From Vitrella brassicaformis CCMP3155 (Eukaryota > Protista > Chromerida), in assembly GCA_001179505.1 (NCBI GenBank), contig CDMY01000791.1, forward strand, positions 62,001 to 126,000: a stretch of DNA of 64,000 nt, written 5' to 3'. The notes below the pieces were generated by a model. That model searched no databases. It had not been told where the DNA came from and saw only the letters and a list, made by a program, of their open reading frames with translations. The translations under genes and the position numbers were made by a program. The first letter of the stretch is position 1, and each line of letters begins with the position of its first letter. This document shows positions 1-64,000 of the stretch, one piece after another.

Positions 1-1752
1 CCGTCAGCTCCTCGAACACGCCCATGGCTCTTTCCAAGTGTCCACTCTCGCAATAAGCCTTCACGACAATGGCCAGGGTGATGAGGTTGGGCGGGGCGCC
101 GTCCTCGGTAATGCCACTCAGCACCCTGTCCATCCAACGCATGTTGCCCGCCCGGGCAGATGCCTCGAGCAGGCTGTTGTAGGTGGCGGTGTTGCAAAGT
201 AGGTAGCTCGCCCCGTCTCTGCGCATCTCATGGATGAGATTCATGGCGCGATCGACTTGGTGATGCTTGGCGAAGCCCCGAATGAGGCTGCTGTAGCCGG
301 CTGCGTCGGGTTTGATGCCGAAATCATCCATTAGATCGCACAGGCGGTCGATATGGTAGGCCTCACGAGCAACACCGAGCAACGCATTGAACAAGGCCTG
401 CAGATTGAAGACACAGGACACTGTCTGCAGTCTGTCTCTCTGTCTCCTTGCGGGTGTCGGTGCTGGTGTGTGCCCGCCTACCGCCGTTGTGGCCATTGGC
501 CTTTCGTCAGTACCTGAACATCCCCCGCCACCACCCGTCACGGACGGCCCAGCCGCTCGGCGCCTCTCCCGAATGCACACCTGGCGCAGCACTGTCAGTG
601 CCCAGTGCATCCTCTGCTCATCGATCCTCTCGACAGACAGCTGAAGCGTCTTGGCGAGGGCCGAGCAGGTGTAGCTGTCGGGCTGCAGGCGGCTGCTGAG
701 CATCTCCCCAACCAGCCGCCACACCAGGTCGCACTCGTGGCATTTGGCTGCCGTCGTGCACAAGGTGTTGTACGTGATGGTCGTGGGCTGCATCCCCAGG
801 GCCTTGAGCGCCTCGAACGCGTCCAGGGCGCTCGGGAGATCGTCCTGGATGGCGTGGCCTTTGATCAGTGTGTTGACGCTAATGGTGTCAAGAATGTCCG
901 GCTGGTGCTGCAGACACAGGTCAATGATGTCGCGGGCGAGTGAGACGCGCTTGGCGTTGACACAGATCGACAGCAGCTGGTTCAGCACGAGGGTGTCGGG
1001 CTCCACCCCACTCTCGCACATCATCTGCAGGCAGGCAGGCAGGCAAAATAAATCAGTGCCGACGGGAGGTACGGTGCCAATGTGCTTGCCCGGAAGAGCC
1101 TGATTGAGCTGCGGAAGTCGTTGTCCTTTGCGTGGATGCGCAGGACGGTCATGTATGCCTTGACAGACGGGCGGGCCATGCAGCACAGCTGATCGAAGAA
1201 CTCCAGGGCACGGGCCGGCTGGCCGCAGTCCACCGCGAAATGCAGCAGACAATTGAGCATCACACTGTCGGCCTCGAGGCCGTCAGACACCAACGTGTCA
1301 TACAGAGCCAACGCCTACATGGACACACACACACACACACACACACACCAGTACCTTCACCCGCTCTGTTGTCCTCCTCGCACCTTGCTGAAGTGCTGTT
1401 TGGCGGCATGAATCTTCATGACGGCGGCATAGAAGTGCAGTGACCGGGGGACCCCCAGCTCCCTCATGGCCTCCATGACCTCATCGGCCTGCCCGTCGCG
1501 GCCCCAGTGCACACAGCAGCTGATAAGCCCCAGAAACATCTTCTCAGACAAGGACCCAAAACAAGCGAGAGGCGCGTGCCGGTGGCGGCTCAGCGCCTCG
1601 CGAAAGAGGCGGCATGCGGCCAGATTTCTGTCGCCGCTGAGGCGGATGATGGTGGATGACAAACGGGACGGGTTTTCGGCGGTGATGAGGGCATCGATAT
1701 CGGGGATGTTTGGACTGCCTCGACGGCAGGATGGGGCGGAGGAGGGCGGCAT
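1..1752 (-). CDS. Pentatricopeptide repeat (P-type PPR) protein, multi-exon, 3' end runs off the window
   Basis: Spliced minus-strand exons give tandem ~35-aa PPR motifs: HFYAAVMKIHAAK, SVMLNCLLHFAVDCG, TLVLNQLLSICVNAK, ISVNTLIKGHAIQDD, TITYNTLCTTAAK, AGYSSLIRGFAKHHQVDRAMNLIHEM, TATYNSLLEASARAG, LITLAIVVKAYCESGHLERAMGVFEEL. ATG inferred at 1752. Confidence 0.9.
1323..1348. repeat. (AC)n microsatellite, representative of pervasive intronic simple repeats (AC/GT, CAGA/TCTG, GATG, CAG, CACCA)
   Basis: Seen directly. Similar tracts occur in most introns across the window, e.g. ~10920, ~12350, ~16040, ~42620. Confidence 0.95.
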
Positions 1753-1944
1753 GATGGCAGTCGACTGCAATGGATGGATGGATGGATGGATGGATGGATA
1801 GACTGGCAATAGCCGAACGGATGGGCGTATAGAGGGCTGCCGAGGATGGGAAAAGGAATTCTGGCAGAGCCCCGTTCCTTTTGCAATGCTGAGAATGAAG
1901 GATGGCACACTCGACGTCCTATCAAGGCCTATTTCTTATCGGCG

Positions 1945-1956
1945 TGCATGCATGCA
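1945..1956. promoter_or_regulatory. TGCATGCATGCA motif in the divergent promoter between the PPR and Ras-like genes
   Basis: Two overlapping TGCATGCA copies in the ~295 bp intergenic region. TGCATGCA is an established ApiAP2-bound upstream motif in apicomplexans. Function here is inference. Confidence 0.3.
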
Positions 1957-2046
1957 GAGGGTGGGGGCAATGAATCGCTGCCCCCACTCTAAGCTCGCCA
2001 TCTCCGCGACCTTTGGATCAGTAGCTGTCCATCTTATATTCCAGCC

Positions 2047-4113
2047 ATGGCATCTCAGTTTCCCTTCTTCCGGATCACTGTCGTGGGCGCTGGCGGCTGC
2101 GGCAAGACGTCCATCATCAACATGTTCGTCAACAACTACTGCCCAGTCGCATACGAAGAGACCGAATGGCCTGCGTAGGCAACTTAACTTGGATGAAAGG
2201 ACGAACGAAGATGCCAGACGATTGGACGGACGATTATCGATCTGCCTTTCCCTTCTCTCTCTGTGTGTGCGCTGCGTGTGCGTCCATCGGATGGATGGAT
2301 GTGTGTGTGCAGGTTGTATTACAAGACTGTTCGGCTGTCTGGCGAGGAGGAGGAGGGCAGGCGGGCGTCCGTCGTGGTCGAAGTAGAGGACACGTACGAT
2401 AAGCTCAGCTGAGCCATACACTGGAGGGAGGCACACACAGATCTGCACTGTGCTGTTTGTCTGTTTGTGTTTGGTGTTCCTGGTCAGTTATGCGTCCAAC
2501 AGGGGCGACGACGACCGCAATGTCAAGCGGTTCCTCAGCATGGAACGGACAGAGAGTGAGTGAGTGAGTCAGACGCACACGGGGGGGAGGTTTCTGTGCT
2601 TGATTGCATTTTCCATCCCTTCCCTCTGTGTGTATGGTATGGGTGTGCCCATCCATCCAGTTGTGATAGGCAAGGGCAAGGACGCCACCCCGTTTGGCCT
2701 CTGGTCGCCGCCCCTCCCGGCAGCCACGGCATACGACCACAACGCACTCACCAGAGGTCCGTCCGTCGGTCCTGTGCGGTGCATATCCACTCACTCCATA
2801 CGTGGTGTGGACATGTTTCTTGCTTGCCTTGTTCCGCCCGTCCATCTATCAGGTCGGATGGGCTACATGATCGTCTTTGACGTCACGGACAAGAAGTCGT
2901 TCGATGAGGTGAGAACGGCCGGCGGGGTCACGGGCTGTCTGCCACACGTGTGTGTGTGTGTGTGTGTGGTAAAGGCGTGTGGCATTTATCTGATGCTGCA
3001 AGAGGAGTTGGAAAAGAAACGGGTCGGTGGGCGGTTGTGTGAATGTCTGAGGTCCGGGCCACCCCTCTCTCTGTGTTCTCGCTGCTTTGGTGGATCCCTC
3101 CCATGTGTGTGTGTCCGTGCAGGAGAAGATCAAACCGATTGTCTTCCTGGTGGCCAACAAAATAGGCAGGGCCGTAACGAATTACACACCCAGAGATGAT
3201 AGGGATCGTAGGCGCCTACAAGCTGGTGTGTGGGCTGTGTGGTGTGTGCAGATAAGGAGAGCGACTCGCCGCAGGTGCGAGAGTGCATCCAAATCGCCGA
3301 GGCTTACAGGTAGGTGTGTTGATTTGGGTGGGCCTGGCCGTCCGTCCTGACGTGTGTGTTCCTCTGTGTCTGCGTGTCTGTCTGTCTGTCTGTCTGGGTA
3401 TGGTCAGCCAGAAGATGATGCTGCGGCTGTACAGGGTATCCGCCATCCAGAACAAGGCCATCAAAAAGGTCGGCCACCGACCAGCAAGCAATAGATGTGG
3501 CAGGCAGAGTCTATCTATGGCTGATTGTGTCATGCCATGCGTCGTCTGCTGCCCCTTGTGTTGTGCGCCTGGCCTTCAGTTGTTTCGTGACATGTTGACG
3601 ATGATCCGCGGCCACCAGCTGCTGTGGATGATGGAGGGCGAGGAAGAGGTAGTACGGAACAAACGCACTCAGGGGAGAAAGAACTTCCCTACCCCCCNNN
3701 NNNNNNNNNNNNNNNNNNNNNNNNNNNNNNNNNNNNNNNNNNNNNNNNNNNNNNNNNNNNNNNNNNNNNNNNNNNNNNNNNNNNNNNNNNNNNNNNNNNN
3801 NNNNNNNNNNNNNNNNNNNNNNNNNNNNNNNNNNNNNNNNNNNNNNNNNNNNNNNNNNNNNNNNNNNNNNNNNNNNNNNNNNNNNNNNNNNNNNNNNNNN
3901 NNNNNNNNNNNNNNNNNNNNNNNNNNNNNNNNNNNNNNNNNNNNNNNNNNNNNNNNNNNNNNNNNNNNNNNNNNNNNNNNNNNNNNNNNNNNNNNNNTTC
4001 CCCCCCCCCCCCCCCCCCCCCCCGCCCCCCACACATCCAACATTTGTTGTGTGCAGGAGGTAGAGGAGGAGGGCGTCGGCAGAGAGCAACCGACCATGTG
4101 TGCGGTCATGTGA
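2047..4113 (+). CDS. Atypical Ras-superfamily small GTPase with C-terminal CaaX (CAVM)
   Basis: Spliced product begins MASQFPFFRITVVGAGGCGKTSIINMFVNNYCPVAYEET (G1/G2). It continues VEDTYASN (G3 position), GYMIVFDVTDKKSF, FLVANKID (G4), YRVSAIQN (G5) and ends PTMCAVM*. Assembly gap 1 lies in the last intron. Confidence 0.85.
3698..3997. other. Assembly gap (300 N)
   Basis: Run of N flanked by poly-C tracts, inside a phase-0 intron of the Ras-like gene. Confidence 0.99.
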
Positions 4114-4969
4114 CTGACGACCCAGCCACCTAGCCTAGCCTAGCCGTCCAGCTTGCGAGACCTACCTACCTGCCCGTGTGGCCACATGTGGCTGTGTGTG
4201 ACGTGTGTGTGCATGCGCACCAAATGCACCCACCGCTCTGTGTACATAACATAGCAGACAGACAGCCTGGTGCAGTGGATGCAGTGCCCATGATATGATA
4301 GACGGGCTGCTGCAGGTTGGTTGACCCACCGGTGTATGGGATGGCATTTACGCATCAACGAACACTATATGAGTCCACACACGTAAGTAACGCCACGCTA
4401 CGTCCGTGTCGGCGCCTCTTCACCACCTGACCTGGTCTGGCCTGGCCTGGCCTTGCCGGGCAAAAGGCAGACCCCTTAGTCTACACACTACACACAAACA
4501 CAGACAGACACAGACAAACAGACACTCGACAGGCAGACAGACAGACAGGCAGGCAGGCAGGCAGACACCGAAAAAGTGTGTGGCGTGGCCGTGTTGTGTT
4601 TTGTAACCCACCCCAAAACGCTCCCAAACCTGCCCTGCTGATTGATCCATGGGTGCACCAACCACACACTACTAAATCCCTTCTTTGGTGTCTGTCTGTC
4701 TGCCTGTCTGTCTTTAACTGCGGCTAAACTGAGCAATCGCGTCACCACCACCCCACCCCACCCCGCCCGACCCACAAACACCCCCCAGCACCTCTCTCTC
4801 TGCCCCCGCCAAGCAAACCGAGACGGAAAAAGAGCTGCAATCAATCCCCCCCTGTGTGTGTGCATGATTCATCCATCGAGTACACAGGCAGGCGACGTCA
4901 CGCATAGCATCTGATCTGATGTGAGGTGATGTGATGTGATGTCGGGTCCCTCCCTCTTGTCTTGTGAGG

Positions 4970-5765
4970 TCAGGTCATCCATCCGTCCCAGTCGACGTGC
5001 AGGAAGAGGGCCGAGTCCATTTCTGCCGGCATCTGCCGCCCGTTCACCGCATGGCAGTAGAGGCTCGTGTGCAGCGACGAACACAGGGATCCGTCACGCA
5101 CCATCGCCCTCTGCAGCAAGCCACAGGTCGACCAACACACACCCACACCCACAGAGAGAGGAGACTCAAACGTACAAATGAAATGGGGGCATGCTTCTCT
5201 CTGCTGACTGTCTGACCTCTGCTGTGGGCTCCTGCAGCGCCTCGTGCATGGCCCTCCACGTGTGGCACTGAATCTCGCACTCGGACTCCTCCACACCGTC
5301 GTCATCGGCACCGTGCCCGTCGCTTGCCTCCTGTTGGGCCTCCTCCTCTCCCTCTCCCCCTTCCCCTTCCTCCTCCACCTCTTCGTCCCACTCGTCTCCT
5401 GCCATGTCGTCTGTGTCGGTATCATCATCGAAGGCCAGTTCATCATCGTAATCATCTTCATTCTCAGACTCGGTGCGGTCCATAGAGCGGTCATATGATG
5501 GGTCAGCTATCACCACCTTGCTGAGCTGCCCGTGGGTGCGCCTCATGGTGAGCTCCAGGTGGGCGATGGGGTCGCCAAACACGTCATGCAGGTCTATCTC
5601 GCCCGTCAGGTGCCGGCGCATCTGGATGGTGACGAACTCCAGCGGGGCTTGGGTGGAGAGGCAGAGGGCAGCATGGACAGGGTGGAGGGGCAGCACCACC
5701 AGAAACACAAGCAGCGCCAGCAGCGCACGAGAGGCGGGGCGAATGGATACATCCATCGGCTCCAT
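4970..5765 (-). CDS. Hypothetical signal-peptide protein with long acidic tract (2 exons supported; may extend further 3')
   Basis: ORF 5166..5765 has a hydrophobic leader (RALLALLVFLVVLPLHPVHA) and a ~60-aa D/E-rich tract. A GT-AG intron at 5216..5111 joins in frame to RAMVRDGSLCSSLHTSLYCH...LFLHVDWDGWMT*. Confidence 0.55.
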
Positions 5766-6030
5766 GTGTTGTGTTGTTGACGATCCTTGGACAGGCGCCC
5801 TGGTTGGTTTGGTTGCTGATGTCTACCCCTCCCTACACTGGCAAGAAGGGGCGGCAAACAGATGCACCCAGCTTGGCGCTAAGCTCGCAGATGTCTGCCA
5901 GCTCAGCTCTGAAGACGAGCGCAGCGTTTCTGCGCGCGTGTCGATAGTGGCCTGGCCTGGCCGGAGCAACCTTTTGTGGGAAGATCCGCCAGGCTTTGAT
6001 CGCCTCACCACATCACCAGTTAGTTTCGCA

Positions 6031-9000
6031 ATGAAAGACTCCCGGGAGATCTTTGCCCGGATGGCCAGATGCCTGGCAGCCATCGAGCAGGCACGCCACG
6101 CCCCAGCACCTCAGCACCACCAATGAGCGATTTCATTCATCGACTGTCTGTCACAGATATCTGAGTTATTATGTGATATGTGATATGTTATGTGTGTGAT
6201 GCAGGTGTCGTTGGAGCGGCTGTCTGCGTTCCTTTCCTACTGCCCGAGTGTCCCCCCCGAGTCGCCGCCACAGCCGCCCGCATGTCTGCAGCTGACGCAG
6301 GAGAGCCACGCTGCCCTCCTGGCCCTCGGCGACCTGCTCTCACACACACGGGATGACGCAGTCGTCGACAGGTGGCTGGGGCTGGCAATCAGTCAACACA
6401 CAACACGGGACAGGACGACAGGGAGGGCACGGGAGAGAGAGAGAGAGAGAGAGGAAGACGATATGTGGCTGGATGGCTGGATGGCTGTCTGACTCACTGG
6501 TGTCCTTGCCTTGCTTCCTCTCTCCCCTCAGGTGTCTGCCGCGCTACCTGTACTATTTTCAGAGCCTGCCAGTGATGCGCCCTCCTCCCGCCCCCCTCCC
6601 CACCGGCAGCAATGCAGGCCCCGACACCAACGCCACTGATGCCGATGCGCTGACTGAGGAGCTGGGCTACCTGCTCACCTGTGCGCTGGCCAGCGTGTGG
6701 CGCAAGTGCTGGACCAAACGGTCGGCCATACAGAAGTGCGTCGATCAGAGTGTGGTGGGGTGGCTGGACCGGTCTGCCGGCGGGGAGGGGGAGGTGCCGG
6801 CGCATCTGTGGGGGTGCCTGAAGGCCATGGCCTGCCCCTTCTTCCCCGTCACCAAGCCCATCCTGGAGACCCTTATCAGGCGGATTGGGCAGCTGGGGTA
6901 GGGTAGGCAGATCAGATGTATGTGCGAGCCTAGCCTTCTTGGTTGGTTATCCTCTGGTGCAACATACATATGTGTGTTTGTGTGTCTGTGTCTGTGTCTG
7001 TGTCAGTGGAGGTGATGCGCAATCGAGGCGGCTGCTGGGCGCTTACTTTTCCGTAGTGTTGTCGCCTCTGCGGATGGCGCACAGGGGCAGGGACGAGGCG
7101 GACCAGCATGTGTACAGTGACGATGCGCCACTGCAGGTATGTATGGAGACAGACGAATGAGTCAGGGAGGCGGGACGGATGGATGGACGGATGGATGTAT
7201 CACTCCTCAGGTCACTTTGGCGAGTGGCGATCGGTACACTCTCACGCCAAGCGACCGGCAGGCGCTCTTGGACAAGGTAAGCTGCGGTGCAGCCACAGAC
7301 ACAGACACACAGAGAAACAGGGCACGCACAGAGGGTCTGCACCCCAGCCATGCATGTTTCATGTGCGTGTCGCCCTTATCTTTCTTTCCACCCAGGCCGA
7401 CAATGAGGTGCAGGCATTCCTCCCCGTGTTAGAGGGGCTCTCCCGGCCTGTGTCTGTGTGTGGGGGTGAGGCCGCCCAGTCGTCCACCTCACCGGCATCG
7501 CTCATCCAGCGGAGCCAGTCGGCCGTCGACGCCGCATTCGCTATGGCGGCATGCGCCACACTCATGGACGACACACAAGGGTGGGGTGGGCATGGCATAC
7601 AGAAAACAGCTTTACAGCCTCACCTTTCCTGTCCTCTACCCGTTGTGTGCGATGGATGTGGTTTGGTGTGTGCAGGGTCGGTTTTGGGCGAGCAGAGCGG
7701 AGTGCAGTGACGCTCTGCCGCCGTGCGCTCGATTGTGCCGAGAACTGCCCGATCCTGGTGGAACATACAGACAGCCCCGGTGAGCCGAGCTGAACTGAAC
7801 TGCGACGCAATGCAACGAGCACACGTGATTGATGTGCTGTCGACGTACACGTGTGTGTAGATGGTGACGATGGTGGTGGTCCTGATGATGTGGCGGCGGC
7901 TGGAGAGGGGAGAGGCGACGGTGTGGTGGTGCTTCCGTGGGTGGTGCAGGAGTGCCTGCTGACCGTCGTGACGGCTGGATGTTGCGCCCTCGCCTGGCTC
8001 GCAAAGGCGCAACACGCGCGGGCGACAACACCCATTGAACGACTTTTCGGTAGGCATGGCATGGCTATCTATGGCCCACCGAAGTACACGCACAGAGGGT
8101 GCTGGCTGTGCTTTGCTGTGTTCAGAGCTGTTGCTAAGGCAGGATCCCTTCCGCCATCTCGCCGTATGTCCACCCCGACAACTCGCCGTAGGTGGCCACC
8201 TGGTGCTGCCCCTGAGCCACCTGAAGGCCTCCCTCCGGCTCAACATCGGCAGCACGCTCGAGTCACCACCCACTTTATCACCACAACCACAACCACAGGC
8301 GCCACCACCATCACCAGCACCAGCCCCAGCACCGGCAAGGCCAGCCGGACCCTCCCAATCCTCTGAACCCTCTCAGGCATCTCACGTCTGCCCGTGGGAC
8401 GAGCTGCATTGGCTGCTGGACGAAGGCGACCCCCAACAACAGCAGCAGCCACACACCGACACAGGCAGGAGCAGCAGCAGCAGCAGCAGCAGCAAGGCGC
8501 GTCTCTCAGAGTGCGAGTGTTTCACACGCATGGTGTGGTGCCTGGCCACTGCGTGCCTGCCACTCGGCTGTGCCAAAGGCGAGGCCCCCCTCACCACCAC
8601 CACCTTCAGCCCCCCCGTGTTGCGGCCGGCGGCAGAGGTGCGTGTGACGGTGGAGAGGGAGGACGGCCGGGGGGAGGTGGCCGTAGACATCGACATGGAG
8701 GCCGTCAGGAGGGCCACCATGGACGAGCAAGACGGAGATGGCGATGGCACCGGTGGCCCTACCGAAGAAGGTGGCCCGGTGTCGGTATTGCTGAGTCGGC
8801 TGATGGAGCACATCGACCACACCCGCACCAGTGAAGACAAGAGCGCCGCACTCACCAGCAGCAATCACGACGGCCGGGGTGGTGCGGGGTCCTTGGGCCT
8901 TGTTGGTGGAGCGAGGTCTGTGTCGTTTGGGAGCGGGGCGGCTGCAGAGGGGAGGAGGGGCGTCCAGCCATCCGCTGCTCAGAGAGATGCATGGGAAAGG

Positions 9001-12000
9001 ACACAAGGCACCAGAAAGGCACTCAAGGCAAGAATGACTGACTAACACACACACAGAGACAGACACCCAGAGGAAGGAACAACCGCAACCAGCCAACACA
9101 ACGGCATCCACCGCTCTCGCTCTCTGTGTGTGTGTGTCTTCTCCAGATAGTGTCCGGTTTGGTGTCATTGCTGGACACCCCCCAGCTGACGTCCCCCGCT
9201 TTGTCGAGCCTGACGCAGCAGTTCCTGACCCTGCTGGCCGACGCAGCGGCCTCCATGCCCCTCCACACCCACCGCACACTCATTCCACCACACCCATACC
9301 AGGGACACTCGGACTACACCGTGGCCACCACCAAGACACTCAGCGGCATCAGCGGCCGATCGGGATCAGGGGCGGACAGACCACCGCCACCACAGGGCGA
9401 GAGAGCGCGGCATGAGGGCATTTTGGTGATGCATTTGGAGGCCTATATTGTGGCCCTATGCGATATTGCCGTCCATGTGGTAGGCGCGAAACCGCGAGAG
9501 ATCCACAGAGCCGCCCAACAAGGCGGACGTCCTTGCACTTCACTTGTGTGTGTGGTTGTTGGTTTGGATGCAGAGCGGCAGCCGCTTCACTGCCTCGATA
9601 TTAGATCTGTTTCTGCGGCTGTTCAGCCAGTCCACTGTGCACTTCGAGGACGTCCGCCCCTCTCTCCTCCCCTCTCCCTCCGTCTCGCCCGCACCCACAC
9701 CGTCACACAAACAACAACAAGACGCCACACGACCACAGCAGCACCACCAGCAGCAGCAGCCTACACCACCCCCCGCACCACTGGCACCCGGCGGCGAGAG
9801 CAGCCTGAAGGGTGGTGAGCGGCCTCTGCAGCAGCAGGGGCCTCTGGCGTCGGCTCGTCTGCTGCCGGTGCTGGTGCGGGGACTGGGCAGGATGGGCAAG
9901 GAACTCAGCCACCCACTCAAGAGGGAGAAGTACATGAGGTCGGCGGAGGGGGCGGGGGAGGGGCGGGAGGGTGGAGAAGAGAAGAATGAGGAGGAGCGCA
10001 TAGCTTTGTGTGCTGTGCTGTGCCGTGCAGTGTGGTGTGGTGTGTGGTGTTGTCTGTCTGTCAGGACGTTGGGTTTGTTGGTGTTTGCGCAGTGCCGGAC
10101 GCACCGCATCCCGCCACTGCTCGCCGTCATGTGCGACCAAACCGATGGCATACCGGTAGGGAGGGAGGGACTTTGACTGACTGACACGGACGAACATGGG
10201 GACGGACGTGCTTACGTCAATGTCTTGTCTTCACGTGTGAGCGTGTGTGTGTGTGGATGTGTCAGTCTCGTGTGCGTGTGGTTGGTGTCAAGTCGGCCCG
10301 CGACATCATCTTGCAGCCGCCGGGGTGCCTGTGGATGACGGCCACGCCCTACCACACCGACGCCAATGTCGTCAACTTCTTCACTATGGTAATTAATTAG
10401 TGTTCAAAGACAGACAGCGAGGGGAGAGAAGACCACACCGAAGGGGAGGGAGGGAATCGCAGCACGCTGACAAAGCTTCACGTTATGTGCGGCTGGCTGG
10501 CTGGCTTGTGTAGATCTGGATGTCAGTCGTGCTGACCAAGAGCAGAGAGACCAGAATGTACGCGACCCTCCGACTCCCCCTCCCCTCCCCCCCACGCCAC
10601 CCCACCAGGCAGCTGTATATATCCTTCCTTTGTGTGTGCCGTGTGTGGCTTGGGTGCACTGCAGCGGTCCGTCCGAGAGGCTATCGTCTATGCTAGAGCG
10701 GCTGGCGCGCCTCTCGCCCGTCCTGGTCCACCTCACCACAGAGGACAGAACCACCACCTCCTCCGGAGGACCACCCACCGGCACACCGCTACAGCCGCCC
10801 CAGGCACTCGACCCCATTGCCCAGATCGACCAGCTGGCGCCACCCGAATTCCACCCCACCGCTGCCGAACACGTGGGCCAGCGCCATGTTTGTGTAGGGG
10901 AGTAATCTCTCTCCCTCTGTGTGTGTGTGTGCGTGTGTGTGTGTGTGTGTAGGGCTATTATCACCACCACTCGTTGAGCGTGTGGCTGCGGCAGACTGTG
11001 TGTGAGGCGGTGCCGTCCCTGGCCCCCCTGGCCACACAGCTGCCGCCGTCGCGGCTGCTCTACTGCCTCGCACTGGTGCATCTCGAGACCTATCGAGCCA
11101 AAGTGGGCACACCACACCACACCACACCGCACACGAGTGTGTTGGGTGTGTGTGTGTCTGTGTGTGTGTGTAGCATCGGAACATCTGCAGCTTGGTTGCG
11201 TACCTGCACAGCGAGGGGCTGCACAGAAATGCCGAAATGTCCGAGGCCATCGGTACGTGTCCAGTCCGCACACACAGACAAGACATGAACGCACCACGCG
11301 CCGCGCACCATACGACTCGTCACTCACTGTCTCTCTCTCTCCCTCTCTCTCTCTCTCTCTGTGTGGCGAATGTGTTCGCCTGCCTATTCCCCCGCCCACG
11401 GTACACTGATATAGATCGTGTGATAGACCACGTGGTTGACGAGTCCATCCAGCGGCTGCATGACGAACGACGCACATTCGCCAGAACGGCCCACCTGGGG
11501 CAGGTGCTGACCCACCTGATCGTGTCCTGTGTGCACCGCTGCGGCCGTGTGCGTTCCAAGGCCATGTCAATCCTGGAGCGGATGGCGGCGGCCTTCCCCG
11601 AGCTCATCTGGCACAGCAGCGTCATCAACACCACCATAGAGCTCCTCAACCACCTGGGCGAGCTCCTCAAGTCAGCCTACGACTGCAGGGTCGAGTCCTT
11701 CACCCTCACGCACCTCGACAGCTTCACCATCATGATACCCGAGGAGAGGGAGGTCTCGCGCGAGTCGTTCATCTTTCTGGCGCAGACTGCCGACAGATGG
11801 CTGAGGCGGGCCTTCTCGCTCAACTCCTATGAGACCAGGGGCGCCGTGGCGAGGTACATCATGCTCAGGGACCGGCAGCACGCCCAGGGGGTGCTGCGGG
11901 CGGGAGAGGTCAGGGGAAGCAGGCGCAGTGCTGGTGGTGGTGGTGGGAGTGGCGGTGTTGGCAGGGGTGGAGGTCGTGAGAGGGACAAGGCCGTGACGCA

Positions 12001-15000
12001 GCAGGAGGGGCTTGCTCTGGCGCTCGACATCTGCTCACAGAGGACGTATGCGCCCGAGCCGGCTGTGCTCTTCGGACCAAAGCGAGGCGACTACCATGTG
12101 GGCTGTGCTGTGCAGCGGACACAGAGAGAGGGGGGGGTGGGTGGATGGATGTGTCTGTCTGTCTGTCTGTCTGCTGCAGGTAGATCCTGAGCATCTGTCG
12201 GCGTATTCTCGTTCTGCGCGTCTGGTGTCGTCAATCGAGACGCAGACCCGGTTCCTGGGCCAGGTCTCCACACTGGTGGAGCAGACGGGACTCACCGACG
12301 CCGCACACTCACTCGCCAGAGACCTACTCACACTCACCGTAACCAACCACACACACACACACACACACATACACACACACACATACACAGCTGTTGTGTT
12401 GTATTGTCCTGTGTGATTGAATCTGCCAACGAACGAGTGCAGCGGCAGCATCCCCCCGCGCATGCGTCGCCCTTCCTCCCGCCAGCAGCGGCGTCATCCC
12501 CACCGCTCCCACGCACATCCATCTTCTTCCCACACACCTCGCTCTCTCACTCACACACCCAGCAGACAACAGCTGACCATGACCAAGGACCTGCAGAGGT
12601 GCAGCAGCAGCAGCAGCAGCAACAGCATCGTGGAGGTGTGGGTGTGGGTGGGAGCAGCCTGATGCAGGGAGGGAGGGGTCGTGAGGTGGGTTGGAGCGAC
12701 ATGTACTTTGGCGCTATGGGAAGGGCCAGCGCTGCGCTCATTCTGGCCAGCGAGGCAGGGGCGCAGCAGTAAGTGCTGCTGCTGGGGAGGGAGGGACCAT
12801 GGTGTGCAGTTTCTGGCTGTGTGTGGTGTGTGTGGGTCTGCTGCATTGGTTGCAGCGTTCGTATGGAGCGAGAGTTGATGGAGCTGGTGGTCCACGGGCC
12901 CACCACGTACGTCAGTCAGCACAGCCCCTCCCCTACGCACCGCAGCACTGAACCACCAAACACACAGACGCACACTCACTCATGCGTATGTGTATATGTG
13001 TGTGTGTGTGTGTGTGTGGCTGTGTCTGTCGTTGTGGCTGCCTCTGTGTAGGCTGATGACCCGGAGTGCCCTGCAGGCGGCCATCTTCTGCTGGGAGTGG
13101 CTCTCTTGCCACTCATACGGGTACCCTACCCACACCACACTGACCGCACCCTGACTGACGTGCGCCAGCACCACCAACCAGACTGCTCCTTCCTGTCTGT
13201 CTGTCTGTCTGTTGCCTGTTCTCCAGGTTGCGTCGTTTATTGCTGAGTGAGATGGTGTACGCCTGGGCCCGCACGGTCTCGTCCGAGAGGGGTCTGTTCA
13301 GCGTGGAGCCGCGGCCCACGGGCATCGCCTCACACGACATCATGCAGCGACTCATGGAGGCTGAGGTGAGGGAGGCAATCAATGCCATCCACACACACAC
13401 ACACACAGAGAGAGAGATGTGGTTGTGTGCTGTGTGCGCTGTGTGTGGTGTGGTATGGGTATCAGGAGGAGCCCGTGTTGGGCATCGACGAGGACCTAGA
13501 CGACGAAGGGGTCGACATGTCGACCGCCGTCACCTTCATCACAGACAGGAAACGCTCCAGGCCCCTCTCACCACCGACACACATGCCCATGACCACCTAC
13601 CAAGACCATCACCCACCACCACCACCACCACCAGTGTCAGCGGAAATTGTCCACGCCGCGGCCGACCAGCTGACTGCAGACGAGCAGCACCAGCACCAGC
13701 GTCATGTGGGTGTGCGCGAGATGGAGATGGACCTCTCTGCTCGGCGGCGTCTGTCGGAGCTGCGTGCGGAGCTCATGACGCGTGCCCACGTGGGGAGCGG
13801 GGGGACGCCCGAGAAGGCCGCCGCACAGGAGGGCATCAAGCTGGTGCAGCAGGAGGAAATCAACGCACACGAGGTAGGGTAGATAAAGGCCAAATAAGCA
13901 GACAGACGCCACGAAGGAAGGGTCTGTGTGTATGGTACGGGCGGCTGCGTGTGTGTGTGTGTGTTTGCCGACATATAACTTGGCTGGTATTTATTGCCAA
14001 ATCAATAAATAGCTGTGGATAGGGTTCCTATCGCAGCGGCTGGTGATAGCTCGTCTGGTGGACATAGACGAGGTCTCTCTGCTGGCGCAGTTCCCCATTC
14101 TGGCCCTCAGCGCCCCCCACCTCTCCGCACTCTCATCCGCAATGAGCCCGAAGTACAGACTGCTCAACATGACCTTCGAACTGCTACAGGTACACACACA
14201 CACAGACACACATGCCCCCATTTATGTGTGTGCAGCTTCACCTGTCAGCCCCGCCCGCAACGTCGTTCCGCGGCACACGCAAGGAGGACGGCAGCCGAGA
14301 CCATCACCGCCACCACCACCAGCACCACCAGCATCGCAAGCAACAACACCAGCGCCACGGCAAGGCGGCCGCGGCTTCAACGACAGGAGCCTTCCCTGCT
14401 GCTGCTGCTGCTGCAGGTGGTGGTGGTGGTCAGCCGTCGGGTCATCCCTTTCTGTCAGATGGGACTTTGGCGTGTGTGCACGAGATGGCATTCGAGGCGC
14501 TCGTCTGGCACTTCAGCGCACCCATCTGCTGGCACGCCCGGCCCAACCTTCTGGAGGCTCATGTGCTCACACAGGTGAGTCTGTCTGTCTAAGTGTCTGT
14601 CTGTCCACCCACCCACCCGTCCACCACTGCTTCTGTGTGTCTGTGCTTTCTCGTCAGCTGCTGCTCCGTTCGCTAGAGCTGCTCCGTCGCGACGCACACG
14701 TGGCCCTGTTGCTCCCGTCCCTCCAGCAGCCCCTCCCCCTCCCCACCCCCCTCCCAGCGCCCATGCGTCGTCTGCCGTCGGTCCTCCAGCGCACCGACAC
14801 CACCTGTGTGTGGGGGACAGGTGGGCAGAGCGGCTGGCTCGACGGGGCCAGCCTGTCGGTGCGGCTGCAGCGGCTAGGCACCAAGGGCGGTGGAGGAGGG
14901 GGTGGCGGTGGCGGAGGAGGCAAGTTCAGCACGCTAAGTGGGGCACTGCTCGATGGCAGCCGACTGCTGCAGCTACGGTGCGGACACACTTACACACACA

Positions 15001-18000
15001 CACACAGACAAACAGACAGACAGACAGGTGGGTATGGCGGAAATTCCTCTCTCTCTCTCTCTCTCTGTCTGTCTACAGCCGTGAGTTGTTAGAGCTGCTG
15101 GTGATCGACGAGCTGGAGCGTTTAGCCGTCTGGAACTCCCCATCGGGGGACAGGCTGCCCATCCTGCAGGCCACGCAGAAGGAGGAGAGAGAGCAGAAGG
15201 GCCCACTCGCCGTCGCACGCAAGCAGAGCGGCAGGTGGACCGCCCGACTGAGGAAATACGGCATCCTCCCGAAGCAGAAGCAGCTGCAGCAGCGGCAATT
15301 GTCGAATGACAACAACAGCTTCAGCCGTGGTGGGCGAAAGGCCGTCAACGACCGGATGATGAGGGGCGGGAGCCCCCTGCTGCTGCTGTCTGAGCGGGCC
15401 GCGAGCATGTCGGAGAGCCGGTGGGGCGAGCTGGCGCAGATCGCATGGCTCTGCTCCCCGGCACTCGCCGCGCAGCTCACCAAGAGATTCGCCGCCAAGC
15501 GCACCATCAGGCAGGCGCCTCCCTTCCCCTCCCTCCCAAATGTGTGTGTTGTGTATCTGTGTGTGGTGGGGTGGTGTGGTGTGCAGGGAGGAGGTGCAGC
15601 GTCTGATGCTGCGAGCGCCTTTCGGGTTTCTGGACCAGCCGGAGGCGGTGCGTTTGGTTGTGACTGAGTCGACGGCGGTGGAGCAGGGCGACGAGGGAGC
15701 GCTGCTGCCGCTGCTGTACTTCACCGAGATGCCGTTCGACGTCATCTTCCACATGCTGCACCGCTCGCTGAGGTCCAACCTCTTCGTCAGACACATCGCC
15801 ATCAGAGCCATGACCAAGTCAGTACCTGAGAGACAGAGAGAGGGGGGGGAAAGAGGGCAAGAGGGGATGGATGGATGGATGTGTGTGTCAGGTATAGCCC
15901 TTCGGTGCTTCGTTTCTACCTGCCTCAGTTGGTGCAGGGGATGCGTCACGACCCTTCCGGCGCTTTGGCGCGGGCCATCCAGGACATCTGCCGCATCTCC
16001 CCGCTCTTCACACACTCACTCATGTTCAACCTCACCTCAGAAGCAAAGGTACACACACACACACACACACAGACGGCCAGACGGCCAGACAGGCAAACGG
16101 CCGGCACTCTCTCTCTCTCTGCATGTCGATGTGCGTCTCATTGTGTGTGTGTGTGTTGGGTGTGTGCAGGAGACGAGTGCCGACGAGCGCAAGGTGCCGT
16201 TGTCCGAGCCTGATACCCTCCCTGCCACCTGCCAGCGGCTCAGGGTCAGCCCACGAGCCCACCAACACACACACAGAGACCCACCCCAAGCTACCCAAGC
16301 CTTGCAGCCATGCATGCCCGAACCACCACACTGTGTGTGAGTGTCTTGTGTGTGTTGTGTGTGTGTGTGTGTGTGTCAGTCGTCCATCATCGACGAGATG
16401 AGCGCGTTGGAGCGTGACGTGTTTGAGCACCAGTTCGCCTTTTTCGACGCCGTCACGTCCATCAGCGGACGACTCAAACGCATACGCGCAGAGGAGCGCA
16501 AGGAGCACATCCGCAAGGCGCTCGAGGACATACCCGTAAGACGACAAGGGGAGGGAGGGAGGGAGGGAGGGGTGGGACATCAAGATGGATGGATGGCCAT
16601 GGGTGTGGTGTGGTGTGTGGTGTGTGGTTAGGTGTTGTATGACCACATATATCTCCCGGTGGACCCCCACATGCGGGTCGTCGCCATCGACCTCGACAGC
16701 GGCACGCCCATGCAGTCGGCCGCCAAGGTAAGGTGCCCTCACACCACCACACCACACCACACCACACCACGGCACGGCACGGCACACCCTCTCCCATGTG
16801 TGTTAACCTGTAGGTTCCGGTGCTGGTGACGTTCATAACGGAGCCCTACATCGGTATCGACGCCCACGTGCAGCAGCTCCTCCTCTCCCACCCCTCACAC
16901 GCCGCATCGCCAAACCTGCACCATGCCCAGACCCACCCCCTCCCCCTCCCCATCCCCCAAGCCGCCACCCCGGCCACAGCTGTGGCGGTGGGCGCCTCCC
17001 CGCCAGCAGTGGGCGTCCGCAGGCCCACCATGATGAAAAGACCCATCGGACAGGAGCAGCCACAACAACTCCCACAGCAGCCACAGAAGAGGGCTAGTGG
17101 TGCTGGGGAGGGGGGGCACACGCACAGGCGGCGTGATGCTGGGAGGGCTGCTGCTGCTGCTGCTGGGAGGGAGGAGAGCGGAAGCGACTGGGCGGGGGGG
17201 CCCAATACGTCTGTGTCGGCGGCATCGTCCGTCGGCGGCAAGGGGGGCACTTCTTCACAGAGGCCCCCTGGAGGCGGTCCGATCGACGACACCGCCTCCG
17301 AGGCTGCTGCCGCTGCGTCTGCTCCCGAGTCACACTACTACCCCTTCCTCCCCCCTCTGGCATCCTCTTCCTCCCCGCGCCCACAGCATCAGCAGCCCCC
17401 GTCGCCCCCCACCGCACCATCACCCTCGCTCCCCCCATCCCCAACACTCCCACCACTCGGCGGACAATCAGGGTGGACAGCCACAGCCACAGCCGCGGCC
17501 ACACACAGGGCGCCAGCGGGCGTCGGTGTGCGGCTGATGCTGGGCGCCCCCGGTGAGCATGAGAGTGACGAAGACCTGGGTGACGAGGACAACGAGGCCG
17601 ACGACGAGCTCGAGGGGCATGACCACCATGACCATGGTGCGGCGAGGGATAGAGAGGGGGAGAGGGAGAGGGAGGGGCATCCTGTGCAGGGGGCTGTTGG
17701 TGCTGGTGCTGGTGGTGGCGATGATGAGGAGGAGATGTTCCGCGAGGAGAGGGTGTTCCTCGAGACGCTCAGCCGATACGACAGAGGCAGGTACCAACCC
17801 AATCACCTCAATTGCCATTCATTGAGTGGACCATTATCGAACCTTGCCCGTGTATGTGTTGGCTGATGGCTGGCTGGCTGGACGGATGTGTGGATTGGTC
17901 AGTGTGACGGCGTTGCGTGCCTCTCCCCACTGGCGGCGTCGTGAGGGCGGCGGTCAGTTGTCGCCCTCGTCCCGCGGCAACAAGCGGCGCAAGACACTCA

Positions 18001-19683
18001 AGGAGAAGATCACATACGAGGGCGTCAAGCTGCAAAAGCTCATGAAGGAGAAGGTACGCGCACACACACACACACACACACAGAAAGAAAGACAGACAGA
18101 CAAACGGGCAGACAGGCAGGCCATCTTCATTTGGTGTGTGTCTGTGGATGTGTGTGTGCTCAGCGTGACGCGTTGTCCCAGTATTTGGAGCAGAAGGCGC
18201 AGCGGACTCTGAGCATCATGAAGAAGAAGGTCATGAAGATCAAGCGGAAACAGAAAATCAAAGAGCTCGCCAGGAAATACCACGTCCGGTGAGAACGCTA
18301 CGCTCCTCCTTTTGTCGATCTGGCCATCTCTCTCTCTCTCTCTCTGTCTGTCTGTCTGTCTGTCTGCCATTCGTCCATCAGTACGAGTGACGTGACGGAC
18401 AGCGAGGATGCGGCAGAGGCGAACGTGGCGCCCGAGGCCAAGGCCCACGACCAGGTGTCATGCATCTTCAAAGTCAACGACGACGTCAGGCAGGACCTCC
18501 TCGCTCTACAAATCATGCAGGTAGGTCACCCTCCCTGGTCACACACTCACACCCTAGCTAGCCACACACACACCAGACACACACACAACAGCTACCTCTG
18601 AGCAGCTAGCCCATCCGTGTGTCTGTCTGTCTGGTGTGTGTGTGTGTCACCCACCCTTTGCAGCTGTTCCACTGCATCTTCCACGAGGTGGATCTCAACC
18701 TGTGGATGTACCCCTACCGGGTGCTGTCCAACCGCACCGGCCACGACGGCCGCATCGGCGGCATCATCGAGTGCGTCCCCAACTGCAAGTCCAGACACCA
18801 GCTCGGCAAGCAGGCCGACACGCAGAACCTCCCTCTCGACCAGTACTTCGTCCGCACCTTCGGACCCACACACTCCGTGGCATTCCAGCGCGCCAGGGCC
18901 AAGTTCGTGCGCTCCCTTGCCGCCTACAGCGTCATCTGCTTCATCCTGCAGGTAGGCAATCTCGACAGACAGACACGCACGATGTGACAGATACCCCTGT
19001 GTGTGTGTGTGTGTGTGTAGATCAAGGATCGGCACAATGGGAACCTGTTGGTGACGTCGGAGGGCCACATCTTGCACATCGACTTCGGCTATCTGTTCGA
19101 CTACTCGCCCGGCGGCGACATTCGGTTCGAGAGTGCGGGGTTCAAGCTGACCAAGGAGATGATCGACATTATGGGCGGCAGCATGACCAGCGAACCCTTC
19201 AAACTCTTCGCAGACCTCTGTGTGCAGGGGTAAGACAGGCAGACAGGCAGGCAGTCAGGCAGGCAGGCACCCAGCGAGGGAACGAGCCACACACAGGCAG
19301 CTAGCTGTGGGTGTGGGGTGCCTGCCATGGTTGTTTGGTGCCCTTAGGTATCTGGCGTTGCGTGAGCATGCGGAGCTGATTCTGAATCTGGTGGAGCTGA
19401 TGATCGAGTCGGGCCTGCCGTGCTTCAAACCCATGTCTATCGCTAACCTCAGGTCGGTCAGCGACCTGACACACTCACATCCCACCCCATGCACTGCAGT
19501 GCTTTCCGGCGTGCGTGGACACAGGCGTGTGTGTGTGGTGTGTGCAGGTGGCGCTTCCAGCTGGACCGCAGTGCTCGTGGTGCGGCTCAGTTCATGCAGG
19601 AGCAGATCGTGTTTGCCTACAACAACCTCACCACGCGCATATACGACATCGTCCAGGCCGTCCAGCAGGGCATCAAGTACTGA
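6031..19683 (+). CDS. PI4KA: Phosphatidylinositol 4-kinase type III alpha (PI4KA/STT4-like), many exons
   Basis: N-terminus EIFARMARCLAAIEQVSLERLSAFLSYCP, helical region FYLPQLVQGMRHD, and kinase motifs GTPMQSAAKVP, IFKVNDDVRQDLLALQIM, LWMYPYRV, GIIECVPNCKSRHQLGK, SLAAYSVICFILQIKDRHNGN, HIDFGYLFDYSPGG. It ends YDIVQAVQQGIKY*, matching the PI4KA C-terminus. Confidence 0.95.
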
Positions 19684-20116
19684 ACGAACGACAGACCAAC
19701 GGACGGGCGGACAGCCGACCGACCGATGGACGGAGGAAGCCACGCTTGCTTAGAAGAGACAGGCACAGAGAGAGAGACAGAGAGACACGCACACATGAGC
19801 GCATGTGTGCGTTGGTTGATGGGCGCAGCCAATGAGTGATGCGTGGATGGACAGAATTAGTGCAGCCACCCACCCACCCACTACCCACTCACTCCCCGAG
19901 CCAGCCACTGACTGACTGACTGTTTTGTGTGTGTGAGAGGTCGATCTTTTTGTAGGTAAGGCAGCACAGGCAGCACCGCACAGACAGCACCCAGTGACTG
20001 ACTGAGTGAGTTGAGTGCACTGACTGCACGGGTTCAGTGAGGGTTGACTGTGTGCTGGGACGGACGCATGGACGCATGGACGCTCGCTCGTGTGCAGGTA
20101 CATACCATAGTGGGCA

Positions 20117-20245
20117 TGATGGAAAACTGCACCGAACAACAACTAATTGAGCTCCACCGAAAGTTAATGAAAAGCGGGTACTGCCTGATATTCATTAACT
20201 TTCGGTGGTGCTCCATTGGCTGTTGTTCGGTGCAGTTTTCCATCA
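20117..20245. repeat. 129-nt near-perfect inverted repeat (55-bp arms, 19-nt loop); MITE-like or hairpin RNA
   Basis: Arm 20117..20171 versus the reverse complement of 20191..20245 matches at 51 of 55 positions. It lies between the convergent 3' ends of PI4KA and RSL1D1. Confidence 0.9.
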
Positions 20246-20460
20246 CGGCAGTCTGACTAGTTCAGCCAATCAATGGCTGCAGCGATTTTGCAAAGCGAAT
20301 GCGACAGACACGCGCACGGCACGCACAGTCAGCTCTCGATTCTCTTGCGCCACCCTTGGTTGGTTGATTCATAGGCGACAGAGTCAGTATGCACATATGT
20401 CTGTCTGTCTCCATGTACTTCCTCTCCAGCTCCATCAATCGGCACAAAGCAGGTCAAACC

Positions 20461-22112
20461 TCACAGCTTGGCGCCCGCCTTTCTCTTCTTGCTGCCTGTC
20501 AGCCCAGCACCAGCCCTGCTCACCCCTTTGCCATCCTGCCGCACCTTCTTGCCTGACGCCGCTGCGCTGCCCCTCTGGCCCTCCTGCCCGCTGCTCGGCT
20601 CGCTCCTGACCCTCTTCTGTGCAGGCTGCGGCGCACCGTCGTCACTCACTTGCTGGGCCATAGCTCGCTTCTTAGAGGGCCGCACTGCTGCAGGTGACGC
20701 CGCTGCTGCTCCTTGGTCCTCCTTTGCCGCGGCAGCCTCTCGCACAGCGGCGTTGTACTTGTCGGCAACGTATATGGGCAGGGCGACCGAGTCAGTGGCC
20801 TTGACACTGATGGCCGATATGGTGTTGTGGAAGCGGGGCGTCGAGAAGATGCTCGTCACCTCCTCTATCACCCTGTTGGATGGATCGATCCATCGACACA
20901 CAAACAGAGGGAGAGGGGGAGGTAGAGGGGGAGGGGGACAGAGGGATGGCATGATTCTCTCTCTAGCCAGTCCGTCGTCAGCCAGCCACCCATTGATTGC
21001 TGGCTGCACTCACTGATGATGCATTCGTTGTGTGTACCTACCTGAGCGCGTTTGCGACGATATGCGCCGGGTCCATGTTGCAGCGGCCGATCTTGACGGA
21101 ACTGACATACATACATGGGAAGATGGAACAAAGCAAGCAGGCAGCCGTCACCACGGATGGATCCATGTTGGCTGACCCACACCCCCACTCCACTCACCAG
21201 CAGGGCCCCGGGGGAATGCGCAGAATGGTCGAGTTCTTGACGTTTTCCACCGCCTCAAACCAGTTGGCAAGAGTCAGCTTCACCGGAATGGGACTCCTGC
21301 ACACAACACACAACGCACGACTCGGATCTCTCACAAACCGGCAGACAAACAGCAGCCGAGGGTCGTTTGCTTTGGGAGCTGAGCTGACTGACTTTTTGGT
21401 TTGGAAGAACGGTTTGCCGAGGTAGGAGGGCATCATTTCGACGACCCTGTCGTCACAGATGAAGACGTCATAGCTCCGACACAGCTCTCGACGCTGCGCC
21501 GCCGTCTTGAAGTTGCGACGCAACTTGCCCACAGGCAACAGCTGACCCAACACACCAACCATCACACACACACCGACGGCATGAGCAACCTCGGCCTGCC
21601 TCTCTCCCTCCCTCCCTGTCTGTGTGGTCAGTCTGTCCGTCCGTCGGTCCATGTGTGAGATCAATACCTACCTTGATGGATCCTCCGCCTTGGATGTGTT
21701 TGTTCTGCAGCTGGTCCTTGAGGTTGGCCTTGGCCGAGTCCTTGATGAACACACATATGTCCACGTCCTCGGGATAGATGCTGTGCGGCACCGGGCTGCA
21801 CACACACACACACACACACGCACGCACAGACACACAGACAGACAGACACGCACACCGAGAGATGAGTTCGCAGCTGCCACTCATCTCATCCCTCCCTTCC
21901 TCCCTTGATCTTTGCCATACGTACATGAGGAATGGTTTCTCGCGCCTCTTGTCGGGGATCTTCTCGAGGCTGATGTACAGCGAGATGGTCTCCTCGTTGG
22001 CGGCAAGCAGCTCGTTCTTGGGGGCGTTCTTGGCTGCCACGTGCTGCACCAGCGCCTTGACCGCCTTCTCAGTGGTCGATCCCGACGCCAGAGGGGCACT
22101 TGCAGAATCCAT
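20461..22112 (-). CDS. RSL1D1: Ribosomal L1 domain-containing protein (RSL1D1/Cic1/Utp30 family)
   Basis: Exons give EKAVKALVQH, ISLYISLEKIP, PVPHSIYPEDVDICVFIKD, KLRRNFKTAAQRRELCRSYDVFICDDRVVEMMPSYLGKPFFQTKK, PIPVKL, VKIGRCNM and ISVKATDSVALPIY, plus a basic low-complexity tail ending KKRKAGAKL*. Confidence 0.92.
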
Positions 22113-22353
22113 CCTTTCTGCTCCTCCCCGGTGCCCGGGGAGAGAGCGGTTTCACGGAATGTCCTAAGCTGCCTGACGGCCAAGCCCGGAAACTGCGAGC
22201 CTAGAGTGGTGAACCGACCGACGGCGAAAGCGGGAGCCCCGAGCATCTGTTGAAGATCACAGGTTCGCTCGACAGATCAGTCGATAAATCGGCCTCCCTC
22301 CCTCCCCATCCATGTGTGTTGCTTTCGTGCATGTTGCAGGCAGGCAGGCAAGC

Positions 22354-22665
22354 ATGGCCATGGTGAGCATGAGCAACGACACCAAGCCGCTTCTCCGCTT
22401 CCCCTCCGGAGCCTACCACACGCTGTCTCGGGAGGGATATGGGGACGTGGCGACAGAGGACCACACAGTCAAGCTCGACATTTTCTACTTCCTCGACGGC
22501 TTCGGCAAGGACAAGGCGGTGCGAGAGCAGCGGGGTGTGGCGTGCCGTGTGGGAGACAGGACTGGGTGGCTGCGGGAGGCGGTGCTGTCGATGCGGGTTG
22601 GGGAGGTCAGGCAAATCGTCCTGGGGGTGCTCTTTGTCGAGGTGCACTTGCTCGCCATCCTGTGA
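22354..22665 (+). CDS. Small FKBP-fold-like protein (degenerate PPIase)
   Basis: PSGAYHTLSREGYG..HTVKL..GWLREAVLSMRVGEVRQIV..LFVEVHLLAIL aligns by eye with the FKBP consensus PSGLQYKVLKEGTG..TV.VHY..GWDEGV..MKVGEKR.L..LVFDVELL. The start is uncertain (possible upstream intron). Confidence 0.6.
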   Translation: MAMVSMSNDTKPLLRFPSGAYHTLSREGYGDVATEDHTVKLDIFYFLDGFGKDKAVREQRGVACRVGDRTGWLREAVLSMRVGEVRQIVLGVLFVEVHLLAIL

Positions 22666-23820
22666 GTGAGCGAGCCAGCGACCGATCAGCGAGCGAGGGA
22701 GCAAGCGACTTCTTGCGTGGCTGCATCTATGCGTGATTGCAATGCATGGACGCAGATTGACGACCGTCTGTCTGCACGGGGCAAGCAGGACTAGCTTATA
22801 GTTTGGATGGCGGTTTTGTGTGGGGTCACGCTTTTGTTGAGATCAGCGAGAGGGAGGGAGGGAGGCATGTCTGCGTCAGTATCATGCTTAATCGTTGCCC
22901 CTGTTGACTCGCTTCCTCGTCTGTCTGTCTGTCTCTCTGTGCCGCATGCCCTGGGGGATGGCTGGGTGGCCATGAGTCCATCGGTGGCTTGTCTGTCGCC
23001 GTGCGTTCATACACAGGCATAGGGGCGGGAGGGTGGGCGGGTGGGTGACATGAACTGGATGTCGTTGACCATTTCCATCGATTTTTATCCATCGATTTTT
23101 GCTCACCGTGTCCCTGTGTATGTGTGTCTGTGTCCCCGTGTGGGTGGCTCGGTGGCTGGGCGGGCGGGTGCCTGCAGGTACGTCGCGTGATTATTGTGCG
23201 TGAGTAGGCGCGGCCCGCCTGCCTCTCTTCTGTGTGTGTGTCGGATTGTGTGTTTGCGGGCTCTGTGGCCGTGAGTAAGTGTGTGAGGGGAGCTGGGGCG
23301 GGAGGTTTTGTCGGGTTCTGTCAGTATTGTCCGTCCCCTGTCCATTTCTTGGCTGCCTTCTCACTCGTCTGTCTGTCTGTCTGTCTTCCTCTCTGTCTGT
23401 CTTTCTCTCTCGCATGCACTGAAGGACAGGAGGATGGGCGGCATCGCATCTGTGTGACGGAATTTGTTGATGAATGAACTTTGGCCATGTCATACACACA
23501 TCCATAGAGGCTGGGGGGGCTAGGGAGTGTGTGTGTGTGTATCACATCTGTCTGTCTGAGTGGCTGATTGTCTGTCTGTCTGTCTGTCTTGTGTGTGTGC
23601 TGCTGTACTCGCCTGTCGTGAATTGGTACATGAGTCACTCACTTCAGTGAGTCCACCTGTGTGTGGACGCGGGTGTGCGCTCGAGAGAGGGCGCAGGTTA
23701 TTACACAGGACAGCACAACAACGAGCGGTGCGTGAAAGCGAACGTACACTCACTCATAGCATGTTTGGATGAGTATATGTCGCAACACGCGTGTGGTGAG
23801 CACACAAACTACACCCCTAG

Positions 23821-26800
23821 CTAGTGGTGTTCGACAGGCGGCTCGTCTGTGCAGAGCAGCCCATTGGCGCTGGGCGGGCTCCCCACCAGGCAACACCCAT
23901 CCTGAACAACAACATGAAAGATGACGACCATGTTGATTATTCAACACACAGCCAGCAGTGGCTGCCAAATACTGCTCACTCGGTTTTCGACCAGGAAGGC
24001 GGAAGCATCCGCATTCCACTGCAAACGGTGAACGGCCCCAAAGCCCCCTGCATGTCATGTGCAACACCGAGATAGCTCCGTGTTTGCTCCGTTTCTATGA
24101 GTGCCAGCCAATATATCTGTCTGGCTGTACCTGGCAGGTCTATGGCCGACGCCCCCTGCGGCATCCACACGTACAGATGGTCAGACGCGCCGATCCACAA
24201 CCTGCATCCAATGCCACAGCCGAGCCGATGTCTCATGACACAGCACGGCAAGGTTGGCCAAATCGCCCTGGCTAGCGTACCTCGCCTCGTCTTTGGCGCA
24301 CTGGCTGGGCTCCCACGCTGAGTAAGTGAGACACACACGGAGACATTAACGATGAGTGGCGCCGCATTGATGTTTGGCATTCGCGTGCTCTCTGTGGGTG
24401 GCTCATGCAGTCAGTCAGATGTTGTACCGATGCATTTGACGTTGTGCATCTGGACCAGCAGCGAGTGCAAAGCGTAGCGGTTCGTGTCCCACACGCGCAC
24501 CACACACGGCTCGGAGTCTGAGGATGGGAGGGAGACAATCAATCAATGGGAGGCCCTGCCCTTCACATACCACTCACTACAGTCGCACGTGATGTGTGGC
24601 TGTGCTGTGTGACATACGTGTCAGTCAATGCCTACCGTACCGCTTTTAGATGCGATCCAGCGGCTGTCGGGGCTCCACTCTACGATGCTCACCCCCACAC
24701 TGCCGAGACTCTGACATACACACACACACACACACACATCAATGCAGCCGCACCCGATTGTGTGTCTGTCATTCCAACACGTACTGCTGATGCGCTTGTG
24801 TTGGGGGGCGGCACTGCTCCTGACGGCTTGGCGCCTCTCGCGGACACGTCCACCGTGGTGTCAATGACATCTGCACAGACAAAGAGCCTCCATGGGTGAC
24901 TCTTCACTCTGCTGGTCATTGCGCACATCGTGAGACACGATGCTCGTCCCGGGCACTACTGACAGACAAGGCGTGCAGAGACGGCATCGAATCGAGACAT
25001 TTTCTTCTTCAGGTTACCCACCCTCCATGGGGGATGTCAGCCTGCTCGAGCACCTCCTTGTACACCAACTGCACCAACGACAAGCGACAACAACAAGTGC
25101 CAGCCAGGGTCTTTCCTCACGCAGACAGAGCACATGAAGGTCGGTCACGTCACTTACCGTCTCAGGGATGGCGTCGCCTCTCTCCCTGTCGCCGTCGTCC
25201 GTTTGGCCACCGCGGTGTGTCAGCTCGACTAGCAGATCGAAGGTCACCTGGCTGTACACACGCAGCTTGTCATCATAGCTGCCCGTCGCAAACAACGGAG
25301 CCGTGCGACTGAACTGAGCGGCGCTCTTGACACCTGAANNNNNNNNNNNNNNNNNNNNNNNNNNNNNNNNNNNNNNNNNNNNNNNNNNNNNNNNNNNNNN
25401 NNNNNNNNNNNNNNNNNNNNNNNNNNNNNNNNNNNNNNNNNNNNNNNNNNNNNNNNNNNNNNNNNNNNNNNNNNNNNNNNNNNNNNNNNNNNNNNNNNNN
25501 NNNNNNNNNNNNNNNNNNNNNNNNNNNNNNNNNNNNNNNNNNNNNNNNNNNNNNNNNNNNNNNNNNNNNNNNNNNNNNNNNNNNNNNNNNNNNNNNNNNN
25601 NNNNNNNNNNNNNNNNNNNNNNNNNNNNNNNNNNNNNNCCCCCCCCCGCATGGACAGGGAGTACGTCTGTCGTCCTGTTGTCATGTTGACGCACGTGTCT
25701 GTCTCTACCTAGGCCTGCCGTGTGTGGCTGGATGCACTTGAGAAGCTGCCCGAACACCGAATACACGCATATGCGATCCTGCACAACAAATATTAATTAC
25801 ACAAAGGGAGGGGAGACTTTCCACTCTCTGCTTTGCTTGTGAATGTGAGTTTGCACCCACCTCTGGCGGACTGTCGATGACTATGACGGCAGCGTCATCG
25901 TGCGCCCACTGCAGCTGCTGGGCGTCACATGTGGCGATGGGCAGCTGCTGCAGGCAGCTCCAGTCATCGCACGCAATCACCGACACGCCATCACGGCCGT
26001 CCTGTAGGCATGTTCTCACACACACACACACACACTCACACGTGGAATATCTCGCCCTCTGAGAGCTTCCTCTGCAGGGTGATGTCCTGTCTACCTGTCT
26101 CTGCAGCACTGCCATGTACTTGCTGTCCTTGCCGCTGAACGACACAACTGCCAAAGCACACACGCACACGTATGAGTGCGGATGCATCACTTCACCCTCG
26201 ATGTGTGCCCATCGCACTCACCTTTGCGGCCCTGCTTCGGGTTCTTGACGTGGCACACGGCAGCGCGAGAGCCAACATCCCATACGGTGAGCTTCAGCTG
26301 GAAGTCGGAGAAGGTCACGATGTGGCCGCCATCGGGAGAAAACATCGCGTCGATAACCCCTGTGAGGAGCAAAGGCATGGGACACGCATTTCTCTTGCCG
26401 TAATGACCTCCCTCCCTGTCGGCCCCTCCCTTTCCCTCACCTGAGATGCCTGCATTGATCCTGAAGGACCAATCCTTCGACCGAACATCGAACACTGCAC
26501 ACAACAAAAGCCAAATGCAGCTGCAGGTGCGGGGTGGCAGTATTCCACTCCTCTCCTCCTTGGCAGCGGCCCGACCTTGGACCACCCCTGAGAGGCGGAC
26601 ATGCATAATAAAATGTATCATTGTAGGCCGTCCTGTGCACGACAGATCTGATTTCCCACGCATACCTCGTTTGTGTTGGGCGCATAAGAGAAAGGGGCCC
26701 CTCGGGGACCACTCTGCATCAGTAGAATACAATGAGTGCACCAGGTGGGGGTGGGGTCGGCATCTTGTTCCGGCCACCGCACCTATCTTGTCGACTCGGT

Positions 26801-26939
26801 CAAGGCACTGGAATGAGGCCGAGACATTGTGTGTTATTGCCAGCCGCACCAGAACTGTTGCCCCTGCGGTGCCTGCGATGTATGTCCCGTCAGGGGACCA
26901 CTCGTTGTTGGCCTGACCCGGAATCTGTTCGAAATCCAT
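23821..26939 (-). CDS. WRAP73: WD-repeat protein WRAP73/WDR8 (centriole/basal-body)
   Basis: Exons give WSPDGTYIA, FQCLDRVDKIEWSPRGPFLLCAQHKRG, FSPDGGHIVTFSDFQLKLTVW, YMAVLQR, DGVSVIACDDWSCL, LGVKSAAQFS..FATGSYDDKLRV, GVSIVEWSPDSRWIA, VWCVWD and HLYVWMPQGA, following the WRAP73 motif order. Confidence 0.9.
25339..25638. other. Assembly gap (300 N)
   Basis: Run of N within a WRAP73 intron. The flanking exons join in frame (AGL-GVKS), so no exon appears to be lost. Confidence 0.99.
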
Positions 26940-27906
26940 CTAGATCTTGCAGAGTCGATGGCGGGTGAGTGAACGTATATGTGTATCCGCAGAACGGATG
27001 GGATCGGTCACAGTAGCCACCACAGACGTATAGTGAATGTCAACAACACAAACTGCACCACCACATCTCACACAAGACACCAGCCACACACAACAACATA
27101 GTAGGGATGGACAACACCGTGTGTGTAGGGGTGGGGCGAGTAGCGTACCGTACCACCGGAATATGCACAGCATGCCCCAGTGACCCAAACCACCAGTACA
27201 CCACAGACAGATAGTCACCCTGTACCAACATCCAGACACAGAGAGGGAGAGGTGATGGATGTGTAGAGCGCCACGTGAGATGGCCTGTGTGCGGGCGGCG
27301 TACCAACAGCAGTGAGTCATGCGAGCATTGCGGAGATCCGGCCGTACCAGCGAGATGAGCTACGACCCCGATATGATGGCAGCCAAAGCGCAAAACGTGC
27401 CAGCAACGCACACTGAACACACTGCATCCACACGACACAAGAGAGCGATGAATGGATGGATAGATGTGTGCGAGAGGTGCCGTACATGTACCTGCAATGG
27501 CAATCAGATGCCTTCGGGCGTTGTGCGTGTCGTGTATCAGCTGTCTTTTTTGCTTGCGCCAGAACCGTAAACGGAAGCAACCCTTATGCACAGACTGCTG
27601 TCAAAACGATGCGTGGATACACTGGGCCAAAACCAAGGCGAAACACAAAGCCACAGCGTGGTGTAGCCGCGACACATCTGGATCTGTTTGGGCTGGCCAA
27701 GTTTGTGGCGAGGCTGCATTCAATGGGAGGAGGGGGCCGAGCCGCCTGAAGTGGCCCCCACCACCCCCACCTGGGAGTTCGAAGGAGCCTGAGGTACTAC
27801 AGTTCAGAGGGTGAGCGGCGCTTTGACGTCTCGTCCTCCTTGCTGCTTGTTTGCACTGGGTCTCTTTGAAAATCTCATTGCAGCGTTGCAGCGCTGAAGG
27901 GGCGCA

Positions 27907-29528
27907 ATGGCGTGTGAGGTGAGCATGGCGTCTGCTGACGGGCAAGGAATCGCACGCTCTCTCGCCAAACTTGAGGCCGAGATGACACAGGGGCACATTG
28001 ACAGGAAGCTGCGCCGTCTGGTCAGTAAGCTAGGAGGGTGGTGCCGCCTGCTCTTCCCATCAGTGCAGATGTGTGCGCCAACAGGACATGAACACGTATC
28101 GCACCACCTACGCGGATATGACGCATGGGGTGGGTAACCGATCAATGCCGCAGCGAGAGAGAGGACAGACAGGACCGCTGCACGGCTGCACATCTGCCTG
28201 TTTGTTTGTCTGATGTGCATGTGGGCGCACCGTGCAGCTGGAGACGAGTATCAAGAGCGACTACCCCAGCGGTTATGGAGGTCATGTGCCCAACCTGCGC
28301 CACCAAGTGCTGTTCCGCAACACCAAATTCGATGACGACCTGCTCACCAGGAGACACGAGTTCCGCGACGCCTTGCCGGACTTCACGGCCAACAAACTGG
28401 GGTTGGGGGAAGGGCCACGCACTCACATGCATTGCACACACTCAGACTTTTCTCCTTTTCACGCCCTGTCTGTCTGTCAGACTCCCGTACTACACCGCAA
28501 ACCCCAGGGTGCCGACGGACGTCAACACGTTCGGGACCAAGATGAAGGAGAATCCGCTGATAAGTCCCCCCTGGTGCATCCAGGCACTGCCCCAGCTGCA
28601 GAAGCCGCCCACCTTCAGGAACGCACAAGAGGTGTGCCAGCAGCAAAGGGGGATGCACACAGACAGATCAGGTGTTGGTTGCTTTTTTTTCCATTGATGC
28701 CTGCGTCAGCTGGCGCGTAACCTTCGTGAGAGGCAGCATGAGAAGGCTGAGAAGGAGAAGACACAGACGACGCTCAAGGCCACCAAGGCAAGTACTGGGG
28801 AGGGGCCCAAGGAGGGCGAGCAGATCGTGGCGCCGCGCGATACAGCTGAAATCAAACCCTCAGAGGAGACAGAACATGTGCTCAAGGTATTTTCCGACGA
28901 CAGCACACCGGCCACTTGATATCCATTGCAGTGTACACGCCCATGTCTCCCTCCCTTCAATCTCTGCAGGAGGCTGTTGCAGGTGGTGGCGAAGCCAAGG
29001 CAGCTGAGGCGGCAGACAAGGCGCCAGAGGAGCAGAAGGAAGCGCCACCTGCTGAGCAACAGAAGGAAGCACCCAAAGAGGAAGAGGTCGTTGTTGGAGA
29101 AGACGCTCAGGACCAGCTCATCGTCTCACAGCGACCAGGTACACGCCTTCTGTGAGTGCGTCTTCTTGCGGACGTGTCTGCTTTCATACATTTTGTTACA
29201 TACGTACGTACGAACATGTCTGTGCATTACAAACAGCGATGCCTGTTGGCAGTGGAGCTTACTACAGGGAGCCTGTGAGAGGACCGTCTGAGACACGTCT
29301 GCACAAGGTGCTGACTACTTATGAGGCTGCCCACCTCATCAACAACCCAAAGGCATCGCAAAAACCCGTACGTGCAGCCTGCACCGCACCCTAGTTTCCT
29401 AAACCCACAAAGAGGCAGGCAATGGAGAGAAGGATGGATGGATGGGTTTCTGTGGTGTGAATGGATGTATGTGTGTGTGTGTACAGGTGGCGCCCAGGGT
29501 TGATCACCACAAGACGCACTTCGAATAA
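27907..29528 (+). CDS. Hypothetical protein with PSGYGGHVP motif (candidate microtubule-associated protein)
   Basis: Spliced exons: MNTYRTTYADMTHG-LETSIKSDYPSGYGGHVPNLRHQVLFRNT..., DVNTFGT..ISPPWC, an E/K/A/P-rich middle, MPVGSGAYYREP.. and ..VAPRVDHHKTHFE*. Exon junctions are in phase. The first exon is ambiguous. Confidence 0.7.
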
Positions 29529-29863
29529 ATGACCGAGCTGTGTGCACTGGATGGGATGATTGAATCAGTGAGCAGTGACGTCTGTCTGCACATACAAACA
29601 GGACCATCGCAGATGGACCATCCATTGATCGATCAACACTGTGTGTAAGGCTTTAATTGCAATGTCTCGCATGCAACTACGATGGCCACTGCCTGCCAAT
29701 ACATCCACACGCGTCTCACAGTAGAGACTTCGAAATCATCCACTGCACGAGCTAGCTAATCCCCCGCCCGCTAAATTAGGCTGACAACTCATCAGCGAGC
29801 AAGTGGGCCGACCAAATGCCCCCCCACATATACACACACGTGTGACCGCCCCACCCTCGGTCG

Positions 29864-31031
29864 TCACGGGCAACACGGCGCCCCATCTGCCTGCTCATCA
29901 TGCTTTCCTGCCGCTATCGTCACGGGCACCGCCACGCCCCACGTTGGCGAGAAACAGAACGCACCGACGCCGAAACCCAGTATGACACAGAGGAACAGAC
30001 CTGCAGCGAGGGCAGCCAGATACTCAGACAGACAGACATATGCATGGTGGCTGGAGAGACGGAATAACGCCGTCTGTCTGTCTGTCTGGCTGTCACTGCC
30101 TCAATCGACACATACCTGCGTTAAACGTCATGGTGACGAGCATGAGGCCATAATCGAGGCCCAGTGTGACGGTGGTGAGGAAGCTGCAGTGTGGCGACAC
30201 ACAGCAGCCAGGTGAGGAACGGATGCAGTCTTCGTTCCATACACAGCCTCCGTACCTTCTGATGAGATTGTGTTTGAGGTGCTGCCGTGAGAGCATGGCC
30301 TTGACGGCCTGCTCCTGCTGCTCCTCAGGAATGACCACGATGGCCGAGCAGTAGGCCTCCGCTGACGTCCCATTGGCCCTCCCGCCCTCATCCATCGCGT
30401 GATAAGCCTTACTCCCCTCCCCATTAAGCGCCGTCCCCCTCTCAGCGGGCGAGAGGAAGGCCTCGCGCGTCGTTCCCGCCCCTACTGCCGTCTGAGATGA
30501 CTGGCTCGCCACCTGCCGCTCGGTGCTGCCGAAGGACTGCGAGCCTTTGCGTGTTGGGGTGATAATGGCGATGGTCTCGAGCTCACGGTAGGAGCCATCT
30601 TTGCCCCAGAAGCCGGGCGTGCGTGCGCTGGCGGAAGGGAGAGAGGCGTCGAGCTGTCCTCCAGAATGTGGGTCCATGTTGGACTCGTCCGACGAGAGAT
30701 GGAGAGAGGAGCGGGACCAGTGCTGCTCGACGTCACGACGCACCTTCTTGAGCCACATCGACAGCACCGCCGCCGCAAACACAATGAGGGCGGAGAGGGC
30801 GAACTGGAGAGGGGTAGTCGTGCTCCACCACCTGTTGGAACCAAACAGGCAGGGCATCGCATCGTACGGCATGAGACCATACCGTCTTCCTTCTCTTTGC
30901 CCCACTGACTTGAAGAGTATGGTGACATTCCATCCCCAGTAGAACCACATCTGCATCATCATCATGTCCATCCCTCCACCGCCATCCATTCCATCGCAGG
31001 CCATCGTAGAGTTGCTATCCGACATGGTCAT
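29864..31031 (-). CDS. CTR: Ctr/SLC31 family copper transporter
   Basis: Met-rich N-terminus (MDGGGGMDMMMMQMWFYWGWNVTILFKWWST), TM1, a long loop, TM2 with MxxxM (YGLMLVTMTFN), TM3 LGFGVG and a Cys-Cys-Pro C-terminus. Confidence 0.92.
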
Positions 31032-31884
31032 TGACAACTCTCTCCAATGGCTCCTGAAGCAGGCCACACACCAAACACAGGAGCCATCTTTATCGCGCGG
31101 TCGCCACTGCCACTGCTTCAGTGAACCTTACTGAGAGAATCTGCTGGAGCACTGAGAGAAGAGAAGAGAAGAGGGAAGAGGTGAGAGGGAAGAGGGACAA
31201 GGGAATGGGACAGTGCTGCGAGCTTTGAACAATTTCGGGCATGCTGTGAAACGGTGTTGCGAGCTTTGAGGAGGAGGAAAAGGAGGAGGAGAGGCGTGAA
31301 ACGTCAAACTCGAAGGACGCTGACTAGCTTCAGCTGTCTCGACGATACGAACAGGAGGCTCCAGCTGTTTATCCGCTGCGAGCTTGAAGCAACCCGCAGC
31401 GGCAGAGAAGAGTGTGCTGCTTGGCTGCTGCACCACAGAGAAGGTAAATAATCGAAGGACACTGATCTTCCCGCAGCAGCGCGGCGTTTAAGACGGAAAG
31501 ATCTCTCTTTCACCCCGGTAAGGACACGGAGGGAAGACCGTGGTTCTCCGCGTCTGCCACGAGTGGATGCTTGCCTGTGTGATGTCTGCTGCCGCAGGCG
31601 GTCAGCGATGGCGGGCTGAGACGAGCCGAACAACAACCGTGATCCGTGTGCCACAGTGCCAATCATTTATGTGCGGCGCTCGTGCTCTTGGTGACTCTCT
31701 GTGACGTTGGCTGCTCGGCTGTCGACCGCTCAACCATCCCTCGGCCGTTGTCGGGAGTCGTCACTCACTGACTGACTGACTGACTGACTCAGTGACTGCT
31801 TGTAGGAGGACAGACAGCTGTGTGTGAGTCAGTGATTTATCTATCCTTCATCGCAATGCCGCGGGCGGAGTGTGCCGATTTTGC

Positions 31885-31938
31885 TTGTCTGAGGCGACTG
31901 GCTGACTGACTTTGTGTTTGTCTGAGGCGACTGGCTGA
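31885..31938 (+). repeat. Exact 21-nt direct repeat (TTGTCTGAGGCGACTGGCTGA x2) among (TGAC)n tracts upstream of the PKS
   Basis: Copies at 31885..31905 and 31918..31938. (ACTG/TGAC)n at ~31765-31797 and (CAGT)n at ~32215-32245. Confidence 0.85.
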
Positions 31939-32312
31939 GTGACTGACGACGGGCCGTTTGCTTCTGTCATTCCGTGTTGATTGAGTTTAAGTAGGGGTAC
32001 ATACGTTCAAGTCTATACAGAGACAGACGGGTGTGGGTGTGCTGCGTGGACCAGCTGTCCGCAGCAGAATCATCCGTCCTTCTCGTCCTTGCCTAGCTAG
32101 GTCCTGCCTTGTCTTGCCTTGCTGTGTATAAGTCTGTCGATTGATTCCTTTCTGTGTCCTGTTGTGGCAGTTTTGATCATTACGACGTATCGATTGACTG
32201 TCTGTCTGTGAAGAGAGTCAGTCAGTCAGGCAGCCAGTCAGTCAGTCATACACCTCTCTCTCTCACTTACTCGTTCTCTCTCGCTCGCTCTTTGTCTCGT
32301 GGTCTCGAAGAG

Positions 32313-35300
32313 ATGGAAGAGCCTTTCCCTCGCGCATCTGACGATGTTGCCCACCAGCCTGGTGTCCCCCCTCCCCACGCCCCCTCCCCATCCCCCTCTC
32401 ACCAATTCCCCGCCCCGCCCCCCGCCAGCTTCTTCGCCACCCTGCAGCGATGGGCCTACGAGGTGCCGGACCGCATCGCCTTCCAGTGGCTGGGGCTCGA
32501 CGGCCAAGAGCAGCACCGGCTGACGTATGGAGCGCTGATTGAGCACGTGCGCAAGACGGCATGGTATCTGGAGCACACGTTGGGTCTGGGCAAGGGCGAC
32601 AGGGTGCTGCTGTGCTACCCACCGTCCAACGACTTCACGGTGCCCTTCATGGCCTGCCTGGCCACCGGCATCATCGCCGTGCCCGTCTACCCGGCCGACC
32701 CCAAGAAGCCCAAGGAGGTGCAGCGGCTGCTGCGGGTGGCAGCATCGGCGCGCACCAAGCACGCCCTCACCAACACATCCTACCACCGCATGATCACACT
32801 CGCAGCGGGGCTGGGAGGCCTCGCGGGAGGGCAGGGGGAGGGCCTCCAGCAGCTCAAGTGGACCGTCACCGACACCGTCACACGGACAGTGGGGCGCGAC
32901 GAGTCCGTTGCGTGGCGGCCGGCTGATTTGGAGCCATCCGAGGTGGCCTTCCTGCAATTCACATCGGGGTCCACCAGCGACCCCAAGGGCGTCATGGTGA
33001 CGCACGGCTCCCTCGTCTTCAACGTCCACGTGTGCAGCATGACCTTCGGATTCGCCAACGACGTGGAGCGAAAGGCGCACACAGAGGCCCAGCAGCAGCA
33101 GCAGAGGGACAGAGGTGAGAAGACGGCCACGGCGGCGGCGTCGCCTGTCCCCTTCCTCTACATGGACGGCGATTACCCCCTCGACAAGCTGCAGGCGTAT
33201 TTGCGTGAGCGGCATGCCCTCTCCCAGCAGGTGCTCGGCCACCCGTGTCGGGCATTCAGCTGGCTGCCCATGTACCACGACATGGGGTTAGTGGGGTTCG
33301 TCCTCAGCACCTCGTTCAGCGGCCTCGAGACCTACCTGATGTCACCGCTGGACTTCATCAAGCGCCCTCACGCGTGGCTGCACCTGATGAGCCGCTACCA
33401 GTGCATCGCGTGTGCGGCGCCCAACTTCGCCTTCGACCTGGTGTGCCGCAAGATGCCCGATGAGATCTTCAACTCGCTGGACTTCCGGTGGGTCAGCCAG
33501 GGGGGCTTCCTGTGCGGCGCAGAGCCCATCAGAGACAAAACCGTCAAGAGATTCCTCAAGGTAAACAGAGAGAGAGGAGGGAGGGAGGGAGGGCACACGA
33601 ATGTTCTTTCGCAAACCTCACGTCTCCTCTGTGTGTGTGTCTATGCAGCGTTTTGCGTCCAAGGGAGTGAAGCCATGGAGTTTCCTCCCGGCGTATGGCC
33701 TGGCCGAGAACACCCTGCTCGTGACGGGGAAGCGGGAGTTCCACCAGGGGCCGCTGTTTCTCACTGTCGACAACGAGGAACTGACACACAATGGACGCAT
33801 CGTCGTGGTGAGCAAGCAATGATCAAGGATGCAACCATGGGCAAGAAGACGCTGCTCAACATTTGTGTGTGCCGTCAGGTTCGTGAGGAGAGTTTGAGTG
33901 ACAGCGATGTCAATCTGGCGGACTGGGACGACGTGGCTGAAGAGCCGTCGGCCCGCCTCAAGACACTGGTCGGCTGCGGGCAGCCCGTGCAGGGCACCGA
34001 TGTGCGCATCGTCGACCCAGAGACCCTCAACGAGGTTCATGAGGAGGGCAAACACGGAGAGATATGGGTCATGTCAAGAAGGTGAGTCGAGTGAAGACAC
34101 AACCACAGCAAAAGACACACACCCACATGTGTAATATGGGTACTGCACCTCCTGTCTGCCTCTGTTTGTTTGCATTGATCAGCAATGCGTTGGGCTACTG
34201 GGACCAGCCCCAGCAGACTGAGGAGACGTTTCGTGCCCAGTTCTCACAGTCGACAGGCGAGCTGTCTGCGCGTCGGTTCCTCCGCACTGGCGACTTCGGG
34301 TTTCTGTGGAAGGGCATGCTGTTCGTGACGGGTCGCATGAAGGACATGGTGATAGTCCGCGGCCGCAACTACTACCCACAGGACGTCGAGGAGGCAGTGG
34401 AGGGATGCCACGAGGCCATCAGGCCAGGGTGCTGCGCGGCCTTCTCGACCGACGCCAATGGCACCACCACCACAACAGCAGCGGCAGCGGGCGAGTGTCA
34501 GGGTGAGCTCCTCGTGGTGGTCGCCGAGGTCAGAAACGCCGAGGCGTCGTGGTACAGCCGGCTCTTCCAGCGCGTCAAGAGAGACGAGTACACGGCCATC
34601 TGTGAGGCCATCTGCCGGGCGGTGCAGACGCAGGTGGGCCTGCCGGTCGCCAGGGTGATCCTTCTCGCCCCACGTACCATCCTCAAGACATCAAGCGGCA
34701 AGATCCAGCGGCAGCGCACCAAGGCTGAGCTCACTGACGGCCAACTCAAGGGCATCGTGTTCCAGTACGAGAACGACCACTCTGCGAGCGGATCCATGCA
34801 GCAGCAGCCGCACCCCGCCAGTGGAGGGGATGATGGAGGAGTCTGTGACGCACACGAGGCGTCCTCCCCGTCGGTGCCCACTGACGGAGGTGAGGTGGCC
34901 AGCGGCAACGTCAACCACCCACACGGAGGACCGGGCCACCTCCACACGTCCCTGTCGTCGACCAGACTGGTCGGTGAGTCGGCAGCGACGGATGACGGTG
35001 CGCCGGAAACGCCAGAACCCACTGAAGGAGGCGAGTGCGTCACGGCTCCGCAACAAATCATCCGCGTGTCTCAGCGAGAGATCCAGGAGGTGATAGTGTC
35101 TGCGCTTGGTGAGATCGTCCGTCTGCCCGACCGCCCCGGCCTCGACTGCCCCCTGCACGAGCTGGGCATCGACTCGATAGCCGCGGTCAACTTCTGCAAC
35201 CTGCTGGGCAAGCGGCTGTCGCGAGACTTCCCTGCGACGCTGCTGTTCGACTACCCGACGATCCGCGACCTGACCAACTACATCATGGAGGACGAGGAAT

Positions 35301-38300
35301 GCGGGCGGGCGGGGGGCTGGTCACCCGCTGGTGGCACCAACAGACGCGCATGGATTGCTGCGGACTCGTCTGCCGAGGACAGGGGCATCGCCGTAGTGAG
35401 CACTGCGTGTCGCTTCCCCTGCGGCGTGTCGTCGAGCAAGCAGTTCTGGGAGTTCCTCATGGATGGGTGCGACGGTATCACAGCGGTGCCTCTCAGTCGG
35501 TGGGACATGCACGTCTACTACGACGGGGAGGGGGACAACACGGGCGACCGGTGCTACGTGCAACACGGGGGCTTCATCGAGGACATCGAGTTCTTCGATG
35601 CGGGCGTGTTCGGCATTGCCACAGCAGAGGTGTGGAGCATGGACCCACAGCAACGGTGTGTGCTGGAGGTCGGCTACGAGGCCCTTCACGCAGCAGGATT
35701 CACCAGAGAGAGCCTGCTGGGGGGCGACACGGGCGTCTTCGTCGGCTGCTGCTCGTTCGACTGGAGCAACATGATGCACAAGTGCATCGCTCACGCCAGC
35801 CCCTTCAGCAGCACAGGGAGTGCGGCCAGCATCCTGGCCAACAGGATGTCGTACGTCTTCGGTCTGAAGGGTCCGAGCATGACCATCGACACGGCCTGCT
35901 CGTCCTCGCTCGTCGCCGTCGATATGGCCTCCCGCCACCTGTTGCGAGGCTATGGCAAGGCCGTCATGGCTGGCGGCGTCAACCTGATGCTCGCTCCCCA
36001 CTCATTCATCGCCTTCTGCAAGGCGGGCATGCTGGCGCCCGATGGCAAGTGCAAGACCTTCGACGAGGCAGCCAACGGATACTCGCGTGGTGATGGGTGC
36101 GGCATGGTGGTCATGAAGCGCCAGAGCGATGCCAGAGACAATGAAGATGACATTCTGGCGGTGCTGAGGGGGTCAGGGGTCAACCAGGACGGCAGATCGG
36201 CATCGCTCACCGCACCCAACGGCCCATCACAGCAGCGATGCATCCGGGCGGCCCTCGACGATGCGGGTGTCGGGGCGTCCGAGATCTCTTTTGTCGAGTG
36301 CCATGGCACCGGCACGCCTCTGGGCGACCCCATGGAGGTCCGCTCGCTGCACGCCGTCTTTGCCAAGGCTGCTCGCACCGCGCCGCTGGTGCTGGGTGCC
36401 GTCAAGACCAACGTCGGCCACTCGGAGGGCGCGTCGGGCATCGCCGGCCTCATCAAGACTGTCCTGGTGTTGCAACATGGGCAGGTCCCGCCCAACCTGC
36501 ACTTCAAGCAGCTCAATCACCACATCGCCAGCCTCCTCCAGGGCTTCCCCGTCCACTTCCCGGCCAAGGCCACCCGACTGGCTGCCGTTAAGGGGCAGAG
36601 GCTCAAGGCTGGCGTGCAGTCATTCGGCTTCGGTGGCACGAACGCCCACTGCGTGCTGGAGCAGGGGGACGGAGCATCGAGCACCAAGAAGCGTTCACAG
36701 CTGAGGGGAGATCGTCCTGTTGTCAGCTTCCTGTTCGGCGGAGAGGGCCATGCGCAAGTGGGCATGCTGCAGCAGCTCTACGAGACGGAGGACAGCTTTC
36801 GATCAGCACTCGACCGGTGCGACGGGATCCTGAGAAGCGCTGGTCAAGCGTCTCTTCTCACCACCCTCTACCCCACCCAGCCGCCCCTGCAGTCGTCAGC
36901 TCCCCCCTTGTCGTCGTCGCCAAGCAAGGATCAGTCCCACCCGCTGTCGCTGGACGATCCTCTGGTGGATTTCCCCGCCACCGTGTCCGTGGAGTATGCC
37001 CTGGCGGAGCTGTGGCGGTCGAGAGGTGTGATGCCCGATGTGGTTGTGGGACATGGGGTGGGAGAGCTTGCTGCCGCTGTTGTTGCCAATGTGATGCCAC
37101 TGGATGCGGCACTCACCCTTGCTGTGGAGCAGGCGAAGCTCATCAAAGCGACAGACGTCTTCTTCTCATGCGGATCAGCCAAGGTGGCGGAGAGTGAGGA
37201 GTTCGTGGTCTCGCTGATCATGGATCTCAGCCTGCAGAACAGTGTGGGCGTCGCAGCGACCATTGACGGATGCTCTGTGGTGGTCAACGGCGACATCGAC
37301 GGCCTGAAGACGCTCAAGCAGGCGCTCACTGAGTTGGATCCCCCCGTCCAGTGTGACATCGCTCCCTCCCTCCCATACCATTCTCCCGTCCTCGAGGCCG
37401 CTGCAGAGCAGCTGTCGGATACCATCGATCGGCTTCAAGACCAGCTGTCCGTGCCGTCGTGTTCGCTCGTGTCCACTCTCTCCGGCTTCATGGCCAACTC
37501 GGAGGTGGCCACGGTGGACTACTGGTGTCGGCAGTTCTACCAGACTGTACGATTCCGCGAGGCCATCAAGATGGTGGAAGACCTCAAGTGCAACATCTTC
37601 ATCGAGATTGCTCCCCAAGCCGCTTTGACCGACTTGGCAGCCCAGTCAGTGAGCCGCGACTGCCGTGACGGTTCTATGTGGGTGCCCACGCTCCAGCCTT
37701 CAGTCGAGGGGACCAAAGACAGGAGGCCCTCTGTGAAGTTGCCACGCGCAGAGTCGTTCCAGTCGCTGGCCCGCAGAGTCCAGCAAGCTGTTCGGCGCAC
37801 GTCATCGTCCGTCACATTCAACCGTCAGGCCTTCCCGTGGACCAAAACGGGCCATCCTCTCTTGTCGTCCAGGACTCACGAGCCCGACGGAATGACGGTG
37901 TACACGATGCAGCTGAGTCCCCGTCTCTTCGAGCTCTTCTCGCACCATGAGGTGGCGTCCAAGGCTGTCTTCCCGGCCGCTGGACAACTCGAGATGGTCG
38001 CAGCAGCAGCGCGACTGGATCGCCTGGTGCCAAGTGAGGACGCCGATCGCCCCTCGCTCTTCGACGACTGCCGTCCGGGATCACACCATCTGTGTGTCGA
38101 GCTGCATGACGTGTCCTTTGAGGCGCCCATCGTTATGGACGAGGAGGAAGGCACAATGCAGCCCCTGAGGTGCCAGCTCAAGGACGGCCGCTTTGCTATC
38201 ACGACGATCAAGGTCACCGACGGAAGTGAGTTCATTCATGCGTCGGGATCCGTGGACGTCGCACTCGAGTCCCTTCACGATGACTTTCCCGTGTCCCACC

Positions 38301-41300
38301 ACCAAGTCGACCCGAAGACTCTGCAGCAAGAGACGTGCACTGAGCCAGTCGACATCCCCCACTTGTACGAGGGCCTCCGAACCAACGGCCTCGTGTACGG
38401 CCCCCGCTTCAGGACCCTCAGGCAGGCCTGGGTGGGCACAGGCGACACGCGGGGGCAGGGCCTGGGGCTGGTGCGGCACGGAGGGGCTGGGCTGGAGCTG
38501 TTCGAGCGGCTGTTCGGCTTCCACCCAACCATTCTCGACGGCAGCCTGCATGTGGTGGCTTGCATCCTCGCAGCAGAGATGGCGCCGCCCAATGTGAAGG
38601 AGAGGGAGGATGCCGAGGACGACGACGGTGAGATGAAGCCCGCCACCCTGCACTACGATGGCATCTTCGTGCCCAGCTCCGTCAAGCGAGTGTCCATTGG
38701 GTCAGCCCCCCTCGGCGACAGTGTGTGGTCTCACGTGAGAGTGAGGCCTCAGGCGTCCGGGGACATCATGAGCCTCGACGTCACAACTCTCGTCGCAGAT
38801 GTGACTCTTCTGACCGATAGCGGATCGGTGCTGGGCGAGATCGAGACTTTGACGCTGAGGAAGTTGCACAGCACGAGCAAGATCTCTTACGCCATGCCCA
38901 AGGACGCCCTGTGGACGGTAGCGTGGGTGCCTGTGCCTGACCCGAGTGACGCATCATTGGCACAGCAGCGGCATGGGCCGGATGCCAGCAGTCCCTCCCT
39001 CTCTCCGGCCCCTCCCCGCTATCTGTTGATCGGTCTCGACGACACTCAAGCCGCCCAGATCAAGGAGGACCTGCAGGGTGTGGTCGACATCGTTGCTGTG
39101 CCGGACTGCAAGACTGATGCCGACGTCGGCCGGGTGATGGCGACAGTGCGCGAGGGCAGCTTCAGCAGAATCATCTATGCGGCGGCACTCGTGCTTGGGG
39201 CAAGTGTTGTTGATGTGTTGGATGGAGCGTTGAGACTGGTCAAGGCCCTTGCGAGTGACGAGAGTGGTGACAGCTACGCGAGTGCCACACCCACATTCAG
39301 TCCCAGCACCCTACAAGACAACATCTCCCCTGCTGCGCCGCCAGTCCGCTCTCACACACCTCGTCTGATCCTCTTGAACCAAGAGTCCGATCCCGTGTCC
39401 GTCGGCGCACACATGGCTCCTGCCGGTCTGTGGGGCTTCACTCGGGCGGTCAACGCGGAGCTCGCCGGTGTCCTCGAAGTTGAGTGCCTTGACGTCAGCA
39501 TCATGTCGCGGACGGACCACCACGACACATGGACAGAGGCACATGGCCTGACAGATGTCGCAAAGAGGCTCCGCAAGGGTGTGGAGGCGCTGGAGCACTC
39601 GGGCCAGCAGACCCTGGCGATCCGTCACGACAAGGCATTCGCCCCGCGCCTTGTCCGTCTTCTCGATGACCCCACGGGTGCTGTCGAGTGGTCGATGCAG
39701 CGGAGAGGGGCCCTTACCAATCTCAGAAGGCGGAAGCAACCTGTTGCCTCACGCCCACCTCCACAAGGCAGCCAAGTGGAGTTGCGTGTGTGCGCGGTTG
39801 GTTTGAATTTCCGCGACGTGTTGAATGTGATGGGACTGTATCCGGGCGACCCCGGGCCGCCGGGCAGCGACTGCTCGGGCATCGTCACGCGACTCGGACC
39901 AGACGTCACCGGCGCCACTCAGCACCATCCGCACTTCCGAGTGGGCGACGAAGTGCTGGGCATTGCGGCGGGCTGCCTCAAGACCTACGCCACGACGAGC
40001 TGCCTGCTGCTGACACACAAACCGATCAGTATGACCTTCGAGCAGGCCGCGGCGCAGCCCGTTGTCTTCACGACCGTGCAGCATGCCCTCGGAGACCTGG
40101 CGCAGCTCAAACAAGGCCAGAACGTCCTCATCCACGCGGCCACGGGCGGCGTCGGCCTCACGGCCGTCAACTACGCCAAGCGAGTCGGGGCGACCGTTTT
40201 CGCCACGGCCGGCAGCCAGGAGAAACAAGACTACCTGCGATCTCTCGGCGTCCAGCTCGTCGCCAGCTCCAGAGACCCGAAGGTGAGTCAGTCCATTGCA
40301 TGAGGGTGTGGTATGAGACGGCTGTCATCCTCCTTGTGTGTTGCCTGCTGCTGCTCGTCAGGTGTTCCGCGATGCCCTCGTCTCGTGGACTGGCGAGCAC
40401 GGCTTTGTCAACACGGTCCTCAACTCGCTGTCTGGCGACTTCATCAAGGCCTCCCTCGACGGCCTGCGGCAAGGCAGCGGCGGCACCTTCATCGAGCTCG
40501 GCAAGCGGGGCATCTGGACAGCGGAAGACGTCGCTGCCAAGTACTCACACGTCACCTACCATGTGGTGGCCATCGACGACACCATCGAGCAGCAGCCGGC
40601 GGACTTCCAGACCCTGTTGTCCCGCATCCACAGCCCTCTCGCCGACGGACAGGGCAGGTTGTCCGATCTGCCGCTGACTGAGTTCGATCTGGAGATGGAG
40701 GGAGTCGAGGCCTTCCAGTACATGCAGAGGGCCAAACACATCGGCAAGGTCTGCCTCCGACTACGGAGCTGCTTCGACCCACCGCCCCCATCGCCATCCC
40801 AGGCACTGCTGCAGGGCAAGAAGCTCCACGCGACACTTGAGGATCGTGTGTCGGACGTGTTGGATGGGTGTCAAGACCAAGTGTCAAGCTGGATCCAGGG
40901 CATGAAGGAGCTCGATGACATCTGTGTGAGCCTCGTCAACAATGCCCTGTCGCGGCTGTCCGAGAAGCAGGGCCGTGGGGACCGAGTCGAGGAAGCCACG
41001 CTGCAGCTGCTTCGCGCTCGGCTGTCTGCCATTGATTCCTCGACCGCCTCTGACCTGAGTCGCCCGCAAGGCACCGTCGCTGCTTCCGTGTCGTCTGTCG
41101 AAGATGTTCTGAGGAGGCACAGCGAAGTGGATGCCGAGGCAAAGCTGCTGCAGGCGGTCATGACGCGACTGACCGATGTCATCGACCAAGGCCAATCACC
41201 GTCAGCTGGAGGCCAGAGGGACACTGAGGGCGGTGCAAGTGCTGCCCAGCCTCAAGATGGCAAGGAGGGCCATCTCGTCGACGCGGCCTTGTCTCACGGG

Positions 41301-44300
41301 ATTGAGGATTGTTTGGATGTTTCGCTGTTGACACACACTTGTTGCCGAGTGGCGGCACAGGCCATCAGGGCGATGGAGGATGCATGCTCGTCCGGCCGAC
41401 ATTTGTCGGTCCTCATTGTGGGCCACAGCGTCGGCCACGCCGTCCAGTCCCTCGTCCGCGAAGTGGCCGACCACAACGTCCGCATCACTGTCACCGACAG
41501 GGACTTGCCGTCGCTGCAGAAGGCCGCTGAGAAGCTTCGAGGCCTGCGGAACCTTTCGTTTGCCTTGCTGGATGTGTCAGAGGATCCACGGGCTTACGGC
41601 TTCGGCTCGGCTTCCTTTGAGGCCGTAATCACCGTCAATGCCATCCGGAGCGCTGAGGACTGTGACGCAGCGGTGCGACACCTGAAGGACCTCCTTACCG
41701 ACAATGGTGCCCTCATCCTCACGGAACCAGGCCTCCTCGGGTCGCCTTTCACTGCCCTCACGATGGGTGTCTTCGACTCACACGCTACTCCACATCAGGA
41801 CGGCCTGACGAGGGACTCGATTGAGGCAGTGCTGGAGAAACACGGCCTTGACGCCAGCCTGCCTGGCGGGCAGTCCCGACTCTTCCAGCAACAGCGCCTC
41901 ATCCTTGGCGTCTCTGAGGTCCAGTCTCATGGTCCGCGGTCCACCTCTCCTGCGCATGCGCATGCGCCTGGGGAGTCGTGTTATGTGATCACCGGAGGAT
42001 TCGGCTGCCTGGGTCTGTGGATGGCGCGGCACCTTATCGAGAATGGTGCCCGTCATCTGGCCTTCCTGTCCAGGAGCAATGCTCCAAGAGACGAGTACCG
42101 ACCCGAGTGGGAGGCGCTCCAGCAGAGCAGCGTCACGATCGAAGCCATTCCATGCGATGTGACGGACGCAGGCAGCGTCAGTGCTGCAATGGAGCAGCTG
42201 ATCGACGGCAACTCAAAGCAAAGGCCCCCCGTCAAGGGCGTGTTTCACCTTGCCGGTGCCCTGGCTGACGGCAGTCTGCAGAAACAGACGCGAGAGATGC
42301 TGCAGCTGGTCTTCGATGTCAAAGTCAAGGGAGCCCACAATCTGCACGAGGCGCTGCAAGGCCTTGACGTCGAGTTGGACCACTTCACGGTGTTCTCGTC
42401 CATCACTGGTCTGTTTGGGTCCCTCGGCCAGTCCAACTACGCCGCGGCCAACTCGTGTCTTGATGCCTTCATGGCCTACAGGCGATCGACGGGCTTGTGC
42501 GGGCAGAGCATCCAGTGGGGCCCCGTGGCGCAGTCGGCAATGGCGGGCAGCAAGCGAGTGGAGGAGCTGGTCGCACTACAGGTATGCACACACGGATGCA
42601 TCAGCCAGCCAGACACACACACACACACACACTCACACACATGCATTTTCTTTCCTGCGTGCAGGGGCTGAAGCTGATCGAGAGGCATGTGTTTGAGAGG
42701 GGTTTCTATGCAGCCGTGCGCACCGGTGTCCCCCAGGTGTGCATCGCCCTCATCAACTGGAGGGCCGAGGCGTTCGCGCACCGGCCGTCGGCCTTCTTTG
42801 ATGCCTTCCGCTTGAGTGACAGTGTCGACGCCTCGTTCCACCAGCGACAGACAGACGGTATGCTGACCGGCGACATGGATCCCATCGCCCTGAAGCTCAG
42901 CCGCATCCCTGAACCGGAGCGCAAACAGTGGCTCCAGTCCGTGGTGCTTGACGCCGTCGAGAAGAGCAGCAGCGTCCGGCCGTCTCTCTCCCTGCCTTTG
43001 ATGGAGCTGGGCATCGACTCCCTTGCGGCAGTGGAGCTCCGGAACGAGCTGTCCCGACGGCTGGGCATACGCCTGCCGGCCACCCTGCTCTTCGACTTCC
43101 CCACCGTCGGGCAGATCGTCGACTTTGTGTATGAGGAAGCCATGAAGCAGCTCCACGACGGCATCGCCGAGAAGAGCCCTGGTCAGGCCGCTCTAGGTGG
43201 GCTGGACAAGGGCTCTGGTGCCGATGCCTTGGTCATCAGTGGGATGGACTGCCGGATGCCGGGTTGCGAGGAGTCGCCTGGCGGCTTCTGGCGTCTGTTG
43301 GTCGACCAGGTGGATGCAGTGCGGCCAGTGCCGCTGAGTCGGTGGGACATGGACGAGATCTATGACAGCAACATGGAGGCGGACGGCCGCAGCTACTGCA
43401 AGGAGGCCGCCTTCGTGTCACACGCTGAGCTCTTCGACATGGGCTTCTTCGGCATATCGTCAGCTGAGGCCGAGACCATGGACCCGCAACAAAGAGTCAT
43501 GATGGAGGTCGGCTATGGCGCGTTGCATACGGCCGGCTATCGGCAGCAGAGCGTCTCGGGAAGCAACACCGGGGTCTTCATCGGATGCTGCGGCTACGAC
43601 TGGAGCTACCGACTGGTCGACGCCAAGTCGATTGGCACCTACACCGGCACCGGCGTCGCCGTGTCGATCCTAGCTAACCGCATCTCCTTCGCGCTTGGCC
43701 TTCGCGGCCCCTCATTGACTATCGACACGGCCTGTTCATCGTCCCTGGTAGCTCTCGACGCTGCCTGTCAAAGTCTGCGGTCACACCGGTGCCGCACCGC
43801 CCTGGTGGGCGGGGTGCAGCTGATGCTCAGTGGACAGGGGCTGGTGGTCTTCTGCAAGTCCAAGATGATGTCACCCAGCGGCCGCTGCAAGACATTCGAC
43901 GCCAGTGCCGACGGATTTGGCAGAGGGGAGGGGTGCGGGGCTGTCGTCGTGGAGTCCATGCACTCCCTCACTGACCGGGCGGCAGGAAGACATGCCCTAG
44001 CCATGGTCCGTGGCTCAGCAGTCAATCAGGACGGCCGGAGCGCGACGCTGATGGCCCCCAACGGCCCAGCACAGCAGGACTGCATTCGCCGAGCCCTCCA
44101 GGACGGCGACGTGCGGCCTGAAGACGTGGTATTCATTGAGACCCACGGGACGGGCACGCAGCTCGGCGACCCGATGGAAGTGGGCGCGCTCAAGGCTGTA
44201 TTGGTGGACAACCACAGGTCGAACCATCAGCCGCTCTTCCTCGGGTCCGTCAAGAGCAACATCGGGCATCTTTTCGGGGCTGCAGGCATTGCAGGGCTCA

Positions 44301-47300
44301 TCAAGACCATCCTGGTGTTCCAGCACGGCCAGGTGCCACCCAACGTGCACCTGAAACAGCTGAGCCCCCACCTGGACTTCGACAGTGTCATCACGCTGCC
44401 GACGGGGATGGCTGCACTCCCCACGTACCCGGAGGACAGCGGGCGGAAGTCGATGGGCGGCGTCTCGTCATTCGGCTTCGGCGGGACCAACGCACACGTC
44501 ATCATCTCTGCAGCAGCCGACGGCCCGCGTGACGCAGCAGCACTCACCGCCTTGGTACAGGAGAGGCACATCTTCCTCAATCGGACGTCGTTGCCGTGGA
44601 CCGACGTGTGGCATCCCTTCCTCAAAGAGAAGGCTGCACGGGACGGCCGTACGGCTTACCTGTGTCCCGTCGACGCCAAGGTGTTTGGTGTGGTGTGCGA
44701 CCACGTCATTCTGTCCCGCATCATCTGGCCTGCGGCTGGCTACCTCGAGATGGCGGCGGCGGTTGCACGCGACGCAGATCGCAAAAGGAGGAGGAGCGGC
44801 GTCGTCACGCTTGAGGACGTGAGCATCGACAACCCGCTGCTGCTCAGAAGGCCGCCAGATGACACGGACAGGCAAGCCACCTGGACTGGGCCCGTGCTGT
44901 CGTGCGACATCGATCCAACCGATGGTGCTTTCGAGATGACCGCCAGTGACGAACATCTGGTGGCGGGGAGAGCCCTCATGGATGAGACTGAGGGCGCCGG
45001 GCTGGCGGATATCCCTCCACTCCAAGAGATCCGCCAGCGGCTGACGACCGAGATATCCCCCCATCACTTCTACTCGACCGTGGCAGAGGCGGGGTTGCAG
45101 CTGCAGCGGAAGTTCCAGGTTCTGAAGGAGCTGTACTGGGACCCTTCTTCACTAGAGGTGCTGGGGCGGGCAGAGGTGGACACCGATTTGCACCTGGGCA
45201 CGTCCTTCGAGAGCTCCTTCGGCATCCACCCCGCCCTACTGGACGGCACACTGCAGCTGCCCGCCATGGGCATTCTCGCCACCCCCGAAGGCCACACCCC
45301 TGACTTGTTTGTCCCTGCTGGCATCAAGACGGCCACCATCTCGTTCAAGACGCAGCCGCATTCGCGAACGCTCTGGTCCCATATCAAGGTCGGTGCCCGC
45401 GACACGGAGAAGGGCACACTGGACATCCAGATGACCGTGTGGGATGGCGAGGGCAGGGCCGTGGCTGCCTTCCAGCACTTCACGTACCAACAGGTCAAGA
45501 TGGGACGGACCATGCAGCAGGCCGCCATCCGAGAGCTCCGAGAGACGACCACACTATGGCAGGTCGTCTGGGAACCCCTCAAGGATGGCACCCAGACCAG
45601 GAACACAGAGGACGAGGCAGCTCCAGCAGATCCATCAGCGGAGAAGGGCCACGCTGATCGACCTGTCCTTCTTGTCCTCAGCTCATGCTGTGATCTGGGA
45701 GATGCACCACCTCTGCCCGTGGGAGTGACGACGGTCCACCTCACAGCATCTGACAAACATGGGGGCTACCGCGAGCAGGTGCAGCCCTTCCTGGTGCAGT
45801 CGAGCGACAAGTGGAGGCAATGGGAGGCTGTCATCTTCTCCCCTGGCCCACCCAGCAGCTCGGACAGAGCCACCATGGCGGCGACAGAGAAGATGGTCCT
45901 GTACGAGGCCATCCAGGTGGCGCTTTCGCTCTCAACCAGTACTTCATCCGAAGGCGGCAAGGAGAGCCAGGGACAGCACAACGCAGCCCTGTTCATCGCC
46001 GCCGCAGGCGCACTCCACGGACTCAGCGGCGCGGAACCGCACGAGCCAGTTCATGCCGGTCTGTTGGGTGGCCTCGCCCGCTCCCTCCGCCTCGAGCTGC
46101 CCCAGCTGTCGATCCACACGGTGGGCTTCGACAGGCAGACATGCACTCTACCTCTCATCGTGGACAAGGTTCGGGAGCGGATCGATGCCGGCCTGTCTGT
46201 GGAGTCTGAGCTTGCATGGGGGGACCAGCAGTGGCGAGTGCCCCGGCTGGCCAGCGGGGCGCAGCTGCTCCACAAGGGCGGGGGGATTAAGTGCACTGGG
46301 GCCACCCTGCCGGAACTGAGGGTCGAGCCACTGCTCGACAAGGAGCGGAGGGCACCGGAGGGCGCAGATGGAGAGGTCGAGATCCGAGTGCGTGCCGTAT
46401 GTCTTGTCAAGGACGATGGTGGTCTCGGTGGGGCGACGGGCAAAACCGTCGCAGGAACGGTTGTGGCTCTTCCAGACCTTCCAGACGACGGCTTGGCTGA
46501 CAACAGGCTGCAGGTTGGGGATGATGTCTTCGGCTTCGTCCCCAGCGGTGCCCTTCGGAGCTACGTGACGACACATGCAACGCTGCTGGCCAAGGTGCCC
46601 CCCCAACACCAGCTGTCCTTCGAGCAAATGGCCGCTCTCCCTGCTGCATTCGCCATCACCGACACTGGGCTGAGGGACCTGGCCCAAGTCAAGTCTGGGC
46701 ATAAGGTGCTCATCACGGAGGCCGCAACCGACGTGGGTTTGGCGGCGATTCAGTACTGCCGTCGTGTGGGTGCGACGGTGTATGCGACGGCTGGGAGCGC
46801 CGAGAAGCAGCAGTACCTGCGGTCTCTGGGCGTCGAGTACGTGACGAGCACGCGAGACGTCAGCCGCTTCAAGACCGACATGAGGGCCTTCCTCGGCGTC
46901 CCTCGAGAGGGCGGCGGTGCATTGCCGACCGATGGCGATGCCGGCCTCGACGTCGTCCTCAACTGCCTGTCGCAGGGATCCAATGAAGAAACGTCAATGG
47001 AGTTTCTGCGAGCGGGAGGGTGCGTTGTGGACTGCGGGAATGACAGTCGCGACGGAGAGAGTGGTCGCCGACCTGACGTTCGTTACCACAGACTTGCCTT
47101 CGCTGACCTTCTCGGCAGTGATTCTGGTGTGCTGCGGCAGAAGCTCGATGAGCTTCAGCAAATGCTGAGCGATGGTCGCCTGCAAGCCCTTCCGCTGCGT
47201 GCCTTCGACGTCGACACCAACCAAGCGACAAAGAACGGGCGCTCGGGGGTTGCTGCCGCATTCCAGTGCCTGCAGGAAGCACAGCACATAGGCAGCGTCA

Positions 47301-50300
47301 TCGTGCGCTTCCCAACGTGCTTCGGTTCCTCAAGGATGTTACACGGCGGCTCCCTCAATGGTGTTCACGTGATAACAGGTGGTGTGGGTGGATTGGGTTT
47401 GGTGGTTGCCCGTTGGCTGGTGAGTGAGGGCGTCAAGTCGATAGTGCTCGTGTCGCGCAGGGGCGCCCCGCCGGCCCAGACCGACGCCAAGACCGGAGAG
47501 CCCAACCCCCTCTACACACACTGGCAGTGGCTCACACAATCGGCCGCAAACGTCACAATCAAGAAGGCAGACGTCAGCAACATGGAACACGTGGACTCCT
47601 TGGTTGCTGAGTGTGCCAGCGACGGCATGCTTGGAGGGATATGGCATGCTGCGGGGGTCCTTGCGGACGCGCCTGCAGCTGACCAGACCCTCGAGATGAT
47701 CGGGCGGGTCTTCGACCCGAAGGCTCTCGGTGCGTGGAACTTCCACGATTCGATGGCCAGGCAGGGCGCTGAGTGCGGCTGCCTCATGGCGTTCTCCTCG
47801 GTCACTTCCGTCCTCGGAAACTTTGGGCAGGCCAACTATGCGGCGGCCAACTCGTGCCTCGACGCCTTGATGCACTACAGGGCAACGGTCGCTTCCATCC
47901 AGCAGCAGACTGGCATCTCTGCAGACACGCCTGGCGTGGCCGCTGAGGAGCCCCCAGGCGTCCCTTGCTGCATCAACAAGAGCATCCAATGGGGAGCCTG
48001 GTCCGAGCAGGGCATGGCCCTTGGCACCGTCGATGAGAGGCGGCTGAAGGCCATCGGGATGCGGGGGATCACCAACGAGATGGGACTGCGGATCATCGAC
48101 ACCCTCATCCGCTTCGCTGACCCGATGCCATCCGCGTCAGTGACCCTGGCGCAGCCACTGGACCTGCCCCAATTCCTCAAGGCGAGAGATCACGTGCCTG
48201 CACTGTTCGTGAACCTCGCCCCGAAGAGGCAGGAGGGCTCTGGGAAGACCAAGCGCATCAGTGGTTTCGAGAACATGTCCGCCGAGGACAGATTGCAGTT
48301 CGTGCAGACGACAGTGTCGCAGGCAGCGAAGGATGTGTTGAGCATGCAGGCGGACGAGATGCCCTCCCCGGACACTCCTTTAGGGGAGCTGGGCCTCGAC
48401 AGCCTCTCGGCCGTCGAGTTCAGGAACAGGATCAACGAGCAACTGGGGGTCAAGCTGCCGCCCACCGCCATGTTCGACTTCCCAACCATCACAAAGCTGG
48501 TCGAGTACATCTACGAGGAGGTGTCCCCCGCAGAAGGCACAGATGCGGCCGCAGCTGCCGATACCCAGCTGGCGGATCGGCAATTGCAGGACCAATCTGC
48601 AGTGGGGGTCGGGTTTGCGATCACGGGCATGTCGTGCCGCTTCCCGGGTGGCAGCAACTCGATAGCCGCCTTCTGGCAGGCACTGATGGACAAGAAGGAT
48701 GCGGTAATCCCCATCCCCTTCTCGCGTTGGGACGGTGACGTGGTCTACAACCCCGACATGGACTCGGACGGCCGGTCGTCCTACACGCGCATGGCCTCCT
48801 TCCTCGACCACCCGGAGCGATTCGACTGCACCTTCTTCGGCGTCAGCCGAGACGAGGCGTGGTACCTCGACCCGCAGCAGCGCCTCATGCTCGAAGTCGG
48901 ATACGAGGCCCTCGACCAGGCCGGCCACGACAAGTACGACCTGGCAGGGGAGATGATCGGGTGCTTCATCGGCGTGTGCAACTCTGACTGGGCGGGGGTG
49001 ATGAGAGGGACCAAGGCCACGGCCTACACGGGCACAGCGGTGGCCCTGTCCCTCTGTGCAAATCGCGTGTCATACACCCTGGGCTTGAAGGGCCCCAGTA
49101 TGTGCTTCGACACGGCCTGCTCGTCGGCTCTGGTGGCATGCGATGCGGCCTGCCTTAACCTCCGCGGCGGCCGATGCTCAGAGGCACTAGTTGGCGGAAC
49201 ACAGGTCAGGGAAGTGAGGCAAGTCGGAGGGATAAGCATTAGGAGGCACCCATTGTCTCCTCTTGGATGTAGGTGTTGAGCACGACCCAGACATTCGTGG
49301 CCTTTTCTCAGTCCAAGATGCTGAGCCCTGACGGCCACTGCAAGACCTTCGACGCAGGCGCCAACGGCTTCGGCAGAGGCGAGGGCACGGGAGCTGTCGT
49401 CCTCAGCCGACTGGCCGATGTCGAAAAGGAAGGTCGCCTTATGTGGGGCATTCTCAGAGGCGCAGCGGTCAATCAGGACGGCCGCAGTGCCACTCTGATG
49501 GCACCCAATGGCCCTTCCCAGCAGCAGGTCCTGAGGATGGCTCTCGCTGAGGGCCGAGTCGACCCACGTGACGTCGCCTATATCGAGGCACACGGGACCG
49601 GCACCGTCCTTGGTCAGACCAACACACCACACGCGCTGGCATACATTCAGACGGAACACATACACACGTGGATGCATCTCCGCAACGTCTGCAAACTTTC
49701 CTTCAGGTGATCCAATCGAGCTCGGTGCCTTGCAGACTGTCCTTCCCAGACGGTCCCCCGGGGCGCCCCCCCTGGTGATAGCTTCCGGCAAGACCAACAT
49801 CAACCACCTTGAGGGGTCGGCAGGCATTGCAGGTCTCATCAAGTTGGTTCTGGTGCTTCAGAACCAGATCGCCCCCGCCAACATCCACCTCAAAGCCCTC
49901 AACCCGCTCATCGGAGTCGAAGAGTGGGACGTCGTCTTTCCCACGGAGTGCATGCGACTGACGCCGACGCGACACGACGACAATGGTGCAGCCACCCTGG
50001 TAGGCGGCGTATCGTCTTTTGGCTTTGGCGGCACCAACAGCCACGCCGTGGTTGAGTGCGGCAAGGCCAACACCGCCCTGCCCTTCCACCAACGGCCCAA
50101 GAGGACCATCGCCTTCCTCTTCACTGGCCAGGGCTCGGAGTCCGTGGGCATGTGCCGACAGCTGTACCAGAGAGAGGAGGTCTTCCGCACAGCCATCAAG
50201 CGATGCGCGGCCATTCTGGACAAGCTTCTCCCTGAGCCCCTCATGGCCGTCCTGTACCCGGATGTGCCCAAGAAGGAGATCGACGAGCGCACCAGCCAGC

Positions 50301-53300
50301 TGAAGGCGTCGCGGTATGCCCAGCCCTGTCTGTTTGCCGTGGAGTATGCCATGTGTGAGCTGTGGCGGTCCAAGGGCGTCACTCCTGACGCTGTCATCGG
50401 TCACAGTCTGGGCGAGTACGTGGCGGCCGTCGTGGCCGGCGTCATGAGCCTGGAGGACGGCATCTTCCTGGTGGCTGAGCGGGCCAGACTCATGGCGGAG
50501 CTCCCAGAGCAGGACGGCGCCATGGTAGCAGTACGGGCATCTGAGGAAACCGTGCGCCAGCTCATCGACAAGGAGGGGGCAGGCCAAGAGGTGCAGATCG
50601 GCGCCATCAACGGGCCGAAAAGTGTCGTGTTGTCCGGGAAGAGAGAGGCTGTGTATCGGGTGCTCGACACGGACAAGTCCCTCAGCCGGACTGAGCTGGA
50701 CGTCACTCGCGCCTTCCACTCGCGCCTCATGTCCGACATGTTGGCGCCTTACGAGGAGGCCCTGGGGAGTGTGGAGCTCTCCCAGCCATCAAATGGCGTG
50801 ACATTCGTGTCGACTCTGACGGGCAAGCCTGTCAAGGAGGAGCTGTGCTCGACTGCTTACTTCACGCGACAGATCATGGAGCCGGTGCGGTTCCAGGACG
50901 CCATCACAGCTGCGGCGACCTCCGTTGGGTGCGATTTGTTCCTGGAGGTTGGCCCCACACCCACACTCACTCGGCTGGCGGAGAAGATTCTGGAGACGAG
51001 CAGCGCCACCCCAGCTCTGATCGCGTCCATCAGTTCCAAGGACAGGGAGGCCCCACACAGCGCCTGGAACAGGACCTATGGCCAGGTGATGAGAGAGCAG
51101 GGCATCATCAAGGAGAGGGTGGTACTGCGGCCCAAGGAGTTCCCCTGGGGTCAGCCACGCCACCCCATGGTCGAACAGACCATCGCGGTCGCCAACTCGT
51201 TCTCGCAGAGGAGCGTCATCTACGCCACCAGCCCCCACGGCAGGCCGCAGCCGCTAATCAGGGACCACCTCACACAGAATGAGCGCATCTATCCGACATC
51301 CTTCCTCGTCGAGGCGGCTATGGCCGCGTACGCCCTCTCACAAACAGCACTCGATGAGGAATTCGGTGTGCGGTCGTACCTCGCGGAGGACGCCTGTGTG
51401 TGCGCCATGAACCTGCGAATCGCCCAACACCCTTCAGTCGAGACGCCTCAGCCTGGCCCGTCTCCCTCTCTCGCTCTCGGGGAGACCAGCGACGCCAAAG
51501 ACGAGGCCGCAGCACAGCCAGCGGCCACCCCCGAGGTGTGGCCGACGCTGCCGTCCTTCCCCATCGACGTGCAGCGAGGCGGCACGGTTGTCATCAGAAG
51601 AGACGGATCTAGTCAGGACTCCGACACAGAACAGGGCATCCTCACTGCCGAAGTCAGAGTCGACGAGAGGGTCCAGGAGGACGCAGGGGTGCATATCGGC
51701 TCGCTGGCGTCTCGCTGTCCGATCCACGTGGCTTCCGGTGACTTCTACGCGCTTCTTGGGTCCCTCGGCACAGGCGTTGGGAAGGCCTTTGCCCTTGCGT
51801 CAGGCATTCGGTACGGCGAGAGGGTGATCACAGCAACATTGAGACTTCACGAAGCACGCGACGATCATGAGGCCTTCGAGGAGGGGTTCCTCTTCCACCC
51901 CGCATTCCTGGAGAGCGGCTTCCACCTGACAGCCTTCCTCATGGCGGTCACAGAGCTGGGGGTGGATCCGCAGAAGCCAGCGAGTGCGACGCCTGTAGGG
52001 TACCTCCCGAGGTCTGTGGCGGAGGTCATGATCACCAACATGCCCCTCTGCGAAGGCACCGATACTGAGCTGCTCATCTGTGTGCAGCTGGATGCCCTGT
52101 CCGGGCGTGCCGACATGCACTTGTATCGCCGCGAAGGCGGGTGTGTGGCGTCCATGAGGGGGATTGAGCTGCAGCCCTACAAGGCCACAGTCGAGGAGAG
52201 TCGCGCGGTGGATGCCCTCTGGGATGTCGATTGGGTCTCGCATCCGCATTCACCTGCAGCTGTTGAGAGCAGCGGCGGTGCACCGAAGGATGATTGGGCT
52301 TGTCTGATCTGGGTCAGTGATTCCGAGACGGCGGAAGAGGTCACAAGCGTTCTGCCGCCGTCATCGCCACACCAAGTCGTGAGTGTATCGGACAAGGAGG
52401 CCATGGAGTCGGCTCTCTCACGGCCTTGGGGCGGCATCGTCTGTGCCCTGGGGCTGCAGACCTCACTCGACGATGTCTCTGCGCTGGCCAGCTTGGGCGA
52501 GCTGCTGAGAGACCTCTTCTTGTCGCCTCGGCGCGCCATGGACAAGAGCACAAGCAACCGACGAGAGGTCGCGTCGCTGTACGTCCTGACGTCAGGCGTC
52601 CACATGAGGACGCACGACTCCATCGACTGCTTAGCGAGCTCCATGTGGGGCTTCCTGCGCAGCGCACGAGTGGAGATCGGCTTGGCAGTGCGCCTGTTTG
52701 CACTTGACGTCGATCGAGACCTGACACTGAAAGAGCCACAAGCCATTCTTGACCGTGCGCAGCAAGCACAGCGGATGTTGCAACCTCGCGGCGCAGCGGA
52801 TGACGAGCAGCGCTATGAGGCTGAGATGGCCGTACGTGACGGGCAGTGGTACGTGCCGCGCATTGTGCCCTACGGGAGCACTGCAAGTCGGCTGGCGGCT
52901 CCGCGACAGTGGTGCTTTACGGCGGACAGAAAGGACAAGGGGCAGGCTGTCTTCTCTGGACAGACGGCGAGTGCCGCCGTGTCGGCGATGCCGTCGTCGG
53001 CTGATGGCGATCCGCGAGTGGAGGTGCGAGTGGTCTCATTCGAGATCAGTCCTCAAACTGTTAGCGCACACCTGGAGAAGGATGGACGCACCACCACCAC
53101 CCACCATGCGGCAACATGGCCTTTCTGCGGCATTGTCACCGGCACATCTGCGCCGTGTGGCTTCAAGATCGGGGAGCGTGTTGTTGGAGTCACCCAAGGG
53201 CCCTTCGCGTCACATCTGCTTGTGGACGCCAGAGCCATAGGTCGACGCCCGCCTCTCGTGTCGGATGAGGTGGCGGCCGCAGCTGTGATGCCCCTCCTCG

Positions 53301-56300
53301 CGGCCGCCAAGTGCGTTCCCACCGCTGAGCAGACACAAAGCCATCCACGGACTGCCGTGGTGGTGTTGCGAGCTGGCGTGTTGAGTGTAGCGGCACGCGC
53401 AGCCCTTCAGACACTGATGGTGGGCAAGTACAAGACACTCGTCAGTGTCGAGGACCGGCAGGATGCGGACGCCCTCACTGCGTGGCCTGACGTGGACATC
53501 TGCGTCGCCAAGACCTCTACCGAAGTGGCTGACGGCGTGAAGAAAGCGTTTGGTACTGCGGCTGAGGTCGACCTGATCGTGGCGCCTGATGGCGAAGAGG
53601 ATGAGGAGGCTCTGACAGAGCTGAGGAGGCTTGTCAAGCCACCTGGCGCCGTCATCAACGGCGTGGACAGTTCCTGGGAGGCGGGACCAGTGTCCTGTGA
53701 GGCTTTGGCGACGGTCGGTGACATGCTGTCGGACTCCTCATGGGAGCAGCATCGTGACAACCTGGATGTGAGGAATGTGAAGGACATGGAGAACCAGGCC
53801 GCGGAGAGTCTGTTCGTTGCCGGCAAGCAGCTCGTAGCGAAGCTCCCCACCGCGTTGGCATCAGACGGGCGTCCGCGAGGCTGTCACGTCATCACGGGAG
53901 GCCTCGGTGAGTTGGGACTGGTCGTGGCTCGGTGGCTGGTCAAGGAGGGAGCGGAGGCCATCGCCCTCCTGTCTCGACGGGGGCGCCTTGCCCCACAGTC
54001 TGGCGAGTCTCTGCGGGAGCACGTGGCGTGGCTTGAGGCGTCGGCTGCACAGGTGGTGCTCAGGCGCTGTGATGTGAGTCGCGAGAGGGACGTCAGGACG
54101 ACAGTTCAGGCGCTGTCAGAGGAGTTCGCAGCTCGGGGCGGCGTTGCAGGCGTCATACACGCGGCAGGCATACTGGCGGATGCGACTTTGCGCAACCAAA
54201 CAAGGGAGTTGATCGACACCGTGTTCAGACCCAAGGTGAGCCTTCACCTCAGTCAGATACACACGAGGTGGTGAAGGCAATCCTTCATCTATCTCATCTG
54301 TCGTTCGTGTTGGTGTACTGTCAGGTTCATGGCGGGTGGAACATGCACAGATCGACCATCGATCTGGGCGTCGACCTCAAGTACCTCGTGTGTTTCTCGT
54401 CGGTCACGGCCCTGCTCGGCAACCTGGGCCAGACCAACTACTCGGCGGCCAACGCCTGTCTGGACGCCTTGATGGCCTACCGCCGCCACCTCGGCCTGAG
54501 CGGACTGAGCATACAATGGGGCGCGTAAGTGATGCAGACAGAAAGACATACATACATGAGCTTTGCCGAAAGTGTTGGTTGGGACGTCATGGTTCGTGCT
54601 GCGTGTTGCTGCGTGATTCAGGTGGACAGAGCAGGGTATGGCCTCACGGGCGAGCAACCTGGCCATACTGCAGGCAGTCGGCATCGCCCCGCTCGACAAC
54701 GACCTCGCACTCCGCAGCCTAGCCAGTCTCCTGCCGTCGACCACTCACCCAGTGGTGGCTGTCCAAGAGATTGACTGGAGGCGCTTCGCACTCAACCTTG
54801 ACGCAGCCACAGGGCTGTTCAGTCGGGTGTGCCCTCCACAGGCGAAGCGTCAGGCAGGGCGGTCTCGAACCGGCCAACGCCAACATGCCCAGAGAGAGGC
54901 CATGGGCGCCGCGCAGGATCAAGAGGCACTGGACGCTTCACTCCAAGATCTGGGCATCGGCGGCGGTAGGAACCGCACATACGCACTGTGAAGCGGCACA
55001 CTCAATTATCACCTGGTATATTCGTTGCTGCTATTTCGTTCGTTCAGGCGACTCGTCCGGGAAGCCCCAGATGCGGAGTGCTGAGTTGGACCGCATCCGG
55101 GCGCTGCCTGCTGCGGAGCGGCGGCGTGTGGTCGAGTCAGTCGTGCTGTCGATTGCCGAGGAGGTCCTGGCGGTCTCAGAGATGCCCCCCATGGACATGC
55201 CGCTCCAGGAGCTGGGCATCGACTCGATGGCTGCTGTCGAGCTCAGGAACGCCCTGTCCAGACGGCTGGGGGTCAAGCTGCCTCCAAATGTCCTCTTCGA
55301 CTTCCCGACCATCGAGGACATCATCACATTCGTCTTGGGGGACCTGCTGGCAGACGATGGAGATCAAGACGGCAATGGCGCGGCCGCCTTCCAGGCACAC
55401 GCTTCTGCGGCTGTCAGGCGGCAACGGGCTGAGCTGGAGAGCGACATCGGCCTTCCCGGCACCATCAGCCTGGACGGCCGTCGCATCATATCTCCGCAGG
55501 GCCCAGACGGCACCTTCAGGAGCGTTTTCCTGACAGGGGCCACTGGCTTCATGGGCACCTGTCTTCTGGACTCACTCTTGAGGCGCAACCCGTCCGTGAC
55601 TGTCTGGTGCCTCATCCGGTGCAAGGACGAAGCACACGGATGGGACAAGCTGGCCAAGCAGCTCGCCGCCTATCGGCTGCCCACCGACGGGTCTCTTGAG
55701 GACGTCAAGCAAAGAGTAGTGGTGGTCAAGGGGGACTTCACCGAGGACAATCTTGGCATGACGGACGAGAGGTGGCAGGAGGTCGTCGAGAGCGTCGAGG
55801 CCATCTTCCACTGCGGCGCCATGGTCAACTTCTCGGCCACCTACTCGATGCTCCGGAAAGCCAACGTCCTGTGCGTCAAAGACGTTCTCAGGCTGGCGAC
55901 GTCCCTGCCGACCCACGTCATTCCAGTCCACCACGTGTCGACGCTCGGCGTGTTCCACGACAACCTCCACGATATCCCCACCGCCCCTCTGCGGAACGGT
56001 CAGCCAGACACCACTCGCAACTGGTGCCTTGACAACGGTCGCCGCGTCTTCTTCGAGGACGACCCGGTGCTCGAGGACGATCTCTCGAGCCAGCACCACA
56101 TCAAGCTTGCCCTCGGCTACTCCCAGTCCAAGTGGACGGCCGAGCGAGTGCTGCGTATCGGCCAGGAGAGGCGCCTGCCGATCAGCATGTATCGACCAGG
56201 CCGCATCGGTGGCCACTCGAGGACGGGCGCGGTGAACCCGACGGACTTCCCGAATGCGTTCGTCAAGGGCTGCATCCAGATGGGGACCATTCCTGACATC

Positions 56301-58081
56301 GACGTGCCGGTCCACCTGGTGCCCGTCGACTTCTGCGCAGATGCTGTGGTGCACATAGCCATGAAGGCCGAAGGAGCGGGGTACCAGGGGGGCCCTTACA
56401 ACCTCGACAACCCCCACGTCACCACCATGCACGACATAGCAGAGGCTGTGGGCAGCCTGGGGTATTCGTTGTCCTTGGTGCCATACACTGAGTGGCGCAA
56501 GGAGCTCGGCAAGGAGATCAGTGACAATGCGGCGCACCCCCTGGCGCCGCTCGAGCACATGCTCGTCGACGAGCCTCCCAACGTGTGTGACGTGCCCTTC
56601 TTCGACATGACCAACACTTGGTGAGCAAACCACACATGTCAACACAAGAAACACACACGAGTGGGCAGCGCCGGATTTCCTCTTTCCGTCGTACGCACAG
56701 GTCCGCCGTATCTGACGACGAGAGCATCGTGTGTGTGCCTTCGTCAGTGGAGTATCTGGAGGTCAACCTCCGATATCTCCGCGACGTGGACTGGCGCACA
56801 TCGATGCCATCGGTCGGACTGGGCGGCTCCCTGGAGCTGGAGGCATTTGTCAAGGACCTTGGCAGCGGAGAGGCAGTGGCGGCCGACAAGGAGCTCTACC
56901 TGATCGCTGGACCGGCCGTACTCGAGCAGTACTTCACCGGTACGATTCGTGCGATACATACAGGGACAAACAACCAACCAGTACTCCATTAGATGCACCC
57001 ACTTGCCTCCGTATTCAATGTCTGCCTGTCCGTCTGTCTGTCTGTTGAGTGCAGATCTGAGCTACACGCTCTCCCTGAGGGGCTACAAGCTGCTCCTGCT
57101 CCAGCTGCCCGCCGAGGCCACTTCGCCGGACGCCCCATCTGACGGGGCCTCCCTGACGTCTTCGCTCCCCTTCCTGAGCAGCGTCACCAATCTCGCCGGT
57201 GTCCTGGTCGCTGCCTTGAGGCGGAGGAGGAAGGACGGACCCTTCAACATCATCGGCTGGTCTTTTGGAGGTAAATAGGAGGGGGAGGCCCAATCATGGC
57301 CTGGCCGAAGCCATGCACCGACCAATGTGGTTGTCTGTTGCCTGTTTGTCTGTGTTTCGTGCAGCTCTGGTGGCCATTGAGGTGGCGAAAATCCTCAACC
57401 GCCGCACCGACGACAACTCGTGTGTCCCCGTGCTGTCGCTCATCGACCCCCTGGTGCCCATCTCGCTGTCCGCCTCGGCGGCCACCCAGGCGCCCTATTC
57501 CTTTGCTCTGTCGGTCATTCTGTCGACGGTGGTGGGCATGTTCAAGGATGTCCTCCCTGAGGACTTCGATCAGCTCCCTGTGGACCAGCAGCAGCACATG
57601 CTCATGGAGCTCGTCGCTGAGGCCACCGGGGCCAACATCGCAACAGCCACAACAGACGTGGCAGAACAGCAGGAGGGAGCGACTACCAGTGCCGGTGCTG
57701 AGAATGACTTCCTGCGACAGCAGGCCGACTTGGTGTCGGCTGTCCTGGGGGCTGGCGCGCAGCACGCGGCTAAGGGGCCGCATTACGACGGCAAGACACA
57801 CATCATCGACACACCGGTACGCATGCCAAACTGCGAGTCGATATCGAACACATTGTACCGAGCCGACACAAAATATCGTGCTTTCCTTTCTGCAGTGCCC
57901 GAGTCCATTTCCTCCGTCGAGTGGGATGGCCGTCGTGGCGGCCCCCTCTGTGGTGGCTCTGGGCAGCATGAGCATGACACACACTCTGCTGCCCGGCGGG
58001 GGTCACTTCAACTGTCTGCGTGACCCGCATGTCGACCCCCTGGTGGATGCGCTGCTGGAGAAGCTCACTGCTGTCGAGTGA
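32313..58081 (+). CDS. Giant multimodular type I polyketide/fatty acid synthase (~8,182 aa, 15 exons): FAAL-ACP-KS-AT0-DH-ER-pseudoMT-KR-ACP-KS-DH-ER0-KR-ACP-KS-AT-DH-ER0-KR-ACP-R-TE
   Basis: Exons read as 32313-33560, 33649-33807, 33879-34081, 34183-40282, 40362-42581, 42665-49204, 49273-49612, 49707-54235, 54325-54524, 54622-54965, 55048-56620, 56701-56939, 57055-57270, 57365-57816, 57896-58081. All introns are GT-AG and in phase; total 24,549 nt. Three KS with DTACSS/HGTGT/H, four ACP with G(I/L)DS, three KR with TGGxGxLG and YxAAN. Confidence 0.95.
32400..35290 (+). other. PKS loading unit: fatty acyl-AMP ligase (FAAL) + ACP1
   Basis: LQFTSGSTSDPKGVMVTH, FSWLPMYHDMGLVG, APNFAFDL, CGAEPI, PAYGLAENTL, LRTGDFGF..VTGRMKDMVIVRGRNYYPQDVE, KTSSGKIQR; ACP LHELGIDSIAAV. 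Boundaries approximate. Confidence 0.9.
35380..43140 (+). other. PKS module 1: KS, inactive AT (GHGVG), DH, intact ER, pseudo-MT, KR, ACP2
   Basis: KS DTACSSSL/ECHGTGT/NVGHSEG; AT VVGHGVGE (Ser->Gly); DH HEVASKAVFP + HPTILDG; ER GLNFRDVL + LIHAATGGVG; MT-like TVTDRD/LLDVSEDP/FEAVITVNAI/LLTDNGALILTE; KR ITGGFGCLG, LAD, NYAAAN. Confidence 0.85.
43230..48520 (+). other. PKS module 2: KS, no AT, DH, degenerate ER, KR, ACP3
   Basis: KS ends SSFGFGGTNAHVII and reaches the DH start (PWTDVWHPFL) within about 30 aa; DH HVILSRIIWP + HPALLDG; ER lacks GLNFRD and has LITEAATDVG; KR ITGGVGGLG, LAD, NYAAAN; ACP LGELGLDSLSAV. Confidence 0.85.
48610..55350 (+). other. PKS module 3: KS, active malonyl-type AT, DH (Asp->Glu), vestigial ER, KR, ACP4
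   Basis: KS DTACSSAL/EAHGTGT/NINHLEG; AT FLFTGQGS, VIGHSLGE, RAFHS; DH HLTQNERIYP + HPAFLES; ER remnant without a GGVG loop; KR ITGGLGELG, LAD, NYSAAN; ACP LQELGIDSMAAV. Confidence 0.85.
55520..58081 (+). other. PKS release region: thioester reductase (R/SDR) followed by an alpha/beta-hydrolase thioesterase
   Basis: R: VFLTGATGFMG, IFHCGAMVNF, GYSQSKWTAE, RPGRIGG. TE: GPFNIIGWSFGALVAIEVA (GxSxG), VLSLIDP, LPGGGHFNCL. Confidence 0.85.
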
Positions 58082-59747
58082 GACAGAGATGTCTTTCGTC
58101 TGACTGCTGAGTTCATGGGTGTGATGTGTGTATGGCGAAGGCTCGACACTGGTTTCTTGTCTATTTGGGTGTGTGTTGGTTCGTGCGCTATGGCAGTAAG
58201 TAAGACGTCCGTCGTAGGCGATGATGTGGGGTGGGGTGGGGTGGGAGGGTAAGTCTTTCTGTTCGGTGTGTGGATTCAGTCCGCTAAGGATGATATGATG
58301 TCTCTCTCTCTCTCTCTCTCTCTTAAGGAGGTTCATTTGTGCTTGTGCGGCATAAGGTATATGAAGGTGAGTATCAAGACTGTAGGTCTGTCTCTGTGTG
58401 GCGCTAAGTCAGTCCAAAGCGTGCTTTCGACGTGTGCATGGCTGAATGGCTGAACGGCGTGGGTGGGTGCAGGTGCGGGTGTGGGTGATTGTCTTGTCAC
58501 ATATATACTATGTGTAGCTATACGTGTGTGTAGACACGCATTCATTCGTACGTAAGTACGCACATCGATCTGTATTTATGTATTTGTCAGTACGTCTTGG
58601 CATCTGTTCACACAAGTGCGTCCTTCCTAGGCACACTTTTTTCGTCTGGCTCTCTCTCTCTCCGTCTCTCTCTCTCTTTCTCTCTCTCTGTGTCGCCTCT
58701 GCAGCTGTGTACGTCACGAAGGTGTCTTCTTCCGATGCAATCGGAGGCCGGGGCCAGTCTGTCTATCTGTCTGTCTGTCTGTCTTTTGATGTGATGAGGA
58801 AGAAGCTATCGGTGAATGTGGAATGTGGAAGAAGGTCTAGCCATACAGCTGGCCTACGGCGAATGTGGAATTCCACACAAGAAGCGTATGCAGCAAGGCA
58901 AGGCGCGGCGCCTCAAGTAGGTAGCGTTCCTTCTGAATGTTGTCCTGTCTGTAGTCATTCACTAGCTCTCTGTATTGTCTGCCTGTCTATAATACCGGCC
59001 TGTTTATAATCCGTCTGTACGGTGGATTGATTGGGGCAGTTTTGGCTGTTGTGGTGGGGGGATTCTGCTCGACAGTTTGCGTCTGGTTGTCTACCAGTCT
59101 GTCTACCTGTGTGCGACCGACTATTTGGCAATGTATGTATGATGCGGGATGCGACAAAGGGATGTAATGATGCGATAAATGTGGACATGAACATATGAAT
59201 GCCCGTCAGGGCGCGTTACGTCACATTCGTCGTGTCACACACATCAAATGCCTGCCTGCTGTGTCCCCACCCCACGGCTCCCACAGCACACGGCACGGCA
59301 GCCGTTGCAGTTTCCCAGACACTAGGTAGGTGAATTGTGGTTGGTGCACCTGCAGACGCAGTCCGTCCGTCATATGCGCAGACAGAGAAAGAAGCGAACC
59401 AGGCTAAGCTAATCAAGCATGGCAGCGAGAGAGCAGTACATACAATGATGTGTATACATACGTACGATGGACGAAGGGATGATGTGTATAGGGCCCGAGA
59501 CATATCGATGTGTATATACACACACACATGCATATGGATGGATGGATGGACGGCCCAATATATACCAGACCACAGATGCATCATCCATGTGGATGGCCCA
59601 CAGTCTTAATGAATGAATGCCCACGCCACAAGGGAAAAAGTCCTCAACGGCCCATCATCGCTCACACACACACACACACACATACCCATATATGGCACAA
59701 CACACACAGCGCCCTCCACACAGCGCCCCACCCCCCCTTCCCCCTCG

Positions 59748-61408
59748 TCATGGGCAGCCACAGGCCATCTTGAGGGCTTGGAACTCCTCCATGATGCAGT
59801 CGAGGAGCATGTCGGGCGACTTGACCGTCCTGAGGTCGCTGCCAGCCGCCACCCACAGGCCGTTGCTGTAGGAGAAGGCCGTCACTCCCACACCCACGTT
59901 GCCCATGATGGGCGGAGCGAAGAAGCAGTGCCGCAGCGCGATGCCTTTCACAGGACTCAGACGCTGGGGACCTGCAAGCAAGACACACGACACACTGTAT
60001 GTGTGGTTATCCCCCCCTGTCTGTGTCAGTTGTGCCTGCCTACCAGGGACATTGCTGACAAACATGCTGATCTTGCTCCGAATGGGCTTGAGTATCGCCT
60101 CGGCGAGGCACGATGGGCACTGGTAGAGCCACTGCATGAACAGCGCCCCGCCTAGCAGCACACACCCTTGTCTCGATCCCTCCTCAGCTGCCGCACCACA
60201 CACCCCAGCCTCTCGAGCGGGCTGGACGCGTCGGCGACTAGGGGCAGCACGGCGAATGCGTTGAAGAAGCTGTTGGACAGCGTCTTCAGCTCGCCCGTCC
60301 TCAGATTGACCGGCCAAACGAACATGGCATCTCGCCAGGTGCTCAGCGGCGATGGCAGCTCACCCTCTGCTGCATTCCTATCACCACCGTGGGTCTTGTT
60401 GATGTATCGGACGATCGCGCCCACCACCAGCGACACAAACACCTCATTGATGGACACTTTGCTTGCACCCGCCGCCATGAGCACTTGATCAGACATCCTC
60501 ACGGACCTCAGCTCGTCCATCGAGATGCACCTGGGCAGTGAGACCTGTCGCAGGCCGCCGGGCGAGGGACGGTGGGGGGCCGAGCGGGATGACGGTGGTG
60601 GGTCCCATGACGGAATAGACGGCAGCAGCGGCAGCGCGAGGATCGGCAGGGGCGCGTAGAAGAGCATCGAGGCGTACATGGCCAGCCGGTCCCACATGCT
60701 GAGTGACGGCAGGTGAGAGAACGACTTGCTGATGCTGGCAGTCTCATCTCGGTCGAAAAGCTCTTTGGTGATCATGCGCACGAGAGCCGCACCATCGCCG
60801 AGCAGGTGGTGGATGCGCCACACGAAGATCGTGCTGGGCGCGCCGTCCAGCCCTTCGCACTGTGGAATCACCTTGATCTGCCACGCCGGGCGGCTCATAG
60901 GCAGGTCCCCGTTGATGCAGATGTCCAAATACTCGCGCAGATCTCGCAAGGGCAGCAAGAGAGGCGCCCCAAGTGACGGCATCTTGCCGCTCCGCCGGAT
61001 CTCCTCTCTCACACAGTCGTGCGGCACCTGGAGGACGTGATTGCGGACATCAAACCTCCCGTCCCCCTTGTCATAGGAGAGGCACCAGCGCCACAGGACT
61101 CGCTTGAGAGTGCACTTGAGCCGCTCGTGCTTGTCCACCCACCGCTCCTTCACGGCCTCCAGCATATGAGCCAGCGACAGCCCATCATCCGCAAAGAAGA
61201 CGATGCTGATGATAGCGGGTGACTCGACGGTCTCGGCTTGAAGCATCATCACCTCGGTGCGGTTGAGGGGCTGCAGGCGGCCATGATGGGACGATAGTAG
61301 CGCCACACAGCCGCACACGGTGCGCAGGCACCATGCTGCGAGGGAGACCGCCATCAGCAGAGGGTGGAGGATGAGAGAGATGACGAACGCGGCCGTCTGG
61401 AGGAACAT
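59748..61408 (-). CDS. WSD: Wax ester synthase/diacylglycerol acyltransferase (WS/DGAT) family protein; apparent -1 frameshift near 60175
   Basis: N-terminal hydrophobic segment, FDVRNHV, LPMSRPAWQI, catalytic WRIHHLLGDGAAL (HHxxxDG), SINEVFVSLVVGAIVRY, WPVNLR, LSNSF, PLERL. The C-terminal part (MFVSNVPG|P..GVTAFSYSNGL) is in a different frame. In-frame 72-nt intron at 59972..60043. Confidence 0.9.
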
Positions 61409-61488
61409 TTCGTGTCAGCATTTCAGCTCATTTCGCCGGCCGTTCAGCAGCAGCGGTTTCACGTCTGCGGGCTTGGGGTTTTGGATCG

Positions 61489-61504
61489 CTAAACCCTAAA
61501 CCCT
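61489..61504. promoter_or_regulatory. Telomere-like repeat CTAAACCCTAAACCCT (telo-box-like) in the WS/DGAT-START divergent promoter
   Basis: About two TTTAGGG-type units seen directly. The telo-box (AAACCCTA) is an established plant promoter element. Its role here is inference. Confidence 0.4.
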
Positions 61505-61618
61505 CCGTGTAACCGACCGACCGACCGTGTCTATTCCGCTACCCTCCTTCCTTTTGATCCCTTTCCGTTCCTTCGACACGCTCAGCATCCCTTTCCGTCC
61601 TGATCGTGGTTTTGTTGT

Positions 61619-63509
61619 ATGCCGCGCACCACCGACGGAATCCCGTCCCTGCCCTCCTCCGACTCCATTCCCAGCCCCCCCAGCAGCCCTGACACCCTCG
61701 CCTCCCGCCCACCCCTCTCCCCTCTCGCCCTCTTCCCCGTCAAGGATGGCTCCCCACTCTGCTTCATGTCCATCTCCGGCCACAGCCCTGTGAGCGACGA
61801 CGGCGACGAAGCGTACGGCAGCGGCATCCCTGGGTCCACCATGAGCAACACTTACTACTCGGCTGCCGAGTGGGAGCAAGATCCTCGCGAAAAGGAGGCT
61901 CCCGAAGGCCACCACCCGGCCCCGCGTGCGCGTGGTTGTTTCCCGCGTTTCAGGCGGTGGAGTGTCGGCCACGCGCACCAGACCAGGACGCCCCGAGAGG
62001 ACGAGTCAACCTGCCGCAGCTCGGTGCCAGTCGACCTGGCGACACTCGTGTTCGCCCGAGCTCAGTACGATGACCCTCTCGAGGTATGCTGTGCTATGCA
62101 CGGCAGTCGAAGCCACAGCGAAACAGTCCGCTCACCCGACACGACCCGGTTGTTTTGTCCTTCCTCTGTGTGTGTCGCGTAGATTCACCCCGGTGACCAG
62201 TCCCTGACGCCACCGCCGGCGAGCCCTCAGTCTGTGCGCGAGTATGTGGCCCAGGCGTCTGACACCCCTCCCTCCAGCAAACACAACGCCCTCTCGCGTG
62301 TGGCGGACTGCCTGCGTGGCGCCAGGAAGCGGACCATCTCTCGGGTCAAGTCCTGGATCCACCACCAGGAGGGTTCGGTTTTTCCGAGGAAGTCGAGTGC
62401 GAATTTCGAGGACCATGAGGACCCTGCGGTGTGGCGGAATCTTGACCCCAACTTGCAGTACCGCCTCAGGGGCTTCCCATCGCCCTTCGAGCCCGAGGAG
62501 GACCGCAGACTCAGGGACCTCTACGTCCAACAGGTGGGGGAGGGAGCGAGGCAAGCAGAGAAGCATGGATCGATGTCTGCTCTCTTCTGTGTGTGTCGGC
62601 TGGTTGGTGTGGTGCAGGGCAAGAAGGCGATCCAGGAGCATTTGGCCCTCAAGGCGGACACTCGTGGCTGGAAGCACGCCGGAACCAAGGGCGGTGTCAA
62701 GGTACGTATGGCTGCTGTAGGAAGCACTCCCGCATGGATTGTATGTGTATGTGTGTGTGTGTGCTATCTTTCAGTGTTACCGGAAGGAAGTGACTGACCA
62801 TTCGCTGCCTGTGTTGGTCAAGGGTGAGGTGAACTTCGGCAAGGGGCCCGGCGTCACCCCAGAGGATGTCATCGACTTCTTCACCATGATCGACCCCCAG
62901 CTCTACAACAGCGAGCTCGACATATGTAAGATCTTACCACAGACAGACAGACAACACAATCCTTTATCTTGTGCGCGTGCGTGTGTGTCCGTGTGTGTGC
63001 AGCGATCCATCTGCGCAACTGGCGTGTGACGTCGTGGCCCGGCGTGTACGTCTTCTACCAGAGCTACAAGGGCATGATGGGCGTCCCCGGCCGCGACTTC
63101 ACCATCTTCCTCTACCGCGAGAAGATCGCCGATGACTACTACGCCTTCGCCAGCCAGTCCATCGACTGGCCGAGGACCGAAGACATGCTTCACGGCCGAG
63201 TGACGGCACACCTCCTCGTAAGCAACACACACCTCATAATAAGCTTCAACGCATGCGCCGCGCATTTTCACGTTGGTCTGTCTGTTTGTCGCGTGTTTGG
63301 CTCTGTCTGTCGGTCAGTTGGGTGCGATGGATGCCCGGTATGACGAGGAGGGCAACGTGATCCTGACGGCCATGTATCAGGCTGACCTGAGGGGGTCCCT
63401 GCCTGAGTGGATCAAGCGAATGGTGGCCATCAACTCGATCTCGTGGCTGGGCCAGGCCAAGACGCTCTACGACAAGACCTGGGGCAAGGGCAAGTGGGCG
63501 AAGGCGTGA
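61619..63509 (+). CDS. START/SRPBCC lipid-transfer domain protein with low-complexity N-terminus
   Basis: C-terminal exons give GWKHAGTKGGVKCYRKEV..LVKGEV, YVFYQSYKGMMGVPGRDF, FASQSIDWP, RVTAH and TAMYQADLRGSLPEWIKRM, the START motif pattern. The start codon is uncertain (61619, 61766 or ~61840). Confidence 0.85.
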
Positions 63510-64000
63510 TGGGCGGGGGTGATTTGATGCGCGCTGTTGGACATATATTATATGGTGTGTGGGCTGCCTGATTTGGTGCTGTGCTGTGCTGCTGCATGTT
63601 CTGCTCTCCATCCCTCCGTTTTTGCGAGGGGCGTGTGCGTGTCTGCGGTGTCTCGTGCTGTGAGTGATATGTTGATGTGCTGCGGTCTGTGTGATGCGAA
63701 AGCCGTTGGGTGATGTGTCTGTCGGTGTGGGCGAGCGGTGGTGCATATATTGTGTGGGAATGGCACCTTCTGCTGTAGGCCATTCATTTGTCAGACCACT
63801 GACCTCCGTGTCTTGGCAGCTTCCTTTGCCTGCCATTTGCTCTCTCTTTGCTTCCATTGTCTTACTCGGTTTGTGGTTTGTGTGAGTCAAGTGCGTGTCT
63901 CTCTGTGTGTGACAATGTGTGTTGGCGGGATGCATAGCCTGATCCATCCGATACGTGGCATGCGATGGTGTGTGCATACTCCGCGTCTTTGCATTCTTGT

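What the first reader, a model, noticed from the sequence alone, without database searches (positions are those of the whole stretch)
32313..63509. Candidate eukaryotic lipid gene cluster: FAAL-primed megasynthase + wax ester synthase + START lipid carrier
Seen: three consecutive genes encode a FAAL-loaded, three-module PKS/FAS ending in a thioester reductase, a WS/DGAT with an intact HHxxxDG motif, and a START protein. Established: FAAL-ACP units load preformed fatty acids, R domains release aldehydes or alcohols, WS/DGATs esterify fatty alcohols with acyl-CoA, and START domains shuttle lipids. Apicomplexan FAS1/PKS enzymes have been linked to very-long-chain and cyst/oocyst wall lipids. Inference: the three genes form one pathway making and delivering a very-long-chain, probably unsaturated wax ester, for example for a cyst or sporangium wall. 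I am not aware of a described physical cluster of this type in alveolates, but I could not search.
Basis: partly seen in the sequence, partly recalled or inferred. Interest (0 to 1): 0.9.

Follow-up and report, generated by a model that had tools for sequence, protein, structure and literature searches.

The report
Giant lipid synthase beside WS/DGAT–START pair
A roughly 8,000-residue fatty-acid-primed polyketide/fatty-acid synthase lies next to a wax-ester-synthase-like gene and a START lipid-carrier gene. The last two form a head-to-head pair that is also found in the alga Vitrella, but the wax-ester-synthase copy here is frame-broken, so the proposed three-gene wax pathway is unproven.

Summary

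**1. Megasynthase (32313-58081, + strand, spliced).** AT1 has Gly at the active-site Ser, module 2 has no AT, and ER2 and ER3 are degenerate.

**2. WS/DGAT-like gene (61408-59748, minus strand, convergent with the PKS).**
- HHLLGDG and NVPGP are intact.
- The reading frame breaks at about 60152-60166.
- The break is present in two DNA runs and in a spliced mRNA contig.
- RNA depth is low in one run and zero in the other, so this is probably a transcribed pseudogene.

**3. START gene (CDS 61619-63509, six exons, + strand).** It is well expressed and runs divergently from the WS/DGAT gene, with 210 bp between the two ATGs.

**New result.** In Vitrella brassicaformis, a WS/DGAT of the same apicomplexan/chromerid clade also sits head-to-head with a homologous START gene, 188 bp apart. 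The WS/DGAT-START pair is therefore conserved.

**Limits.** No relative that I could inspect has a PKS next to its WS/DGAT, so the PKS link rests on adjacency and biochemical logic alone.

The scan's other notes on this window (single intact AT; tandem R+TE) agree with what I found. The scan has no note of this finding on other DNA.

The parts
32313..58081 (+). Spliced megasynthase gene, about 8,100-8,300 aa. Order: FAAL-ACP0 | KS1-AT1(dead)-DH1-ER1-pseudoMT-KR1-ACP1 | KS2-DH2-ER2(degenerate)-KR2-ACP2 | KS3-AT3-DH3-ER-like remnant-KR3-ACP3 | R-TE.
   Evidence: Pfam on the ORF pieces. Motif scan. An open frame can be kept from R through TE with GT-AG introns. The length is my estimate from the ORF pieces.
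32442..34700 (+). Fatty acyl-AMP ligase-type loading domain, split by introns.
   Evidence: PF00501 E 6e-50. Best PDB hits are FAALs: 7r7g, 3kxw, FadD23/28/32, 3pbk. The best single-domain NCBIfam hits (ranks 2-5) are FAAL subfamilies, E 7e-47 to 3e-37; the overall top hit is the multidomain NRPS/PKS model NF004282, E 1.5e-53.
36728..37711 (+). AT1, with active-site Ser replaced by Gly (VVGHGVGE).
   Evidence: PF00698 E 1.8e-33; sequence.
50114..51049 (+). AT3, the only acyltransferase with an intact GHSLG.
   Evidence: PF00698 E 1.3e-51.
46364..47305 (+). ER2 with a degenerate NADPH loop (LITEAATDVG, against LIHAATGGVG in ER1).
52193..53881 (+). 563-aa region between DH and KR in module 3. 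It has no Pfam ER, only faint similarity to the module 1 DH-KR interdomain stretch just upstream of the part that aligns with ER2, and no GGVG loop.
   Evidence: no family at E<=1; E 2e-4 over 83 aa.
55524..56620 (+). Thioester reductase (R) domain with GATGFMG and YSQSK.
   Evidence: PF07993 E 1e-65; TIGR01746 273 bits against cutoff 213.
57051..58078 (+). C-terminal thioesterase domain (GWSFG nucleophile, GGHF histidine). The intron at 57817-57895 is confirmed by RNA.
   Evidence: PF00975 30.4 bits against cutoff 26.4; RNA joint.
58332..59554 (.). Transcribed, unspliced, repeat-rich stretch between the two convergent genes. Probably the PKS 3' UTR.
   Evidence: RNA contigs X1#2, X2#8 and X2#9. 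It is present in X2, where the WS/DGAT is silent.
59748..61408 (-). WS/DGAT-family gene with an N-terminal hydrophobic anchor, HHLLGDG and NVPGP. The 72-nt intron is at 59972-60043. The frame is broken.
60791..60811 (-). HHLLGDG catalytic motif (residues 200-206).
60152..60166 (-). Frame break. The N-part frame stops at TAG 60154-60152 and the C part continues in another frame. A 14-nt GT..AG stretch would restore the frame, but the mRNA contig retains it. Relatives have about 5 more residues here.
61409..61618 (.). 210-bp divergent promoter region between the WS/DGAT ATG and the START ATG. The START mRNA contigs begin at 61531 and 61539.
61619..63509 (+). START-domain gene, 485 aa. Exons: 61619-62083, 62183-62533, 62618-62701, 62775-62925, 63003-63217, 63318-63509. 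The START domain covers roughly residues 270-480, after a Ser/Pro-rich N-terminal region.
   Evidence: RNA joints; exon solving; PF01852 on two exons; ESM-Atlas START clusters; homology to the Vitrella START neighbour.

Best explanation
The locus joins two things.

**(A) A CpFAS1-type megasynthase.**
- The FAAL domain adenylates a preformed long-chain fatty acid and loads it on ACP0.
- Three KS modules each add a C2 unit.
- AT3, the only intact AT, must supply malonyl to all three module ACPs.
- Module 1 reduces fully. Modules 2 and 3 probably stop at the enoyl stage, giving a very-long-chain 2,4-dienoyl thioester.
- The product leaves by the R domain as aldehyde or alcohol, or by the TE as acid.

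**(B) A conserved bidirectional gene pair.** It consists of a membrane-anchored WS/DGAT of an apicomplexan/chromerid clade and a cytosolic START lipid-transfer protein. The two share a promoter region of about 200 bp. I infer that they work together: the acyltransferase makes a neutral ester and START moves a substrate or the product.

**State in this genome.** The WS/DGAT member of the pair is frame-broken and barely transcribed, so it is most likely a pseudogene. START stays highly expressed.

**Shown.** The domain content, the active-site states, the frame break in DNA and mRNA, the exon structure, and the pair's conservation in Vitrella.

**Inferred.** The chemistry of the product, the functional coupling of the pair, and any hand-over from PKS to WS/DGAT. 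I treat the PKS adjacency as unproven and more likely unrelated to present-day function.
For: **Megasynthase.**

**WS/DGAT.**
- The frame break is required by homology to seven relatives.
- It is retained in a spliced mRNA contig and in both DNA runs.
- RNA depth is 3-7 in X1 and 0 in X2, against 40-86 for START.
- No product of this gene is in the 5.8-billion-protein collection.

**The pair.**
- In Vitrella locus L012, START (-, 3989-5528) and WS/DGAT CEM31540 (+, 5716-7884) sit head-to-head.
- The window START aligns to it at E 4e-8 (9e-6 against all loci then held), with a second collinear exon.
- The window WS/DGAT sits in a clade of 8 rows (SH-aLRT 98) with both Vitrella paralog groups, Cryptosporidium and Rhytidocystis.

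**PKS adjacency.** No PKS lies next to any relative's WS/DGAT.
Against: - By my rough estimate, an R-terminated FAAL-PKS as immediate neighbour of a WS/DGAT-START pair is unlikely by chance. With about 25 KS genes among about 26,000 genes it comes to roughly 0.2-0.6%, judged post hoc. It also fits a textbook alcohol-then-ester logic.
- The C-terminal WS/DGAT part still scores well and keeps NVPGP, so any decay is recent, or a minor isoform could restore the frame.
- Only two RNA runs, kept as assembled contigs, were available. Their depths are poor measures of expression.
- The Vitrella START-adjacent paralog is in the sister subclade, not the nearest one (quick tree, long branches).
- The Vitrella contig with the pair ends 4 kb beyond START, and its far 9 kb was not read.
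Confidence: 0.55

Rival explanations
1. Relic three-gene pathway. PKS, WS/DGAT and START once formed one pathway: the R domain released an alcohol, WS/DGAT esterified it, and START delivered it. The WS/DGAT step was then lost recently in this lineage, perhaps replaced by a paralog or by the PKS's own TE.
For: - The three genes are immediately adjacent.
- The WS/DGAT C part is still well conserved.
- The WS/DGAT-START pair is conserved.
- The same WS/DGAT clade occurs in Cryptosporidium. Its FAAL-3-module-R FAS1 is thought to release very-long-chain alcohols (PMC2995488).
Against: No inspected relative has a PKS beside its WS/DGAT. In C. muris and C. felis the WS/DGAT is not near FAS1, PKS1 or a START gene.
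Confidence: 0.22
2. All three genes are functional, and the frame break is bypassed by removal of a 14- or 32-nt micro-intron, by frameshifting, or by a stage-specific isoform.
For: GT..AG stretches of 14 nt (60165-60152) and 32 nt (60163-60132) would each restore the frame (my arithmetic). HHLLGDG and NVPGP are intact.
Against: - The only mRNA contig across the site is spliced at the real 72-nt intron but keeps the 14 nt.
- All five introns confirmed here are 72-100 nt long.
- Expression is very low or absent.
- Relatives have about 5 more residues at the site.
Confidence: 0.1
3. Pure chance. None of the adjacencies, including WS/DGAT-START, has functional meaning.
For: The nearest Vitrella paralog (CEL92754) and the Cryptosporidium genes have no START neighbour.
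Against: The same head-to-head geometry, with 188 bp against 210 bp between ATGs and homologous START genes, recurs in two genomes whose WS/DGATs share under 30% identity. By my estimate, START genes are about 1 in 1,000 genes.
Confidence: 0.05

Closest known systems
Cryptosporidium parvum CpFAS1 (cgd3_2180), a type I FAS with acyl ligase-ACP loader, three modules and a C-terminal reductase (PMC2995488; PMC3760245)
   Same: FAAL-type loader plus ACP, three KS modules, and a terminal ACP-R. CpFAS1 is thought to elongate a preformed long-chain acid to a very-long-chain product that is released reductively.
   Different: Here AT1 is dead, AT2 is absent, ER2 and ER3 are degenerate, and a pseudo-methyltransferase sits in module 1. 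A TE follows R, and the gene has about a dozen introns. CpFAS1 modules are complete, and its gene is intronless.
Bacterial and plant WS/DGAT (Acinetobacter AtfA, Arabidopsis WSD1, mycobacterial Tgs); TIGR02946, PF03007 + PF06974
   Same: Two-domain architecture, HHxxxDG and NxPGP motifs.
   Different: Very divergent: PF03007 scores 19.7 bits, below its cutoff of 23.6, and the nearest relative is 27-31% identical. It belongs to an apicomplexan/chromerid clade with an N-terminal membrane anchor. The frame is broken here. No activity has been tested.
Mycobacterial PDIM-type loci: FadD26 (FAAL), PpsA-E/Mas (PKS), PapA5 (HHxxxDG acyltransferase), MmpL7/LppX (lipid export and carrier). From my own knowledge.
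   Different: That system is bacterial and operon-based, with a different carrier family. Here the link between the PKS and the other two genes is untested.
START-domain lipid transfer proteins (PF01852; the PCTP/STARD family)
   Same: The START signature is recognisable in the C-terminal roughly 210 residues.
   Different: Only weak profile matches on single exons. It has a 270-aa Ser/Pro-rich N-terminal extension. The ligand is unknown.
Olefin synthase / CurM-type termini (FAAL-ACP-KS-AT-KR-ACP-ST-TE). From my own knowledge.
   Same: A FAAL-primed PKS ending in a tandem of a modifying domain plus a TE.
   Different: The penultimate domain here is a thioester reductase, not a sulfotransferase.

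Membership tests
CpFAS1-type FAAL-primed modular type I FAS/PKS | N-terminal fatty acyl-AMP ligase-type adenylation domain followed by an ACP | tested here: met
   PF00501 E 6e-50. The best PDB matches are FAALs, and FAAL subfamilies are the best single-domain NCBIfam matches (the overall top hit is the multidomain NRPS/PKS model NF004282). ACP0 has GIDS. Independence from CoA cannot be tested in silico.
CpFAS1-type FAAL-primed modular type I FAS/PKS | Three KS domains with the Cys-His-His triad, each module with its own ACP | tested here: met
   DTACSS and HGTGT are present in all three KS domains. The second His reads NVGH, NIGH and NINH. There are four ACPs with a DS(L/I/M) motif.
CpFAS1-type FAAL-primed modular type I FAS/PKS | Each module carries a complete, active AT-DH-ER-KR set (the FAS-like, fully saturating feature) | tested here: not met
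   AT1 reads GHGVG, there is no AT2, and ER2 and ER3 are degenerate. It is therefore a PKS-like variant, not a strict FAS1 equivalent.
CpFAS1-type FAAL-primed modular type I FAS/PKS | C-terminal thioester reductase as the release domain | tested here: met
   TIGR01746 scores 273 bits, above its cutoff, and GATGFMG and YSQSK are present. An extra TE follows.
WS/DGAT (TIGR02946; PF03007 + PF06974) | HHxxxDG catalytic motif in the N-terminal domain | tested here: met
   HHLLGDG at residues 200-206.
WS/DGAT (TIGR02946; PF03007 + PF06974) | Profile match above the curated cutoff | tested here: not met
   PF03007 scores 19.7 against 23.6. TIGR02946 scores 48 and 38 bits against 310. Only PF06974 passes, at 48.3 against 20.7. 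All of its best library relatives that I scanned are WS/DGATs.
WS/DGAT (TIGR02946; PF03007 + PF06974) | One continuous reading frame through both domains | tested here: not met
   Frame break at 60152-60166, present in DNA and mRNA.
WS/DGAT (TIGR02946; PF03007 + PF06974) | Wax ester synthase or DGAT activity | not testable with these tools
   Needs an enzyme assay.
START lipid-transfer domain (PF01852) | Profile match over the roughly 200-residue helix-grip domain | tested here: inconclusive
   The exons could only be scanned singly. They gave E 0.005 (profile positions 91-151) and 0.085 (158-186), collinear but below the cutoff. ESM-Atlas puts both exons among START clusters, with scores 0.96 and 0.92. 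The homologous Vitrella gene carries a precomputed weak START hit.
Eukaryotic biosynthetic gene cluster (co-functional neighbours) | Linkage conserved in relatives | tested here: inconclusive
   Met for WS/DGAT-START in Vitrella L012. Not met for the PKS at any of seven loci. The PKS-side orthologs could not be fetched.
Eukaryotic biosynthetic gene cluster (co-functional neighbours) | Co-expression | tested here: inconclusive
   Two RNA runs, kept only as contigs, show depths that do not co-vary.

The most novel reading that the evidence does not exclude
Myzozoans (chromerids plus apicomplexans) share an undescribed lipid-ester module. In it, alcohols released by R-terminated FAAL-PKS/FAS1 enzymes are esterified by a lineage-specific, membrane-anchored WS/DGAT clade. 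That clade includes the uncharacterised Cryptosporidium 'WSD1 C-terminal domain' proteins. A dedicated START protein then handles the esters.

On this reading, the chromerid locus preserves the ancestral physical linkage of all three steps. It would also name the missing enzyme downstream of CpFAS1 and a route to the waxy lipids of the oocyst or cyst wall.
Probability: 0.15. Interest if true: 0.75.

Novelty: new variant of a known kind. Interest (0 to 1): 0.45.

Why it matters
- **An open question downstream of CpFAS1.** Apicomplexan FAS1/PKS enzymes end in reductases, and their products and downstream enzymes are unknown (PMC2995488). Oocyst walls contain waxy acid-fast lipids of unproven origin (PMC3760245).
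- **Candidate partners.** A WS/DGAT clade shared by chromerids and Cryptosporidium, genetically paired with a START protein in two free-living and culturable relatives, gives concrete candidates to test.
- **An unusual megasynthase.** It has one working AT for three modules, two degenerate ERs and a tandem R-TE terminus.
- **A limit on the claim.** The wax-ester step at this locus looks dead. The locus should not be cited as a working eukaryotic gene cluster without expression and lipid data.

Tried and rejected
- **Word-indexed protein search with the 418-aa WS/DGAT ORF.** It found nothing, not even the gene's own product. The exhaustive search then gave only 46 weak hits.
- **PDB sequence search with single START exons.** Only noise came back.
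- **Vitrella neighbours of CEL92754.** The divergent 294-aa neighbour and the others show no similarity to the window's START or PKS.
- **START-WS/DGAT fusion proteins ('Rosetta stone').** None was found among ten long relatives.
- **A third instance of the pair.** A search with Vitrella CEM31540 returned four proteins and nothing usable.
- **L011, the 90%-identical Vitrella duplicate.** The duplication covers only the WS/DGAT gene body, so it says nothing about START.
- **Upstream 32 kb of the window.** It holds a PPR gene, a PI4-kinase and a Ctr copper transporter, with no further biosynthetic genes.
- **Vitrella megasynthase orthologs (7,400-9,000 aa).** They lie outside the length range reachable with the longest stop-free ORF, so synteny from the PKS side was not tested.
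- **Organism.** Chromera velia is inferred only. The support is Vitrella as the nearest relative at about 30% identity and public runs from 2013-2015. It was not verified.


Full report
**What is there**

The + strand between 32154 and 58081 carries a chain of long ORF pieces separated by short frame changes. Pfam reads them in this order:
- AMP-binding, PP-binding
- KS, AT, DH, ER, a methyltransferase-like remnant, KR, PP-binding
- KS, DH, ER, KR, PP-binding
- KS, AT, DH, KR, PP-binding
- NAD_binding_4

The loader's best solved relatives are fatty acyl-AMP ligases: 7r7g, 3kxw, FadD23/28/32 and 3pbk. After one multidomain NRPS/PKS model, its best NCBIfam models are FAAL subfamilies. The terminal domain passes the thioester-reductase model TIGR01746 at 273 bits, against a cutoff of 213.

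**Corrections to the megasynthase**

- **Release domains.** R is not the last domain. An exon with GWSFG matches the Thioesterase family above its cutoff (30.4 bits against 26.4). The last exon carries GGHF and ends at the stop 58079-58081.
- **R-TE continuity.** An open frame can be kept from R through this TE using GT-AG introns of 80-115 nt plus the RNA-confirmed intron 57817-57895. A 1,302-nt RNA contig extends 732 nt upstream of 57550, and by my arithmetic it should reach the R exon. That last step is inference.
- **Acyltransferases.** AT1 has Gly in place of the active-site Ser (GHGVG). Module 2 has no AT. Only AT3 has GHSLG.
- **Enoyl reductases.** ER1 keeps HAATGGVG and ER2 reads TEAATDVG. 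The 563-aa DH-KR spacer of module 3 has no Pfam ER and only a faint resemblance to the module 1 DH-KR interdomain region.
- **Intact sites.** All three KS domains keep Cys-His-His. All three DH domains keep the His and Pro of HxxxGxxxxP, with Ser or Asn at the Gly position. All three KR domains keep their Ser/Tyr/Asn residues.

These points agree with two other first-stage notes on this window, s1-248730 and s1-248731.

**The WS/DGAT gene**

It lies on the minus strand, convergent with the PKS.
- **N part.** The 418-aa ORF 61408-60152 has HHLLGDG and matches TIGR02946 at E 7e-13.
- **C part.** This part, 60151-59748, matches PF06974 at E 1.5e-12. After removal of a 72-nt intron it reads NVPGP.
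- **Divergence.** The word-indexed search found nothing. The exhaustive search gave 46 hits, the best at E 2.6e-11. All ten that I scanned are WS/DGATs.
- **Two frames.** Seven relatives aligned by tblastn; six align in frame -1 down to about 60182-60395 and then in frame -3 from about 60116. The N frame ends at a TAG at 60154-60152.
- **The break is real.** RNA run X1 holds a contig that is spliced at the 72-nt intron yet runs without gap or mismatch across 60042-60229. Two DNA runs match the window with no indels. The break is therefore in the genome and in the processed mRNA.
- **What is missing.** Relatives have about five more residues at that point.
- **Expression.** Contig depth over the gene is 3-7 in X1 and 0 in X2. 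START reads 40 and 86, and the PKS 3' end reads 11-19 and 7-12.

I conclude that this copy is most likely a recently inactivated, weakly transcribed pseudogene. A truncated product would lack the last ~110 residues of the C domain, including NVPGP.

**The START gene**

- **Exon chain.** RNA contigs start at 61531 and 61539 and give introns at 62084-62182, 62534-62617 and 63218-63317. The 453 nt of mRNA between the second and third of these fix two further introns, 62702-62774 and 62926-63002. Both have GTACG or GTAAG donors.
- **Product.** The model is 485 aa.
- **START identity.** Two collinear exons hit PF01852 weakly. Both sit among START clusters in the ESM Atlas.
- **Spacing.** Its ATG at 61619 is 210 bp from the WS/DGAT ATG at 61408. 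The two genes are divergent.

**Conserved linkage**

I looked up genomic context for the WS/DGAT's relatives.

| Relative | Locus | Neighbours within the flanks read |
|---|---|---|
| Vitrella CEL92754 (nearest) | L002 | no PKS, no START |
| Three metagenomic contigs | L005, L008, L009 | no PKS, no START |
| Cryptosporidium muris | L013 | no PKS, no START |
| Cryptosporidium felis | L014 | no PKS, no START |
| Vitrella CEM32787 (gene-only duplicate of CEM31540) | L011 | no PKS, no START |
| Vitrella CEM31540 | L012 | head-to-head START, 188 bp between starts |

At L012 the WS/DGAT is at 5716-7884 (+), and the 341-aa gene at 3989-5528 (-) carries a START hit.
- Residues 272-335 of the window's START model align to an exon of that gene at 37.5% identity. 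The E-value is 4e-8 against the gene region and 9e-6 against all loci then held.
- Residues 367-395 align collinearly to the next exon.

A quick maximum-likelihood tree puts the window's WS/DGAT in a supported clade of eight rows (SH-aLRT 98). The clade also holds both Vitrella groups, two Rhytidocystis sequences and the Cryptosporidium proteins annotated 'WSD1 C-terminal domain-containing'. Branches are long, so the order inside the clade is unsure.

The WS/DGAT-START divergent pair is thus conserved between two chromerids. The PKS adjacency is not seen anywhere else. The Vitrella pair is followed by a DUF676 esterase-like gene and a GMC oxidoreductase, not by a PKS.

**Surroundings**

Upstream of the PKS lie a PPR gene, a PI4-kinase and a Ctr copper transporter. 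None of them suggests a larger biosynthetic cluster.

**How it most likely works**

- **Megasynthase (inferred from domain states and from CpFAS1 biochemistry; PMC2995488).**
  - The FAAL loads a long-chain acid.
  - Three C2 extensions follow, with malonyl supplied by AT3 alone.
  - Reduction is full in module 1 and stops at the enoyl stage in modules 2 and 3.
  - R or TE releases the product.
- **The pair (inferred from conservation).** A membrane-anchored acyltransferase and a START carrier act on the same neutral lipid.
- **The hand-over.** Whether PKS alcohol is passed to the WS/DGAT is not shown. In this genome the acyltransferase looks inactive.

My odds:
- Conserved pair beside an independently acting PKS: about 0.55.
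- Relic of a real three-step pathway: about 0.22.
- A three-gene pathway that is functional today: about 0.10.
- Pure chance throughout: about 0.05.

**Literature**

- Giant FAS-I/PKS-like enzymes of chromerids are known, and are thought to elongate fatty acids or make polyketides (PMC7464705).
- FAAL-primed three- and four-module synthases of Cryptosporidium and coccidia have been linked to acid-fast oocyst-wall lipids (PMC3760245).
- A WS/DGAT-like gene is up-regulated in immature Eimeria oocysts (PMC10818985).
- I found no paper describing wax esters in Chromera, or a WS/DGAT-START pair or a PKS-WS/DGAT-START cluster in alveolates, although the WS/DGAT + START term search itself failed on syntax and was not rerun.

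**Verdict**

The megasynthase is a new variant of the CpFAS1 kind. The conserved WS/DGAT-START pair is the most useful new result. The three-gene wax-ester cluster remains a hypothesis, weakened by the broken WS/DGAT and by the lack of conserved PKS linkage.

Noticed in passing
window 58332-59554: An unspliced, repeat-rich transcribed stretch lies between the convergent PKS and WS/DGAT genes. Its RNA contig depth (24-65) is higher than that of the PKS 3' exons (11-19). It could be a long PKS 3' UTR, a separate non-coding RNA, or depth inflated by repeats.
   Followed up: partly
window 59534-59555 and 62936-62958: Short dispersed repeats (ACAGACAG-type). Many DNA and RNA contigs from elsewhere in the genome end or branch at them. 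They produce false 3-kb 'joints' in the DNA runs.
   Followed up: no
window 41421-41732: A methyltransferase-like remnant sits between ER1 and KR1. Its SAM motif is degenerate (LIVGHSVGH). It resembles the structural pseudo-MT of animal FAS.
   Followed up: partly
window 11174-19230 (+): Exons of a PI4-kinase (PI4K_N and PI3_PI4_kinase hits). A PPR-repeat gene lies at 5-1282 (-) and a Ctr copper transporter at 30096-31127 (-).
   Followed up: partly
L012 9294-17529 (Vitrella CDMY01000724.1): Downstream of the Vitrella START-WS/DGAT pair lie a DUF676 (putative serine esterase) gene, convergent with the WS/DGAT, and a GMC oxidoreductase. Together they may form a small lipid-metabolism neighbourhood.
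   Followed up: no
L011 6021-8809 against L012 5913-8543: Vitrella has a recent duplicate of the START-adjacent WS/DGAT, with 85% DNA identity over the gene body only. The duplicate sits next to a His_Phos_1 gene instead of a START gene.
   Followed up: yes
P0056 residue 269: The START-adjacent Vitrella WS/DGAT has QHCMSDG instead of HHxxxDG. The first His is replaced and the second is kept.
   Followed up: no

What the first reader, a model, noticed from the sequence alone, without database searches (positions are those of the whole stretch)
36715..51050. One intact acyltransferase for three elongation modules
Seen: the module 1 AT has GHGVG (37049-37063) instead of GHSxG, and its start motif FLFTGQG is eroded to FLFGGEG. 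Module 2 has no AT at all (KS joined almost directly to DH). Only the module 3 AT is canonical (GHSLG at 50399, RAFH at 50708, malonyl-type). All three KS keep the Cys-His-His triad. Inference: the last-module AT loads upstream ACPs within the same chain, or a separate trans-AT or ACP self-acylation supplies modules 1-2. This would be a cis/trans-AT hybrid logic in one eukaryotic polypeptide.
Basis: partly seen in the sequence, partly recalled or inferred. Interest (0 to 1): 0.75.

Follow-up and report, generated by a model that had tools for sequence, protein, structure and literature searches.

The report
Algal polyketide synthase short of acyltransferases

Summary
One multi-exon gene on the + strand (about 32.3-58.1 kb) encodes FAAL-ACP, then three modules, then a release end:
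- Module 1: KS1-AT1-DH-ER-MT-like-KR-ACP
- Module 2: KS2-DH-ER-KR-ACP
- Module 3: KS3-AT3-DH-KR-ACP
- Release: R, plus TE-like exons

**AT1** is a confidently modelled AT fold (pLDDT 90) but is catalytically dead: Ser to Gly (GGG codon, identical in three DNA runs), Arg to Gln, GQG to GEG, and 35 of 85 conserved columns lost.

**Module 2** has a clean excision the size of an AT. An AT profile finds only AT1 and AT3 in all six frames of the 64 kb.

**AT3** keeps Ser, Arg and His. However, it carries Glu at the Gln position where a Gln-to-His change switches TgPKS2 acyltransferases off, so its activity is not assured.

All three KS keep Cys-His-His. They sit in an alveolate KS clade, not with the cluster of AT-less bacterial KSs.

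**Interpretation: partly supported.** Modules 1-2 must receive malonyl from outside themselves, but the donor cannot be decided here. Every proposed route already has a published precedent: AT-less algal and chromerid synthases, embedded ATs shared in a fungal modular PKS, and self-acylating TgPKS2 ACPs. This scan also found the same pattern in another gene of this genome.

**Verdict:** a new member of a known kind, of low to moderate interest.

The parts
32330..34081 (+). Exon 1: start of the gene and the AMP-binding (FAAL-type) loading domain
   Evidence: Pfam AMP-binding E 6e-50. A Met stands in frame at about 32.33 kb. Intron 34082-34182 has GT-AG ends.
35090..35284 (+). Loading ACP (ACP0), GIDSI Ser motif at 35165
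   Evidence: Pfam PP-binding; motif scan
35381..36658 (+). KS1 with Cys-His-His intact
   Evidence: Pfam ketoacyl-synt E 1e-75; DTACSS 35888, HGTGT 36302, NVGH 36410
36716..37720 (+). AT1: a pseudo-acyltransferase whose fold is kept but whose catalytic residues are lost. Ser to Gly at 37055-37057, Arg to Gln at 37124-37141, GQG to GEG at 36728. His is kept at 37373-37384. A Pro/Ser-rich disordered insert lies at about 36872-36985.
   Evidence: Aligns end to end with the CurL AT, E 2e-36. Departs at 35 of 85 conserved columns. AF2 model pLDDT 90.4, and TM 0.84 to 4mz0. Three DNA runs are identical here.
37853..38575 (+). DH1 (HPLL, catalytic His and DxxxH present)
   Evidence: Pfam PS-DH and PKS_DH_N; motifs
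39773..40830 (+). ER1, split by intron 40283-40361; NADPH motif HAATGGVG at 40133-40156
   Evidence: Pfam ADH_N, ADH_zinc_N and ADH_zinc_N_2; both exon parts align to ER2; intron
41421..41852 (+). Methyltransferase-like domain between ER1 and KR1, with SAM motif I degenerate (VGHSVGH at 41418-41438)
   Evidence: Pfam Methyltransf_12, E 4e-8, below the family cut-off; sequence
41979..42581 (+). KR1 (GGFGCLG, YAAAN at 42438); intron 42582-42664 follows
   Evidence: Pfam KR E 6e-60
42899..43141 (+). ACP1, GIDSL at 43010
   Evidence: Pfam PP-binding; motif
43229..44500 (+). KS2 with Cys-His-His intact
   Evidence: DTACSS 43724, HGTGT 44144, NIGH 44258. Closest solved KS is cis-AT CurL at 424 bits, against 299-304 bits for the trans-AT PksL chains.
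44498..44611 (+). KS2-DH2 junction: 38 residues where modules 1 and 3 have 401 and 372. It keeps the post-AT 'LPW...HPFL' motif, so this is a clean AT excision.
   Evidence: No AT signal in any frame. The protist-clade proteins P0270 and P0335 show the same geometry.
44612..45496 (+). DH2 (HPFL, His, DxxxQ)
   Evidence: Pfam PS-DH E 9e-23
46364..47305 (+). ER2; NADPH glycine motif degenerate (EAATDVG at 46718-46738)
   Evidence: Pfam ADH_zinc_N
47360..47887 (+). KR2 (GGVGGLG, YAAAN at 47837)
   Evidence: Pfam KR E 2e-43
48296..48529 (+). ACP2, GLDSL at 48392
   Evidence: Pfam PP-binding
48602..50065 (+). KS3 in three exons (to about 49204; about 49291-49612; from 49707), with Cys 49109, His 49591 and His in NINH at 49796
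   Evidence: Exon pieces align in order to KS2; introns; motifs
50108..51061 (+). AT3: the only AT with Ser (GHSLG 50399), Arg (50474-50491) and His (RAFHS 50708). It is malonyl-type but reads GQGSE (50126-50140).
   Evidence: Pfam Acyl_transf_1 E 1e-51
51161..52192 (+). DH3
   Evidence: Pfam PS-DH
53879..54524 (+). KR3, split by intron 54236-54324 (YSAAN at 54439)
   Evidence: Pfam KR
55128..56348 (+). ACP3 (GIDSM 55215) and the thioester reductase domain
   Evidence: Pfam PP-binding and NAD_binding_4, E 1e-65
57200..58100 (+). Thioesterase-like exons (GWSFGG at 57255; GGHF further on)
   Evidence: Translations. This is the subject of another finding on this window and was not analysed further.

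Best explanation
This is one gene for a reducing modular synthase of roughly 8,000 residues, of the alveolate (chromerid-type) clade. A fatty-acyl-AMP-ligase-type domain loads a starter on ACP0. Three modules extend it, and an ACP-reductase end (with thioesterase-like exons after it) releases it.

Shown here:
- Module 1 keeps a confidently modelled but catalytically dead acyltransferase.
- Module 2 has lost its acyltransferase by a clean in-frame excision.
- Module 3 holds the only acyltransferase with Ser, His and Arg.
- KS1-3, ACP1-3 and the KR and DH domains of modules 1 and 2 keep their catalytic residues.

Inferred:
- Modules 1 and 2 still elongate, so malonyl must reach ACP1 and ACP2 from outside those modules.
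- The most likely donor is AT3 of the same, presumably dimeric, chain, either directly or by relay between ACPs.
- AT1 survives only as a spacer or scaffold between KS1 and DH1.
For: Domain map from Pfam and motif scans.

Seven GT-AG introns of 79-101 nt join the pieces in frame, and each split domain continues in order across them.

AT1 is dead: Ser to Gly, Arg to Gln, Gln to Glu, and 35 of 85 conserved columns lost. The GGG codon is identical in three DNA runs. The fold is retained.

Module 2 is AT-less, with 38 residues where the other modules have 372-401, and no AT signal in any frame.

The window holds no standalone AT gene. The only discrete acyltransferase listed for Vitrella in the chromerid survey is the plastid FabD (PMC7464705).

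Keeping exactly one AT with catalytic residues, while one decayed and one was deleted, suggests selection for one AT per chain.

Precedent: in the fungal LasC/LasD modular PKS only modules 2, 4 and 7 have ATs, no trans-AT takes part, and malonyl was seen to move from module 2 to another ACP (PMC13749307).
Against: - There is no biochemistry, and no RNA run was found for this stretch. Neither expression nor a single transcript is shown.
- AT3 has Glu at the Gln position where a Gln-to-His change abolished activity in TgPKS2 ATs (PMC9301873).
- Earlier notes of this scan report wholly AT-less front ends in other synthase genes of the genome (not checked here). If true, some other general malonyl source must exist, and it could serve this enzyme too.
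- No relative of AT1 above 38% identity was found. Whether the dead AT is conserved, and therefore useful, could not be tested.
- ER2 and the MT-like domain also have degenerate cofactor motifs, which could point to wider decay.
Confidence: 0.4

Rival explanations
1. Malonyl is supplied to ACP1 and ACP2 (and perhaps ACP3) by an acyltransferase encoded elsewhere. This could be a free-standing cytosolic AT or the AT domain of another of the genome's many synthases, as assumed for algal trans-AT PKS.
For: AT-less modules are the rule in algal multimodular PKS and are read as trans-AT dependence (PMC4661987). The chromerid multimodular enzymes that the survey reads as PKS all have at least one AT-less module (PMC7464705). 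Earlier scan notes report AT-less synthase front ends in this genome (unchecked).
Against: No AT gene lies in the 64 kb window. The chromerid survey lists only a plastid-targeted FabD as a discrete AT in Vitrella. KS2 is followed directly by DH2 with no linker-domain remnant that could dock a trans-AT. The KSs are not in the cluster of AT-less bacterial KSs. No algal trans-AT has been tied biochemically to a synthase in the papers read.
Confidence: 0.27
2. ACP1 and ACP2 load themselves with malonyl from malonyl-CoA without any AT, as reported for three of the four ACPs of Toxoplasma TgPKS2.
For: Self-acylation of TgACP2-4 is described for a related apicomplexan synthase (Keeler et al. 2023, as summarised in bioRxiv 10.1101/2023.05.23.541938). 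That enzyme also carries an inactive AT (PMC9301873).
Against: No sequence signature for self-acylation could be applied here, because the primary paper is not in the library. ACP1-3 are ordinary in sequence and 47-58% identical to each other. Self-acylation in vitro is usually slow. If it sufficed, keeping AT3 would be unexplained.
Confidence: 0.13
3. Module 1, module 2 or both no longer elongate (skipped or stalled), or the gene as a whole is decaying. The AT losses then need no compensation.
For: [quoted passage not shown] ER2 (EAATDVG) and the MT-like domain (GHSVG) have degenerate cofactor motifs. No RNA evidence was found.
Against: About 24 kb of reading frame is open, with in-frame canonical introns. 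KS1 and KS2 keep Cys-His-His, ACP1 and ACP2 keep the Ser, and KR1, KR2, DH1, DH2 and ER1 keep their motifs. That is unexpected for unused modules.
Confidence: 0.12
4. Artefact: a sequencing error in AT1, or an assembly collapse that removed the module 2 AT.
For: Reads were laid only on 36700-42690. The KS2-DH2 junction itself was not covered.
Against: GGG needs two changes to become any Ser codon, and three runs agree with the window across AT1. AT1 has lost many other conserved residues. The junction lies in an unbroken 2,260-codon ORF and keeps the post-AT motif. Related protist proteins have the same KS-to-DH spacing.
Confidence: 0.02

Closest known systems
Chromerid multimodular FAS-I/PKS-I enzymes (Tomcala et al. 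2020, PMC7464705) and algal multimodular PKS with displaced ATs (Shelest et al. 2015, PMC4661987)
   Same: Giant cytosolic multi-module reducing synthases in which at least one module lacks an AT. Some carry an extra methyltransferase-like domain. The KSs belong to a protist clade.
   Different: Those papers catalogue presence or absence of AT by domain prediction. They do not describe a retained dead AT beside a deleted one and an intact one. Neither paper, in the parts read, ties a malonyl donor to any synthase by experiment.
Toxoplasma gondii TgPKS2 (D'Ambrosio et al. 2022, PMC9301873; Keeler et al. 2023)
   Same: Apicomplexan-lineage three-module synthase with a loading didomain, a thioester reductase at the end and one inactive AT. 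ACP self-acylation is offered there as an AT-independent loading route.
   Different: TgPKS2 has an AT in all three modules, all with GHSLG and HAFH, and its dead AT is the last one, silenced by a Gln-to-His change. Here the first AT has lost Ser, Arg and Gln, the second is gone, and the last has Glu at the switch position. TgPKS2 ends in KS-TR, whereas this gene ends in ACP-R plus TE-like exons.
Fungal modular PKS LasC/LasD of Lasiodiplodia theobromae (PMC13749307, 2026)
   Same: Eukaryotic assembly line in which only some modules have an embedded AT and no trans-AT takes part. Malonyl was seen moving from an AT-containing module to another ACP.
   Different: It is a two-protein fungal system ending in a macrocyclising TE, in a different lineage, and no dead AT is reported in the text read.
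Bacterial trans-AT PKS (for example the bacillaene PksJ/PksL)
   Same: Modules without an integrated AT that depend on loading from outside the module.
   Different: The KSs here score higher to cis-AT KSs (CurL 424-431 bits) than to trans-AT KSs (299-304 bits), and they fall outside the cluster of AT-less bacterial KSs in the tree. There is no linker-domain remnant after KS2, no discrete AT gene nearby, and two integrated AT domains remain.
Ser-less AT domains in bacterial cis-AT lines (bengamide, desertomycin, conglobatin, gephyronic acid; listed in PMC9301873)
   Same: An integrated AT lacking the GHSxG serine inside an otherwise working assembly line. One bacterial GHGVG AT was also seen here (P0044).
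   Different: In those cases the result is reported as skipping or early termination. Here the downstream reductive domains of the module look intact, and the case is eukaryotic.

Membership tests
Modular type I PKS/FAS-like synthase, alveolate (chromerid/apicomplexan/dinoflagellate) clade | KS domains with the Cys-His-His triad | tested here: met
   All three KS
Modular type I PKS/FAS-like synthase, alveolate (chromerid/apicomplexan/dinoflagellate) clade | KS groups with protist KSs in a tree | tested here: met
   KS1, KS2 and the KS3 N-terminal part fall in a clade with SH-aLRT 99 that also holds KSs of a dinoflagellate (P0020) and a gregarine (P0318). This is a quick IQ-TREE run, not the finished careful search.
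Modular type I PKS/FAS-like synthase, alveolate (chromerid/apicomplexan/dinoflagellate) clade | Several modules on one polypeptide | tested here: inconclusive
   In-frame GT-AG introns and domain continuity support one CDS. No RNA was available, and the joined protein was not built.
Canonical cis-AT modular PKS | A catalytically competent AT in every elongation module | tested here: not met
   AT1 is dead and module 2 has no AT
Canonical cis-AT modular PKS | KS-AT linker domain of about 100 residues | tested here: not met
   About 25-28 residues between KS and AT in modules 1 and 3, against a median of 107 in 741 KS-AT pairs of the proteins retrieved by the searches, mostly bacterial
Bacterial-type trans-AT PKS | KSs belong to the trans-AT KS clade | tested here: not met
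   PDB bit scores favour cis-AT KSs. In the tree the window's KSs lie outside a well-supported clade made up almost entirely of bacterial KSs that have no AT after them; I read that clade as trans-AT type, but it was not confirmed against known trans-AT KSs.
Bacterial-type trans-AT PKS | Discrete AT gene with the synthase | tested here: not met
   No AT outside AT1 and AT3 in the six frames of the 64 kb. The rest of the genome was not searchable.
Bacterial-type trans-AT PKS | No integrated ATs | tested here: not met
   AT1 (dead) and AT3 are integrated
TgPKS2-type apicomplexan PKS | AT silenced by Gln to His in GQGSQ while GHSxG is kept | tested here: not met
   AT1 lacks Ser, Arg and both Gln. 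AT3 has Glu, not His, at that position.
TgPKS2-type apicomplexan PKS | Self-acylating ACPs | not testable with these tools
   Needs biochemistry; the primary paper is not in the library
TgPKS2-type apicomplexan PKS | KS-TR release didomain | tested here: not met
   The end here is ACP-R followed by TE-like exons
AT-poor chromerid multimodular synthases (PMC7464705) | At least one module without an AT in a giant multimodular enzyme | tested here: met
   Module 2
AT-poor chromerid multimodular synthases (PMC7464705) | Encoded by Chromera or Vitrella | tested here: inconclusive
   Earlier scan notes name Vitrella brassicaformis. Here there are only coded run labels from 2012-2015, marine sediment metagenomes and an AP2 neighbour note. 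No named protein hit was obtained.
Modular PKS with embedded ATs shared between modules (LasC/LasD type) | Only a subset of modules has an AT, and no trans-AT is in the locus | tested here: met
   (locus means this window only)
Modular PKS with embedded ATs shared between modules (LasC/LasD type) | Malonyl shown to pass from an AT-containing module to another module's ACP | not testable with these tools
   Needs in vitro transfer assays

The most novel reading that the evidence does not exclude
A single embedded acyltransferase (AT3) feeds all three elongation ACPs of an 8,000-residue eukaryotic assembly line. The dead AT1 is kept under selection as a pseudo-enzyme scaffold or docking surface. 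This would be a natural, minimal model of AT sharing within one chain, in a clade whose KS-AT pairs also lack the usual linker domain.
Probability: 0.3. Interest if true: 0.5.

Novelty: new member of a known kind. Interest (0 to 1): 0.25.

Why it matters
How AT-less modules of eukaryotic assembly lines obtain their extender units is still poorly tested. That includes the giant algal toxin synthases and the apicomplexan synthases that have been proposed to make oocyst-wall lipids.

This gene offers a compact test case, with one dead, one deleted and one apparently live AT in three modules. AT sharing, trans loading and ACP self-loading could be compared using a handful of recombinant domains.

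As a discovery it adds little. The design is already catalogued in chromerids and algae, has experimental precedents in Toxoplasma and a fungus, and was met by this scan in another gene of the same genome.

Tried and rejected
**1. Orthologues or paralogues of AT1, to test whether the dead state is conserved.** None of these found a relative above 38% identity, so no dN/dS or conservation test was possible:
- a word search limited to proteins of 1,143-3,638 aa
- an exhaustive HMMER search of 1.84 billion representatives
- a metagenome contig scan

The window's own annotated protein did not appear either.

**2. Relatives of the KS2-DH2 junction.** The hits were distant, 26-29% identical where most of the region aligned. 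Among them were a gregarine protein and two unnamed AT-less proteins, which were used in the tree.

**3. RNA evidence.** No RNA holder of the stretch was found. The runs laid were DNA contigs, so expression, splice joints and a single transcript are not shown.

**4. Naming the organism.** An exact-product look-up of a neighbouring ORF found nothing.

**5. The primary TgPKS2 ACP self-acylation paper.** It is not held in the library, so no self-acylation signature could be applied to ACP1-3.

**6. The 527-551 bit matches to the trans-AT bimodule 7zma.** I rejected these as a sign of trans-AT ancestry. The whole-sequence score appears to sum that chain's two KS domains (two matched stretches are listed for KS2), and the single-KS chain of the same protein scores 275 bits, below CurL.

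**7. The careful tree search.** It did not finish in the time allowed, so the quick IQ-TREE result is reported.

**8. The joined protein.** The joined full-length protein was not built, searched or folded.

Full report
**What is there**

The + strand between about 32.3 and 58.1 kb carries a run of long ORF pieces. Their Pfam content reads, in order:
- AMP-binding (FAAL type) and ACP
- KS-AT-DH-ER, a methyltransferase-like stretch, KR, ACP
- KS-DH-ER-KR-ACP
- KS-AT-DH-KR-ACP
- NAD_binding_4 thioester reductase, followed by thioesterase-like exons (GWSFGG at 57255)

The pieces are joined by seven canonical GT-AG introns of 79-101 nt that restore the frame:
- 34082-34182
- 40283-40361
- 42582-42664
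- about 49205-49290
- 49613-49706
- 54236-54324
- 54525-54621

The domains they split (ER1, KS3, KR3) continue in the right order across them when aligned to the unsplit copies in module 2. This supports one coding sequence of roughly 8,000 residues. It is an inference from DNA only. No RNA run holding the stretch was found, and the four runs laid were DNA contigs.

**The observation**

*AT1 (36716-37720).* It aligns end to end with the acyltransferase of the CurL KS-AT didomain (E 2e-36). In that alignment:
- The nucleophile Ser is Gly. The codon is GGG at 37055-37057, two changes from any Ser codon.
- The carboxylate-binding Arg is Gln.
- GQGSQ reads GEGHA.
- The catalytic His is kept.

Against 39 other ATs, AT1 departs from 35 of 85 columns that are at least 87% conserved. 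AT3 departs from 13, and most of the bacterial ATs from 5 or fewer. Of 191 AT domains in the proteins found, 174 have GHSxG and one other (a bacterial MAG) has GHGVG. Contigs of three runs lie on AT1 without a single difference.

An AlphaFold2 model built with that alignment is confident (pLDDT 90.4, pTM 0.89) apart from a Pro/Ser-rich insert. It superposes on the CurL AT at TM 0.84 and rmsd 1.8 Å. The alignment of active homologues favours such a result. AT1 is thus a confidently modelled but catalytically dead AT.

*Module 2.* There are 38 residues between the GTNAH end of KS2 and the HPFL start of DH2, against 401 in module 1 and 372 in module 3. The difference is the size of an AT. The 'LPW...HPxL' motif that follows the AT in modules 1 and 3 is still there. 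A profile built from the 40 ATs finds only AT1 and AT3 in all six frames of the whole window at E up to 10. There is therefore no AT remnant in module 2 and no free-standing AT gene within 64 kb.

*AT3.* It has Ser, Arg, His and a malonyl-type RAFHS. It reads GQGSE, however, and the last position is the Gln whose change to His abolished activity in TgPKS2 ATs (PMC9301873).

*KS and ACP.* All three KS keep Cys-His-His, with KS3's second His in NINH. There are four ACPs, each with the Ser motif.

**Do modules 1 and 2 still work?**

- KR1 and KR2 keep the NADPH motif and YAAAN.
- DH1 and DH2 keep HPxL, His and DxxxH/Q.
- ER1 keeps HAATGGVG.

This is what one expects if beta-keto intermediates are still made on ACP1 and ACP2. 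It argues against simple module skipping, which is the outcome reported for Ser-less ATs in several bacterial lines (PMC9301873). Against this, ER2 reads EAATDVG and the methyltransferase-like stretch reads GHSVG where GxGxG is expected. Some decay of accessory domains is therefore real.

**Where the KSs come from**

- KS1 and KS2 score highest to the cis-AT KS of CurL (431 and 424 bits) and then to DEBS and Lsd14. The trans-AT PksL and PksJ chains reach 298-304 bits.
- The apparent top hit 7zma appears to be the sum of that chain's two KS domains. The single-KS chain from the same protein scores 275 bits.
- In a quick maximum-likelihood tree of 91 KSs, KS1, KS2 and the first exon of KS3 fall in a well-supported clade (SH-aLRT 99). 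That clade also holds the KSs of a dinoflagellate protein (Effrenium, P0020), a gregarine protein (P0318) and two unnamed AT-less proteins.
- Inside that clade, KSs with and without a following AT are mixed, and KS2 (no AT) is sister to KS3 (AT).
- The clade lies apart from a well-supported clade made almost entirely of bacterial KSs that have no AT after them, which I read as trans-AT type.
- The gregarine protein itself has a first module without an AT and a second with one.

AT loss therefore happened module by module inside a cis-AT-derived alveolate lineage, not by descent from trans-AT PKS.

**How it most likely works**

ACP1 and ACP2 must be charged from outside their modules. I put AT3 of the same chain first (about 0.4), for four reasons:
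- Exactly one AT with catalytic residues has been kept, while one decayed and one was excised.
- No AT gene lies nearby.
- The chromerid survey lists only the plastid FabD as a discrete AT in Vitrella (PMC7464705).
- A fungal modular PKS with ATs in three of its modules works without a trans-AT and moves malonyl between modules (PMC13749307).

The rivals are:
- An AT encoded elsewhere (0.27). This is the standard reading for algal AT-less PKS (PMC4661987). It is favoured if other synthases of this genome are wholly AT-less, as earlier notes of this scan say.
- ACP self-acylation as in TgPKS2 (0.13).
- Non-elongating modules or a decaying gene (0.12).
- Artefact (0.02).

None can be decided without assays.

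**Comparison and novelty**

- AT-less modules are called a hallmark of algal multimodular PKS (PMC4661987).
- The chromerid survey says that all the multimodular enzymes it reads as PKS contain at least one module without an AT (PMC7464705).
- TgPKS2 supplies the precedents for an inactive integrated AT and for AT-independent ACP loading.
- LasC/LasD supplies the precedent for embedded ATs serving other modules.
- This scan has already followed up the same pattern (one AT dead, one intact, one deleted) in another gene of this genome, and AT-less modules in others. Those notes name the organism as Vitrella brassicaformis, which I could not confirm independently.

The finding is therefore a correct and tidy example of a known design: a new member of a known kind. 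Two things are modestly new here: the side-by-side dead, deleted and live ATs in a three-module chain, and the Glu at the switch position of the only 'live' AT.

**Limits**

- No orthologue of AT1 was retrievable, so selection on the dead domain is untested.
- The KS2-DH2 junction was not covered by the single read-laying run.
- The tree is the quick version.

Noticed in passing
window 36650-36720 and 50045-50110: KS and AT are joined by only about 25-28 residues in modules 1 and 3. In 741 KS-AT pairs of the proteins retrieved by the searches (mostly bacterial), the median gap is 107 residues (the KS-AT linker domain), and only 11 pairs have under 40. Those 11 include the gregarine and dinoflagellate relatives. 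The alveolate clade seems to lack the usual linker domain.
   Followed up: partly
window 46718-46738: ER2 has EAATDVG where ER1 has HAATGGVG. The NADPH-binding glycines are lost, so module 2 may not reduce the enoyl intermediate.
   Followed up: no
window 41421-41852: A methyltransferase-like stretch sits between ER1 and KR1, which is an unusual position. Its Pfam score is below the cut-off and SAM motif I is degenerate (VGHSVGH). It may be a pseudo-methyltransferase.
   Followed up: no
window 50126-50140: AT3 reads GQGSE. Among the 40 aligned ATs, 36 have Gln at the last position. A dinoflagellate AT (P0020:527-830) reads GMGSH, the same His that inactivates TgPKS2 AT3.
   Followed up: partly
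window 55530-58100: The release end is a thioester reductase followed by exons with thioesterase motifs (GWSFGG at 57255, GGHF later). Another first-stage finding on this window covers it.
   Followed up: no
window 60152-61408 (- strand): A 418-codon ORF next to the synthase has a weak match to the wax ester synthase/DGAT catalytic domain (E 8e-4, below cut-off). A wax synthase beside a synthase that releases an alcohol or aldehyde would make sense, but the match is weak.
   Followed up: no
window 39776-39903 and 42429-42467: Short stretches inside ER1 and KR1 have roughly 3 to 17 times the contig depth of their surroundings in all four runs, with many loose ends. They are probably shared with the genome's many paralogous synthase genes.
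   Followed up: no
window 40008-40577: The runs carry different combinations of single-base variants here (for example 40189, 40198, 40322, 40329, 40410). This suggests alleles or strain differences, or contigs from paralogues. A marine sediment metagenome (X7) holds a slightly diverged version of the gene.
   Followed up: no
window 30093-31067 (- strand): A Ctr-family copper transporter ORF lies directly upstream of the synthase on the opposite strand.
   Followed up: no

Follow-up and report, generated by a model that had tools for sequence, protein, structure and literature searches.

A predicted thioester reductase and type I thioesterase on one termination module of a Vitrella brassicaformis megasynthase

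How does a megasynthase with two release domains part with its product? Release domains decide whether an assembly line yields an acid, an aldehyde, an alcohol or an ester. The question is raised by a type I PKS/FAS-like gene of about 26 kb on the plus strand of the window (the whole 64,000-nt stretch of Vitrella brassicaformis CCMP3155 DNA that was analysed), at approximately 32.1-58.08 kb. Its last five exons encode a carrier domain (ACP), a thioester reductase (R) and a type I thioesterase (TE). The reading favoured here, on balance, is that of a fatty-acid-elongase-like megasynthase with ACP-R-TE termination, in which R and TE would compete for the acyl-S-ACP, and which shares this module with apicomplexans by inheritance.

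Are the two release domains encoded together? A public intron-less transcript contig (L033; JGI 3300017297, Ga0186270_101795) of 2,828 nt matches the window in five blocks (55052-56622, 56700-56939, 57054-57270, 57360-57816 and 57895-58231) with 99.8-100% identity. Because this contig lacks exactly the four GT-AG introns that had been predicted beforehand by eye, all of them in phase, ACP-R-TE is one spliced mRNA. The preliminary description was thus correct in placing in-phase introns between R and TE and in assigning both domains to one transcript and not to separate genes. The contig runs 150 nt past the stop codon, to 58231, as a 3' UTR, and the sole gap in its alignment is a 10-N scaffold join. 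A 16-nt 'insertion' in the transcript was considered as a frameshift and rejected, as it consists of this join and a 6-nt duplicated edge. Analyses of the spliced product were all run on the natural transcript contig and on P0001, its database protein, not on exons joined by the analysts.

The ACP-R exon has an acceptor AG at 55046-47 that is in phase with a donor at 54966, and it is joined to the upstream megasynthase body by the in-phase intron 54966-55047. The body with its KS modules and the 3' transcript contig, which begins 4 nt inside the ACP exon, presumably form one continuous mRNA. In the long open frames of the body, Pfam searches identify a loading part (AMP-binding loader-ACP) and three reducing modules: KS-AT-DH-ER-MT-KR-ACP, KS-DH-ER-KR-ACP and KS-AT-DH-KR. 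The features of the locus are listed in the table.

Table. Features of the megasynthase gene and its downstream neighbour, in coordinates of the window
Feature	Position	Strand	Basis
Upstream megasynthase body	32154..54965	+	Pfam on long open frames
Exon: last carrier domain (ACP4, LGIDSM) and R up to its C-terminal subdomain	55048..56620	+	Pfam, TIGR01746, transcript from 55052
Intron 1, 80 nt, GT-AG, phase 2	56621..56700	+	Sequence reading; missing from L033
Exon: R-domain end (SVEYLEVNLRYL), linker, first TE strand (ELYLIAGP)	56701..56939	+	Translation; L033 block 1585-1824
Intron 2, 115 nt, GT-AG, phase 1	56940..57054	+	Sequence reading; missing from L033
TE exon with nucleophile elbow GWSFG (Ser506 of P0001)	57055..57270	+	PF00975 1.4e-6, this exon alone
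Intron 3, 94 nt, GT-AG, phase 1	57271..57364	+	Sequence reading; missing from L033
TE exon with putative catalytic Asp (LIDP, Asp536) and long helical lid	57365..57816	+	Translation
Intron 4, 79 nt, GT-AG, phase 0	57817..57895	+	Sequence reading; missing from L033
Last TE exon with putative catalytic His (GGHF, His696); stop TGA 58079-58081	57896..58081	+	Translation
WS/DGAT-like (wax ester synthase / acyltransferase) gene	59751..61408	-	PF06974, HHLLGDG in translation

Is the reductase complete? A PP-binding match (3e-14) with the motif LGIDSM covers residues 124-188 of the ACP-R exon, and this carrier directly precedes R. R matches NAD_binding_4 (PF07993, 1e-65) along the whole profile (positions 1-258 of 258) and scores 275.4 bits against TIGR01746, for which the cut-off is 213.35. 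The NAD(P)H motif TGATGFMG (in FLTGATGFMG) lies at about 55.53 kb, and the catalytic Tyr-x3-Lys is found in GYSQSKW, in the exon that ends at 56620, with HVSTLG upstream. All three motifs are invariant in a three-way alignment (A1) with the PKSs of Cryptosporidium ryanae and Cryptosporidium canis. Judged by its motifs, R is complete, in agreement with the complete R domain (TGATGFMG, YxxSK) that had been described behind ACP4, and canonical for an NAD(P)H-dependent thioester reductase; it is predicted to be active.

What is the domain that follows? The preliminary description called it an alpha/beta-hydrolase of about 400 aa with GWSFG, a downstream LIDP Asp and a C-terminal GGHF His. The motifs are in place (GWSFG at 57256-57270, LIDP at about 57443-57454, GGHF just 5' of the TGA), and the HMMER check that it had proposed gave, besides the NAD_binding_4 match, a PF00975 match of 45 bits (2e-11; cut-off 26.4) in P0001. 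The GWSFG exon alone reaches 29.1 bits. The size was overestimated: the segment past the R exon has 364 aa, of which about 300 are TE proper.

The putative triad comprises Ser506, Asp536, 30 residues past the Ser, and His696. In human FAS TE the Asp likewise stands 30 residues past the Ser, whereas in type II TEs, which are discrete proteins, the catalytic Asp precedes the His by about 28 residues. In the Vitrella translation, no Asp is found within the 35 residues preceding His696. A MAFFT alignment (A3) matches the TE Ser with the nucleophile Ser of canonical TEs and places Asp536 within one column of the Asp in the canonical NRPS TE P0084, an approximate match; two standalone type II TEs have no Asp at this position. 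PDB sequence matches are confined to FAS, NRPS and PKS TE domains, the best being human FAS TE (E 0.0015), and 30 out of the 30 nearest ESM-Atlas clusters belong to PF00975 (cosine 0.96). Predicted structures are of low confidence, with an AF2 pLDDT of 36 for the single sequence P0001 and 42 for a six-sequence alignment. The order of secondary-structure elements fits an alpha/beta hydrolase (strand-Ser-helix, strand-Asp, helical lid, strand, His, helix), and the top Foldseek matches are all TE domains, although from this weak model they have E-values of 1e-3 or worse and TM scores of 0.2-0.3. By its sequence the domain is a type I (FAS/PKS-type) thioesterase with intact triad residues; its alpha/beta-hydrolase fold and its activity are predicted.

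With the type I TEs of animal FAS, modular PKSs and NRPSs it shares GxSxG, an Asp about 30 residues past the Ser and a C-terminal GxHF, as well as a long helical lid in the segment from Asp to His. It differs from them in its low identity to any solved TE and in its placement: canonical TEs sit directly behind a carrier domain, whereas here an entire reductase of about 400 aa intervenes between ACP and TE. Type II TEs such as RifR and CpTEII belong to the same Pfam family and have GxSxG and GxH motifs and a possible editing role in common with the Vitrella domain, but they are discrete and carry the Asp before the His, while the Vitrella TE is fused and has its Asp in the type I position.

Is a thioesterase behind a reductase peculiar to Vitrella? 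No paralogue of exon 57055..57270 or exon 57365..57816 was found in the Vitrella genome, and scanning genome contigs with the TE alignment turned up no relative. When the TE part of P0001, the C. ryanae tail or the TE alone served as query, word-index protein searches returned nothing but the queries, and a PDB profile search with a two-sequence alignment gave no match. The nearest relatives of R are the C. ryanae and C. canis PKSs, with 43% identity in R and an alignment that runs to the C-terminus. In both, R is followed by a tail of about 340 aa that is colinear with the Vitrella TE in the alignment, and the product of exon 56701..56939 aligns with the C-terminus of R and this tail. The Ser, Asp536, His696 and F697 are invariant in alignment A1, but the nucleophile elbow is degenerate in Cryptosporidium (SWSLF or SWSIF, not GxSxG). 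BLASTP with the TE only gives E-values of 3.5e-9 and 1e-3 against the two Cryptosporidium PKSs; in the control, 43.9 bits compare with a maximum of 22.3 over 300 shuffles. The Atlas clusters nearest to the C. ryanae tail are all PF00975, and both tails outscore 1000/1000 shuffles against a Vitrella-plus-TE profile. By themselves, the Cryptosporidium tails have no match in Pfam or in a PDB sequence search, and hhalign with shallow profiles gives them a probability of 16-17%.

The terminal R of CpPKS1/CpFAS1 has about 780 aa, and its C-terminal half was described as apicomplexan-only and without motifs (Zhu et al. 2010, PMC2995488). The sequences compared here are of the PKS type only; CpFAS1 is linked to them through the published statement that the tails of FAS1 and PKS1 are homologous (PMC2995488). 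Like the Vitrella enzyme, CpPKS1/CpFAS1 have an acyl-ACP-ligase loader and fully reducing modules, and their ACP precedes a thioester reductase, but the Cryptosporidium tail has lost GxSxG and is invisible to Pfam, while the Vitrella domain is a recognisable PF00975 member. Judging from these comparisons, there is a somewhat better than even chance that the motif-less half of R in the FAS1/PKS1 of Cryptosporidium and, by literature homology, of other coccidia is a diverged type I TE, derived from an R-TE module in a common ancestor with chromerids, of which Vitrella keeps the catalytically canonical form. R-TE is most likely not a Vitrella oddity but inherited from a common ancestor with apicomplexans, where the TE half lost its recognisable motifs. 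The earlier statement that Cryptosporidium-type synthases end at R matches the literature; in view of the homologous TE-like tails in C. ryanae and C. canis, it is probably incomplete.

How widespread are such modules? R-TE occurs once in the Vitrella genome, where the other R-ending PKSs have no TE, and of the nearest 200 or so reductase relatives, the two Cryptosporidium PKSs alone show it. None of 57 metagenomic loci with related R domains has a C-terminal TE past R. Five of the 57 carry other C-terminal extensions (two FabA-type dehydratases, an AurF-like oxygenase, an aminotransferase and extra R sequence), and three other long extensions among the top 150 representatives comprise C-A-T-R, EF-hands and a methyltransferase. 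A bacterial NRPS tail (P0084), a fragment that clusters at 90% with a 4291-aa metagenomic NRPS (P0158), has T-TE-R on one polypeptide (PF00975 1e-32, thioester reductase 7e-76). As in Vitrella, a carrier domain is followed by both TE and R on one chain; however, the order is the opposite, with TE before R, the setting is a bacterial NRPS, and the arrangement is known from sequence alone. Two other Vitrella PKS tails (contigs C201 and C231) have R followed by a sulfotransferase on the same strand, and CurM ends in a tandem ACP-ST-TE. Like R-TE, these release modules contain an extra catalytic domain, but in them the added domain acts on the chain or on the alcohol once released, whereas R and TE attack one thioester. 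A literature search for combined R and TE termination modules found no relevant paper and no characterised precedent for a TE behind R instead of beside the ACP, and release domains are not discussed in the chromerid and algal PKS papers that it covered.

What might the two domains do together? The acyl-ACP ligase would load a fatty-acyl starter, which three reducing modules would lengthen by about six carbons and decorate with one C-methyl. Since one and the same thioester is the target of both R and TE, they would be alternatives and not successive steps, unless the TE is a transferase. R may free the full-length chain in the form of an aldehyde or alcohol, the role proposed for it in the related Cryptosporidium synthases. 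Provided that the ACP arm reaches it across R, the TE may offer a second, hydrolytic exit, either taken by part of the product, which would leave as free acid, or reserved for chains not accepted by R. The gene immediately downstream, tail-to-tail with the PKS at a distance of 1.7 kb, is WS/DGAT-like: it matches PF06974 (WS_DGAT_C) above the cut-off (1.5e-12, 48 bits) and PF03007 below it (7.8e-4, 19.7 bits; cut-off 23.6). Such an enzyme could join the alcohol and an activated acid into wax esters, and its presence makes a wax-ester context more plausible. No lipid-related genes were seen among the other neighbours upstream (1-31 kb).

The TE could serve in hydrolytic release, editing or acyl transfer, all of which the preliminary description had suggested, and its sequence does not separate these roles. 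Neither the WS/DGAT-like neighbour nor the lack of a TE in the other R-ending PKSs discriminates between release and editing. A fused proofreading domain would release no product but free the ACPs of acyl chains that are mis-primed, too short or stalled. A need for such a second exit could arise from the preference of R, as CpFAS1-R uses NADPH only with acyl-CoA of C20 or longer and rejects shorter chains (PMC2995488). In Cryptosporidium, editing is ascribed to a discrete type II thioesterase, CpTEII, which prefers C10 (PMC6568194). Editing TEs are normally discrete proteins, while the triad topology of the Vitrella domain is of type I, with the Asp at +30 from the Ser, and the matches it finds first in sequence and structure searches are integrated release TEs; a purely proofreading role is unlikely.

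Could the domain instead be a non-catalytic relic or have a structural task, such as dimerisation or docking of R, which would then be the sole release route? The degenerate elbow and the failure of Pfam to detect the Cryptosporidium domain point in this direction, as does the fact that the CpFAS1-R construct of about 780 aa is an active reductase (PMC2995488), and such a role seems likely for the degenerate Cryptosporidium version. In Vitrella, by contrast, Ser, Asp and His all lie in canonical motifs and PF00975 exceeds its gathering threshold; even in the two Cryptosporidium species the three residues are kept, which is unexpected for a purely structural relic. For Vitrella this explanation is quite improbable.

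Least probable is an acyltransferase that moves the chain from ACP to Ser506, where a fatty alcohol made by R of the same or a partner subunit would attack it and a wax ester would be emitted directly: the R-sulfotransferase tails are a local precedent for a post-R domain acting on the alcohol, alcohol-acceptor TEs such as the Pks13 TE are known and appear among the weak Foldseek matches, and the locus has a wax-ester context, but the Foldseek support comes from a low-confidence model, no sequence feature separates transferase from hydrolase, and a dedicated esterifying enzyme is already encoded by the adjacent WS/DGAT-like gene, so that the case for a TE making the ester itself is weaker.

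With competing reductive and hydrolytic release as the favoured reading, this natural ACP-R-TE module, in which both predicted active sites are intact, offers a system for studying how a thioester is partitioned between the two exits. The WS/DGAT-like neighbour points to a pathway that would provide wax esters for the resistant cell walls of chromerids. The Vitrella TE is also a bridge that ties a region of about 340-390 residues in Cryptosporidium and, by inference, coccidian synthases to the thioesterase family. The megasynthases of Cryptosporidium and coccidia are regarded as drug targets and believed to produce oocyst-wall lipids. If the retained Ser, Asp and His are still used, the parasite synthases would possess a second activity, so far unrecognised, in release or acyl transfer. 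Whether hidden second active site or pseudo-enzyme, such a domain would alter the interpretation of parasite 'R domain' constructs and inhibitors.

Do the two release domains of the Vitrella type I megasynthase belong to one product? Pfam matches on the long open frames show an AMP-binding loader plus ACP, followed by KS-AT-DH-ER-MT-KR, KS-DH-ER-KR with carriers, and KS-AT-DH-KR; this plan of a loader and three reducing modules resembles that of Cryptosporidium CpFAS1. The thioester reductase (R) domain that follows has a full-length NAD_binding_4 (PF07993) match and scores 275 bits against the NCBIfam thioester reductase model TIGR01746 (cut-off 213), and the TGATGFMG and YxxSK motifs claimed for it in the preliminary description are both found in translation, the second as GYSQSKW. 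The exons delimited by the four tail introns translate without stops; they cover the last part of R, a linker and then a segment with ELYLIAGP, GWSFG, LIDP and GGHF. Exons were searched singly, each by itself, and searches with the spliced product used its natural counterparts, the 720-aa JGI protein P0001 and the public transcript contig L033.

Features of the megasynthase gene, its 3' tail and its neighbours (window positions)
Feature	Position	Strand	Basis or remark
Ctr copper-transporter open frame	30093-31064	-	2.6e-11
Type I megasynthase gene	~32.1-58.08 kb	+	Pfam on long open frames
ACP-R open frame	54771-56624	+	PP-binding 3e-14; NAD_binding_4 1e-65, profile positions 1-258 of 258
Intron	54966-55047	+	in phase; links KR-linker exon (upstream) to ACP-R exon
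Intron	56621-56700	+	GT-AG, in phase, read from DNA
Intron	56940-57054	+	GT-AG, in phase, read from DNA
Intron	57271-57364	+	GT-AG, in phase, read from DNA
Intron	57817-57895	+	GT-AG, in phase, read from DNA
Stop codon TGA	58079-58081	+	end of GGHF-bearing segment
WS/DGAT-like (wax ester synthase / diacylglycerol acyltransferase) gene	59751-61408	-	WS_DGAT_C 1.5e-12
START lipid-transfer exon	62969-63340	+	weak: E 0.005, 16.7 bits, below cut-off

When the R domain was searched against the whole library, P0001 was the top match; it is 100% identical and has exactly the length of the splice model, with 356 residues from the R exon and 364 beyond it. The alignment of L033 (2,828 nt; JGI sample 3300017297, Ga0186270_101795) with the window falls into five blocks, at 55052-56622, 56700-56939, 57054-57270, 57360-57816 and 57895-58231, with one mismatch in total, and the contig extends 150 nt into the 3' UTR. 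Because it lacks exactly the four predicted introns, L033 is an RNA-derived sequence, and its five blocks place ACP, R and TE on a single mRNA. Thus, the expectation that R and TE share a transcript was borne out, and the proposed test by separate transcripts came out against separation. The first base of L033 lies 4 nt inside the ACP exon; continuity of this mRNA with the KS modules is inferred from the in-phase intron upstream of ACP-R. An apparent 16-nt insertion in L033 (327-342) is an annotation artefact and not biology: it consists of a 10-N scaffold join and a duplicated 6-nt edge (GCGCGG). Because of this join, the gene caller splits ACP (131 aa) from R-TE (720 aa), which starts at the Met within the GFMG motif. 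Public databases already contain both the gene and its domains, with PF07993 and PF00975 precomputed by JGI on P0001, though they are unstudied.

Is the tail domain a genuine thioesterase? The Pfam check proposed earlier returned both NAD_binding_4 and PF00975 in the tail, the latter at 2e-11 and 45 bits on P0001 (gathering cut-off 26.4), together with Abhydrolase_6 at 1.5e-4. The GWSFG, LIDP and C-terminal GGHF motifs reported from the DNA are all present in the translated exons and supply the triad S506, D536 and H696. D536 lies 30 residues past S506, a type-I arrangement with the same spacing as in the human FAS TE. When canonical and standalone TEs are aligned with it, D536 falls approximately at the Asp of an NRPS TE of the canonical kind, and neither of the two standalone TEs has an Asp at this site. 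There is no Asp within 35 residues N-terminal to H696, so the arrangement is not that of type II. Matches of the TE region (L033:1698-2675) to PDB sequences by phmmer are to thioesterase domains only, led by the human FAS TE (E 0.0015) and followed by NocB, an NRPS TE, PksA, an NRPS (tyrocidine synthetase / AB3403) TE and SrfA-D. PF00975 is present in 30/30 of the nearest ESM Atlas clusters (cosine 0.96). The predicted structure is poor (pLDDT 36 from a single sequence, 42 from six) and has the secondary-structure order of a TE; Foldseek with this low-pLDDT model returned, with weak scores, FAS, PKS and NRPS TE domains exclusively as its top matches. On the sequence comparisons, membership of the thioesterase family is secure.

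The closest relatives of R among the best 150 listed are two Cryptosporidium proteins with 43% identity, P0002 (C. ryanae, "polyketide synthase, partial") and P0003 (C. canis). BLASTP alignments with P0001 span R and reach the C-terminus in C. ryanae, and extend to the Asp motif in C. canis. The nucleophile motif GWSFG reads SWSLF in C. ryanae and SWSIF in C. canis; LIDPLVP reads LIDPLIP and LVDPVIP, respectively; GGHF reads GNHF in C. ryanae and lies beyond the main BLASTP alignment in C. canis. All three triad residues are invariant in a three-way alignment. With the TE region only, BLASTP gives E 3.5e-9 and 43.9 bits for C. ryanae (maximum of 300 shuffles, 22.3) and E 1e-3 for C. canis. Searched by itself, the C. 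ryanae tail matches nothing in Pfam or among PDB sequences, yet its nearest ESM Atlas clusters are all PF00975 (0.94-0.95). With a profile built from three canonical TEs and that of Vitrella, both tails outscore 1000/1000 shuffles, and a profile of canonical TEs without Vitrella gives empirical p values of ~0.02 and 0.002 for the two. Comparison of shallow profiles by hhalign is weak (probability 16-17%, E 0.0015; controls 0.4-0.7).

CpFAS1-R has been described as a domain of ~780 aa whose C-terminal half is apicomplexan-only, homologous solely to the R of other apicomplexan FAS1/PKS1, and without motifs (Zhu et al., PMC2995488), and both Cryptosporidium synthases are stated to use R and not a type I thioesterase (Guo et al., PMC6568194). 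More likely than not, the orphan half represents a diverged TE, with Vitrella as the bridging sequence; the tails compared are PKS-type, and extension to CpFAS1 rests on the homology statement in PMC2995488. The premise that Cryptosporidium-type synthases end at R matches the literature but is probably incomplete, since P0002 and P0003 carry a TE-like tail after R. The anatomy given in the same interpretation, with ACP, R and TE on one gene and mRNA, stands, so that the interpretation has support in part.

How rare is this order? Among the best 150 R relatives of 1.84 billion representatives, a TE-like stretch of about 335-340 residues follows R only in P0002 and P0003; C-A-T-R, EF-hands and a methyltransferase make up three further long extensions. 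Five of 57 metagenomic R relatives are extended, none of them by a TE. Bacterial thioester reductases among these metagenomic relatives give further cases of a domain added after R, with C-terminal fusion to a FabA-type dehydratase in L041 and L074, to an AurF-like di-iron oxygenase in L076 and to a class-III aminotransferase in L081. The tail of P0084, an uncharacterised bacterial NRPS fragment from a JGI metagenome that shares a 90% cluster with the 4,291-aa NRPS P0158, reads T-TE-R (PP-binding, full PF00975 at 1e-32, NAD_binding_4 at 7e-76). Here TE precedes R, whereas R precedes TE in Vitrella; a tail with two release-type domains thus occurs more than once in sequence space. A literature search found no paper on either order.

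Across the Vitrella genome (72.7 Mb, 1064 contigs), the TE exons have no paralogue. PF00975 exceeds its cut-off elsewhere on contigs C772, C646, C624 and C474, and PF07993 matches 15 other contigs, on 0/15 of which PF00975 occurs; no other contig has both, so R-TE is present once. Two other megasynthase tails have R followed by Sulfotransfer_1 on the same strand (C201:164480-167159 and C231:49056-51675, both minus), an R-ST order read as reduction and then sulfation. The addition of domains after R is thus a local theme. R is often not the terminal domain in Vitrella PKSs.

The PKS and the WS/DGAT-like gene are arranged tail-to-tail, the latter 1.7 kb past the PKS stop. The catalytic-domain match of the WS/DGAT-like gene is under the cut-off, but an HHLLGDG motif is present, and overlapping frames imply at least one intron. 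The START-like exon sits in a multi-exon gene (~62.2-63.5 kb), and the three genes may form a small lipid-related neighbourhood. Nothing lipid-related was found upstream of the PKS in the window; the copper-transporter domain just upstream is unrelated to R-TE.

What might two exits do? Judged by motifs and reading frame, R and TE are both intact and co-translated. The favoured reading is that TE is a hydrolytic exit; its rivals are a TE that is purely editing, an alcohol acyltransferase or a structural relic, and sequence alone does not separate these. On the favoured reading, the two domains would compete for one and the same acyl-S-ACP. The elongated product, very-long-chain and probably methyl-branched, would leave R as aldehyde or alcohol. 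CpFAS1-R, which is related, uses NADPH only with chains of at least C20 (PMC2995488). TE would serve part of the product or the chains that R rejects, and esterification of the alcohol with activated acid could fall to the WS/DGAT-like neighbour.
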